Numbered from the stretch's first letter, positions 1 through 64,000 are shown. The stretch is DNA of 64,000 nt from Eledone cirrhosa (GCA_964016885.1 OZ024744.1:133486001-133550000), one strand, 5' to 3'. Translations and numbers: made by a program. Notes: generated by a model from the sequence alone, not told the origin.

Positions 1-2244
1 GGTTAAGTTAAGTTGGGGTTAAATTAAGTTGGGGTTAAATTAAGTTGGGGTTAAGTTAAGTTGGGGGTAAGTTAAGTTGGGGGCAAGTTAAGTTGGGGTT
101 AATTTAAGTTGGGGTTAAATTAAGTTGGGGTTAAGTTAAGTTGGGGTTAAGTTAAGTGGTGGTTATGTTAAGTTGGGGTTAAGTTAAGTTGGGGTTGAGT
201 TAAGTTGGGGTTGAGTGAAGTTGGGGTTAAGTTAAGTTGGGGTTAATTTATGTTGGGTTTAAGTTAAGTCGGGGTTAAGTTAAGTTGGGGTTGAGTTAAG
301 TTGGGGTTAATTTAAGTTGGGGCTAAGTTAATTTGTGGTTAAGTTAAGTTGGGGTTAAGTTAAGTTGGGGTTAAGTTAAGTTGGGGTTAAGTTAGGTTGT
401 GGTTAATTTAAGTTGGGTCTAATTAAGTTGGGGTTAAGTTAAGTTGGGGTTAAGTTAAGTTGGGGTGGAGTTAATTTGGGGTTAACTTAAGTTGGGGGTA
501 CTTAAGTTGGGTTTAAGTTAAGTGGGGTTAAGTTAAGTTGGGGTTAAGTTAAGTTGGGGTTAAGTTAAGTTGGGGGTAAGTTAAGTTGGGGGTAAGTTAA
601 GTTGGGGTTAATTTAAGTTGGGTCAAATTAAGTTGGGGTTAATTTAAGTTGGGGTTAAGTTAAGTTGGAGTTAAATTAAGTTGGGGTTAAGTTAAGTTGG
701 GGTTAAATTAAGTTGGGGTTAAGTTAAGTTGGGGTTAAGTTAAGTTGGGGTTAAGTTAAGTTGGGGGTAAGTTAAGTTGGTGGTAAGTTAAGTTGGGGGT
801 AAGTTAAGATGGGGTTAAGTTAAGTTGGGGTTAAGTTAATTTGGGGTTAGGGTTAAGTTAAGTTGGGTTGAGTTAAGTTGGGGTTAAATTAAGATGGGGT
901 TAAGTTAAGTTGGGGTTAAGTTGGGGTTAAGTTAAGTTAGGGTTAAGTTAAGTTGGGGTTAAGTTGAGTTGGGGTTAAGTTAAGTTGCGGTTAATTTAAG
1001 TTGGGGTTAATTTAAGTTGGGGTTAAGTTAAGTTGGGGTGAAGTTAAGTTGGGGTTAAGTTAAGTTGGGGTTAAGTTAAGTTGGGGTTTAGTTAAGTTGG
1101 GGTTAAATTAAGTTGGGGTTAAGTTAAGTTGGGGTTAAGTTAAGTTGGGGTTAAGTTAAGATGGGGTTAAGTTAAGTTGGGGTTAAGTTGGGGTTAAGTT
1201 AAGTTAGGGTTAAGTTAAGTTGGGGTTGAGTTAAGTTGGGGTTAAGTTAAGTGGTGGTTATGTTAAGTTGGGGTTAAGTTAAGTTGGGGTTAATTTAAAT
1301 TGGGGTTAAGTTAACTTTGTGGTTAAGTTAAGTTGGGGTTAAGTTAAGTTGGGGTTAAGTTAAGTTGGGGCTGAGTTAAGTTGGGGATGAGTGAAGTTGG
1401 GGTTAAGTTAAGTTGGGGTTAAGTTAAGTTGGCGTTAAGTTAAGTTGGGTTTGAGTTAAGTTGGGGTTGAGTTAATTTAGGGTTAAGTTAAGTTGGGGTT
1501 AAGTTAAGTTGGGTTTCAGTTAAGTTGGGGTTAAGTTAAGTTGGGGTCAAGTTAAGTTGGGGTTAAGTTAAGTTGGGGTTAAGTCAAGTTGGGGTTAAGT
1601 TAAGTTAGGGTTAATTTAGTTGGGGTTAAGTTAAGTTGGGGCTAAGTTAATTTGGGGCTAAGTTAAGTTGGGGCTAAGTTAAGTTGGGGTTAAGTTAAGT
1701 TGGGATTAAGTTAAGGTGGGGTTAATTTAAGTTGGGGTCAACTTAAATTGGGGTTAAGTTAAGTTGGGGTTAAGTTAAGTTGGGGTTAAATTAAGTTGGG
1801 GTTAAGTTAAGTTGGGGTTAAGTTAAGTTGGGGCTAAGTTAAGTTGGGCTGAGTTAAGTTGGGGCTGAGTTAAGTTGGGGTTAAGTTAAGTTGGGGTTGA
1901 GTTAAGTTGGGGTTAAGTTAAGTTGGGGTTAAGTTAAGTTGGGGTTAAGTTGGGGTTAAGTTAAGTTAGGGTTAAGTTAAGTTGGGGTTGAGTTAAGTTG
2001 GGGTTAAGTTAAGTGGTGGTTATGTTAAGTTGGGGTTAAGTTAAGTTGGGGTTAATTTAAATTGGGGTTAAGTTAACTTTGTGGTTAAGTTAAGTTGGGC
2101 TTAAGTTAAGTTGGGGTTCAGTTAAGTTGGTGTTAAGTTAAATTGGGGTTAAGTTAAGTTGGGGTTAAGTTAAGTTGGGGTTAAGTTAAGTTGGGGTTAA
2201 GTTAGATTGTGGTTAAGTTAAGTTGGGGTTAAGTTAAGTTGGCG

Positions 2245-5200
2245 TTAAGTTAAGTTGGGGTTAAGTTAAGTTGGGGGTAAGTTAAGTTGGGGGTAAGTTA
2301 AGTTGGGGTTAATTTAAGTTGGGTCAAATTAAGTTGGGGTTAAGTTAAGTTGGGGTTAAGTTAAGTTGGCGTTAAATTAAGTTGGGGTTAAGTTAAGTTG
2401 GGGTTAAATTAAGTTGGGGTTAAGTTAAGTTGGGGTTAAGTTAAGTTGGGGTTAAGTTAAGTTGGGGGTAAGTTAAGTTGGTGGTAAGTTAAGTTGGGGG
2501 TAAGTTAAGATGGGGTAAGTTAAGTTGGGTTTAAGTTAATTTGGGGTTAAGTTAGGGTTAAGTTAAGTTGGGGTTGAGTTAAGTTGGGGTTAAGTTAAGT
2601 TGGGGTTATGTTAAATTGGAGTTAAGTTAAGTTGGGGTTAAGTTGAGTTGGGGTTCAGTTAAGTTGCGGTTGATTTAAGTTGGGGTTAAGTTAAGTTGGG
2701 GTTAAGTTAAGTTGGGGTTAAGTTAAGTTGGGGTTAATTTAAGTTGGGGTTAAGTTAAGTTGGGGTTAAGTTAAGTTGGGGTTAAGTTAGTTTGGGGTTA
2801 AGTTAAGTTGGGGTTAAATTAAGTTGGGGTTAAGTTAAGTTGGGGTTAAGTTAAGTTGGGGTTGAGTTAAGTTGGGGTTGAGTTAATTTGGGGTTGACTT
2901 AAGTTGGGGGTACTTAAGTAGGATTTAAGTTAAGTGGGGTTAAGTTAGGTTGTGGTTAAGTTAAGTTGGGGGTAAGTTAAGTTGGGGGTAAGTTAAGTTG
3001 GGGTTAATTTAAGTTGGGTCTAATTAAGTTGGGGTTAAGTTAAGTTGGGGTTAAGTTAAGTTGGGGTTAAATTAAGTTGGGGTTAAGTTAAGTTGAGGTT
3101 AAATTAAGTTGGGGTTAAGTTAAGTTGGGGTTAAGTTAAGTTGGGGTTAAGTTAAGTTGGGGTCAAGTTAAGTGGTGGTTATGTTAAGTTGGGGTTAAGT
3201 TAAGTTGGGGTTGAGTTAAGTTGGGGTTGAGTTAAGTTGGGGTTGAGTTAAGTTGGGGTTGAGTGAAGTTGGGGTTAAGTTAAGTTGGGGTTAATTTATG
3301 TTGGGGTTAAGTTAAGTTGGGGTTAAGTTAAGTTGGGGTTAAGTTAAGTTGGGGTTAAGTTAAATTGGGGTTGAGTTAAGTTGGGGTTGAGTTAATTTAG
3401 GGTTAAGTTAAGTTGGGGTTAAGTTAAGTTGGGTTTAAGTTAAGTTGGGGTTAAATTAAGTTGGGGTTAAGTTAAGTTGGGGGTAAGTTAAGTTGGTGTT
3501 AAGTTAAGTTGGGGTTAAGTTAAGTTGGGGTTGAATTAAGTTGGGGTTAAGTTAAGTTGGGGTTAAGTTAAGTTGGGGTTAATTTAAATTGGGGTTTAGT
3601 TAAGTTGGGGTTAAGTTAAGTTGGGTTTATATTAAGTTGGGGTTAAGTTAAGTTGGGGTTAAGTCAAGTTGGGGTTCAGTTAAGTTGCGGTTAATTTAAG
3701 TTGGGGTTAAGTTAAGTTGGGGTTAAGTTAAGTTGGGGTTAAGTTAAGTTGGGGTTAAGTTAAGTTGGGGTTAAGTTAAGTTGGGGGAAAGTTAAGTTGG
3801 GGGTAAGTTAAGTTGGGGGTAAGTTAAGTTGGGGTTAAGTTAAGTTGGGGTTAAGTTAAGTTAGGGTTAAGTTAAGTTGGGGTTGAGTTAAGTTGGGGTT
3901 AAGTTAAGTTGGGGTTATGTTAAGTTGGGGTTAAGTTAAGTTGCGGTTAAGTTAAGTTGGGGTTAAGTTAAGTTGGGGTTAAGTTAAATTGGGGTTAAGT
4001 TAAGTTGCGGTTAAGTTAAGTTGGGGTTAAGTTAAGTTGGGGTTAATTTAAGTTGGGGTTAAGTTAAGTTGCGGGTGATTTAAGTTGGGGTTAAGTTAAG
4101 TTGGGGTTAAGTTAAGTTGGGGTTAAGTTAAGTTAGGGTTAAGTTAAGTTGGGGTTGAGTTAAGTTGGGGTTAAGTTAAGTTGGGGTTATGTTAAGTTGG
4201 GGTTAAGTTAAGTTGCGGTTAAGTTAAGTTGGGGTTAAGTTAAGTTGGGGTTAAGTTAAATTGGGGTTAAGTTAAGTTGGGGTTAAGTTAAGTTGGGGTT
4301 AAGTTAAGTTGGGGTTAAGTTAGATTGTGGTTAAGTTAACTTGGGGTTAAGTTAAGTTGGGGTTAAGTTAAGTTGGGGTTAAGTTGAGGCGGGGTTAAGT
4401 TGAGTTGGGGTTAAGTTAAGTTGGGGTTAAGTTAAGTTCGGGTTAACTTAAGTTGGGGGTACTTAAGTTGGGTTTAAGTTAAGTGGGGTTAAGTTAAGTT
4501 GGGGTTAAGTTATGTTGGGGTTAAGTTAAGTTGGGGTTAAGTTAGGTTGTGGTTAAGTTAAGTTGGGGGTAAGTTAAGTTGGGGGTAAGTTAAGTTGGGG
4601 TTAATTTAAGTTGGGTCTAATTAAGTTGGGGTTAAGTTAAGTTGGGGTTAAGTTAAGTTGGGGTTGAGTTAATTTGGGGTTAACTTAAGTTGGGGGTACT
4701 TAAGTTGGGTTTAAGTTAAGTTGGGTTAAGTTAAGTTGGGGTTAAGTTAAGTTGGGGTTAAGTTAAGTTGGGGGTAAGTTAAGTTGGGGGTAAGTTAAGT
4801 TGGGGTTAATTTAAGTTGGGTCAAATTAAGTTGGGGTTAATTTAAGTTGGGGTTAAGTTAAGTTGGGGTTAAATTAAGTTGGGGTTAAGTTAAGTTGGGG
4901 TTAAATTAAGTTGGGGTTAAGTTAAGTTGGGGTTAAGTTAAGTGGGGGTTAAGTTAAGTTGGGGTTGAGTTAAGTTGGGGTTAAGTTAAGTTGGGATTAA
5001 GTTAAGTTGGGGTTAAGTTAAGTTGGGGTTAAGTTAAGTTGGGGTTTAGTTAAGTTGGGGTTCAGTTAAGTTGGGGTTAAGTTAAGTTTGGGTTAAGTTG
5101 GGGTTAAATTAATTTGGGGTTAAGTTAATTTGGGGTTTAGTTAAGTTAGGGTTAAGTTAAGTTGGGGTTAATTTAAGTTGGGGTTAAGTTAAGTTGCGGG

Positions 5201-8200
5201 TGATTTAAGTTGGGGTTAAGTTAAGTTGGGGTTAAGTTAAGTTGGGGTTAAGTTGGGGTTAAGTTAAGTTGGGGGAAAGTTAAGTTGGGGGTAAGTTAAT
5301 TTGGGGGTAAGTTAAGTTGGGGTTAAGCTAAGTTGGGGTTAAGTTAAGTTAGGGTTAAGTTGGGGTTGAGTTAAGTTGGGGTTAAGTTAAGTTGGGGTTA
5401 TGTTAAGTTGGGGTTAAGTTAAGTTGCGGTTAAGTTAAGTTGGGGTTAAGTTAAGTTGCGGTTAAGTTAAATTGGGGTTAAGTTAAGTTGGGGTTAAGTT
5501 AAGTTGGGGTTAAGTTAAGTTGGGGTTAAGTTAGATTGTGGTTAAGTTAAGTTGGGGTTAAGTTAAGTTGGGGTTAAGTTAAGTTGGGGTTAAGTTAAGG
5601 CGGGGTTAAGTTGAGTTGGGGTTAAGTTAAGTTGGGGTTAAGTAAAGTTGGGGTTAAGTTAAGTTGTGGTTAAGTTAAGTTGGGGTTAAGTTAAGTTGGG
5701 GTTAAATTAAGTTGGGGTTAAATTAAGTTGGGGTTAAGTTAAGTTGGGGGTAAGTTAAGTTGGGGGCAAGTTAAGTTGGGGTTAAGTTAAGTTGGGGTTA
5801 AATTAAGTTGGGGTTAAGTTAAGTTGGGGTTAAGTTAAGTTGCGGTTAAGTTAAGTTGGGGTTAACTTAAGTTGGGGGTACTTAAGTTGGGTTTAAGTTA
5901 AGTGGGGTTAAGTTAAGTTGGGGTTAAGTTAAGTAGGGGTTAAGTTAAGTTGGGGTTAAGTTAGGTTGTGGTTAAGTTAAGTTGGGGGTAAGTTAAGTTG
6001 GGGGTAAGTTAAGTTGGGGTTAATTTAAGTTGGGTCTAATTAAGTTGGGGTTAAGTTAAGTTGGGGTTAAGTTTAGTTGGGGTTGAGTTAATTTGGGGTT
6101 AACTTAAGTTGGGGGTACTTAAGTTGGGTTTAAGTTAAGTGGGGTTAAGTTAAGTTGGGGTTAAGTTAAGTTGGGGTTAAGTTAAGTTGGGGGTAAGTTA
6201 AGTTGGGGGTAAGTTAAGTTGGGTCAAATTAAGTTGGGGTTAATTTAAGTTGGGGTTAAGCTAAGTTGGGGTTAAATTAAGTTGGGGTTAAGTTAAGTTG
6301 GGGGTAAGTTAAGTTGGTGGGAAGTTAAGTTGTGGGTAAGTTAAGATGGGGTTAAGTTAAGTTGGGGTTAAGTTAATTTGGGGTTAAGTTAAGTTGGGGG
6401 TAAGTTAAGTTGGTGGTAAGTTAAGTTGTGGGTAAGTTAAGATGGGGTTAAGTTAAGTTGGGGTTAAGTTAATTTGGGGTTAAGTTAGGGTTAAGTTAAG
6501 TTGGGTAGAGTTAAGTTGGGGTTAAATTAAGTTGGGGTTAAGTTAAGTTGGGGTTAAGTTAAGTTGGGGTTAAGTTAGGTTGTGGTTAAGTTAAGTTGGG
6601 GGTAAGTTAAGTTGGGGGTAAGTTAAGTTGGGGTTTATTTAAGTTGGGTCTAATTAAGTTGGGGTTAAGTTAAGTTGGGGTTAAGTTAAGTTGGGGTTAA
6701 ATTAAGTTGGGGTTAAGTTAAGTTGAGGTTAAATTAAGTTGGGGTTAAGTTAAGTTGGGGTTAAGTTAAGTTGGGGTTAAGTTAAGTTGGGGTTAAATTA
6801 AGTTGGGGTTAAATTAAGTTGGGGTTAAGTTAAGTTGGGGGTAAGTTAAGTTGGGGGCAAGTTAAGTTGGGGTTAAGTTAAGTTGGGGTTAAATTAAGTT
6901 GGGGTTAAGTTAAGTTGGGGTTAAGTTAAGTGGTGGTTATGTTAAGTTGGGGTTAAGTTAAGTTGGGGTTGAGTTAAGTTGGGGTTGAGTGAAGTTGGGG
7001 TTAAGTTAAGTTGGGGTTAATTTATGTTGGGGTTAAGTTAAGTCGGGGTTAAGTTAAGTTGGGGTTGAGTTAAGTTGGGGTTAATTTAAGTTTGGGTTAA
7101 GTTAAGTTGGGGTTAAGTTAAGGCGGGGTTAAGTTGAGTTGGGGTTAAGTTAAGTTGGGGTTAAGTTAAGTTGGGGTTGAGTTAATTTGGGGTTAACTTA
7201 AGTTGGGGGTACTTAAGTTGGGTTTAAGTTAAGTGGGGTTAAGTTAAGTTGGGGTTAAGTTAAGTTGGGGTTAAGTTAAGTTGGGGTTAAGTTATGTTGT
7301 GGTTAAGTTAAGTTGGGGGTAAGTTAAGTTGGGGGTAAGTTAAGTTGGGGTTAATTTAAGTTGGGTCTAATTAAGTTGGGGTTAAGTTAAGTTGGGGTTA
7401 AGTTAAGTTGGGGTTGAGTTAATTTGGGGTTAACTTAAGTTGGGGGTACTTAAGTTGGGTTTAAGTTAAGTGGGGTTAAGTTAAGTTGGGGTTAAGTTAA
7501 GTTGGGGTTAAGTTAAGTTGGGGGTAAGTTAAGTTGGGGGTAAGTTAAGTTGGGGTTAATTTAAGTTGGGTCAAATTAAGTTGGGGTTAAGTTAAGTTGG
7601 GGTTAAGTTAAGTTGGCGTTAAATTAAGTTGGGGTTAAGTTAAGTTGGGGTTAAATTAAGTTGGGGTTAAGTTAAGTTGGGGTTAAGTTAAGTTGGGGTT
7701 AAGTTAAGTTGGGGGTAAGTTAAGTTGGTGGTAAGTTAAGTTGGGGGTAAGTTAAGATGGGGTAAGTTAAGTTGGGTTTAAGTTAATTTGGGGTTAAGTT
7801 AGGGTTAAGTTAAGTTGGGGTTGAGTTAAGTTGGGGTTAAGTTAAGTTGGGGTTATGTTAAATTGGAGTTAAGTTAAGTTGGGGTTAAGTTGAGTTGGGG
7901 TTCAGTTAAGTTGCGGTTGATTTAAGTTGGGGTTAAGTTAAGTTGGGGTTAAGTTAAGTTGGGGTTAAGTTAAGTTGGGGTTAATTTAAGTTGGGGTTAA
8001 GTTAAGTTGGGGTTAAGTTAAGTTGGGGTTAAGTTAGTTTGGGGTTAAGTTAAGTTGGGGTTAAATTAAGTTGGGGTTAAGTTAAGTTGGGGTTAAGTTA
8101 AGTTGGGGTTGAGTTAAGTTGGGGTTGAGTTAATTTGGGGTTGACTTAAGTTGGGGGTACTTAAGTAGGATTTAAGTTAAGTGGGGTTAAGTTAGGTTGT

Positions 8201-11200
8201 GGTTAAGTTAAGTTGGGGGTAAGTTAAGTTGGGGGTAAGTTAAGTTGGGGTTAATTTAAGTTGGGTCTAATTAAGTTGGGGTTAAGTTAAGTTGGGGTTA
8301 AGTTAAGTTGGGGTTAAATTAAGTTGGGGTTAAGTTAAGTTGAGGTTAAATTAAGTTGGGGTTAAGTTAAGTTGGGGTTAAGTTAAGTTGGGGTTAAGTT
8401 AAGTTGGGGTCAAGTTAAGTGGTGGTTATGTTAAGTTGGGGTTAAGTTAAGTTGGGGTTGAGTTAAGTTGGGGTTGAGTTAAGTTGGGGTTGAGTTAAGT
8501 TGGGGTTGAGTGAAGTTGGGGTTAAGTTAAGTTGGGGTTAATTTATGTTGGGGTTAAGTTAAGTTGGGGTTAAGTTAAGTTGGGGTTAAGTTAAGTTGGG
8601 GTTAAGTTAAATTGGGGTTGAGTTAAGTTGGGGTTGAGTTAATTTAGGGTTAAGTTAAGTTGGGGTTAAGTTAAGTTGGGTTTAAGTTAAGTTGGGGTTA
8701 AATTAAGTTGGGGTTAAGTTAAGTTGGGGGTAAGTTAAGTTGGTGTTAAGTTAAGTTGGGGTTAAGTTAAGTTGGGGTTGAATTAAGTTGGGGTTAAGTT
8801 AAGTTGGGGTTAAGTTAAGTTGGGGTTAATTTAAATTGGGGTTTAGTTAAGTTGGGGTTAAGTTAAGTTGGGTTTATATTAAGTTGGGGTTAAGTTAAGT
8901 TGGGGTTAAGTCAAGTTGGGGTTCAGTTAAGTTGCGGTTAATTTAAGTTGGGGTTAAGTTAAGTTGGGGTTAAGTTAAGTTGGGGTTAAGTTAAGTTGGG
9001 GTTGAGTTAAGTTGGGGTTAAGTTAAGTTGGGGGAAAGTTAAGTTGGGGGTAAGTTAAGTTGGGGGTAAGTTAAGTTGGGGTTAAGTTAAGTTGGGGTTA
9101 AGTTAAGTTAGGGTTAAGTTAAGTTGGGGTTGAGTTAAGTTGGGGTTAAGTTAAGTTGGGGTTATGTTAAGTTGGGGTTAAGTTAAGTTGCGGTTAAGTT
9201 AAGTTGGGGTTAAGTTAAGTTGGGGTTAAGTTAAATTGGGGTTAAGTTAAGTTGCGGTTAAGTTAAGTTGGGGTTAAGTTAAGTTGGGGTTAATTTAAGT
9301 TGGGGTTAAGTTAAGTTGCGGGTGATTTAAGTTGGGGTTAAGTTAAGTTGGGGTTAAGTTAAGTTGGGGTTAAGTTAAGTTAGGGTTAAGTTAAGTTGGG
9401 GTTGAGTTAAGTTGGGGTTAAGTTAAGTTGGGGTTATGTTAAGTTGGGGTTAAGTTAAGTTGCGGTTAAGTTAAGTTGGGGTTAAGTTAAGTTGGGGTTA
9501 AGTTAAATTGGGGTTAAGTTAAGTTGGGGTTAAGTTAAGTTGGGGTTAAGTTAAGTTGGGGTTAAGTTAGATTGTGGTTAAGTTAACTTGGGGTTAAGTT
9601 AAGTTGGGGTTAAGTTAAGTTGGGGTTAAGTTGAGGCGGGGTTAAGTTGAGTTGGGGTTAAGTTAAGTTGGGGTTAAGTTAAGTTCGGGTTAACTTAAGT
9701 TGGGGGTACTTAAGTTGGGTTTAAGTTAAGTGGGGTTAAGTTAAGTTGGGGTTAAGTTATGTTGGGGTTAAGTTAAGTTGGGGTTAAGTTAGGTTGTGGT
9801 TAAGTTAAGTTGGGGGTAAGTTAAGTTGGGGGTAAGTTAAGTTGGGGTTAATTTAAGTTGGGTCTAATTAAGTTGGGGTTAAGTTAAGTTGGGGTTAAGT
9901 TAAGTTGGGGTTGAGTTAATTTGGGGTTAACTTAAGTTGGGGGTACTTAAGTTGGGTTTAAGTTAAGTTGGGTTAAGTTAAGTTGGGGTTAAGTTAAGTT
10001 GGGGTTAAGTTAAGTTGGGGGTAAGTTAAGTTGGGGGTAAGTTAAGTTGGGGTTAATTTAAGTTGGGTCAAATTAAGTTGGGGTTAATTTAAGTTGGGGT
10101 TAAGTTAAGTTGGGGTTAAATTAAGTTGGGGTTAAGTTAAGTTGGGGTTAAATTAAGTTGGGGTTAAGTTAAGTTGGGGTTAAGTTAAGTGGGGGTTAAG
10201 TTAAGTTGGGGTTGAGTTAAGTTGGGGTTAAGTTAAGTTGGGATTAAGTTAAGTTGGGGTTAAGTTAAGTTGGGGTTAAGTTAAGTTGGGGTTTAGTTAA
10301 GTTGGGGTTCAGTTAAGTTGGGGTTAAGTTAAGTTTGGGTTAAGTTGGGGTTAAATTAATTTGGGGTTAAGTTAATTTGGGGTTTAGTTAAGTTAGGGTT
10401 AAGTTAAGTTGGGGTTAATTTAAGTTGGGGTTAAGTTAAGTTGCGGGTGATTTAAGTTGGGGTTAAGTTAAGTTGGGGTTAAGTTAAGTTGGGGTTAAGT
10501 TGGGGTTAAGTTAAGTTGGGGGAAAGTTAAGTTGGGGGTAAGTTAATTTGGGGGTAAGTTAAGTTGGGGTTAAGCTAAGTTGGGGTTAAGTTAAGTTAGG
10601 GTTAAGTTGGGGTTGAGTTAAGTTGGGGTTAAGTTAAGTTGGGGTTATGTTAAGTTGGGGTTAAGTTAAGTTGCGGTTAAGTTAAGTTGGGGTTAAGTTA
10701 AGTTGGGGTTAAGTTAAATTGGGGTTAAGTTAAGTTGGGGTTAAGTTAAGTTGGGGTTAAGTTAAGTTGGGGTTAAGTTAGATTGTGGTTAAGTTAAGTT
10801 GGGGTTAAGTTAAGTTGGGGTTAAGTTAAGTTGGGGTTAAGTTAAGGCGGGGTTAAGTTGAGTTGGGGTTAAGTTAAGTTGGGGTTAAGTAAAGTTGGGG
10901 TTAAGTTAAGTTGTGGTTAAGTTAAGTTGGGGTTAAGTTAAGTTGGGGTTAAATTAAGTTGGGGTTAAATTAAGTTGGGGTTAAGTTAAGTTGGGGGTAA
11001 GTTAAGTTGGGGGCAAGTTAAGTTGGGGTTAAGTTAAGTTGGGGTTAAATTAAGTTGGGGTTAAGTTAAGTTGGGGTTAAGTTAAGTTGCGGTTAAGTTA
11101 AGTTGGGGTTAACTTAAGTTGGGGGTACTTAAGTTGGGTTTAAGTTAAGTGGGGTTAAGTTAAGTTGGGGTTAAGTTAAGTAGGGGTTAAGTTAAGTTGG

Positions 11201-11250
11201 GGTTAAGTTAGGTTGTGGTTAAGTTAAGTTGGGGGTAAGTTAAGTTGGGG
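2245..11250 (+). repeat. Direct duplication of about 3.76 kb: ~2245-6003 copied at ~7492-11250 (offset 5247)
   Basis: Rare markers at a constant offset of 5247: GGCGTTAAATT (C 2370/7617), TAGGATTT (G 2921/8168), GGGTTTATATT (3623/8870), TTGAGGCGGGG (4384/9631), TTAGGTTGTGG (5961/11208). Confidence 0.9.
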
Positions 11251-14200
11251 TTAAGTTAAGTTGGGGTTAATTTATGTTGGGGTTAAGTTAAGTTGGGGTT
11301 AAGTTAAGTTGGGGTTAAGTTAAGTTGGGGTTAAGTTAAATTGGGGTTGAGTTAAGTTGGGGTTGAGTTAATTTAGGGTTAAGTTAAGTTGGGGTTAAGT
11401 TAAGTTGGGTTTAAGTTAAGTTGGGGTTAAATTAAGTTGGGGTTAAGTTAACTTGGGGGTAAGTTAAGTTGGTGTTAAGTTAAGTTGGGGTTAAGTTAAG
11501 TTGGGGTTGAATTAAGTTGGGGTTAAGTTAAGTTGGGGTTAAGTTAAGTTGGGGTTAATTTAAATTGGGGTTTAGTTAAGTTGGGGTTAAGTTAAGTTGG
11601 GTTTATATTAAGTTGGGGTTAAGTTAAGTTGGGGTTAAGTCAAGTTGGGGTTCAGTTAAGTTGCGGTTAATTTAAGTTGGGGTTAAGTTAAGTTGGGGTT
11701 AAGTTAAGTTGGGGTTAAGTTAAGTTGGGGTTAAGTTAAGTTGGGGTTAAGTTAAGTTGGGGGAAAGTTAAGTTGGGGGTAAGTTAAGTTGGGGGTAAGT
11801 TAAGTTGGGGTTAAGTTAAGTTGGGGTTAAGTTAAGTTAGGGTTAAGTTAAGTTGGGGTTGAGTTAAGTTGGGGTTAAGTTAAGTTGGGGTTATGTTAAG
11901 TTGGGGTTAAGTTAAGTTGCGGTTAAGTTAAGTTGGGGTTAAGTTAAGTTGGGGTTAAGTTAAATTGGGGTTAAGTTAAGTTGCGGTTAAGTTAAGTTGG
12001 GGTTAAGTTAAGTTGGGGTTAATTTAAGTTGGGGTTAAGTTAAGTTGCGGGTGATTTAAGTTGGGGTTAAGTTAAGTTGGGGTTAAGTTAAGTTGGGGTT
12101 AAGTTAAGTTAGGGTTAAGTTAAGTTGGGGTTGAGTTAAGTTGGGGTTAAGTTAAGTTGGGGTTATGTTAAGTTGGGGTTAAGTTAAGTTGCGGTTAAGT
12201 TAAGTTGGGGTTAAGTTAAGTTGGGGTTAAATTAAGTTGGGGTTAAATTAAGTTGGGATTAAGTTAAGTTGGGGGTAAGTTAAGTTGGGGGCAAGTTAAG
12301 TTGGGGTTAAGTTAAGTTGGGGTTAAATTAAGTTGGGGTTAAGTTAAGTTGGGGTTAAGTTAAGTGGTGGTTATGTTAAGTTGGGGTTAAGTTAAGTTGG
12401 GGTTGAGTTAAGTTGGGGTTGAGTGAAGTTGGGGTTAAGTTAAGTTGGGGTTAATTTATGTTGGGGTTAAGTTAAGTCGGGGTTAAGTTAAGTTGGGGTT
12501 GAGTTAAGTTGGGGTTAATTTAAGTTTGGGTTAAGTTAAGTTGGGGTTAAGTTAAGGCGGGGTTAAGTTGAGTTGGGGTTAAGTTAAGTTGGGGTTAAGT
12601 TAAGTTGGGGTTGAGTTAATTTGGGGTTAACTTAAGTTGGGGGTACTTAAGTTGGGTTTAAGTTAAGTGGGGTTAAGTTAAGTTGGGGTTAAGTTAAGTT
12701 GGGGTTAAGTTAAGTTGGGGTTAAGTTATGTTGTGGTTAAGTTAAGTTGGGGGTAAGTTAAGTTGGGGGTAAGTTAAGTTGGGGTTAATTTAAGTTGGGT
12801 CTAATTAAGTTGGGGTTAAGTTAAGTTGGGGTTAAGTTAAGTTGGGGTTGAGTTAATTTGGGGTTAACTTAAGTTGGGGGTACTTAAGTTGGGTTTAAGT
12901 TAAGTGGGGTTAAGTTAAGTTGGGGTTAAGTTAAGTTGGGGTTAAGTTAAGTTGGGGGTAAGTTAAGTTGGGGGTAAGTTAAGTTGGGGTTAATTTAAGT
13001 TGGGTCAAATTAAGTTGGGGTTAAGTTAAGTTGGGGTTAAGTTAAGTTGGCGTTAAATTAAGTTGGGGTTAAGTTAAGTTGGGGTTAAATTAAGTTGGGG
13101 TTAAGTTAAGTTGGGGTTAAGTTAAGTTGGGGTTAAGTTAAGTTGGGGGTAAGTTAAGTTGGTGGTAATTTAAGTTGGGGGTAAGTTAAGATGGGGTAAG
13201 TTAAGTTGGGTTTAAGTTAATTTGGGGTTAAGTTAGGGTTAAGTTAAGTTGGGGTTGAGTTAAGTTGGGGTTAAGTTAAGTTGGGGTTATGTTAAATTGG
13301 AGTTAAGTTAAGTTGGGGTTAAGTTGAGTTGGGGTTCAGTTAAGTTGCGGTTGATTTAAGTTGGGGTTAAGTTAAGTTGGGGTTAAGTTAAGTTGGGGTT
13401 AAGTTAAGTTGGGGTTAATTTAAGTTGGGGTTAAGTTAAGTTGGGGTTAAGTTAAGTTGGGGTTAAGTTAGTTTGGGGTTAAGTTAAGTTGGGGTTAAAT
13501 TAAGTTGGGGTTAAGTTAAGTTGGGGTTAAGTTAAGTTGGGGTTGAGTTAAGTTGGGGTTGAGTTAATTTGGGGTTGACTTAAGTTGGGGGTACTTAAGT
13601 AGGATTTAAGTTAAGTGGGGTTAAGTTAGGTTGTGGTTAAGTTAAGTTGGGGGTAAGTTAAGTTGGGGGTAAGTTAAGTTGGGGTTAATTTAAGTTGGGT
13701 CTAATTAAGTTGGGGTTAAGTTAAGTTGGGGTTAAGTTAAGTTGGGGTTAAATTAAGTTGGGGTTAAGTTAAGTTGAGGTTAAATTAAGTTGGGGTTAAG
13801 TTAAGTTGGGGTTAAGTTAAGTTGGGGTTAAGTTAAGTTGGGGTCAAGTTAAGTGGTGGTTATGTTAAGTTGGGGTTAAGTTAAGTTGGGGTTGAGTTAA
13901 GTTGGGGTTGAGTTAAGTTGGGGTTGAGTTAAGTTGGGGTTGAGTGAAGTTGGGGTTAAGTTAAGTTGGGGTTAATTTATGTTGGGGTTAAGTTAAGTTG
14001 GGGTTAAGTTAAGTTGGGGTTAAGTTAAGTTGGGGTTAAGTTAAATTGGGGTTGAGTTAAGTTGGGGTTGAGTTAATTTAGGGTTAAGTTAAGTTGGGGT
14101 TAAGTTAAGTTGGGTTTAAGTTAAGTTGGGGTTAAATTAAGTTGGGGTTAAGTTAAGTTGGGGGTAAGTTAAGTTGGTGTTAAGTTAAGTTGGGGTTAAG

Positions 14201-17200
14201 TTAAGTTGGGGTTGAATTAAGTTGGGGTTAAGTTAAGTTGGGGTTAAGTTAAGTTGGGGTTAATTTAAATTGGGGTTTAGTTAAGTTGGGGTTAAGTTAA
14301 GTTGGGTTTATATTAAGTTGGGGTAAAGTTAAGTTGGGGTTAAGTCAAGTTGGGGTTCAGTTAAGTTGCGGTTAATTTAAGTTGGGGTTAAGTTAAGTTG
14401 GGGTTAAGTTAAGTTGGGGTTAAGTTAAGTTGGGGTTAAGTTAAGTTGGGGTTAAGTTAAGTTGGGGGAAAGTTAAGTTGGGGGTAAGTTAAGTTGGGGG
14501 TAAGTTAAGTTGGGGTTAAGTTAAGTTGGGGTTAAGTTAAGTTAGGGTTAAGTTAAGTTGGGGTTGAGTTAAGTTGGGGTTAAGTTAAGTTGGGGTTATG
14601 TTAAGTTGGGGTTAAGTTAAGTTGCGGTTAAGTTAAGTTGGGGTTAAGTTAAGTTGGGGTTAAGTTAAATTGGGGTTAAGTTAAGTTGCGGTTAAGTTAA
14701 GTTGGGGTTAAGTTAAGTTGGGGTTAATTTAAGTTGGGGTTAAGTTAAGTTGCGGGTGATTTAAGTTGGGGTTAAGTTAAGTTGGGGTTAAGTTAAGTTG
14801 GGGTTAAGTTAAGTTAGGGTTAAGTTAAGTTGGGGTTGAGTTAAGTTGGGGTTAAGTTAAGTTGGGGTTATGTTAAGTTGGGGTTAAGTTAAGTTGCGGT
14901 TAAGTTAAGTTGGGGTTAAGTTAAGTTGGGGTTAAGTTAAATTGGGGTTAAGTTAAGTTGGGGTTAAGTTAAGTTGGGGTTAAGTTAAGTTGGGGTTAAG
15001 TTAGATTGTGGTTAAGTTAACTTGGGGTTAAGTTAAGTTGGGGTTAAGTTAAGTTGGGGTTAAGTTGAGGCGGGGTTAAGTTGAGTTGGGGTTAAGTTAA
15101 GTTGGGGTTAAGTTAAGTTCGGGTTAACTTAAGTTGGGGGTACTTAAGTTGGGTTTAAGTTAAGTGGGGTTAAGTTAAGTTGGGGTTAAGTTATGTTGGG
15201 GTTAAGTTAAGTTGGGGTTAAGTTAGGTTGTGGTTAAGTTAAGTTGGGGGTAAGTTAAGTTGGGGGTAAGTTAAGTTGGGGTTAATTTAAGTTGGGTCTA
15301 ATTAAGTTGGGGTTAAGTTAAGTTGGGGTTAAGTTAAGTTGGGGTTGAGTTAATTTGGGGTTAACTTAAGTTGGGGGTACTTAAGTTGGGTTTAAGTTAA
15401 GTTGGGTTAAGTTAAGTTGGGGTTAAGTTAAGTTGGGGTTAAGTTAAGTTGGGGGTAAGTTAAGTTGGGGGTAAGTTAAGTTGGGGTTAATTTAAGTTGG
15501 GTCAAATTAAGTTGGGGTTAATTTAAGTTGGGGTTAAGTTAAGTTGGGGTTAAATTAAGTTGGGGTTAAGTTAAGTTGGGGTTAAATTAAGTTGGGGTTA
15601 AGTTAAGTTGGGGTTAAGTTAAGTGGGGGTTAAGTTAAGTTGGGGTTGAGTTAAGTTGGGGTTAAGTTAAGTTGGGATTAAGTTAAGTTGGGGTTAAGTT
15701 AAGTTGGGGTTAAGTTAAGTTGGGGTTTAGTTAAGTTGGGGTTCAGTTAAGTTGGGGTTAAGTTAAGTTTGGGTTAAGTTGGGGTTAAATTAATTTGGGG
15801 TTAAGTTAATTTGGGGTTTAGTTAAGTTAGGGTTAAGTTAAGTTGGGGTTAATTTAAGTTGGGGTTAAGTTAAGTTGCGGGTGATTTAAGTTGGGGTTAA
15901 GTTAAGTTGGGGTTAAGTTAAGTTGGGGTTAAGTTGGGGTTAAGTTAAGTTGGGGGAAAGTTAAGTTGGGGGTAAGTTAATTTGGGGGTAAGTTAAGTTG
16001 GGGTTAAGCTAAGTTGGGGTTAAGTTAAGTTAGGGTTAAGTTGGGGTTGAGTTAAGTTGGGGTTAAGTTAAGTTGGGGTTATGTTAAGTTGGGGTTAAGT
16101 TAAGTTGCGGTTAAGTTAAGTTGGGGTTAAGTTAAGTTGGGGTTAAGTTAAATTGGGGTTAAGTTAAGTTGGGGTTAAGTTAAGTTGGGGTTAAGTTAAG
16201 TTGGGGTTAAGTTAGATTGTGGTTAAGTTAAGTTGGGGTTAAGTTAAGTTGGGGTTAAGTTAAGTTGGGGTTAAGTTAAGGCGGGGTTAAGTTGAGTTGG
16301 GGTTAAGTTAAGTTGGGGTTAAGTAAAGTTGGGGTTAAGTTAAGTTGTGGTTAAGTTAAGTTGGGGTTAAGTTAAGTTGGGGTTAAATTAAGTTGGGGTT
16401 AAATTAAGTTGGGGTTAAGTTAAGTTGGGGGTAAGTTAAGTTGGGGGCAAGTTAAGTTGGGGTTAAGTTAAGTTGGGGTTAAATTAAGTTGGGGTTAAGT
16501 TAAGTTGGGGTTAAGTTAAGTTGCGGTTAAGTTAAGTTGGGGTTAACTTAAGTTGGGGGTACTTAAGTTGGGTTTAAGTTAAGTGGGGTTAAGTTAAGTT
16601 GGGGTTAAGTTAAGTAGGGGTTAAGTTAAGTTGGGGTTAAGTTAGGTTGTGGTTAAGTTAAGTTGGGGGTAAGTTAAGTTGGGGTTAAGTTAAGTTGGGG
16701 TTAATTTATGTTGGGGTTAAGTTAAGTTGGGGTTAAGTTAAGTTGGGGTTAAGTTAAGTTGGGGTTAAGTTAAATTGGGGTTGAGTTAAGTTGGGGTTGA
16801 GTTAATTTAGGGTTAAGTTAAGTTGGGGTTAAGTTAAGTTGGGTTTAAGTTAAGTTGGGGTTAAATTAAGTTGGGGTTAAGTTAAGTTGGGGGTAAGTTA
16901 AGTTGGTGTTAAGTTAAGTTGGGGTTAAGTTAAGTTGGGGTTGAATTAAGTTGGGGTTAAGTTAAGTTGGGGTTAAGTTAAGTTGGGGTTAATTTAAATT
17001 GGGGTTTAGTTAAGTTGGGGTTAAGTTAAGTTGGGTTTATATTAAGTTGGGGTTAAGTTAAGTTGGGGTTAAGTCAAGTTGGGGTTCAGTTAAGTTGCGG
17101 TTAATTTAAGTTGGGGTTAAGTTAAGTTGGGGTTAAGTTAAGTTGGGGTTAAGTTAAGTTGGGGTTAAGTTAAGTTGGGGTTAAGTTAAGTTGGGGGAAA

Positions 17201-17664
17201 GTTAAGTTGGGGGTAAGTTAAGTTGGGGGTAAGTTAAGTTGGGGTTAAGTTAAGTTGGGGTTAAGTTAAGTTAGGGTTAAGTTAAGTTGGGGTTGAGTTA
17301 AGTTGGGGTTAAGTTAAGTTGGGGTTATGTTAAGTTGGGGTTAAGTTAAGTTGCGGTTAAGTTAAGTTGGGGTTAAGTTAAGTTGGGGTTAAGTTAAATT
17401 GGGGTTAAGTTAAGTTGCGGTTAAGTTAAGTTGGGGTTAAGTTAAGTTGGGGTTAATTTAAGTTGGGGTTAAGTTAAGTTGCGGGTGATTTAAGTTGGGG
17501 TTAAGTTAAGTTGGGGTTAAGTTAAGTTGGGGTTAAGTTAAGTTAGGGTTAAGTTAAGTTGGGGTTGAGTTAAGTTGGGGTTAAGTTAAGTTGGGGTTAT
17601 GTTAAGTTGGGGTTAAGTTAAGTTGCGGTTAAGTTAAGTTGGGGTTAAGTTAAGTTGGGGTTAA
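6770..17664 (+). repeat. Tandem duplication of a 5434-bp block (~6770-12230 followed by ~12204-17664)
   Basis: Offset 5434 for GGGGGCAAG (C 6858/12292), TAGGATTT (8168/13602), TTGAGGCGGGG (9631/15065) and GGGTTTATATT (8870/14304 and 11599/17033). Confidence 0.9.
8506..12230 (+). repeat. 2729-bp period duplication: ~8506-9501 recopied at ~11235-12230; same junction repeated at ~16670
   Basis: Offset 2729 for TTTATG (8542/11271), GGGTTTATATT (8870/11599; 14304/17033) and TTGAGGCGGGG (15065/17794). Confidence 0.85.
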
Positions 17665-20600
17665 GTTAAATTGGGGTTAAGTTAAGTTGGGGTTAAGTTA
17701 AGTTGGGGTTAAGTTAAGTTGGGGTTAAGTTAGATTGTGGTTAAGTTAACTTGGGGTTAAGTTAAGTTGGGGTTAAGTTAAGTTGGGGTTAAGTTGAGGC
17801 GGGGTTAAGTTGAGTTGGGGTTAAGTTAAGTTGGGGTTAAGTTAAGTTCGGGTTAACTTAAGTTGGGGGTACTTAAGTTGGGTTTAAGTTAAGTGGGGTT
17901 AAGTTAAGTTGGGGTTAAGTTATGTTGGGGTTAAGTTAAGTTGGGGTTAAGTTAGGTTGTGGTTAAGTTAAGTTGGGGGTAAGTTAAGTTGGGGGTAAGT
18001 TAAGTTGGGGTTAATTTAAGTTGGGTCTAATTAAGTTGGGGTTAAGTTAAGTTGGGGTTAAGTTAAGTTGGAGTTGAGTTAATTTGGGGTTAACTTAAGT
18101 TGGGGGTACTTAAGTTGGGTTTAAGTTAAGTTGGGTTAAGTTAAGTTGGGGTTAAGTTAAGTTGGGGTTAAGTTAAGTTGGGGGTAAGTTAAGTTGGGGG
18201 TAAGTTAAGTTGGGGTTAATTTAAGTTGGGTCAAATTAAGTTGGGGTTAATTTAAGTTGGGGTTAAGTTAAGTTGGGGTTAAATTAAGTTGGGGTTAAGT
18301 TAAGTTGGGGTTAAATTAAGTTGGGGTTAAGTTAAGTTGGGGTTAAGTTAAGTGGGGGTTAAGTTAAGTTGGGGTTGAGTTAAGTTGGGGTTAAGTTAAG
18401 TTGGGATTAAGTTAAGTTGGGGTTAAGTTAAGTTGGGGTTAAGTTAAGTTGGGGTTTAGTTAAGTTGGGGTTCAGTTAAGTTGGGGTTAAGTTAAGTTTG
18501 GGTTAAGTTGGGGTTAAATTAATTTGGGGTTAAGTTAATTTGGGGTTTAGTTAAGTTAGGGTTAAGTTAAGTTGGGGTTAATTTAAGTTGGGGTTAAGTT
18601 AAGTTGCGGGTGATTTAAGTTGGGGTTAAGTTAAGTTGGGGTTAAGTTAAGTTGGGGTTAAGTTGGGGTTAAGTTAAGTTGGGGGAAAGTTAAGTTGGGG
18701 GTAAGTTAATTTGGGGGTAAGTTAAGTTGGGGTTAAGCTAAGTTGGGGTTAAGTTAAGTTAGGGTTAAGTTGGGGTTGAGTTAAGTTGGGGTTAAGTTAA
18801 GTTGGGGTTATGTTAAGTTGGGGTTAAGTTAAGTTGCGGTTAAGTTAAGTTGGGGTTAAGTTAAGTTGGGGTTAAGTTAAATTGGGGTTAAGTTAAGTTG
18901 GGGTTAAGTTAAGTTGGGGTTAAGTTAAGTTGGGGTTAAGTTAGATTGTGGTTAAGTTAAGTTGGGGTTAAGTTAAGTTGGGGTTAAGTTAAGTTGGGGT
19001 TAAGTTAAGGCGGGGTTAAGTTGAGTTGGGGTTAAGTTAAGTTGGGGTTAAGTAAAGTTGGGGTTAAGTTAAGTTGTGGTTAAGTTAAGTTGGGGTTAAG
19101 TTAAGTTGGGGTTAAATTAAGTTGGGGTTAAATTAAGTTGGGGTTAAGTTAAGTTGGGGGTAAGTTAAGTTGGGGGCAAGTTAAGTTGGGGTTAAGTTAA
19201 GTTGGGGTTAAATTAAGTTGGGGTTAAGTTAAGTTGGGGTTAAGTTAAGTTGCGGTTAAGTTAAGTTGGGGTTAACTTAAGTTGGGGGTACTTAAGTTGG
19301 GTTTAAGTTAAGTGGGGTTAAGTTAAGTTGGGGTTAAGTTAAGTAGGGGTTAAGTTAAGTTGGGGTTAAGTTAGGTTGTGGTTAAGTTAAGTTGGGGGTA
19401 AGTTAAGTTGGGGGTAAGTTAAGTTGGGGTTAATTTAAGTTGGGTCTAATTAAGTTGGGGTTAAGTTAAGTTGGGGTTAAGTTTAGTTGGGGTTGAGTTA
19501 ATTTGGGGTTAACTTAAGTTGGGGGTACTTAAGTTGGGTTTAAGTTAAGTGGGGTTAAGTTAAGTTGGGGTTAAGTTAAGTTGGGGTTAAGTTAAGTTGG
19601 GGGTAAGTTAAGTTGGGGGTAAGTTAAGTTGGGTCAAATTAAGTTGGGGTTAATTTAAGTTGGGGTTAAGCTAAGTTGGGGTTAAATTAAGTTGGGGTTA
19701 AGTTAAGTTGGGGGTAAGTTAAGTTGGTGGTAAGTTAAGTTGTGGGTAAGTTAAGATGGGGTTAAGTTAAGTTGGGGTTAAGTTAATTTGGGGTTAAGTT
19801 AAGTTGGGGGTAAGTTAAGTTGGTGGTAAGTTAAGTTGTGGGTAAGTTAAGATGGGGTTAAGTTAAGTTGGGGTTAAGTTAATTTGGGGTTAAGTTAGGG
19901 TTAAGTTAAGTTGGGTAGAGTTAAGTTGGGGTTAAATTAAGTTGGGGTTAAGTTAAGTTGGGGTTAAGTTAAGTTGGGGTTAAGTTAGGTTGTGGTTAAG
20001 TTAAGTTGGGGGTAAGTTAAGTTGGGGGTAAGTTAAGTTGGGGTTTATTTAAGTTGGGTCTAATTAAGTTGGGGTTAAGTTAAGTTGGGGTTAAGTTAAG
20101 TTGGGGTTAAATTAAGTTGGGGTTAAGTTAAGTTGAGGTTAAATTAAGTTGGGGTTAAGTTAAGTTGGGGTTAAGTTAAGTTGGGGTTAAGTTAAGTTGG
20201 GGTTAAATTAAGTTGGGGTTAAATTAAGTTGGGGTTAAGTTAAGTTGGGGGTAAGTTAAGTTGGGGGCAAGTTAAGTTGGGGTTAAGTTAAGTTGGGGTT
20301 AAATTAAGTTGGGGTTAAGTTAAGTTGGGGTTAAGTTAAGTGGTGGTTATGTTAAGTTGGGGTTAAGTTAAGTTGGGGTTGAGTTAAGTTGGGGTTGAGT
20401 GAAGTTGGGGTTAAGTTAAGTTGGGGTTAATTTATGTTGGGGTTAAGTTAAGTCGGGGTTAAGTTAAGTTGGGGTTGAGTTAAGTTGGGGTTAATTTAAG
20501 TTGGGGCTAAGTTAATTTGTGGTTAAGTTAAGTTGGGGTTAAGTTAAGTTGGGGTTAAGTTAAGTTGGGGTTGAGTTAAGTTGGGGTTGAGTTAATTTAG

Positions 20601-21159
20601 GGTTAAGTTAAGTTGGGGTTAAGTTAAGTTGGGTTTAAGTTAAGTTGGGGTTAAATTAAGTTGGGGTTAAGTTAAGTTGGGGGTAAGTTAAGTTGGGGGC
20701 AAGTTAAGTTGGGGTTAAGTTAAGTTGGGGTTAAATTAAGTTGGGGTTAAGTTAAGTTGCGGTTAAGTTAAGTTGGGGTTAACTTAAGTTGGAGGTACTT
20801 AAGTTGGGTTTAAGTTAAGTGGGGTTAAGTTAAGTTGGGGTTAAGTTAAGTTGGGGTTAAGTTAAGTTGGGGTTAAGTTAGGTTGTGGTTAAGTTAAGTT
20901 GGGGGTAAGTTAAGTTGGGGGTAAGTTAAGTTGGGGTTAATTTAAGTTGGGTCTAATTAAGTTGGGGTTAAGTTAAGTTGGGGTTAAGTTAAGTTGGGGT
21001 TGAGTTAATTTGGGGTTAACTTAAGTTGGGGGTACTTAAGTTGGGTTTAAGTTAAGTGGGGTTAAGTTAAGTTGGGGTTAAGTTAAGTTGGGGTTAAGTT
21101 AAGTTGGGGGTAAGTTAAGTTGGGGGTAAGTTAAGTTGGGGTTAATTTAAGTTGGGTCA

Positions 21160-24100
21160 TATTAAGTTGGGGTTAATTTAAGTTGGGGTTAAGTTAAGTT
21201 GGGGTTAAATTAAGTTGGGGTTAAGTTAAGTTGGGGTTAAATTAAGTTGGGGTTAAGTTAAGTTGGGGTTAAGTTAAGTTGGGGTTAAGTTAAGTTGGGG
21301 GTAAGTTAAGTTGGTGGTAAGTTAAGATGGGGGTAAGTTAAGATGGGGTTAAGTTAAGTTGGGGTTAAGTTAATTTGGGGTTAAGTTAGGGTTAAGTTAA
21401 GTTGGGTTGAGTTAAGTTGGGGTTAAATTAAGTTGGGGTTAAGTTAAGTTGGGGTTAAGTTAAGTTGGGGTTAAGTTAAGTTGGGGTTAAGTTAAGTTGG
21501 GGTTAAGTTAGGTTGTGGTTAAGTTAAGTTGGGGGTAAGTTAAGTTGGGGGTAAGTTAAGTTGGGGTTTATTTAAGTTGGGTCTAATTAAGTTGGAGTTA
21601 AGTTAAGTTGGGGTTAAGTTAAGTTGGGGTTAAATTAAGTTGGGGTTAAGTTAAGTTGAGGTTAAATTAAGTTGGGGTTAAGTTAAGTTGGGGTTAAGTT
21701 AAGTTGGGGTTAAGTTAAGTTGGGGTTAAATTAAGTTGGGGTTAAATTAAGTTGGGGTTAAGTTAAGTTGGGGGTAAGTTAAGTTGGGGGCAAGTTAAGT
21801 TGGGGTTAAGTTAAGTTGGGGTTAAATTAAGTTGGGGTTAAGTTAAGTTGGGGTTAAGTTAAGTGGTGGTTATGTTAAGTTGGGGTTAAGTTAAGTTGGG
21901 GTTGAGTTAAGTTGGGGTTGAGTGAAGTTGGGGTTAAGTTAAGTTGCGGTTAATTTATGTTGGGGTTAAGTTAAGTCGGGGTTAAGTTAAGTTGGGGTTG
22001 AGTTAAGTTGGGGTTAATTTAAGTTGGGGCTAAGTTAATTTGTGGTTAAGTTAAGTTGGGGTTAAGTTAAGTTGGGGTTAAGTTAAGTTGGGGTTGAGTT
22101 AAGTTGGGGTTGAGTTAAATTAGGGTTAAGTTAAGTTGGGGTTAAGTTAAGTTGGGTTTAAGTTAAGTTGGGGTTAAATTAAGTTGGGGTTAAGTTAAGT
22201 TGGGGGTAAGTTAAGTTGGGGGCAAGTTAAGTTGGGGTTAAGTTAAGTTGGGGTTGAATTAAGTTGGGGTTAAGTTAAGTTGGTGTTAACTTAAGTTGGG
22301 GTTTATTTAAGTTGGGGTTAATTAAGTTGAGGTTAAGTTAAGTTGGGGTTAAGTTAAGTTGGGGTTAATTTAAGTTGGGGTTTAGGTAAGTTGGGGTTAA
22401 GTTAAGTTGGGTTTATATTAAGTTGGGGTTAATTTAAGTTGGGGTTAAGTTAAGTTGGGGTTCAGTTAAGTTGCGGTTAATTTAAGTTGGGGTTAAGTTA
22501 AGTTGGGGTTAAGTTAAGTTGGGGTTAAATTAAGTTGGGGTTAAGTTAAGTTGGTGTTAAGTTAAGTTGGGGCTAAGTTAAGTTGGGGCTGAATTAAGTT
22601 GGGGCTGAGTTAAGTTGGGGTTAAGTTAAGTTGGGGTGAGTTAAGTTGGGGTTAAGTTAAGTTGGGGTTAAGTTAAGTTGGGGTTAAGTTAAGTTGGGGT
22701 TTAGTTAAGTTGGGGTTCAGTTAAGTTGGGGTTAAGTTAAGTTTGGGTTAAGTTGGGGTTAAATTAATTTGGGGTTAAGTTAAGTTGGGGTTTAGTTAAG
22801 TTGGGGTTAAGTTAAGTTGGGGTTAATTTAAGTTGGGGTTAAGTTAAGTTGCGGGTGATTTAAGTTGGGGTTAAGTTAAGTTGGGGTTAAGTTAAGTTGG
22901 GGTTCAGTTAAGTTGGGGTTAAGTTAAGTTGGGGGAAAGTTATGTTGGGGGTAAGTTAAGTTGGGGGTAAGTTAAGTTGGGGTTAAGTTAAGTTGGGGTT
23001 AAGTTAAGTTAGGGTTAAGTTAAGTTGGGGTTGAGTTAAGTTGGGGTTAAGTTAAGTTGGGGTTATGTTAAGTTGGGGTTAAGTTAAGTTGCGGTTAAGT
23101 TAAGTTGGGGTTAAGTTAAGTTGGGGTTAAGTTAAATTGGGGTTAAGTTAAGTTGGGGTTAAGTTAAGTTGGGGTTAAGTTAAGTTGGGGTTAAGTTAAG
23201 GCGGGGTTAAGTTGAGTTGGGGTTAAGTTAAGTTGGGGTTAAGTTAAGTTGGGGTTAAGTTAAGTTGGGGTTAAGTTAAGTTGGGGTTAAGTTAAGTTGG
23301 GGTTTAGTTAAGTTGGGGTTCAGTTAAGTTGGGGTTAAGTTAAGTTTGGGTTAAGTTGGGGTTAAATTAATTTGGGGTTAAGTTAAGTTGGGGTTTAGTT
23401 AAGTTAGGGTTAAGTTAAGTTGGGGTTAATTTAAGTTGGGGTTAAGTTAAGTTGCGGGTGATTTAATTGGGGTTAAGTTAAGTTGGGGTTAAGTTAAGTT
23501 GGGGTTAAGTTAAGTTGGGGTTAAGTTAAGTTGGGGTTAAGTTAAGTTGGGGGTAAGTTAAGTTGGGGGTAAGTTAAGTTGGGGTTAAGTTAAGTTGGGG
23601 TTAAGTTAACTTAGGGTTAAGTTGGGGTTGAGTTAAGTTGGGGTTAAGTTAAGTTGGGGTTATGTTAAGGTGGGGTTAAGTTAAGTTGCGGTTAAGTTAA
23701 GTTGGGGTTAAGTTAAGTTGGGGTTAAGTTAAATTGGGGTTAAGTTAAGTTGGGGTTAAGTTAAGTTGGGGTTAAGTTAAGTTGGGGTTAAGTTAGATTG
23801 TGGTTAAGTTAAGTTGGGGTTAAGTTAAGTTGGGGTTAAGTTAAGTTGGGGTTAAGTTAAGGCGGGGTTAAGTTGAGTTGGGGTTAAGTTAAGTTGGGGT
23901 TAAGTTAAGTTGGGGTTAACTTAAGTTGGGGGTACTTAAGTTGGGTTTAAGTTAAGTGGGGTTAAGTTAAGTTGGGGTTAAGTTAAGTTGGGGTTAAGTT
24001 AAGTTGGGGTTAAGTTAGGTTGTGGTTAAGTTAAGTTGGGGGTAAGTTAAGTTGGGGTTAATTTAAGTTGGGTCTAATTAAGTTGGGGTTAAGTTAAGTT

Positions 24101-27100
24101 GGGGTTAAGTTAAGTTGGGGTTGAGTTAATTTGGGGTTAACTTAAGTTGGGGGTACTTAAGTTGGGTTTAAGTTAAGTGGGGTTAAGTTAAGTTGGGGTT
24201 AAGTTAAGTTGGGGTTAAGTTAAGTTGGAGGTAAGTTAAGTTGGGGGTAAGTTAAGTTGGGGTTATTTTAAGTTGGGTCAAATTAAGTTGGGGTTAATTT
24301 AAGTTGGGGTTAAGTTAAGTTGGGGTTAAATTAAGTTGGGGTTAAGTTAAGTTGGGGTTAAATTAAGTTGGGGTTAAGTTAAGTTGGGGTTAAGTTAAGT
24401 TGGGGTTAAGTTAAGTTGGGGGTAAGTTAAGTTGGTGGTAAGTTAAGATGGGGGTAAGTTAAGATGGGGTTAAGTTAAGTTGGGGTTAAGTTAATTTGGG
24501 GTTAAGTTAGGGTTAAGTTAAGTTGGGTTGAGTTAAGTTGGGGTTAAATTAAGTTGGGGTTAAGTTAAGTTGGGGTTAAGTTAAGTTGGGGTTAAGTTAA
24601 GTTGGGGTTAAGTTAAGTTGGGGTTAAGTTAGGTTGTGGTTAAGTTAAGTTGGGGGTAAGTTAAGTTGGGGGTAAGTTAAGTTGGGGTTTATTTAAGTTG
24701 GGTCTAATTAAGTTGGAGTTAAGTTAAGTTGGGGTTAAGTTAAGTTGGGGTTAAATTAAGTTGGGGTTAAGTTAAGTTGAGGTTAAATTAAGTTGGGGTT
24801 AAGTTAAGTTGGGGTTAAGTTAAGTTGGGGTTAAGTTAAGTTGGGGTTAAATTAAGTTGGGGTTAAATTAAGTTGGGGTTAAGTTAAGTTGGGGGTAAGT
24901 TAAGTTGGGGGCAAGTTAAGTTGGGGTTAAGTTAAGTTGGGGTTAAATTAAGTTGGGGTTAAGTTAAGTTGGGGTTAAGTTAAGTGGTGGTTATGTTAAG
25001 TTGGGGTTAAGTTAAGTTGGGGTTGAGTTAAGTTGGGGTTGAGTGAAGTTGGGGTTAAGTTAAGTTGGGGTTAATTTATGTTGGGGTTAAGTTAAGTCGG
25101 GGTTATGTTAAGTTGGGGTTGAGTTAAGTTGGGGTTAATTTAAGTTGGGGCTAAGTTAATTTGTGGTTAAGTTAAGTTGGGATTAAGTTAAGTTGGGGTT
25201 AAGTTAAGTTGGGGTTGAGTTAAGTTGGGGTTGAGTTAATTTAGGGTTAAGTTAAGTTGGGGTTAAGTTAAGTTGGGTTTAAGTTAAGTTGGGGTTAAAT
25301 TAAGTTGGGGTTAAGTTAAGTTGGGGGTAAGTTAAGTTGGGGGCAAGTTAAGTTGGGGTTAAGTTAAGTTGGGGTTAAATTAAGTTGGGGTTAAGTTAAG
25401 TTGGTGTTAACTTAAGTTGGGGTTTATTTAAGTTGGGGTTAATTAAGTTGAGGTTAAGTTAAGTTGGGGTTAAGTTAAGTTGGGGTTAATTTAAGTTGGG
25501 GTTTAGGTAAGTTGGGGTTAAGTTAAGTTGGGTTTATATTAAGTTGGGGTTAAGTTAAGTTGGGGTTAAGTTAAGTTGGGGTTCAGTTAAGTTGCGGTTA
25601 ATTTAAGTTGGGGTTAAGTTAAGTTGGGGTTAAGTTAAGTTGGGGTTAAGTTAAGTTGGGGTTAAGTCAAGTTGGTGTTAAGTTAAGTTGGGGCTAAGTT
25701 AAGTTGGGGCTGAATTAAGTTGGGACTGAGTTAAGTTGGGGTTAAGTTAAGTTGGGGTGAGTTAAGTTGGGGTTAAGTTAAGTTGGGGTTAAGTTAAGTT
25801 GGGGTTAAGTTAAGTTGGGGTTTAGTTAAGTTGGGGTTCAGTTAAGTTGGGGTTAAGTTAAGTTTGGGTTAAGTTGGGGTTAAATTAATTTGGGGTTAAG
25901 TTAAGTTGGGGTTTAGTTAAGTTGGGGTTAAGTTAAGTTGGGGTTAATTTAAGTTGGGGTTAAGTTAAGTTGCGGGTGATTTAAGTTGGGGTTAAGTTAA
26001 GTTGGGGTTAAGTTAAGTTGGGGTTCAGTTAAGTTGGGGTTAAGTTAAGTTGGGGGAAAGTTAAGTTGGGGGTAAGTTAAGTTGGGGGTAAGTTAAGTTG
26101 GGGTTAAGTTAAGTTGGGGTTAAGTTAAGTTAGGGTTAAGTTAAGTTGGGGTTGAGTTAAGTTGGGGTTAAGTTAAGTTGGGGTTATGTTAAGTTGGGGT
26201 TAAGTTAAGTTGCGGTTAAGTTAAGTTGGGGTTAAGTTAAGTTGGGGTTAAGTTAAATTGGGGTTAAGTTAAGTTGGGGTTAAGTTAAGTTGGGGTTAAG
26301 TTAAGTTGGGGTTAAGTTAAGGCGGGGTTAAGTTGAGTTGGGGTTAAGTTAAGTTGGGGTTAAGTTAAGTTGGGGTTAAGTTAAGTTGGGGTTAAGTTAA
26401 GTTGGGGTTAAGTTAAGTTGGGGTTTAGTTAAGTTGGGGTTCACTTAAGTTGGGGTTAAGTTAAGTTTGGGTTAAGTTGGGGTTAAATTAATTTGGGGTT
26501 AAGTTAAGTTGGGGTTTAGTTAAGTTAGGTTTAAGTTAAGTTGGGGTTAATTTAAGTTGGGGTTAAGTTAAGTTGCGGGTGATTTAAGTTGGGGTTAAGT
26601 TAAGTTGGGGTTAAGTTAAGTTGGGGTTAAGTTAAGTTGGGGTTAAGTTAAGTTGGGGTTAAGTTAAGTTGGGGGTAAGTTAAGTTGGGGGTAAGTTAAG
26701 TTGGGGTTAAGTTAAGTTGGGGTTAAGTTAACTTAGGGTTAAGTTGGGGTTGAGTTAAGTTGGGGTTAAGTTAAGTTGGGGTTATGTTAAGGTGGGGTTA
26801 AGTTAAGTTGCGGTTAAGTTAAGTTGGGGTTAAGTTAAGTTGGGGTTAAGTTAAATTGGGGTTAAGTTAAGTTGGGGTTAAGTTAAGTTGGGGTTAAGTT
26901 AAGTTGGGGTTAAGTTAGATTGTGGTTAAGTTAAGTTGGGGTTAAGTTAAGTTGGGGTTAAGTTAAGTTGGGGTTAAGTTAAGGCGGGGTTAAGTTGAGT
27001 TGGGGTTAAGTTAAGTTGGGGTTAAGTTAAGTTGGGGTTAACTTAAGTTGGGGGTACTTAAGTTGGGTTTAAGTTAAGTGGGGTTAAGTTAAGTTGGGGT

Positions 27101-27500
27101 TAAGTTAAGTTGGGGTTAAGTTAAGTTGGGGTTAAGTTAGGTTGTGGTTAAGTTAAGTTGGGGGTAAGTTAAGTTGGGGTTAATTTAAGTTGGGTCTAAT
27201 TAAGTTGGGGTTAAGTTAAGTTGGGGTTAAGTTAAGTTGGGGTTGAGTTAATTTGGGGTTAACTTAAGTTGGGGGTACTTAAGTTGGGTTTAAGTTAAGT
27301 GGGGTTAAGTTAAGTTGGGGTTAAGTTAAGTTGGGGTTAAGTTAAGTTGGAGGTAAGTTAAGTTGGGGGTAAGTTAAGTTGGGGTTATTTTAAGTTGGGT
27401 CAAATTAAGTTGGGGTTAATTTAAGTTGGGGTTAAGTTAAGTTGGGGTTAAATTAAGTTGGGGTTAAGTTAAGTTGGGGTTAAATTAAGTTGGGGTTAAG
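21160..27500 (+). repeat. Tandem duplication of an approximately 3121-bp block
   Basis: Offset 3121 for AAGATGGGGGTAAG (A 21327/24448) and TTTAGGTAAG (22381/25502). Offset 3122 for AACTTAGGG (C 23610/26732), after a 1-bp deletion at ~23466. Confidence 0.9.
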
Positions 27501-30500
27501 TTAAGTTGGGGTTAAATTAAGTTGGGGTTAAATTAAGTTGGGGTTAAGTTAAGTTGGGGGTAGGTTAAGTTGGGGGCAAGTTAAGTTGGGGTTAAATTAA
27601 GTTGGGGTTAAATTAAGTTGGGGTTAAGTTAAGTTGGGGTTAAGTTAAGTGGTGGTTATGTTAAGTTGGGGTTAAGTTAAGTTGGGGTTGAGTTAAGTTG
27701 GGGTTGAGTGAAGTTGGGGTTAAGTTAAGTTGGGGTTAATTTATGTTGGGGTTAAGTTAAGTCGGGGTTAAGTTAAGTTGGGGTTGAGTTAAGTTGGGGT
27801 TAATTTAAGTTGGGGCTAAGTTAATTTGTGGTTAAGTTAAGTTGGGGTTAAGTTAAGTTGGGGTTAAGTTAAGTTGGGGTTGAGTTAAGTTGGGGTTGAG
27901 ATAATTTAGGGTTAAGTTAAGTTGGGGTTAAGTTAAGTTGGGTTTAAGTTAAGTTGGGGTTAAATTAAGTTGGGGTTAAGTTAAGTTGGAGGTAAGTTAA
28001 GTTGGGGGCAAGTTAAGTTGGGGTTAAGTTAAGTTGGGGTTGAATTAAGTTGGGGTTAAGTTAAGTTGGTGTTAACTTAAGTTGGGGTTTATTTAAGTTG
28101 GGGTTAATTAAGTTGGGGTTAAGTTAAGTTGGGGTTAAGTTAAGTTGGGGTTAATTTAAGTTGGGGTTTAGTTAAGTTGGGGTTAAGTTAAGTTGGGTTT
28201 ATATTAAGTTGGGGTTAAGTTAAGTTGGGGTTAAGTTAAGTTGGGGTTCAGTTAAGTTGCGGTTAATTTAAGTTGGGGTTAAGTTAAGTTGGGGTTAAGT
28301 TAAGTTGGGGTTAAGTTAAGTTGGGGTTAAGTTAAGTTGGTGTTAAGTTAAGTTGGGGCTAAGTTAAGTTGGGGCTGAGTTAAGTTGGGGCTGAGTTAAG
28401 TTGGGGTTAAGTTAAGTTGGGGTTAAGTTAAGTTGGGGTTAAGTTAAGTTGGGGTTTAGTTAAGTTGGGGTTCAGTTAAGTTGGGGTTAAGTTAAGTTTG
28501 GGTTAAGTTGGGGTTAAATTAATTTGGGGTTAAGTTAAGTTGGGGTTTAGTTAAGTTGGGGTTAAGTTAAGTTGGGGTTAATTTAAGTTGGGGTTAAGTT
28601 AAGTTGCGGGTGATTTAAGTTGGGGTTAAGTTAAGTTGGGGTTAAGTTAAGTTGGGGTTAAGTTAAGTTGGGGTTAAGTAAAGTTGGGGTTAAGTTAAGT
28701 TGGGGGAAAGTTAAGTTGGGGGTAAGTTAAGTTGGGGGTAAGTTAAGTTGGGGTTAAGTTAAGTTGGGGTTAAGTTAAGTTAGGGTTAAGTTAAGTTGGG
28801 GTTGAGTTAAGTTGGGGTTAAGTTAAGTTGGGGTTATGTTAAGTTGGGGTTAAGTTAAGTTGCGGTTAAGTTAAGTTGGGGTTAAGTTAAGTTGGGGTTA
28901 AGTTAAATTGGGGTTAAGTTAAGTTGGGATTAAGTTAAGTTGGGGTTAAGTTAAGTTGGGGTTAAGTTAGATTGTGGTTAAGTTAAGTTGGGGTTAAGTT
29001 AAGTTGGGGTTAAGTTAAGTTGGGGTTAAGTTAAGGCGGGGTTAAGTTGAGTTGGGGTTAAGTTAAGTTGGGGTTAAGTTAAGTTGGGGTTAAGTTAAGT
29101 TGGGGGTAAGTTAAGTTGGGGTTAATTTAAGTTGGGTCTAATTAAGTTGGGGTTAAATTAAGTTGGGGTTAAGTTAAGTTGGGGTTAAGTTAGGTTGTGG
29201 TTAAGTTAAGTTGGGGGTAAGTTAAGTTGGGGGTAAGTTAAGTTGGGGTTAATTTAAGTTGGGTCTAATTAAGTTGGGGTTAAATTAAGTTGGGGTTAAG
29301 TTAAGTTGAGGTTAAATTAAGTTGGGGTTAAGTTAAGTTGGGGTTAAGTTAAGTTGGGGTTAAGTTAAGTTGGGGTTAAATTAAGTTGGAGTTAAGTTAA
29401 GTTGGGGTTAAGTTAAGTTGGGGGTAAGTTAAGTTGGGGGCAAGTTAAGTTGGGGTTAAGTTAAGTTGGGGTTAAATTAAGTTGGGGTTAAGTTAAGTTG
29501 GGGTTAAGTTAAGTGGTGGTTATGTTAAGTTGGGGTTAAGTTAAGTTGGGGTTGAGTTAAGTTGGGGTTGAGTGAAGTTGGGGTTAAGTTAAGTTGGGGT
29601 TAATTTATGTTGGGGTTAAGTTAAGTCGGGGTTAAGTTAAGTTGGGGTTGAGTTAAGTTGGGGTTAATTTAAGTTGGGGCTAAGTTAATTTGTGGTTAAG
29701 TTAAGTTGGGGTTAAGTTAAGTTGGGGTTAAGTTAAGTTGGGGTTGAGTTAAGTTGGGGTTGAGTTAATTTAGGGTTAAGTTAAGTTGGGGTTAAGTTAA
29801 GTTGGGTTTAAGTTAAGTTGGGGTTAAATTAAGTTGGGGTTAAGTTAAGTTGGAGGTAAGTTAAGTTGGGGGCAAGTTAAGTTGGGGTTAAGTTAAGTTG
29901 GGGTTGAATTAAGTTGGGGTTAAGTTAAGTTGGTGTTAACTTAAGTTGGGGTTTATTTAAGTTGGGGTTAATTAAGTTGGGGTTAAGTTAAGTTGGGGTT
30001 AAGTTAAGTTGGGGTTAATTTAAGTTGGGGTTTAGTTAAGTTGGGGTTAAGTTAAGTTGGGTTTATATTAAGTTGGGGTTAAGTTAAGTTGGGGTTAAGT
30101 TAAGTTGGGGTTAAGTTAAGTTGGGGTTATGTTAAGTTGGGGTTAAGTTAAGTTGCGGTTAAGTTAAGTTGGGGTTAAGTTAAGTTGGGGTTAAGTTAAA
30201 TTGGGGTTAAGTTAAGTTGGGGTTAAGTTAAGTTGGGGTTAAGTTAAGTTGGGGTTAAGTTAAGGCGGGGTTAAGTTGAGTTGGGGTTAAGTTAAGTTGG
30301 GGTTAAGTTAAGTTGGGGTTAAGTTAAGTTGGGGTTAAGTTAAGTTGGGGTTTAGTTAAGTTGGGGTTCAGTTAAGTTGGGGTTAAGTTAAGTTTGGGTT
30401 AAGTTGGGGTTAAATTAATTTGGGGTTAAGTTAAGTTGGGGTTTAGTTAAGTTAGGGTTAAGTTAAGTTGGGGTTAATTTAAGTTGGGGTTAAGTTAAGT

Positions 30501-32350
30501 TGCGGGTGATTTAAGTTGGGGTTAAGTTAAGTTGGGGTTAAGTTAAGTTGGGGTTAAGTTAAGTTGGGGTTAAGTTAAGTTGGGGGTAAGTTAAGTTGGG
30601 GGTAAGTTAAGTTGGGGTTAAGTTAAGTTGGGGTTAAGTTAACTTAGGGTTAAGTTGGGGTTGAGTTAAGTTGGGGTTAAGTTAAGTTGGGGTTATGTTA
30701 AGGTGGGGTTAAGTTAAGTTGCGGTTAAGTTAAGTTGGGGTTAAGTTAAGTTGGGGTTAAGTTAAATTGGGGTTAAGTTAAGTTGGGGTTAAGTTAAGTT
30801 GGGGTTAAGTTAAGTTGGGGTTAAGTTAGATTGTGGTTAAGTTAAGTTGGGGTTAAGTTAAGTTGGGGTTAAGTTAAGTTGGGGTTAAGTTAAGGCGGGG
30901 TTAAGTTGAGTTGGGGTTAAGTTAAGTTGGGGTTAAGTTAAGTTGGGGTTAACTTAAGTTGGGGGTACTTAAGTTGGGTTTAAGTTAAGTGGGGTTAAGT
31001 TAAGTTGGGGTTAAGTTAAGTTGGGGTTAAGTTAAGTTGGGGTTAAGTTAGGTTGTGGTTAAGTTAAGTTGGGGGTAAGTTAAGTTGGGGTTAATTTAAG
31101 TTGGGTCTAATTAAGTTGGGGTTAAGTTAAGTTGGGGTTAAGTTAAGTTGGGGTTGAGTTAATTTGGGGTTAACTTAAGTTGGGGGTACTTAAGTTGGGT
31201 TTAAGTTAAGTGGGGTTAAATTAAGTTGGGGTTAAGTTAAGTTGGGGTTAAGTTAAGTTGGAGGTAAGTTAAGTTGGGGGTAAGTTAAGTTGGGGTTATT
31301 TTAAGTTGGGTCAAATTAAGTTGGGGTTAATTTAAGTTGGGGTTAAGTTAGGTTGGGGTTAAATTAAGTTGGGGTTAAGTTAAGTTGGGGTTAAATTAAG
31401 TTGGGGTTAAGTTAAGTTGGGGTTAAATTAAGTTGGGGTTAAATTAAGTTGGGGTTAAGTTAAGTTGGGGGTAGGTTAAGTTGGGGGCAAGTTAAGTTGG
31501 GGTTAAATTAAGTTGGGGTTAAATTAAGTTGGGGTTAAGTTAAGTTGGGGTTAAGTTAAGTGGTGGTTATGTTAAGTTGGGGTTAAGTTAAGTTGGGGTT
31601 GAGTTAAGTTGGGGTTGAGTGAAGTTGGGGTTAAGTTAAGTTGGGGTTAATTTATGTTGGGGTTAAGTTAAGTCGGGGTTAAGTTAAGTTGGGGTTGAGT
31701 TAAGTTGGGGTTAATTTAAGTTGGGGCTAAGTTAATTTGTGGTTAAGTTAAGTTGGGGTTAAGTTAAGTTGGGGTTAAGTTAAGTTGGGGTTGAGTTAAG
31801 TTGGGGTTGAGATAATTTAGGGTTAAGTTAAGTTGGGGTTAAGTTAAGTTGGGTTTAAGTTAAGTTGGGGTTAAATTAAGTTGGGGTTAAGTTAAGTTGG
31901 AGGTAAGTTAAGTTGGGGGCAAGTTAAGTTGGGGTTAAGTTAAGTTGGGGTTGAATTAAGTTGGGGTTAAGTTAAGTTGGTGTTAACTTAAGTTGGGGTT
32001 TATTTAAGTTGGGGTTAATTAAGTTGGGGTTAAGTTAAGTTGGGGTTAAGTTAAGTTGGGGTTAATTTAAGTTGGGGTTTAGTTAAGTTGGGGTTAAGTT
32101 AAGTTGGGTTTATATTAAGTTGGGGTTAAGTTAAGTTGGGGTTAATTAAGTTGGGGTTCAGTTAAGTTGCGGTTAATTTAAGTTGGGGTTAAGTTAAGTT
32201 GGGGTTAAGTTAAGTTGGGGTTAAGTTAAGTTGGGGTTAAGTTAAGTTGGTGTTAAGTTAAGTTGGGGCTAAGTTAAGTTGGGGCTGAGTTAAGTTGGGG
32301 CTGAGTTAAGTTGGGGTTAAGTTAAGTTGGGGTTAAGTTAAGTTGGGGTT
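26200..32350 (+). repeat. Direct duplication at offset about 3911 (~26200-28440 and ~30120-32350)
   Basis: AACTTAGGG (C 26732/30643) and GAGATAATTT (A 27901/31812) are both offset by 3911. Both copies share GGAGGTAAG, TTATTTTAAG and GGGGGTAGG variants. Confidence 0.8.
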
Positions 32351-35300
32351 AAGTTAAGTTGGGGTTAAGTTAAGTTGGGGTTTAGTTAAGTTGGGGTTCA
32401 GTTAAGTTGGGGTTAAGTTAAGTTGGTGTTAAGTTAAGTTGGGGCTAAGTTAAGTTGGGGCTGAGTTAAGTTGGGGCTGAGTTAAGTTGGGGTTAAGTTA
32501 AGTGGTGGTTATGTTAAGTTGGGGTTAAGTTAAGTTGGGGTTGAGTTAAGTTGGGGTTGAGTGAAGTTGGGGTTAAGTTAAGTTGGGGTTAATTTATGTT
32601 GGGGTTAAGTTAAGTCGGGGTTAAGTTAAGTTGGGGTTGAGTTAAGTTGGGGTTAATTTAAGTTGGGGCTAAGTTAATTTGTGGTTAAGTTAAGTTGGGG
32701 TTAAGTTAAGTTGGGGTTAAGTTAAGTTGGGGTTGAGTTAAGTTGGGGTTGAGATAATTTAGGGTTAAGTTAAGTTGGGGTTAAGTTAAGTTGGGTTTAA
32801 GTTAAGTTGGGGTTAAATTAAGTTGGGGTTAAGTTAAGTTGGAGGTAAGTTAAGTTGGGGGCAAGTTAAGTTGGGGTTAAGTTAAGTTGGGGTTGAATTA
32901 AGTTGGGGTTAAGTTAAGTTGGTGTTAACTTAAGTTGGGGTTTATTTAAGTTGGGGTTAATTAAGTTGGGGTTAAGTTAAGTTGGGGTTAAGTTAAGTTG
33001 GGGTTAATTTAAGTTGGGGTTTAGTTAAGTTGGGGTTAAGTTAAGTTGGGTTTATATTAAGTTGGGGTTAAGTTAAGTTGGGGTTAAGTTAAGTTGGGGT
33101 TCAGTTAAGTTGCGGTTAATTTAAGTTGGGGTTAAGTTAAGTTGGGGTTAAGTTAAGTTGGGGTTAAGTTAAGTTGGGGTTAAGTTAAGTTGGTGTTAAG
33201 TTAAGTTGGGGCTAAGTTAAGTTGGGGCTGAGTTAAGTTGGGGCTGAGTTAAGTTGGGGTTAAGTTAAGTTGGGGTTAAGTTAAGTTGGGGTTAAGTTAA
33301 GTTGGGGTTTAGTTAAGTTGGGGTTCAGTTAAGTTGGGGTTAAGTTAAGTTTGGGTTAAGTTGGGGTTAAATTAATTTGGGGTTAAGTTCAGTTGGGGTT
33401 TAGTTAAGTTGGGGTTAAGTTAAGTTGGGGTTAATTTAAGTTGGGGTTAAGTTAAGTTGCGGGTGATTTAAGTTGGGGTTAAGTTAAGTTGGGGTTAAGT
33501 TAAGTTGGGGTTAAGTTAAGTTGGGGTTAAGTAAAGTTGGGGTTAAGTTAAGTTGGGGGAAAGTTAAGTTGGGGGTAAGTTAAGTTGGGGGTAAGTTAAG
33601 TTGGGGTTAAGTTAAGTTGGGGTTAAGTTAAGTTAGGGTTAAGTTAAGTTGGGGTTGAGTTAAGTTGGGGTTAAGTTAAGTTGGGGTTATGTTAAGTTGG
33701 GGTTAAGTTAAGTTGCGGTTAAGTTAAGTTGGGGTTAAGTTAAGTTGGGGTTAAGTTAAATTGGGGTTAAGTTAAGTTGGGATTAAGTTAAGTTGGGGTT
33801 AAGTTAAGTTGGGGTTAAGTTAGATTGTGGTTAAGTTAAGTTGGGGTTAAGTTAAGTTGGGGTTAAGTTAAGTTGGGGTTAAGTTAAGGCGGGGTTAAGT
33901 TGAGTTGGGGTTAAGTTAAGTTGGGGTTAAGTTAAGTTGGGGTTAAGTTAAGTTGGGGGTAAGTTAAGTTGGGGTTAATTTAAGTTGGGTCTAATTAAGT
34001 TGGGGTTAAATTAAGTTGGGGTTAAGTTAAGTTGGGGTTAAGTTAGGTTGTGGTTAAGTTAAGTTGGGGGTAAGTTAAGTTGGGGGTAAGTTAAGTTGGG
34101 GTTAATTTAAGTTGGGTCTAATTAAGTTGGGGTTAAATTAAGTTGGGGTTAAGTTAAGTTGAGGTTAAATTAAGTTGGGGTTAAGTTAAGTTGGGGTTAA
34201 GTTAAGTTGGGGTTAAGTTAAGTTGGGGTTAAATTAAGTTGGAGTTAAGTTAAGTTGGGGTTAAGTTAAGTTGGGGGTAAGTTAAGTTGGGGGCAAGTTA
34301 AGTTGGGGTTAAGTTAAGTTGGGGTTAAATTAAGTTGGGGTTAAGTTAAGTTGGGGTTAAGTTAAGTGGTGGTTATGTTAAGTTGGGGTTAAGTTAAGTT
34401 GGGGTTGAGTTAAGTTGGGGTTGAGTGAAGTTGGGGTTAAGTTAAGTTGGGGTTAATTTATGTTGGGGTTAAGTTAAGTCGGGGTTAAGTTAAGTTGGGG
34501 TTGAGTTAAGTTGGGGTTAATTTAAGTTGGGGCTAAGTTAATTTGTGGTTAAGTTAAGTTGGGGTTAAGTTAAGTTGGGGTTAAGTTAAGTTGGGGTTGA
34601 GTTAAGTTGGGGTTGAGTTAATTTAGGGTTAAGTTAAGTTGGGGTTAAGTTAAGTTGGGTTTAAGTTAAGTTGGGGTTAAATTAAGTTGGGGTTAAGTTA
34701 AGTTGGAGGTAAGTTAAGTTGGGGGCAAGTTAAGTTGGGGTTAAGTTAAGTTGGGGTTGAATTAAGTTGGGGTTAAGTTAAGTTGGTGTTAACTTAAGTT
34801 GGGGTTTATTTAAGTTGGGGTTAATTAAGTTGGGGTTAAGTTAAGTTGGGGTTAAGTTAAGTTGGGGTTAATTTAAGTTGGGGTTTAGTTAAGTTGGGGT
34901 TAAGTTAAGTTGGGTTTATATTAAGTTGGGGTTAAGTTAAGTTGGGGTTAAGTTAAGTTGGGGTTAAGTTAAGTTGGGGTTATGTTAAGTTGGGGTTAAG
35001 TTAAGTTGCGGTTAAGTTAAGTTGGGGTTAAGTTAAGTTGGGGTTAAGTTAAATTGGGGTTAAGTTAAGTTGGGGTTAAGTTAAGTTGGGGTTAAGTTAA
35101 GTTGGGGTTAAGTTAAGGCGGGGTTAAGTTGAGTTGGGGTTAAGTTAAGTTGGGGTTAAGTTAAGTTGGGGTTAAGTTAAGTTGGGGTTAAGTTAAGTTG
35201 GGGTTTAGTTAAGTTGGGGTTCAGTTAAGTTGGGGTTAAGTTAAGTTTGGGTTAAGTTGGGGTTAAATTAATTTGGGGTTAAGTTAAGTTGGGGTTATTT

Positions 35301-36860
35301 AAGTTAGGGTTAAGTTAAGTTGGGGTTAATTTAAGTTGGGGTTAAGTTAAGTTGCGGGTGATTTAAGTTGGGGTTAAGTTAAGTTGGGGTTAAGTTAAGT
35401 TGGGGTTAAGTTAAGTTGGGGGTAAGTTAAGTTGGGGGTAAGTTAAGTTGGGATTAAGTTAAGTTGGGGTTAAGTTAACTTAGGGTTAAGTTGGGGTTGA
35501 GTTAAGTTGGGGTTAAGTTAAGTTGGGGTTATGTTAAGGTGGGGTTAAGTTAAGTTGCGGTTAAGTTAAGTTGGGGTTAAGTTAAGTTGGGGTTAAGTTA
35601 AATTGGGGTTCAGTTAAGTTGGGGTTAAGTTAAGTTGGGGTTAAGTTAAGTTGGGGTTAAGTTAGATTGTGGTTAAGTTAAGTTGGGGTTAAGTTAAGTT
35701 GGGGTTAAGTTAAGTTGGGGTTAAGTTAAGGCGGGGTTAAGTTGAGTTGGGGTTAAGTTAAGTTGGGGTTAAGTTAAGTTGGGGTTAACTTAAGTTGGGG
35801 GTACTTAAGTTGGGTTTAAGTTAAGTGGGGTTAAGTTAAGTTGGGGTTAAGTTAAGTTGGGGTTAAGTTAAGTTGGGGTTAAGTTAGGTTGTGGTTAAGT
35901 TAAGTTGGGGGTAAGTTAAGTTGGGGTTAATTTAAGTTGGGTCTAATTAAGTTGGGGTTAAGTTAAGTTGGGGTTAAGTTAAGTTGGGGTTGAGTTAATT
36001 TGGGGTTAACTTAAGTTGGGGGTACTTAAGTTGGGTTTAAGTTAAGTGGGGTTAAATTAAGTTGGGGTTAAGTTAAGTTGGGGTTAAGTTAAGTTGGAGG
36101 TAAGTTAAGTTGGGGGTAAGTTAAGTTGGGGTTATTTTAAGTTGGGTCAAATTAAGTTGGGGTTAATTTAAGTTGGGGTTAAGTTAAGTTGGGGTTAAAT
36201 TAAGTTGGGGTTAAGTTAAGTTGGGGTTAAATTAAGTTGGGGTTAAGTTAAGTTGGGGTTAAATTAAGTTGGGGTTAAATTAAGTTGGGGTTAAGTTAAG
36301 TTGGGGGTAGGTTAAGTTGGGGGCAAGTTAAGTTGGGGTTAAATTAAGTTGGGGTTAAATTAAGTTGGGGTTAAGTTAAGTTGGGGTTAAGTTAAGTGGT
36401 GGTTATGTTAAGTTGGGGTTAAGTTAAGTTGGGGTTGAGTTAAGTTGGGGTTGAGTGAAGTTGGGGTTAAGTTAAGTTGGGGTTAATTTATGTTGGGGTT
36501 AAGTTAAGTCGGGGTTAAGTTAAGTTGGGGTTGAGTTAAGTTGGGGTTAATTTAAGTTGGGGCTAAGTTAATTTGTGGTTAAGTTAAGTTGGGGTTAAGT
36601 TAAGTTGGGGTTAAGTTAAGTTGGGGTTGAGTTAAGTTGGGGTTGAGATAATTTAGGGTTAAGTTAAGTTGGGGTTAAGTTAAGTTGGGTTTAAGTTAAG
36701 TTGGGGTTAAATTAAGTTGGGGTTAAGTTAAGTTGGAGGTAAGTTAAGTTGGGGGCAAGTTAAGTTGGGGTTAAGTTAAGTTGGGGTTGAATTAAGTTGG
36801 GGTTAAGTTAAGTTGGTGTTAACTTAAGTTGGGGTTTATTTAAGTTGGGGTTAATTAAGT
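27630..36860 (+). repeat. Tandem duplication of an approximately 4853-bp block (offset drops to 4836 after 1-bp and 16-bp deletions)
   Basis: Offset 4853 for GGTGGTTATG (27651/32504), GAGATAATTT (27901/32754), GTAAAG (28678/33531) and GGGATT (28929/33782). Offset 4836 for AACTTAGGG (30643/35479) and GAGATAATTT (31812/36648). Confidence 0.9.
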
Positions 36861-39800
36861 TGGGTTTATATTAAGTTGGGGTTAAGTTAAGTTGGGGTTA
36901 ATTAAGTTGGGGTTCAGTTAAGTTGCGGTTAATTTAAGTTGGGGTTAAGTTAAGTTGGGGTTAAGTTAAGTTGGGGTTAAGTTAAGTTGGGGTTAAGTTA
37001 AGTTGGTGTTAAGTTAAGTTGGGGCTAAGTTAAGTTGGGGCTGAGTTAAGTTGGGGCTGAGTTAAGTTGGGGTTAAGTTAAGTTGGGGTTAAGTTAAGTT
37101 GGGGTTAAGTTAAGTTGGGGTTAAGTTAAGTTGGGGTTTAGTTAAGTTGGGGTTCAGTTAAGTTGGGGTTAAGTTAAGTTTGGGTTAAGTTGGGGTTAAA
37201 TTAATTTGGGGTTAAGTTAAGTTGGGGTTTAGTTAAGTTGGGGTTAAGTTAAGTTGGGGTTAATTTAAGTTGGGGTTAAGTTAAGTTGCGGGTGATTTAA
37301 GTTGGGGTTAAGTTAAGTTGGGGTTAAGTTAAGTTGGGGTTAAGTTAAGTTGGGGTTAAGTAAAGTTGGGGTTAAGTTAAGTTGGGGGAAAGTTAAGTTG
37401 GGGGTAAGTTAAGTTGGGGGTAAGTTAAGTTAGGGTTAAGTTAAGTTGGGGTTAAGTTAAGTTAGGGTTAAGTTAAGTTGGGGTTGAGTTAAGTTGGGGT
37501 TAAGTTAAGTTGGGGTTATGTTAAGTTGGGGTTAAGTTAAGTTGCGGTTAAGTTAAGTTGGGGTTAAGTTAAGTTGGGGTTAAGTTAAATTGGGGTTAAG
37601 TTAAGTTGGGGTTAAGTTAAGTTGGGGTTAAGTTAAGTTGGGGTTAAGTTAGATTGTGGTTAAGTTAAGTTGGGGTTAAGTTAAGTTGGGGTTAAGTTAA
37701 GTTGGGGTTAAGTTAAGGCGGGGTTAAGTTGAGTTGGGGTTAAGTTAAGTTGGGGTTAAGTTAACTTAGGGTTAAGTTGGGGTTGAGTTAAGTTGGGGTT
37801 AAGTTAAGTTGGGGTTATGTTAAGGTGGGGTTAAGTTAAGTTGCGGTTAAGTTAAGTTGGGGTTAAGTTAAGTTGGGGTTAAGTTAAATTGGGGTTAAGT
37901 TAAGTTGGGGTTAAGTTAAGTTGGGGTTAAGTTAAGTTGGGGTTAAGTTAGATTGTGGTTAAGTTAAGTTGGGGTTAAGTTAAGTTGGGGTTAAGTTAAG
38001 TTGGGGTTAAGTTAAGGCGGGGTTAAGTTGAGTTGGGGTTAAGTTAAGTTGGGGTTAAGTTAAGTTGGGGTTAACTTAAGTTGGGGGTACTTAAGTTGGG
38101 TTTAAGTTAAGTGGGGTTAAGTTAAGTTGGGGTTAAGTTAAGTTGGGGTTAAGTTAAGTTGGGGTTAAGTTAGGTTGTGGTTAAGTTAAGTTGGGGGTAA
38201 GTTAAGTTGGGGTTAATTTAAGTTGGGTCTAATTAAGTTGGGGTTAAGTTAAGTTGGGGTTAAGTTAAGTTGGGGTTGAGTTAATTTGGGGTTAACTTAA
38301 GTTGGGGGTACTTAAGTTGGGTTTAAGTTAAGTGGGGTTAAATTAAGTTGGGGTTAAGTTAAGTTGGGGTTAAGTTAAGTTGGAGGTAAGTTAAGTTGGG
38401 GGTAAGTTAAGTTGGGGTTATTTTAAGTTGGGTCAAATTAAGTTGGGGTTAATTTAAGTTGGGGTTAAGTTAAGTTGGGGTTAAATTAAGTTGGGGTTAA
38501 GTTAAGTTGGGGTTAAATTAAGTTGGGGTTAAGTTAAGTTGGGGTTAAATTAAGTTGGGGTTAAATTAAGTTGGGGTTAAGTTAAGTTGGGGGTAGGTTA
38601 AGTTGGGGGCAAGTTAAGTTGGGGTTAAATTAAGTTGGGGTTAAATTAAGTTGGGGTTAAGTTAAGTTGGGGTTAAGTTAAGTGGTGGTTATGTTAAGTT
38701 GGGGTTAAGTTAAGTTGGGGTTGAGTTAAGTTGGGGTTGAGTGAAGTTGGGGTTAAGTTAAGTTGGGGTTAATTTATGTTGGGGTTAAGTTAAGTCGGGG
38801 TTAAGTTAAGTTGGGGTTGAGTTAAGTTGGGGTTAATTTAAGTTGGGGCTAAGTTAATTTGTGGTTAAGTTAAGTTGGGGTTAAGTTAAGTTGGGGTTAA
38901 GTTAAGTTGGGGTTGAGTTAAGTTGGGGTTGAGATAATTTAGGGTTAAGTTAAGTTGGGGTTAAGTTAAGTTGGGTTTAAGTTAAGTTGGGGTTAAATTA
39001 AGTTGGGGTTAAGTTAAGTTGGAGGTAAGTTAAGTTGGGGGCAAGTTAAGTTGGGGTTAAGTTAAGTTGGGGTTGAATTAAGTTGGGGTTAAGTTAAGTT
39101 GGTGTTAACTTAAGTTGGGGTTTATTTAAGTTGGGGTTAATTAAGTTGGGTTTATATTAAGTTGGGGTTAAGTTAAGTTGGGGTTAATTAAGTTGGGGTT
39201 CAGTTAAGTTGCGGTTAATTTAAGTTGGGGTTAAGTTAAGTTGGGGTTAAGTTAAGTTGGGGTTAAGTTAAGTTGGGGTTAAGTTAAGTTGGTGTTAAGT
39301 TAAGTTGGGGCTAAGTTAAGTTGGGGCTGAGTTAAGTTGGGGCTGAGTTAAGTTGGGGTTAAGTTAAGTTGGGGTTAAGTTAAGTTGGGGTTAAGTTAAG
39401 TTGGGGTTAAGTTAAGTTGGGGTTTAGTTAAGTTGGGGTTCAGTTAAGTTGGGGTTAAGTTAAGTTTGGGTTAAGTTGGGGTTAAATTAATTTGGGGTTA
39501 AGTTAAGTTGGGGTTTAGTTAAGTTGGGGTTAAGTTAAGTTGGGGTTAATTTAAGTTGGGGTTAAGTTAAGTTGCGGGTGATTTAAGTTGGGGTTAAGTT
39601 AAGTTGGGGTTAAGTTAAGTTGGGGTTAAGTTAAGTTGGGGTTAAGTAAAGTTGGGGTTAAGTTAAGTTGGGGGAAAGTTAAGTTGGGGGTAAGTTAAGT
39701 TGGGGGTAAGTTAAGTTAGGGTTAAGTTAAGTTGGGGTTAAGTTAAGTTAGGGTTAAGTTAAGTTGGGGTTGAGTTAAGTTGGGGTTAAGTTAAGTTGGG

Positions 39801-40040
39801 GTTATGTTAAGTTGGGGTTAAGTTAAGTTGCGGTTAAGTTAAGTTGGGGTTAAGTTAAGTTGGGGTTAAGTTAAATTGGGGTTAAGTTAAGTTGGGGTTA
39901 AGTTAAGTTGGGGTTAAGTTAAGTTGGGGTTAAGTTAGATTGTGGTTAAGTTAAGTTGGGGTTAAGTTAAGTTGGGGTTAAGTTAAGTTGGGGTTAAGTT
40001 AAGGCGGGGTTAAGTTGAGTTGGGGTTAAGTTAAGTTGGG
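35465..40040 (+). repeat. Tandem duplication of a 2286-bp block
   Basis: Offset 2286 for AACTTAGGG (35479/37765) and GAGATAATTT (36648/38934). Both copies share the deletion junction TTAATTAAGTTGGGTTTATATT (~36851/~39137). Confidence 0.9.
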
Positions 40041-40289
40041 GTTAAGTTAAGTTGGGGTTAACTTAAGTTGGGGGTACTTAAGTTGGGTTTAAGTTAAGTG
40101 GGGTTAAGTTAAGTTGGGGTTAAGTTAAGTTGGGGTTAAGTTAAGTTGGGGTTAAGTTAGGTTGTGGTTAAGTTAAGTTGGGGGTAAGTTAAGTTGGGGG
40201 TAAGTTAAGTTGGGGTTAATTTAAGTTGGGTCTAATTAAGTTGGGGTTAAATTAAGTTGGGGTTAAGTTAAGTTGAGGTTAAATTAAGT

Positions 40290-43200
40290 TGGGGTTAAGT
40301 TAAGTTGGGGTTAAGTTAAGTTGGGGTTAAGTTAAGTTGGGGTTAAATTAAGTTGGAGTTAAGTTAAGTTGGGGTTAAGTTAAGTTGGGGGTAAGTTAAG
40401 TTGGGGGCAAGTTAAGTTGGGGTTAAGTTAAGTTGGGGTTAAATTAAGTTGGGGTTAAGTTAAGTTGGGGTTAAGTTAAGTGGTGGATATGTTAAGTTGG
40501 GGTTAAGTTAAGTTGGGGTTGAGTTAAGTTGGGGTTGAGTGAAGTTGGGGTTAAGTTAAGTTGGGGTTAATTTATGTTGGGGTTAAGTTAAGTCGGGGTT
40601 AAGTTAAGTTGGGGTTGAGTTAAGTTGGGGTTAATTTAAGTTGGGGCTAAGTTAATTTGTGGTTAAGTTAAGTTGGGGTTAAGTTAAGTTGGGGTTAAGT
40701 TAAGTTGGGGTTGAGTTAAGTTGGGGTTGAGTTAATTTAGGGTTAAGTTAAGTTGGGGTTAAGTTAAGTTGGGTTTAAGTTAAGTTGGGGTTAAATTAAG
40801 TTGGGGTTAAGTTAAGTTGGAGGTAAGTTAAGTTGGGGGCAAGTTAAGTTGGGGTTAAGTTAAGTTGGGGTTGAATTAAGTTGGGGTTAAGTTAAGTTGG
40901 TGTTAACTTAAGTTGGGGTTTATTTAAGTTGGGGTTAATTAAGTTGGGGTTAAGTTAAGTTGGGGTTAAGTTAAGTTGGGGTTAATTTAAGTTGGGGTTT
41001 AGTTAAGTTGGGGTTAAGTTAAGTTGGGTTTATATTAAGTTGGGGTTAAGTTAAGTTGGGGTTAAGTTAAGTTGGGGTTCGGTTAAGTTGCGGTTAATTT
41101 AAGTTGGGGTTAAGTTAAGTTGGGGTTAAGTTAAGTTGGGGTTAAGTTAAGTTGGGGTTAAGTTAAGTTGGTGTTAAGTTAAGTTGGGGCTAAGTTAAGT
41201 TGGGGCTGAGTTAAGTTGGGGCTGAGTTAAGTTGGGGTTAAGTTAAGTTGGGGTTAAGTTAAGTTGGGGTTAAGTTAAGTTGGGGTTAAGTTAAGTTGGG
41301 GTTTAGTTAAGTTGGGGTTCAGTTAAGTTGGGGTTAAGTTAAGTTTGGGTTAAGTTGGGGTTAAATTAATTTGGGGTTAAGTTAAGTTGGGGTTTAGTTA
41401 AGTTGGGGTTAAGTTAAGTTGGGGTCAATTTAAGTTGGGGTTAAGTTAAGTTGCGGGTGATTTAAGTTGGGGTTAAGTTAAGTTGGGGTTAAGTTAAGTT
41501 GGGGTTAAGTTAAGTTGGGGTTAAGTAAAGTTGGGGTTAAGTTAAGTTGGGGGAAAGTTAAGTTGGGGGTAAGTTAAGTTGGGGGTAAGTTAAGTTGGGG
41601 TTAAGTTAAGTTGGGGTTAAGTTAAGTTAGGGTTAAGTTAAGTTGGGGTTGAGTTAAGTTGGGGTTAAGTTAATCTGGGGTTATGTTAAGTTGGGGTTAA
41701 GTTAAGTTGCGGTTAAGTTAAGTTGGGGTTAAGTTAAGTTGGGGTTAAGTTAAATTGGGGTTAAGTTAAGTTGGGGTTAAGTTAAGTTGGGGTTAAGTTA
41801 AGTTGGGGTTAAGTTAGATTGTGGTTAAGTTAAGTTGGGGTTAAGTTAAGTTGGGGTTAAGTTAAGTTGGGGTTAAGTTAAGGCGGGGTTAAGTTGAGTT
41901 GGGGTTAAGTTAAGTTGGGGTTAAGTTAAGTTGGGGTTAACTTAAGTTGGGGGTACTTAAGTTGGGTTTAAGTTAAGTGGGGTTAAGTTAAGTTGGGGTT
42001 AAGTTAAGTTGGGGTTAAGTTAAGTTGGGGTTAAGTTAGGTTGTGGTTAAGTTAAGTTGGGGGTAAGTTAAGTTGGGGGTAAGTTAAGTTGGGGTTAATT
42101 TAAGTTGGGTCTAATTAAGTTGGGGTTAAGTTAAGTTGGGGTTAAGTTAAGTTGGGGTTGAGTTAATTTGGGGTTAACTTAAGTTGGGGGTACTTAAGTT
42201 GGGTTTAAGTTAAGTGGGGTTAAGTTAAGTTGGGGTTAAGTTAAGTTGGGGTTAAGTTAAGTTGGGGGTAAGTTAAGTTGGGGGTAAGTTAAGTTGGGGT
42301 TAATTTAAGTTGGGTCAAATTAAGTTGGGGTTAAATTAAGTTGGGGTTAAGTTAAGTTGGGGTTAAATTAAGTTGGGGTTAAGTTAAGTTGGGGTTAAGT
42401 TAAGTTGGGGTTAAGTTAAGTTGGGGGTAAGTTAAGTTGGTGGTAAGTTAAGTTGGGGGTAAGTTAAGATGGGGTTAATTTAAGTTGGGTTTAAGTTAAG
42501 TTAGGGTTAAGTTAAGTTGGGGTTGAGTTAAGTTGGGGTTAAGTTAAGTTGGGGTTATGTTAAGTTGGGGTTAAGTTAAGTTGCGGTTAAGTTAAGTTGG
42601 GGTTAAGTTAAGTTGGGGTTAAGTTAAGTTGGGGTTAAGTTAGATTGTGGTTAAGTTAAGTTGGGGTTAAGTTAAGTTGGGGTTAAGTTAAGTTGGGGTT
42701 AAGTTAAGGCGGGGTTAAGTTGAGTTGGGGTTAAGTTAAGTTGGGGTTAAGTTAAGTTGGGGTTAACTTAAGTTGGGGGTACTTAAGTTGGGGTTTAAGT
42801 TAAGTGGGGTTAAGTTAAGTTGGGGTTAAGTTAAGTTGGGGTTAAGTTAAGTTGGGGTTAAGTTAAGTTGGGGTTAAATTAAGTTGGAGTTAAGTTAAGT
42901 TGGGGTTAAGTTAAGTTGGGGGTAAGTTAAGTTTGGGGCAAGTTAAGTTGGGGTTAAGTTAAGTTGGGGTTAAATTAAGTTGGGGTTAAGTTAAGTTGGG
43001 GTTAAGTTAAGTGGTGGTTATGTTAAGTTGGGGTTAAGTTAAGTTGGGGTTGAGTTAAGTTGGGGTTGAGTGAAGTTGGGGTTAAGTTAAGTTGGGGTTA
43101 ATTTATGTTGGGGTTAAGTTAAGTCGGGGTTAAGTTAAGTTGGGGTTGAGTTAAGTTGGGGTTAATTTAAGTTGGGGCTAAGTTAATTTGTGTTTAAGTT

Positions 43201-44700
43201 AAGTTGGGGTTAAGTTAAGTTGGGGTTAAGTTAAGTTGGGGTTGAGTTAAGTTGGGGTTGAGTTAATTTAGGGTTAAGTTAAGTTGGGGTTAAGTTAAGT
43301 TGGGTTTAAGTTAAGTTGGGGTTAAATTAAGTTGGGGTTAAGTTAAGTTGGAGGTAAGTTAATTTGGGGGCAAGTTAAGTTGGGGTTAAGTTAAGTTGGG
43401 GTTGAATTAAGTTGGGGTTAAGTTAAGTTGGTGTTAACTTAAGTTGGGGTTTATTTAAGTTGGGGTTAATTAAGTTGGGGTTAAGTTAAGTTGGGGTTAA
43501 GTTAAGTTGGGGTTAATTTAAGTTGGGGTTTAGTTAAGTTGGGGTTAAGTTAAGTTGGGTTTATATTAAGTTGGGGTTAAGTTAAGTTGGGGTTAAGTTA
43601 AGTTGGGGTTCGGTTAAGTTGCGGTTAATTTAAGTTGGGGTTAAGTTAAGTTGGGGTTAAGTTAAGTTGGTGTTAAGTTAAGTTGGGGCTAAGTTAAGTT
43701 GGGGCTGAGTTAAGTTGGGGCTGAGTTAAGTTGGGGTTAAGTTAAGTTGGGGTTAAGTTAAGTTGGGGTTAAGTTAAGTTGGGGTTAAGTTAAGTTGGGG
43801 TTTAGTTAAGTTGGGGTTCAGTTAAGTTGGGGTTAAGTTAAGTTTGGGTTAAGTTGGGGTTAAATTAATTTGGGGTTAAGTTAAGTTGGGGTTTAGTTAA
43901 GTTGGGGTTAAGTTAAGTTGGGGTTAATTTAAGTTGGGGTTAAGTTAAGTTGCGGGTGATTTAAGTTGGGGTTAAGTTAAGTTGGGGTTAAGTTAAGTTG
44001 GGGTTAAGTTAAGTTGGGGTTAAGTAAAGTTGGGGTTAAGTTAAGTTGGGGGAAAGTTAAGTTGGGGGTAAGTTAAGTTGGGGGTAAGTTAAGTTGGGGT
44101 TAAGTTAAGTTGGGGTTAAGTTAAGTTAGGGTTAAGTTAAGTTGGGGTTGAGTTAAGTTGGGGTTAAGTTAAGTTGGGGTTATGTTAAGTTGGGGTTAAG
44201 TTAAGTTGCGGTTAAGTTAAGTTGGGGTTAAGTTAAGTTGGGGTTAAGTTAAATTGGGGTTAAGTTAAGTTGGGGTTAAGTTAAGTTGGGGTTAAGTTAA
44301 GTTGGGGTTAAGTTAGATTGTGGTTAAGTTAAGTTGGGGTTAAGTTAAGTTGGGGTTAAGTTAAGTTGGGGTTAAGTTAAGGCGGGGTTAAGTTGAGTTG
44401 GGGTTAAGTTAAGTTGGGGTTGAGTTAAGTTGGGGTTAACTTAAGTTGGGGGTACTTAAGTTGGGTTTAAGTTAAGTGGGGTTAAGTTAAGTTGGGGTTA
44501 AGTTAAGTTGGGGTTAAGTTAAGTTGGGGTTAAGTTAGGTTGTGGTTAAGTTAAGTTGGGGGTAAGTTAAGTTGGGGGTAAGTTAAGTTGGGGTTAATTT
44601 AAGTTGGGTCTAATTAAGTTGGGGTTAAGTTAAGTTGGGGTTAAGTTAAGTTGGGGTTGAGTTAATTTGGGGTTAACTTAAGTTGGGGGTACTTAAGTTG
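40290..44700 (+). repeat. Duplication at offset 2531 (2499 after a 2-monomer deletion): ~40290-42200 and ~42820-44700
   Basis: TTGGAGTT (A 40357/42888) and the private variant TTCGGTTAAGTTGCGG (C 41080/43611) are offset by 2531. GGTGTTAAG (T 41172/43671) is offset by 2499. Confidence 0.85.
40400..42480 (+). repeat. Representative copy of the cryptic higher-order repeat (ordered series of variant monomers, about 2-3 kb per cycle)
   Basis: Variant order: GGGGGCAAG > GTGGTGG(T/A)TATG > GAGTGAAG > TTTATG > GTCGGGG > GGGGCT..TTTGTGG > AATTTAGGG > GGTGTTAAC > GGGTTTATATT > GGGGCT x3 > GCGGGTGATTT > GGGGGAAAG > AGATTGTGG > AAGGCGGGG > GGGGGTACTT > TTAGGTTGTGG > GGGTCTAATT > GGGTCAAATT > AAGATGGGG. 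The same order recurs, with local deletions, across the window. Confidence 0.85.
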
Positions 44701-47700
44701 GGGTTTAAGTTAAGTGGGGTTAAGTTAAGTTGGGGTTAAGTTAAGTTGGGGTTAAGTTAAGTTGGGGTTAAGTTAGGTTGTGGTTAAGTTAAGTTGGGGG
44801 TAAGTTAAGTTGGGGGTAAGTTAAGTTGGGGTTAATTTAAGTTGGGTCTAATTAAGTTGGGGTTAAATTAAGTTGGGGTTAAGTTAAGTTGAGGTTAAAT
44901 TAAGTTGGGGTTAAGTTAAGTTGGGGTTAAGTTAAGTTGGGGTTAAGTTAAGTTGGGGTTAAATTAAGTTGGGGTTAAATTAAGTTGGGGTTAAGTTAAG
45001 TTGGGGGTAAGTTAAGTTGGGGGCAAGTTAAGTTGGGGTTAAGTTAAGTTGGGGTTAAATTAAGTTGGGGTTAAGTTAAGTTGGGGTTATGTTAAGTTGG
45101 GGTTAAGTTAAGTTGCGGTTAAGTTAAGTTGGGGTTAAGTTAAGTTGGGGTTAAGTTAAATTGGGGTTAAGTTAAGTTGGGGTTAAGTTAAGTTGGGGTT
45201 AAGTTAAGTTGGGGTTAAGTTAGATTGTGGTTAAGTTAAGTTGGGGTTAAGTTAAGTTGGGGTTAAGTTAAGTTGGGGTTAAGTTAAGGCGGGGTTAAGT
45301 TGAGTTGGGGTTAAGTTAAGTTGGGGTTAAGTTAAGTTGGGGTTAACTTAAGTTGGGGGTACTTAAGTTGGGTTTAAGTTAAGTGGGGTTAAGTTAAGTT
45401 GGGGTTAAGTTAAGTTGGGGTTAAGTTAAGTTGGGGGTAAGTTAAGTTGGGGGTAAGTTAAGTTGGGGTTAATTTAAGTTGGGTCTAATTAAGTTGGGGT
45501 TAAATTAAGTTGGGGTTAAGTTAAGTTGAGGTTAAATTAAGTTGGGGTTAAGTTAAGTTGGGGTTAAGTTAAGTTGGGGTTAAGTTAAGTTGGGGTTAAA
45601 TTAAGTTGGGGTTAAATTAAGTTGGGGTTAAGTTAAGTTGGGGGTAAGTTAAGTTGGGGGCAAGTTAAGTTAGGGTTAAGTTAAGTTGGGGTTAATTTAT
45701 GTTGGGGTTAATTAAGTTGGGGTTAAGTTAAGTTGGGGTTAAGTTAAGTTGGGGTTAATTTAAGTTGGGGTTTAGTTAAGTTGGGGTTAAGTTGGGTTTA
45801 TATTAAGTTGGGGTTAAGTTAAGTTGGGGTTAAGTTAAGTTGGGGTTCAGTTAAGTTGCGGTTAATTTAAGTTGGGGTTAAGTTAAGTTGGGGTTAAGTT
45901 AAGTTGGGGTTAAGTTAAGTTGGTGTTAAGTTAAGTTGGGGCTAAGTTAAGTTGGGGCTGAGTTAAGTTGGGGCTGAGTTAAGTTGGGGTTAAGTTAAGT
46001 TGGGGTTAAGTTAAGTTGGGGTTAAGTTAAGTTGGGGTTAAGTTAAGTTGGGGTTTAGTTAAGTTGGGGTTCAGTTAATTTGGGGTTAAGTTAAGTTTGG
46101 GTTAAGTTGGGGTTAAATTAATTTGGGGTTAAGTTAAGTTGGGGTTTAGTTAAGTTGGGGTTAAGTTAAGTTGGGGTTAATTTAACTTGGGGTTAAGTTA
46201 AGTTGCGGGTGATTTAAGTTGGGGTTAAGTTAAGTTGGGGTTAAGTTAAGTTGGGGTTAAGTTAAGTTGGGTTTAAGTAAAGTTGGGGTTAAGTTAAGTT
46301 GGGGGAAAGTTAAGTTGGGGGTAAGTTAAGTTGGGGGTAAGTTAAGTTGGGGTTAAGTTAAGTTGGGGTTAAGTTAAGTTAGGGTTAAGTTAAGTTGGGG
46401 TTGAGTTAAGTTGGGGTTAAGTTAAGTTGGGGTTATGTTAAGTTGGGGTTAAGTTAAGTTGCGGTTAAGTTAAGTTGGGGTTAAGTTAAGTTGGGGTTAA
46501 GTTAAATTGGGGTTAAGTTAAGTTGGGGTTAAGTTAAGTTGGGGTTAAGTTAAGTTGGGGTTAAGTTAGATTGTGGTTAAGTTAAGTTGGGGTTAAGTTA
46601 AGTTGGGGTTAAGTTAAGTTGGGGTTAAATTAAGGCGGGGTTAAGTTGAGTTGGGGTTAAGTTAAGTTGGGGTTAAGTTAAGTTGGGGTTAACTTAAGTT
46701 GGGGGTACTTAAGTTGGGTTTAAGTTAAGTTGGGGTTAAGTTAGATTGTGGTTAAGTTAAGTTGGGGTTAAGTTAAGTTGGGGTTAAGTTAAGTTGGGGT
46801 TAAGTTAAGTTGGGGTTAAGTTAGGTTGTGGTTAAGTTAAGTTGGGGGTAAGTTAAGTTGGGGGTAAGTTAAGTTGGGGTTAATTTAAGTTGGGTCTAAT
46901 TAAGTTGGGGTTAAGTTAAGTTGGGGTTAAGTTAAGTTGGGGTTGACTTAATTTGGGGTTAACTTAAGTTGGGGGTACTTAAGTTGGGTTTAACTTAAGT
47001 GGGGTTAAGTTAAGTTGGGTTAAGTTAAGTTGGGGTTAAGTTAAGTTGGGGGTAAGTTAAGTTGGGGGTAAGTTAAGTTGGGGTTAAATTAAGTTGGGGT
47101 TAAGTTAAGTTGGGGTTAAGTTAAGTTGGGGTTAAGTTAAGTTGGGGGTAAGTTAAGTTGGTGGTAAGTTAAGTTGGGGGTAAGTTAAGATGGGGTTAAG
47201 TTAAGTTGGGGTTAAGTTAATATGGGGTTAAGTTAGGGTTAAGTTAAGTTGGGTTGAGTTAAGTTGGGGTTAAATTAAGTTGGGGTTAAGTTAAGTTGGG
47301 GTTAAGTTAAGTTGGGGTTAAGTTAAGTTGGGGTTAAGTTAGGTTGTGGTTAAGTTAAGTTGGGGGTAAGTTAAGTTGGGGGTAAGTTAAGTTGGGGTTA
47401 ATTTAAGTTGGGTCTAATTAAGTTGGGGTTAAATTAAGTTGGGGTTAAGTTAAGTTGGGGTTAAATTAAGTTGGGGTTAAGTTAAGTTGAGGTTAAATTA
47501 AGTTGGGGTTAAGTTAAGTTGGGGTTAAGTTAAGTTGGGGTTAAGTTAAGTTGGGGTTAAATTAAGTTGGGGTTAAATTAAGTGTGGGGTTAAGTTAAGT
47601 TGGGGGTAAGTTAAGTTGGGGGCAAGTTAAGTTGGGGTTAAGTTAAGTTGGGGTTAAATTAAGTTGGGGTTAAGTTAAGTTGGGGTTAAGTTAAGTGGTG

Positions 47701-50700
47701 GTTATGTTAAGTTGCGGTTAATTTAAGTTGGGGTTGAGTTAAGTTGGGGTTGAGTGAAGTTGGGGTTAAGTTAAGTTGGGGTTAATTTATGTTGGGGTTA
47801 AGTTAAGTCGGGGTTAAGTTAAGTTGGGGTTGAGTTAAGTTGGGGTTAATTTAAGTTGGGGCTAAGTTAATTTGTGGTTAAGTTAAGTTGGGGTTAAGTT
47901 AAGTTGGGGTTAAGTTAAGTTGGGGTTGAGTTAAGTTGGAGTTGAGTTAATTTAGGGTTAAGTTAAGTTGGGGTTAAGTTAAGTTGGGTTTAAGTTAAGT
48001 TGGGGTTAAATTAAGTTGGAGTTAAGTTAAGTTGGGGGTAAGTTAAGTTCGGGGCAAGTTAAGTTGGGGTTAAGTTAAGTTGGAGTTGAATTAAGTTAGG
48101 GTTAAGTTGAGTTGGTGTTAAGTTAAGTTGGGGTTTATTTAAGTTGGGGTTAGTTAAGTTGGGGTTAAGTTAAGTTGGGGTTAAGTTAAGTTGGGGTTAA
48201 TTTAAGTTGGGGTTTAGTTAAGTTGGGGTTAAGTTAAGTTGGGTTTATATTAAGTTGGGGTTAAGTTAAGTTGGGGTTCAGTTAAGTTGCGGTTAATTTA
48301 AGTTGGGGTTAAGTTAAGTTGCGGTTAAGTTAAGTTGGGGTTAAGTTAAGTTGGGGTTAAGTTAAGTTGGGGTTAAGTTAGATTGTGGTTAAGTTAAGTT
48401 GGGGTTAAGTTAAGTTGCGGTTAATTTAAGTTGGGGTTAAGTTAAGTTGGGGTTAAGTTAAGTTGGGGTTAAGTTAAGTTGGGGTTGAGTTAAGTTGGGG
48501 TTAAGTTAAGTTGGGGTTATGTTAAGTTGGGGTTAATTTAAGTTGCGGTTAAGTTAAGTTGGGGTTAAGTTAAGTTGGGGTTAAGTTAAATTGGGGTTAA
48601 GTTAAGTTGGGGTTAAGTTAAGTTGGGGTTAAGTTAAGTTGGGGTTAAGTTAGATTGTGCTTAAGTTAAGTTGGGGTTAAGTTAAGTTGGGGTTAAGTTA
48701 AGTTGGGGTTAATTGAAGGCGGGGTTAAGTTGAGTTGGGGTTAAGTTAAGTTGGGGTTAAGTTAAGTTGGGGTTAACTTAAGTTGGGGGTACTTAAGTTG
48801 GGTTTAAGTTAAGTGGGGTTAAGTTAAGTTGGGGTTAAGTTAAGTTGGGGTTAAGTTAAGTTGGGGTTAAGTTAGGTTGTGGTTAAGTTAAGTTGGGGGA
48901 AGTTAAGTTGGGGTTAATTTAAGTTGGGTCTAATTAAGTTGGGGTTAAGTTAAGTTGGGGTTAAGTTAAGTTGGGGTTGAGTTAATTTGGGGTTAACTTA
49001 AGTTGGGGGTACTTAAGTTGGGTTTAAGTTAAGTGGGGTTAAGTTAAGTTGGGGTTAAGTTAAGTTGGGGTTAAGTTAAGTTGGGGGTAAGTTAAGTTGG
49101 GGGTAAGTTAAGTTGGGGTTAATTTAAGTTGGGTCAAATTAAGTTGGGGTTATTTTAAGTTGGGGTTAAGTTAAGTTGGGGTTAAATTAAGTTGGGGTTA
49201 AGTTAAGTTGGGGTTAAATTAAGTTGGGGTTAAGTTAAGTTGGGGTTAAGTTAAGTTGGGGTTAAGTTAAGTTGGGGGTAAGTTAAGTTGGTGGTAAGTT
49301 AAGTTGGGGGTAAGTTAAGATGGGGTTAAGTTAAGTTGGGGTTAAATTAATTTGGGGTTAAGTTAGGGTTAAGTTAAGTTGGGTTGAGTTAAGTTGGGGT
49401 TAAATTAAGTTGGGGTTAAGTTAAGTTGGGGTTAAGTTAAGTTGGGGTTAAGTTAAGTTGGGGTTAAGTTAGGTTGTGGTTAAGTTAAGTTGGGGGTAAG
49501 TTAAGTTGGGGGTAAGTTAAGTTGGGGTTAATTTAAGTTGGGTCTAATTAAGTTGGGGTTAAGTTAAGTTGGGGTTAAGTTAAGTTGGGGTTAAATTAAG
49601 TTGGGGTTAAGTTAAGTTGAGGTTAAATTAAGTTGGGGTTAAGTTAAGTTGGGGTTAAGTTAAGTTGGGGTTAAGTTAAGTTGGGGTTAAATTAAGTTGG
49701 GGTTAAATTAAGTTGGGGTTAAGTTAAGTTGGGGGTAAGTTAAGTTGGGGGCAAGTTAAGTTGGGGTTAAGTTAAGTTGGGGTTAAATTAAGTTGGGGTT
49801 GAGTTAAGTTGGGGTTGAGTGAAGTTGGGGTTAAGTTAAGTTGGGGTTAATTTATGTTGGGGTTAAGTTAAGTCGGGGTTAAGTTAAGTTGGGGTTGAGT
49901 TAAGTTGGAGTTGAGTTAATTTAGGGTTAAGTTAAGTTGGGGTTAAGTTAAGTTGGGTTTAAGTTAAGTTGGGGTTAAATTAAGTTGGAGTTAAGTTAAG
50001 TTGGGGGTAAGTTAAGTTGTGGGCAAGTTAAGTTGGGGTTAAGTTAAGTTGGGGTTGAATTAAGTTAGGGTTAAGTTAAGTTGGTGTTAAGTTAAGTTGG
50101 GGTTTATTTAAGTTGGGGTTAATTAAAGTTGGGGTTAAGTTAAGTTGGGGTTAAGTTAAGTTGGGGTTAATTTAAGTTGGGGTTTAGTTAAGTTGGGGTT
50201 AAGTTAAGTTGGGTTTATATTAAGTTGGGGTTAAGTTAAGTTGGGGTTAAGTTAAGTTGGGGTTCAGTTAAGTTGCGGTTAATTTAAGTTGGGGTTAAGT
50301 TAAGTTGGGGTTAAGTTAAGTTGGGGTTAAGTTAAGTTGGGGTTAAGTTAAGTTGGTGTTAAGTTAAGTTGGGGCTAAGTTAAGTTGGGGCTGAGTTAAG
50401 TTGGGGCTGAGTTAAGTTGGGGTTAAGTTAAGTTGGGGTTGAGTTAAGTTGGGGTTAAGTTAAGTTGGGGTTAAGTTAAGTTGGGGTTAAGTTAAGTTGG
50501 GGTTTAGTTAAGTTGGGGTTCAGTTAAGTTGGGGTTAAGTTAAGTTTGGGTTAAGTTGGGGTTAAATTAATTTGGGGTTAAGTTAAGTTGGGGTTTAGTT
50601 AAGTTGGGGTTAAGTTAAGTTGGGGTTAATTTAAGTTGGGGTTAAGTTAAGTTGCGGGTGATTTAAGTTGGGGTTAAGTTAAGTTGGGGTTAAGTTAAGT

Positions 50701-53700
50701 TGGGGTTAAGTTAAGTTGGGGGAAAGTTAAGTTGGGGGTAAGTTAAGTTGGGGGTAAGTTAAGTTGGGGTTAAGTTAAGTTGGGGTTAAGTTAAGTTAGG
50801 GTTAAGTTAAGTTGGGGTTGAGTTAAGTTGGGGTTAAGTTAAGTTGGGGTTATGTTAAGTTGGGGTTAAGTTAAGTTGCGGTTAAGTTAAGTTGGGGTTA
50901 AGTTAAGTTGGGGTTAAGTTAAATTTGGGTTAAGTTAAGTTGGGGTTAAGTTAAGTTGGGGTTAAGTTAAGTTGGGTTTAAGTTAGATTGTGGTTAAGTT
51001 AAGTTGGGGTTAAGTTAAGTTGGTGGTAAGTTAAGTTGGGGGTAAGTTAAGGTGGGGTTAAGTTAAGTTGGGGTTAAGTTAATTTGGGGTTAAGTTATGG
51101 TTAAGTTAAGTTGGGGTTGAGTTAATTTGGGGTTAAGTTAAGTTGGGGTTATGTTAAGTTGGGGTTAAGTTAAGTTGGGGTTAAGTTGAGTTGGGGTTCA
51201 GTTAAGTTGCGGTTAATTTAAGTAGGGGTTAAGTTAAGTTGTGGTTAAGTTAAGTTGGGGTTAAGTTAAGTTGGGGTTAAGTTAAGTTGGGGTTGAGTTA
51301 AGTTGGAGTTGAGTTAATTTAGGGTTAAGTTAAGTTGGGGTTAAGTTAAGTTGGGTTTAAGTTAAGTTGGGGTTAAATTAAGTTGGAGTTAAGTTAAGTT
51401 GGGGGTAAGTTAAGTTGGGGGCTGAGTTAAGTTGGGGTTAAGTTAAGTTGGGGTTGAATTAAGTTAGGGTTAAGTTAAGTTGGTGTTAAGTTAAGTTGGG
51501 GTTTATTTAAGTTGGGGTTAATTAAGTTGGGGTTAAGTTAAGTTGGGGTTAAGTTAAGTTGGGGTTAATTTAAGTTGGGGTTTAGTTAAGTTGGGGTTAA
51601 GTTAAGTTGGGTTTATATTAAGTTGGGGTTAAGTTAAGTTGGGGTTAAGTTAAGTTGGGGTTCAGTTAAGTTGCGGTTAATTTAAGTTGGGGTTAAGTTA
51701 AGTTGGGGTTAAGTTAAGTTGGGGTTAAGTTAAGTTGGGGTTAAGTTAAGTTGGTGTTAAGTTAAGTTGGGGCTAAGTTAAGTTGGGGCTGAGTTAAGTT
51801 GGGGCTGAGTTAAGTTGGGGTTAAGTTAAGTTGGGGTTGAGTTAAGTTGGGGTTAAGTTAAGTTGGGGTTAAGTTAAGTTGGGGTTAAGTTAAGTTGGGG
51901 TTTAGTTAAGTTGGGGTTCAGTTAAGTTGGGGTTAAGTTAAGTTTGGGTTAAGTTGGGGTTAAATTAATTTGGGGTTAAGTTAAGTTGGGGTTTAGTTAA
52001 GTTGGGGTTAAGTTAAGTTGGGGGAAAGTTAAGTTGGGGGTAAGTTAAGTTGGGGGTAATTTAAGTTGGGGTTAAGTTAAGTTGGGGTTAAGTTAAGTTA
52101 GGGTTAAGTGAAGTTGGGGTTGAGTTAAGTTGGGGTTAAGTTAAGTTGGGGTTATGTTAAGTTGGGGTTAAGTTAAGTTGGGGTTAAGTTAAGTTGGGGT
52201 TTAGTTAAGTTGGGGTTAAGTTAAGTTGGGGGAAAGTTAAGTTGGGGGTAAGTTAAGTTGGGGTTAAGTTAAGTTGGGTTTAAGTTAGATTGTGGTTAAG
52301 TTAAGTTGGGGTTAAGTTAAGTTGGGGTTAAGTTAAGTTGGGGTTAAGTTAAGTTGGGGTTAAGTTGAGTTGGGGTTAAGTTAAGTTGGGGTTAAGTTAA
52401 GTTGGGGTTAACTTAAGTTGGGGGTACTTAAGTTGGGTTTAAGTTAAGTGGGGTTAAGTTAAGTTGGGGTTAAGTTAAGTTGGGGTTAAGTTAAGTTGGG
52501 GTTAAGTTAGGTTGTGGTTAAGTTAGGTTGGGGGTAAGTTAAGTTGGGGGTAAGTTAAGTTGGGGTTAATTTAAGTTGGGTCTAATTAAGTTGGGGTTAA
52601 GTTAAGTTGGGGTTAAGTTAAGTTGGGGTTGAGTTAATTTGGGGTTAACTTAAGTTGGGGGTACTTAAGTTGGGTTTAAGTTAAGTGGGGTTAAGTTAAG
52701 TTGGGGTTAAGTTAAGTTGGGGTTAAGTTAAGTTGGGGGTAAGTTAAGTTGGGGGTAAGTTAAGTTGGGGTTAATTTAAGTTGGGTCAAATTAAGTTGGG
52801 GTTAATTTCAGTTGGGGTTAAGTTAAGTTGGGGTTAAATTAAGTTGGGGTTAAGTTAAGTTGGGGTTAAATTAAGTTGGGGTTAAGTTAAGTTGGGGTTA
52901 AGTTAAGTTGGGGTTAAGTTAAGTTCGGGGTAAGTTAAGTTGGTGGTAAGTTAAGTTGGGGGTAAGTTAAGATGGGGTTAAGTTAAGTTGGGGTTAAGTT
53001 AATTTGGGGTTAAGTTAGGGTTAAGTTAAGTTGGGTTGAGTTAAGTTGGGGTTAAATTAAGTTGGGGTTAAGTTAAGTTGGGGTTAAGTTAAGTTGGGGT
53101 TAAGTTAAGATGGGGTTAAGTTAAGTTGGGGTTAAGTTGGGGTTAAGTTAAGTTAGGGTTAAGTTAAGTTGGGGTTAAGTTGAGTTGGGGTTAAGTTAAG
53201 TTGCGGTTAATTTAAGTTGGGGTTAAGTTAAGTTGGGGTTAAGTTAAGTTGGGGTTAAGTTAAGTTGGGGTTAAGTTAAGTTGGGGTTAATTTAAGTTGG
53301 GGTTAAGTTAAGTTGGGGTTAAGTTAAGTTGGGGTTAAGTTAAGTTGGGGTTAAGTTAAGTTGGGGTTAAGTTAAGTTGGGGTTAAGTTAAGATGGGGTT
53401 AAGTTAAGTTGGGGTTAAGTTGGGGTTAAGTTAAGTTAGGGTTAAGTTAAGTTGGGGTTGAGTTAAGTTGGGGTTAAGTTAAGTGGTGGTTATGTTAAGT
53501 TGGGGTTAAGTTAAGTTGGGGTTAATATAAATTGGGGTTAAGTTAACTTTGTGGTTAAGTTAAGTTGGGGTTAAGTTAAGTTGGGGTTAAGTTAAGTTGG
53601 GGTTGAGTTAAGTTGGGGATGAGTGAAGTTGGGGTTAAGTTAAGTTGGGGTTAAGTTAAGTTGGCGTTAAGTTAAGTTGGGGTTGAGTTAAGTTGGGGTT

Positions 53701-56199
53701 GAGTTAATTTAGGGTTAAGTTAAGTTGGGGTTAAGTTAAGTTGGGTTTAACTTAAGTTGGGGTTAAGTAAGTTGGGGTCAAGTTAAGTTGGGGTTAAGTT
53801 AAGTTGGGGTTAAGTCAAGTTGGGGTTAAGTTAAGTTAGGGTTAATTTAGTTGGGGCTAAGTTAAGTTGGGGCTAAGTTAAGTTGGGGCTAAGTTAAGTT
53901 GGGGTTAAGTTAAGTTGGGGTTAAGTTAAGGTGGGGTTAATTTAAGTTGGGGTCAACTTAAATTGGGGTTAAGTTAAGTTGGGGTTAAGTTAAGTTGGGG
54001 TTAAGTTAAGTTGGGGTTAAGTTAAGTTGGGGCTAAGTTAAGTTGGGGCTGAGTTAAGTTGGGGCTGAGTTAAGTTGGGGTTAAGTTAAGTTGGGGTTGA
54101 GTTAAGTTGGGGTTAAGTTAAGTTGGGGTTAAGTTAAGTTGGGGTTAAGTTAAGTTGGGGTTAAGTTAAGTTGGGGTTGAGTTAAGTTGGGGTTAAGTTA
54201 AGTTGGGGTTAAGTTAAGTTGGGGTTAAGATGGAGTTAAATTAAGTTGGGGTTAAGTTAAGTTGGGGTTAAGGTAAGTCGGGGTTAAGTTAAGTCGGGGT
54301 TACGTTAAGTTAGGGTTAAGTTAAGTTGGAGTTAAGTTAAGTTGGGGTTGAGTTAAGTTGGGGTTGAGTTAAATTGGGGTGGAGTTAAGTTGGTGTTGAG
54401 TTAAGTTGGTGTTGAGTTAAGTTGGGGTTAAGTTAAGTTGGGGTTAAGTTAAGTTGCAGTTAAGTTAAGTTGAGGTTTAGTTAAGTTGGGGCTAAGTTAA
54501 GTTGGGGCTAAGTTAAGTTGGGGCTAAGTTAAGTTGGGGTTCAGTTAAGTTGGTGTTAAGTTAAGTTTGGGTTCAAGTTGTGGTTAAGTTAAGTTGGGGG
54601 TAAGTTAAGTTGGGGGTAAGTTAAGTTGGGGTTAATTTAAGTTGGGTCTAATTAAGTTGGGGTTAAGTTAAGTTGGGGTTAAGTTAAGTTGGGGTTGAGT
54701 TAATTTGGGGTTAACTTAAGTTGGGGGTACTTAAGTTGGGTTTAAGTTAAGTGGGGTTAAGTTAAGTTGGGGTTAAGTTAAGTTGGGGTTAAGTTAAGTT
54801 GGGGGTAAGTTAAGTTGGGGGTAAGTTAAGTTGGGGTTAATTTAAGTTGGGTCAAATTAAGTTGGGGTTAAGTTAAGTTGGGGTTAAGTTAAGTTGGGGT
54901 TAAATTAAGTTGGGGTTAATTTAAGTTGGGGTTAAATTAAGTTGGGGTTAAGTTAAGTTGGGGTTAAGTTAAGTCGGGGTTAAGTTAAGTTGGGGGTAAG
55001 TTAAGTTGGTGGTAAGTTAAGTTGGGGGTAAGTTAAGTTGGGGTTGAGTTAAGTTGGGGTTAAGTTAAGTTGGGGTTAAGTTAAGTTGGGGTTCAGTTAA
55101 GTTGGGGTTAAGATGGGGTTAAATTAAGTTGGGGTTAAATTAAGTTGGGGTTAAGTTAAGTTGGGGTTAAGTTAAGTCGGGGTTAATTTAAGTTGGGGTT
55201 AAGTTAAGTTGGGGCTAAGTTAAGTTGGGGCTAAGTTAAGTTGGGGTTAAGTTAAGTTGGGGTTAAGTTAAGGTGGGGTTAATTTAATTTGGGGTCAACT
55301 TAAATTGGGGTTAAGTTAAGTTGGGGTTAAGTTAAGTTGGGGTTAAGTTAAGTTGGGGCTAAGTTAAGTTGGGGCTGAGTTAAGTTGGGGCTGAGTTAAG
55401 TTGGGGTTAAGTTAAGTTGGGGTTGAGTTAAGTTGGGGTTAAGTTAAGTTGGGGTTAAGTTAAGTTGAGGTTCAGTTAAGTTGGGGTTAAGTTAAGTTGG
55501 GGTTAAGATGGGGTTAAATTAAGTTGGCGTTAAGTTAAATTGGGGTTAAGGTAAGTCGGGGTTAAGTTAAGTCGGGGTTAAGTTAAGTTAGGGTTAAGTT
55601 AAGTTGGAGTTAAGTTAAGTTGGGGTTGAGTTAAGTTGGTGTTGAGTTAAGTTGGGGTTAAGTTAAGTTGGGGTTAAGTTAAGTTGCAGTTAAGTTAAGT
55701 TGAGGTTTAGTTAAGTTGGGGCTAAGTTAAGTTGGGGCTAAGTTAAGTTGGGGATAAGTTAAGTTGGGGTTCAGTTAAGTTGGTGTTAAGTTAAGTTTGG
55801 GTTAAGTTGTGGTTAAGTTAAGTTGGGGGTAAGTTAAGTTGGGGGTAAGTTAAGTTGGGGTTAATTTAAGTTGGGTCTAATTAAGTTGGGGTTAAGTTAA
55901 GTTGGGGTTAAGTTAAGTTGGGGTTAAGTTAAGTTGGGGGTACTTAAGTTGGGTTTAAGTTAAGTGGGGTTAAGTTAAGTTGGGGTTAAGTTAAGTTGGG
56001 GTTAAGTTAAGTTGGGGGTAAGTTAAGTTGGGGGTAAGTTAAGTTGGGTCAAATTAAGTTGGGGTTAAGTTAAGTTGGGGTTAAGTTAAGTTGGGGTTAA
56101 ATTAAGTTGGGGTTAAGTTAAGTTGGGGTTAAATTAAGTTGGGGTTAAGTTAAGTTGGGGTTAAATTAAGTTGGGGTTAAGTTAAGTTGGGGGTAAGTT

Positions 56200-59100
56200 G
56201 AGTTGGGGTTCAGTTAAGTTGCGGTTGATTTAAGTTGGGGTTAAGTTAAGTTGGGGTTAAGTTAAGTTGGGGTTAAGTTAAGTTGGGGTTAATTTAAGTT
56301 GGGGTTAAGTTAAGTTGGGGTTAAGTTAAGTTGGGGTTAAATTAAGTTGGGGTTAAGTTAAGTTGGGGTTAAATTAAGTTGGGGTTAAGTTAAGTTGGGG
56401 TTAAATTAAGTTGGGGTTAAGATAAGTTGGGGTTAAGTTAAATTGGGGTTGAGTTAAGTTGGGGTTGAGTTAATTTGGGGTTAACTTAAGTTGGGGGTAC
56501 TTAAGTAGGATTCAAGTTAAGTGGGGTTAAGTTAAGTTGGGGTTAAATTAAGTTGGGGTTAAGTTAAGTTGGGGTTAAGTTAGGTTGTGGTTAAGTTAAG
56601 TTGGGGGTAAGTTAAGTTGGGGGTAATTTAAGTTGGGGTTAATTAAAGTTGGGTCTAATTAAGTTGCGGTTAAGTTAAGTTGGGGTTAAGTTAAGTTGGG
56701 GTTAAATTAAGTTGGGGTTAAGTTAAGTTGAGGTTAAATTAAGTTGGGGTTAAGTTAAGTTGGGGTTAAGTTAAGTTGGGGTTAAGTTAAGTTGGGGTTA
56801 AATTAAGTTGGGGTTAAATAAAGTTGGGGTTAAGTTAAGTTGGGGGTAAGTTAAGTTGGGGGCAAGTTAAGTTGGGGTTAAGTTAAGTTGGGGTTAAATT
56901 AAGTTGGGGTTAAGTTAAGTTGGGGTTAAGTTAAGTGGTGGTTATGTTAAGTTGGGGTTAAGTTAAGTTGGGGTTGAGTTAAGTTGGGGTTGAGTGAAGT
57001 TGGGGTTAAGTTAAGTTGGGGTTAATTTATGTTGGGGTTAAGTTAAGTCGGGGTTAAGTTAAGTTGGGGTTAAGTTAAGTTGGGGTTAAGTTAAGTTGGG
57101 GTTGAGTTAAGTTGGGGTTGAGTTAATTTAGGGTTAAGTTAAGTTGGGGTTAAGTTAAGTTGGGTTTAAGTTAAGTTGGGGTTAAATTAAGTTGGGGTTA
57201 AGTTAAGTTGCGGGTAAGTTAAGTTGGTGTTAAGTTAAGTTGGGGTTAAGTTAAGTTGGGGTTGAATTAAGTTGGGGTTAAGTTAAGTTGGGGTTAAGTT
57301 AAGTTGGGGTTAATTTAAATTGGGGTTTAGTTAAGTTGGGGTTAAGTTAAGTTGGGTTTATATTAAGTTGGGGTTAAGTTAAGTTGGGGTTAAGTTAAGT
57401 TGGGGTTCAGTTAAGTTGCGGTTAATTTAAGTTGGTGTTAATTTAAGTTGGGGTTAAGTTAAGTTGGGGTTAAGTTAAGTTGGTGTTAAGTTAAGTTGGG
57501 GCTAAGTTAAGTTGGGGCTGAGTTAAGTTGGGGCTGAGTTAAGTTGGGGTTAAGTTAAGTTGGGGTTGAGTTAAGTTGGGGTTAAGTTAAGTTGGGGTTA
57601 AGTTAAGTTGGGGTTAAGTTAAGTTGGGGTTCAGTTAAGTTGGGGTTAATTTAAGTTTGGTTTAAGTTGGGGTTAAATTAATTTGGGGTTAAGTTAAGTT
57701 GGGGTTTAGTTAAGTTAGGGTTAAGTTAAGTTGGGGTTAATTTAAGTTGGGGTTAAGTTAAGTTGCGGGTGATTTAAGTTGGGGTTAAGTTAAGTTGGGG
57801 TTAAGTTAAGTTGGGGTTAAGTTAAGTTGGGGTTAAGTTAAGTTGGGGTTGAGTTAAGTTGGGGTTAAGTTAAGTTGGGGGTATGTTAAGTTGGGGTTAA
57901 GTTAAGTTGCGGTTAAGTTAAGTTGGGGTTAAGTTAAGTTGGGGTTAAGTTAAATTGGGGTTAAGTTAAGTTGGGGTTAAGTTAAGTTGGGGTTAAGTTA
58001 AGTTGGGGTTAAGTTAGATTGTGGTTAAGTTAAGTTGGGGTTAAGTTAAGGCGGGGTTAAGTTAAGGCGGGGTTAATTTAAGTTGGGGTTAAGTTAAGTT
58101 GGGGCTAAGTTAAGTTGGGGCTAAGTTAAGTTGGGGTTAAGTTAAGTTGGGGTTAAGTTAAGGTGGGGTTAATTTAAGTTGGGGTCAACTTAAATTGGGG
58201 TTAAGTTAAGTTGGGGTTAAGTTAAGTTGGGGTTAAGTTAAGTTGGGGCTAAGTTAAGTTGGGGCTGAGTTAAGTTGGGGCTGAGTTAAGTTGGGGTTAA
58301 GTTAAGTTGGGGTTGAGTTAAGTTGGGGTTAAGTTAAGTTGGGGTTAAGTTAAGTTGGGGTTCAGTTAAGTTGGGGTTAAGTTAAGTTGGGGTTAAGATG
58401 GGGTTAAATTAAGTTGGGGTTAAGTTAAGATGGGGTTAAGGTAAGTCGGGGTTAAGTTAAGTCGGGGTTAAGTTAAGTTAGGGTTAAGTTAAGTTGGGGT
58501 TAAGTTAAGTTGGGGCTAAGTTAAGTTGGGGCTGAGTTAAGTTGGGGCTGAGTTAAGTTGGGGCTAAGTTAAGTTGGGGCTGAGTTAAGTTGGGGCTGAG
58601 TTAAGTTGGGGTTGATTTAAGTTGGTGTTGAGTTAAGTTGGGGTTAAGTTAAGTTGGGGTTAAGTTAAGTTGCAGTTAAGTTAAGTTGAGGTTTAGTTAA
58701 GTTGGGGCTAAGTTAAGTTGGGGCTAAGTTAAGTTGGGGCTAAGTTAAGTTGGGGTTCAGTTAAGTTGGTGTTAAGTTAAGTTTGGGTTAAGTTGTGGTT
58801 AAGTTAAGTTGGGGGTAAGTTAAGTTGGGGGTAAGTTAAGTTGGGGTTAATTTAAGTTGGGTCTAATTAAGTTGGGGTTAAGTTAAGTTGGGGTTAAGTT
58901 AAGTTGGGGTTAAATTAAGTTGGGGGTACTTAAGTTGGGTTTAAGTTAAGTGGGGTTAAGTTAAGTTGGGGTTAAGTTAAGTTGGGGTTAAGTTAAGTTG
59001 GGGGTAAGTTAAGTTGGGGGTAAGTTAAGTTGGGGTTAATTTAAGTTGGGTCAAATTAAGTTGGGTTTAAGTTAAGTTGGGGTTAAGTTAAGTTGGGGTT

Positions 59101-60930
59101 AAATTAAGTTGGGGTTAAGTTAAGTTGGGGTTAAATTAAGTTGGGGTTAAGTTAAGTTGGGGTTAAATTAAGTTGGGGTTAAGTTAAGTTGGGGGTAAGT
59201 TAAGTTGGTGGTAAGTTAAGTTGGGGGTAAGTTAAGATGGGGTAAATTAAGTTGGGGTTAAGTTAATTTGGGGTAAAGTTAAGTTGGGGTTATGTTAAGT
59301 TGGAGTTAAGTTAAGTTGGGGTTAAGTTGAGTTGGGGTTCAGTTAAGTTGCGGTTGATTTAAGTTGGGGTTAAGTTAAGTTGGGGTTAAGTTAAGTTGGG
59401 GTTAAGTTAAGTTGGGGTTAATTTAAGTTGGGGTTAAGTTAAGTTGGGGTTAAGTTAAGTTGGGGTTAAGTTAAGTTGGGGTTAAGTTAAGTTGGGGTTA
59501 AGTTAAGTTGGGGTTAAATTAAGTTGGGGTTAAGATAAGTTGGGGTTAAGTTAAGTTGGGGTTGAGTTAAGTTGGGGTTGAGTTAATTTGGGGTTAACTT
59601 AAGTTGGGGGTACTTAAGTAGGATTCAAGTTAAGTGGGGTTAAGTTAAGTTGGGGTTAAGTTAACTTGGGGTTAAGTTAAGTTGGGGTTAAGTTAGGTTG
59701 TGGTTAAGTTAAGTTGGGGGTAAGTTAAGTTGGGGGTAAGTTAAGTTGGGGTTAATTAAAGTTGGGTCTAATTAAGTTGCGGTTAAGTTAAGTTGGGGTT
59801 AAGTTAAGTTGGGGTTAAATTAAGTTGGGGTTAAGTTAAGTTGAGGTTAAATTAAGTTGGGGTTAAGTTAAGTTGGGGTTAAGTTAAGTTGGGGTTAAGT
59901 TAAGTTGGGGTTAAATTAAGTTGGGGTTAAATAAAGTTGGGGTTAAGTTAAGTTGGGGGTAAGTTAAGTTGGGGGCAAGTTAAGTTGGGGTTAAGTTAAG
60001 TTGGGGTTAAATTAAGTTGGGGTTAAGTTAAGTTGGGGTTAAGTTAAGTGGTGGTTATGTTAAGTTGGGGTTAAGTTAAGTTGGGGTTGAGTTAAGTTGG
60101 GGTTGAGTGAAGTTGGGGTTAAGTTAAGTTGGGGTTAATTTATGTTGGGGTTAAGTTAAGTCGGGGTTAAGTTAAGTTGGGGTTAAGTTAAGTTGGGGTT
60201 AAGTTAAGTTGGGGTTGAGTTAAGTTGGGGTTGAGTTAATTTAGGGTTAAGTTAAGTTGGGGTTAAGTTGGGTTTAAGTTAAGTTGGGGTTAAATTAAGT
60301 TGGGGTTAAGTTAAGTTGCGGGTAAGTTAAGTTGGTGTTAAGTTAAGTTGGGGTTAAGTTAAGTTGGGGTTGAATTAAGTTGGGGTTAAGTTAAGTTGGG
60401 GTTAAGTTAAGTCGGGGTTAATTTAAATTGGGGTTTAGTTAAGTTGGGGTTAAGTTAAGTTGGGTTTATATTAAGTTGGGGTTAAGTTAAGTTGTGGTTA
60501 AGTTAAGTTGGGGTTCAGTTAAGTTGCGGTTAATTTAAGTTGGTGTTAATTTAAGTTGGGGTTAAGTTAAGTTGGGGTTAAATTAAGTTGGTGTTAAGTT
60601 AAGTTGGGGCTAAGTTAAGTTGGGGCTGAGTTAAGTTGGGGCTGAGTTAAGTTGGGGTTAAGTTAAGTTGGGGTTGAGTTAAGTTGGGGTTAAGTTAAGT
60701 TGGGGTTAAGTTAAGTTGGGGTTAAGTTAAGTTGGGGTTCAGTTAAGTTGGGGTTAAGTTAAGTTTGGGTTAAGTTGGGGTTAAATTAATTTGGGGTTAA
60801 GTTAAGTTGGGGTTTAGTTAAGTTAGGGTTAAGTTAAGTTGGGGTTAATTTAAGTTGGGGTTAAGTTAAGTTGCGGGTGATTTAAGTTGGGGTTAAGTTA
60901 AGTTGGGGTTAAGTTAAGTTGGGGTTAAGT
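56200..60930 (+). repeat. Duplication at offset about 3113 (~56200-57820 and ~59330-60930)
   Basis: Private variants TAGGATTCAAG (G 56508/59621) and TTAAATAAAG (T 56819/59932) are offset by 3113. Both copies share AAGATAAG, AATTAAAGTTGGGTCT and GCGGGTAAG. Confidence 0.85.
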
Positions 60931-61830
60931 TAAGTTGGGGGAAAGTTAAGTTGGGGGTTAAGTTAAGTTGGGGGTAAGTTAAGTTGGGGTTAAGTTAAGT
61001 TGGGGTTAAGTTAAGTTGGGGTTAAGTTAAGTTGGGGTTGAGTTAAGTTGGGGTTGAGTTAATTTAGGGTTAAGTTAAGTTGGGGTTAAGTTGGGTTTAA
61101 GTTAAGTTGGGGTTAAATTAAGTTGGGGTTAAGTTAAGTTGCGGGTAAGTTAAGTTGGTGTTAAGTTAAGTTGGGGTTAAGTTAAGTTGGGGTTGAATTA
61201 AGTTGGGGTTAAGTTAAGTTGGGGTTAAGTTAAGTCGGGGTTAATTTAAATTGGGGTTTAGTTAAGTTGGGGTTAAGTTAAGTTGGGTTTATATTAAGTT
61301 GGGGTTAAGTTAAGTTGTGGTTAAGTTAAGTTGGGGTTCAGTTAAGTTGCGGTTAATTTAAGTTGGTGTTAATTTAAGTTGGGGTTAAGTTAAGTTGGGG
61401 TTAAATTAAGTTGGTGTTAAGTTAAGTTGGGGCTAAGTTAAGTTGGGGCTGAGTTAAGTTGGGGCTGAGTTAAGTTGGGGTTAAGTTAAGTTGGGGTTGA
61501 GTTAAGTTGGGGTTAAGTTAAGTTGGGGTTAAGTTAAGTTGGGGTTAAGTTAAGTTGGGGTTCAGTTAAGTTGGGGTTAAGTTAAGTTTGGGTTAAGTTG
61601 GGGTTAAATTAATTTGGGGTTAAGTTAAGTTGGGGTTTAGTTAAGTTAGGGTTAAGTTAAGTTGGGGTTAATTTAAGTTGGGGTTAAGTTAAGTTGCGGG
61701 TGATTTAAGTTGGGGTTAAGTTAAGTTGGGGTTAAGTTAAGTTGGGGTTAAGTTAAGTTGGGGGAAAGTTAAGTTGGGGGTTAAGTTAAGTTGGGGGTAA
61801 GTTAAGTTGGGGTTAAGTTAAGTTGGGGTT
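60180..61830 (+). repeat. Tandem duplication of an 823-bp block
   Basis: Offset 823 for GTCGGGGTTAATTTAAATT (C 60413/61236) and TTGTGGTTAAGTTAAGTTGGGGTTCAG (T 60495/61318). Confidence 0.9.
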
Positions 61831-64000
61831 AAGTTAAGTTAGGGTTAAGTTAAGTTGGGGTTGAGTTAAGTTGGGGTTAAGTTAAGTTGGGGTTATGTTA
61901 AGTTGGGGTTAAGTTAAGTTGCGGTTAAGTTAAGTTGGGGTTAAGTTAAGTTGGGGTTAAGTTAAATTGGGGTTAAGTTAAGTTGGGGTTAATTTAAGTT
62001 GGGGTTAAGTTAAGTTGGGGTTAAGTTAAGGCGGGGTTAAGTTGAGTTGGGGTTAAGTTAAGTTGGGGTTAAGTTAAGTTGGGGTTAACTTAAGTTGGGG
62101 GTATTTAAGTTGGGTTTAAGTTAAGTGGGGTTAAGTTAAGTTGGGGTTAAGTTAAGTTGGGCTTAAGTTAAGTTGGGGTTAAGTTAGGTTGTGGTTAAGT
62201 TAAGTTGGGGGTAAGTTAAGTTGGGGTAAATTTAAGTTGGGTCTAATTAAGTTGGGGTTAAGTTAAGTTGGGGTTAAGTTAAGTTGGGGTTGAGTTAATT
62301 TGGGGTTAACTTAAGTTGGGGGTACTTAAGTTGGGTTTAAGTTAAGTGGGGTTAAGTTAAGTTGGGGTTAAGTTAAGTTGGGGTTAAGTTAAGTTGGTGG
62401 TAAGTTAAGTTGGGGGTAAGTTAAGTTGGGGTTAATTTAAGTTGGGTCAAATTAAGTTGGGGTTAATTTAAGTTGGGGTTAAGTTAAGTTGGGGTTAAAT
62501 TAAGTTGGGGTTAAGTTAAGTTGGGGTTAAATTAAGTTGGGGTTAAGTTAAGTTGGGGTTAAGTTAAGTGGGGGTTAACTTAAGTTGGGGGTAAGTTAAG
62601 TTGGTGGTAATTTAAGTTGGGGGTAAGTTAAGATGGGGTTAAGTTAAGTTGGGGTTAAGTTAATTTGGGGTTAAGTTAGGGTTAAATTAAGTTGGGTTGA
62701 GTTAAGTTGGGGTTAAATTAAGTTGGGGTTAAGTTAAGTTGGTGTTAAGTTAAGTTGGGGTTAAGTTAAGTTGGGGTTAAGTTAAGTTGGGGTTAAGTTA
62801 GGTTGTGGTTAAGTTAAGTTGGGGGTAAGTTAAGTTGGCGGTAAGTTAAGTTGGGGTTTATTTAAGTTGGGTCTAATTAAGTTGGGGTTAAGTTAAGTTG
62901 GGGTTAAGTTAAGTTGGGGTTAAATTAAGTTGGGGTTAAGCTAAGTTGAGGTTAAATTAAGTTGGGGTTAAGTTAAGTTGGGGTTAAGTTAAGTTGGGGT
63001 TAAGTTAAGTTGGGGTTAAATTAAGTTGGTGTTAAGTTAAGTTGGGGGTAAGTTAAGTTGGGGGCAAGTTAAGTTGGGGTTAAGTTAAGTTGGGGTTAAA
63101 TTAAGTTGGGGTTAAGTTAAGTTGGGGTTAAGTTAAGTGGTGGTTATGTTAAGTTGGGGTTAAGTTAAGTTGGGGTTGAGTTAAGTTGGGGTTGAGTGAA
63201 GTTGGGGTTAAGTTAAGTTGGGGTTAATTTATGTTGGGGTTAAGTTAAGTCGGGGTTAAGTTAAGTTGGGGTTGAGTTAAGTTGGGGTTAATTTAAGTTG
63301 GGGCTAAGTTAATTTGTGGTTAAGTTAAGTTGGGGTTAAGTTAAGTTGGGGTTAAGTTAAGTTGGGGTTGAGTTAAGTTGGGGTTGAGTTAATTTAGGGT
63401 TAAGTTAAGTTGGGGTTAAGTTAAGTTGGGTTTAAGTTAAGTTGGGGTTAAATTAAGTTGGGGTTAAGTTAAGGTGGGGGTAAGTTAAGTTGGGGGCAAG
63501 TTAAGTTGGGGTTAAGTTAAGTTGGGGTTTATTTAAGTTGGGGTTAATTAAGTTGGGGTTAAGTTAAGTTGGGGTTAAGTTAAGTTGGGGTTAATTTAAG
63601 TTGGGGTTTAGTTAAGTTGGGGTTAAGTTAAGTTGGGTTTATATTAAGTTGGGGTTAAGTTAAGTTGGGGTTAAGTTATGTTGGGGTTCAGTTAAGTTGC
63701 GGTTAATTTAAGTTGGGGTTAAGTTAAGTTGGGGTTAAGTTAAGTTGGGGTTAAGTTAAGTTGGGGTTAAGTTAAGTTGGTGTTAAGTTAAGTTGGGGCT
63801 AAGTTAAGTTGGGGCTGAGTTAAGTTGGGGCTGAGTTAAGTTGGGGTTAAGTTAAGTTGGGGTTGAGTTAAGTTGGGGTTTAGTTAAGTTGGGGTTAAGT
63901 TAAGTTGGGGTTAATTTAAGTTGGGGTTAAGTTAAGTTGCGGGTGATTTAAGTTGGGGTTAAGTTAAGTTGGGGTTAAGTTAAGTTGGGGTTAAGTTAAG

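What the first reader, a model, noticed from the sequence alone, without database searches (positions are those of the whole stretch)
1..64000. Compound telomere-like monomer (TTAAG)2TTGGGG in a >64 kb array: candidate recombination-maintained chromosome end or telomere-derived satellite
Seen: the monomer is built only from TT-initiated, G-ending submotifs, has no C on the + strand and keeps one orientation throughout. Established: the canonical insect telomere repeat is TTAGG; bumblebees and related aculeate Hymenoptera have compound ends mixing TTAGG with TTAGGTTGGGG; TTGGGG is the Tetrahymena repeat. TTAAG+TTAAGTTGGGG is exactly TTAGG+TTAGGTTGGGG with the same G>A change in both pentamers. 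Inference: this may be an undescribed telomeric repeat variant, or a satellite born from one. Point variants are inherited across multi-kb blocks, which telomerase would not reproduce, so this stretch was amplified by recombination or replication. If it is terminal, it would resemble the telomerase-independent satellite ends of Chironomus and Anopheles. A + strand G-rich orientation would point toward a chromosome end on the right.
Basis: partly seen in the sequence, partly recalled or inferred. Interest (0 to 1): 0.75.

Follow-up and report, generated by a model that had tools for sequence, protein, structure and literature searches.

The report
Giant internal octopod satellite, not telomere
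This 16-letter repeat fills an 8.4-million-base internal block of a chromosome in a likely octopus-type animal whose assembled telomeres are the ordinary TTAGGG repeat, so it is not a new telomere but satellite DNA that likely sits in centromere-region heterochromatin, likely descends from an older repeat next door and likely grows by local copying.

Summary
The 16-mer array is real, but it is not a chromosome end. The window lies in an 8.38-Mb block on contig C28 that stops 1.15 Mb before the contig end and reverses orientation internally. The genome is a coleoid cephalopod, likely an octopod, not an insect. Of 54 chromosome ends sampled, 10 are outward-facing TTAGGG and 0 carry the 16-mer; a TERT-like exon is present. 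C28 is likely the Z chromosome (two marker genes). Smaller arrays lie at the midpoints of C2 and C3 and on C18. The block's right edge runs in register into an older, related 32-mer (2 edits away; TTAGGG is 4 edits away, no closer than shuffles). That 32-mer abuts degenerate TTAGGG blocks on C8 and C14, so an indirect telomeric ancestry stays open. Exact multi-kb duplications are local, and one strand-switch junction has been copied at least 587 times. Best reading: an ordinary, probably pericentromeric satellite grown by local duplication; a centromere role is untested. This scan had already reported the same block from another window (e1-10311083).

The parts
1..64000 (+). Interior of the 16-bp satellite array (G-rich strand on +), 4034 monomers, 40% consensus; part of the block G000:C28:126,967,457-135,348,075
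   Evidence: place; block edges
9005..11451 (+). Longest exact internal duplication, copy 1 (2447 bp; partner 5434 bp downstream)
14439..16885 (+). Longest exact internal duplication, copy 2
35612..40050 (+). Near-perfect tandem duplication: 35612-37764 equals 37898-40050 (2153 bp, period 2286 bp)
28538..35296 (+). Exact 1906-bp duplication, 28538-30443 and 33391-35296 (lag 4853 bp)
2244..19413 (+). Cluster of overlapping exact duplications of 1.0-2.4 kb with lags of 2.7, 5.2, 5.4, 8.2, 10.7 and 13.4 kb (irregular higher-order structure, no fixed period)

Best explanation
The window is the interior of an 8.4-Mb internal satellite block on what is likely the Z chromosome of a likely octopod; it is not the telomere, it likely forms centromere-region heterochromatin, and it likely grows by local duplication of 2-13 kb segments. 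The monomer likely arose by slippage from the older 32-bp satellite that adjoins the block: one 18-base piece of the 32-mer minus two bases gives the 16-mer. A single strand switch at the TTAA palindrome likely flipped the young repeat, and that junction was then copied hundreds of times as a passenger while the block expanded, by unequal sister exchange or break-induced replication (inferred). Shown: position, edges, orientation changes, TTAGGG ends, local duplication, one shared junction. Inferred: order of descent, repair pathway, heterochromatin or centromere role.
For: Position: window at C28:133.49-133.55 Mb of 136.50; edges read at base level; other DNA distal in all samples from 135.35 Mb to the last 10 kb. 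Telomeres: 10 of 54 ends TTAGGG, 0 of 54 16-mer; TERT_C exon, 3 places on C27, E 2.2e-6, whose only 4 PDB matches are TERT. Local growth: 42 of 43 exact repeats of 500 bp or more have lags of 15 kb or less; 100-mers shared with the window are 45-62% at 50-90 kb distance and 0-20% in the other 26 C28 probes. One junction: 15 of 15 sampled strand-switch pivots, including the one at the right edge, carry the same variant monomer, against about 6% expected; 587 forward and 552 reverse exact pivot matches, none on C1-C27. Kinship: edit distance 2 to the 32-mer (1 of 600 shuffles as close) against 4 to TTAGGG (153 of 600); direct in-register junction. Centromere-region setting: family arrays at 50% of C2, 49% of C3, 51% of C8, 56% of C13, 50-52% of C14; octopod C-bands are mostly centromeric (PMC6160780, passages).
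Against: The 32-mer was chosen after it was seen beside the array, and the Bombus motif is also only 2 changes away, so distance alone does not prove descent. The direction 32-mer to 16-mer rests only on divergence (73% against 89% TRF matches). On C2, C3 and at C28:126.1 Mb the 16-mer is joined to a composite GC-richer repeat instead, which could be its true cradle. The family was found on only 7 of 27 chromosomes by exact patterns, C18 and C28 sites are not central, and C28 has other large satellites at 120-124 Mb. The block was sampled, not read whole. The C3 array ends at an assembly gap and one C18 array begins at one, so placement there depends on scaffolding. 44 of 54 ends, including the right end of C28, do not reach any telomere.
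Confidence: 0.7

Rival explanations
1. The 16-mer descends, through the 32-mer or directly, from interstitial TTAGGG arrays, making it a telomere-derived heterochromatic satellite. This is compatible with the best explanation and adds an earlier step.
For: On C3 the 610-kb 16-mer array abuts at least 36 kb of degenerate CCCTAA repeats. On C8 and C14 the 32-mer abuts degenerate TTAGGG blocks in which TTGGGG is among the commonest variants. The 32-mer is built of hexamers. Large pericentromeric telomere-like blocks are a known class (PMC6410037, passages).
Against: Likeness to TTAGGG does not exceed same-composition shuffles (16-mer 153 of 600; 32-mer 6 of 60). Only 2 of 4 viewed 32-mer/TTAGGG junctions share polarity and 0 of 2 16-mer/TTAGGG junctions on C3 do; the junctions are abrupt, with no graded intermediates. 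TTAGGG is only the fifth commonest hexamer form in the window (74 of 3701 full-length monomers).
Confidence: 0.4
2. The 16-mer began as a short internal tandem repeat of a composite, transposon-like element and escaped from it into free arrays, as oyster Cg170 did from non-autonomous Helentrons.
For: On C2 the 16-mer is a run of variable length (about 165-415 bp) inside a 520-bp unit with a 270-bp spacer, arrayed from 209.196 to at least 209.865 Mb. Related spacer sequence adjoins short 16-mer runs at C28:126.100 Mb and C3:184.746 Mb. The C28 composite is palindrome-rich and ends beside a Helitron-like 3' end (motif recognised from recall).
Against: 30 of 30 fetched copies of that 3' end share one downstream flank, so they are one insertion amplified in a larger repeat, not independent jumps. 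Neither edge of the C28 block is flanked by the spacer. The spacer search returned only C2 places among the 40 of 813 candidates scored.
Confidence: 0.25
3. The block is the working centromere of C28, with the kinetochore on the 16-mer itself.
For: Megabase size, rapid local homogenisation, related arrays at the midpoints of five autosomes, one cluster per chromosome except C18.
Against: No CENP-A or cytological data. 20 of 27 chromosomes show no exact match in the lists seen, and C28 carries other large satellites.
Confidence: 0.2
4. The 16-mer is a new telomeric repeat or a recombination-maintained chromosome end.
For: G-rich strand points towards the nearer contig end over most of the block; the right end of C28 does not reach a TTAGGG tract in the assembly.
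Against: 1.15 Mb of other DNA lies distal; internal inversions; 0 of 54 ends carry it and 10 of 54 carry TTAGGG; TERT-like exon present; TTAGGG is the reported octopus telomere (PMC6160780 and PMC13218726, passages citing Adachi et al. 2014).
Confidence: 0.02

Closest known systems
Simple-sequence pericentromeric satellites with irregular local higher-order repeats (for example human HSat2/3; recalled, not tested against a database)
   Same: Short monomer, megabase array, strong strand asymmetry, local block duplication, internal strand switches
   Different: Unrelated sequence; here one strand-switch junction is itself amplified at least 587 times
Heterochromatic interstitial telomeric sequences, het-ITS (PMC6410037, passages)
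   Same: G-rich telomere-like blocks away from ends, amplified without telomerase, mostly at mid-chromosome sites, adjoining degenerate TTAGGG
   Different: The monomer is not TTAGGG and is no closer to it than shuffles; no TTAGGG dimer occurs in the window
Oyster Cg170/HindIII satellite and Cg_HINE Helentron central repeats (PMC7492417, part 1 of 7 read; PMC12628747, passages)
   Same: A molluscan repeat present both as stand-alone arrays and as a short run inside a composite unit
   Different: No dispersed element with both termini was shown; the composite unit is itself tandemly arrayed; monomer 16 bp against about 166 bp
Bombus telomere repeat TTAGGTTGGGG (PMC9841428, passages)
   Same: Eleven bases of the monomer differ from it at one position
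   Different: That repeat is terminal, telomerase-made and insect; this one is internal and cephalopod, so the likeness is convergent

Membership tests
Telomeric repeat (telomerase-made) | Caps chromosome ends | tested here: not met
   0 of 54 sampled ends; 10 of 54 are TTAGGG; block ends 1.15 Mb before the contig end
Telomeric repeat (telomerase-made) | G strand runs outward without reversal | tested here: not met
   Minus-strand domain about 132.8-133.35 Mb and at least 587 pivots
Telomeric repeat (telomerase-made) | Uniform template-copied units, variants not inherited in blocks | tested here: not met
   40% consensus monomers; exact duplicates up to 2447 bp
Telomeric repeat (telomerase-made) | Matching telomerase RNA template | not tested
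   A template pattern would match the array itself; no search was made
Telomerase-independent satellite end (Chironomus/Anopheles type) | Terminal array in a lineage without short telomeric repeats and TERT | tested here: not met
   TTAGGG ends and a TERT-like exon present; definition recalled
Satellite DNA | Long head-to-tail non-coding array, concentrated at few loci, homogenised locally | tested here: met
Satellite DNA | Constitutive heterochromatin | not testable with these tools
   Needs C-banding, H3K9me3 or methylation data
Centromeric satellite | CENP-A loading or primary constriction | not testable with these tools
   No chromatin or cytological data
Centromeric satellite | One array on most chromosomes | tested here: inconclusive
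   16-mer or 32-mer on 7 of 27 chromosomes by exact patterns; diverged arrays and hits beyond the first 100 listed would be missed
het-ITS | Built of the organism's telomere repeat | tested here: not met
   Distance 4 from TTAGGG array, 153 of 600 shuffles as close; no TTAGGG dimer in the window
Helentron/Helitron central repeat | Dispersed copies with both element termini and distinct flanks | tested here: inconclusive
   30 of 30 fetched 3' ends share one flank; only 40 of 1795 candidates were scored
rDNA spacer-derived satellite | Monomer present in the intergenic spacer | tested here: not met
   Absent from 2 of 2 whole rDNA units read, C12 and C25

The most novel reading that the evidence does not exclude
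The block is the working centromere of the ancient cephalopod Z chromosome, and 16-mer, 32-mer and degenerate TTAGGG blocks are three preserved stages by which interstitial telomeric DNA turned into a centromeric satellite family that marks the midpoints of at least five autosomes; this would give the first sequence-defined cephalopod centromere.
Probability: 0.12. Interest if true: 0.65.

Novelty: new member of a known kind. Interest (0 to 1): 0.25.

Why it matters
As it stands this is an undescribed but ordinary satellite, and the telomere claim falls. Its value is as a probe. I found no paper describing a cephalopod centromeric satellite (listing only) or this monomer (listing only), so a repeat family at several chromosome midpoints and in an 8.4-Mb block on the likely Z is a concrete FISH and CENP-A target. 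The single junction copied at least 587 times is also a natural lineage marker for tracing how a megabase array grows.

Tried and rejected
rDNA spacer origin: suggested by scrambled rDNA pieces at C28:126.0-126.1 Mb; rejected, 0 of 2 whole units hold the 16-mer or the spacer. Helitron carriage: not shown, 30 of 30 ends share one flank. Z-only satellite: my reading; wrong, arrays exist on C2, C3 and C18, though C28 dominates. Structured RNA in the C2 unit: 0 Rfam matches at E up to 1 in 3 kb. TERT by PF12009: no match, uninformative. Z markers: PF16471 (SPAG9) no match; PRPS1-type exon on unplaced C1256 and a paralogue-like exon on C27, so 2 of 4 marker searches landed on C28, 1 on an unplaced contig and 1 found nothing. 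COX1 against PDB was uninformative for lineage. Sequence look-up of earlier notes and the 'near' look-up were empty. G-quadruplex: 0 motifs with loops up to 7, 699 with loops up to 12; not pursued.

Full report
Observation. The whole window is one tandem array of period 16 (4031.8 copies, 89% matches). A wrap-around alignment gives 4034 monomers of 203 types; 1614 are the consensus TTAAGTTAAGTTGGGG, 3701 are 16 bp long. The first pentamer is the variable part (12-18% change at positions 1, 3 and 5, against 0.5-7% elsewhere). The window holds 639 C, all from variants. It has 244 forward and 0 reverse exact trimers. Variants travel in blocks: 75% of the window lies in an exact duplicate of at least 200 bp, 12 duplicates exceed 1 kb, and 3 of 3 monomer shuffles have none.

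Place. The window is G000:C28:133,486,001-133,550,000; C28 is 136,499,333 bp. The block starts abruptly at 126,967,457 inside a decayed C2H2 zinc-finger repeat and ends at 135,348,075, 8.38 Mb in all and 1.15 Mb short of the contig end. Between the edges I sampled rather than read: about 30 probes showed the 16-mer everywhere except pieces of an AT-rich repeat at 132.4-132.8 Mb. Probes from 132.85 to 133.35 Mb are on the minus strand. Samples distal to the block, down to the last 10 kb, hold other repeats and ordinary DNA.

Organism and true telomere. The genome has molluscan haemocyanin genes with runs of seven units. One unit scores 650-659 bits against PDB 4yd9_C, 6r83 unit 8 and 1js8_A and at most 460 against the other single-unit entries; that the first three are squid and octopus, the others gastropod, and that seven units mark octopods is recalled. 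Both ends of all 27 chromosome-scale contigs were read (2-10 kb each): 10 of 54 are outward-facing TTAGGG, 0 of 54 carry the 16-mer, 44 reach no telomere. A TERT C-terminal exon occurs at three places on C27 (E 2.2e-6) and matches only TERT in PDB (best E 0.0056). TTAGGG is the motif reported for an octopus (passages of PMC6160780 and PMC13218726 citing Adachi et al. 2014, which I did not see). C28 stands out of size order and carries eIF5 and OCIA-domain exons, both listed as conserved Z-linked genes (PMC10925132, parts 1-2 of 5 and two supplement passages). Two other marker searches did not help. C28 is therefore likely Z; hemizygosity was not tested.

Distribution. Exact trimers number 26,931 forward and 2,975 reverse. 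Of 705 six-monomer runs, 8 are on C3, 22 on C18, none on other chromosomes before C28, and 675 on C28 or later contigs (first 70 listed, all C28); 32 of 32 eight-monomer runs are on C28. The C3 array spans 184,769,169-185,379,739 (49% of C3) and ends at a gap. On C2 (50%) the 16-mer is a variable run inside a 520-bp unit, arrayed over at least 0.67 Mb. One C18 array shares the zinc-finger junction of the C28 left edge with flanks 93-97% identical, which points to a duplicated segment.

Relatives. At the right edge the array switches strand, runs 279 bp and passes in register into a 23.6-kb array of a 32-mer (73% matches). The 16-mer is 2 edits from it (1 of 600 same-composition shuffles as close) and 4 edits from a TTAGGG array (153 of 600). 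The 32-mer also lies at 51% of C8, 56% of C13, 50-52% of C14 and 29-30% of C18 (100 of 167 and 28 of 28 hits listed). On C8 and C14 it abuts degenerate TTAGGG blocks, in the same polarity at 2 of 4 junctions viewed. On C3 the 16-mer abuts degenerate CCCTAA blocks in opposite polarity at 2 of 2 junctions. The same AT-rich repeat accompanies the family on C2, C13, C14, C18 and C28. These repeats form one recurring heterochromatin-like assemblage; five of seven chromosomes have it within 48-56% of their length (by hand, about 4e-4 for a uniform draw into a 44-56% band chosen after the fact).

Mechanism. Shown: duplications are local (42 of 43 exact repeats of 500 bp or more have lags up to 15 kb, median 5.4 kb), with no fixed higher-order period, and sharing of 100-mers with the window falls from 45-62% at 50-90 kb to 20% or less elsewhere, and to 0.1% or less on C3 and C18. 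Strand-switch pivots at the palindrome GGGG-TTAA-CCCC number between 587 and 1139, none on C1-C27; 15 of 15 sampled, including the right-edge one, carry the same variant monomer, so they descend from one event. Inferred: the 16-mer arose by slippage at the edge of the 32-mer, a template switch at TTAA flipped it, and unequal exchange or break-induced replication expanded it, carrying the pivot along. Inferred with less support: the block is pericentromeric; octopod C-bands are mostly centromeric.

Rivals. Indirect descent from interstitial TTAGGG (0.4) has adjacency for it and sequence statistics against it. Birth inside a transposon-like composite (0.25) fits C2 but no dispersed element was shown. 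A working centromere (0.2) is untested. A telomere (0.02) is refuted at assembly level. An rDNA spacer origin was rejected.

Comparison and novelty. It works like a simple-sequence pericentromeric satellite and passes the tests for satellite DNA; it fails those for telomere, telomerase-independent end, het-ITS and rDNA spacer repeat. The full monomer occurred in 0 papers of the library (listing; 9 papers hold only an 11-base part). Searches for cephalopod centromere or telomere satellites showed none by title (listings); subscription papers and bioRxiv supplements were not searchable. Other papers seen: PMC7492417 part 1 of 7; passages of PMC6410037, PMC9841428, PMC12628747 and bioRxiv 10.1101/2024.12.09.627507; some searches were listings only. 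What I saw of it does not mention the 32-mer link, the single amplified pivot or the midpoint pattern.

Verdict. Real feature, wrong main interpretation: a new member of a known kind, interest 0.25, useful mainly as a candidate probe for cephalopod centromeres.

Noticed in passing
G000:C28:135,348,075-135,371,668 (L179, L121, L190, L191); also C8 30.88-31.10 Mb, C13 26.35-26.46 Mb, C14 23.18-23.90 Mb, C18 12.84-13.25 Mb: Old hexamer-built 32-bp satellite family, mostly at chromosome midpoints and interleaved with degenerate TTAGGG blocks and an AT-rich repeat; a candidate pericentromeric marker.
   Followed up: partly
G000:C2:209.196-209.865 Mb (L072-L076, L128-L130, L242-L244): Very homogeneous (spacer 98-100% identical) array of a 520-bp composite unit at the exact middle of the second-largest chromosome; candidate young centromere or fusion-site satellite.
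   Followed up: partly
G000:C28:124.7-126.5 Mb (L096, L111, L113, L114, L142-L164, L181); also C18 6.73 Mb: Large irregular macro-repeat of scrambled rDNA pieces, a palindrome-rich 1583-bp composite repeat and a Helitron-like 3' end, copied near-identically at least 40 times.
   Followed up: partly
G000:C1:208.56-208.59 and 217.83-218.06 Mb: Large interstitial TTAGGG arrays near the middle of the largest chromosome; the four giant chromosomes may be fusions, not tested.
   Followed up: no
G000:C28:124.60-124.69 Mb: A further minus-strand 16-mer stretch with the same strand-switch pivot, 2.3 Mb proximal of the main block.
   Followed up: no
G000:C27:13.14, 14.25 and 14.73 Mb (L246-L248): The TERT-like exon occurs at three places with equal scores, suggesting a triplicated TERT region or an assembly duplication.
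   Followed up: no
G000:C19 right end (L062): The contig ends in another telomere-like pentamer satellite (TTAGC runs with TTAGG/ATAGC), while its left end is plain TTAGGG.
   Followed up: no
L207 (C8:30.882-30.887 Mb): Mirror arrangement of 32-mer, TTAGGG block, (TTAAA)n and GCGCATGC-rich repeats that looks like a swollen inverted-repeat element.
   Followed up: no
window 1-64000: The 11 bases TTAAGTTGGGG are far better conserved than the first pentamer; this may reflect shared duplication history or selection, not separated here.
   Followed up: no
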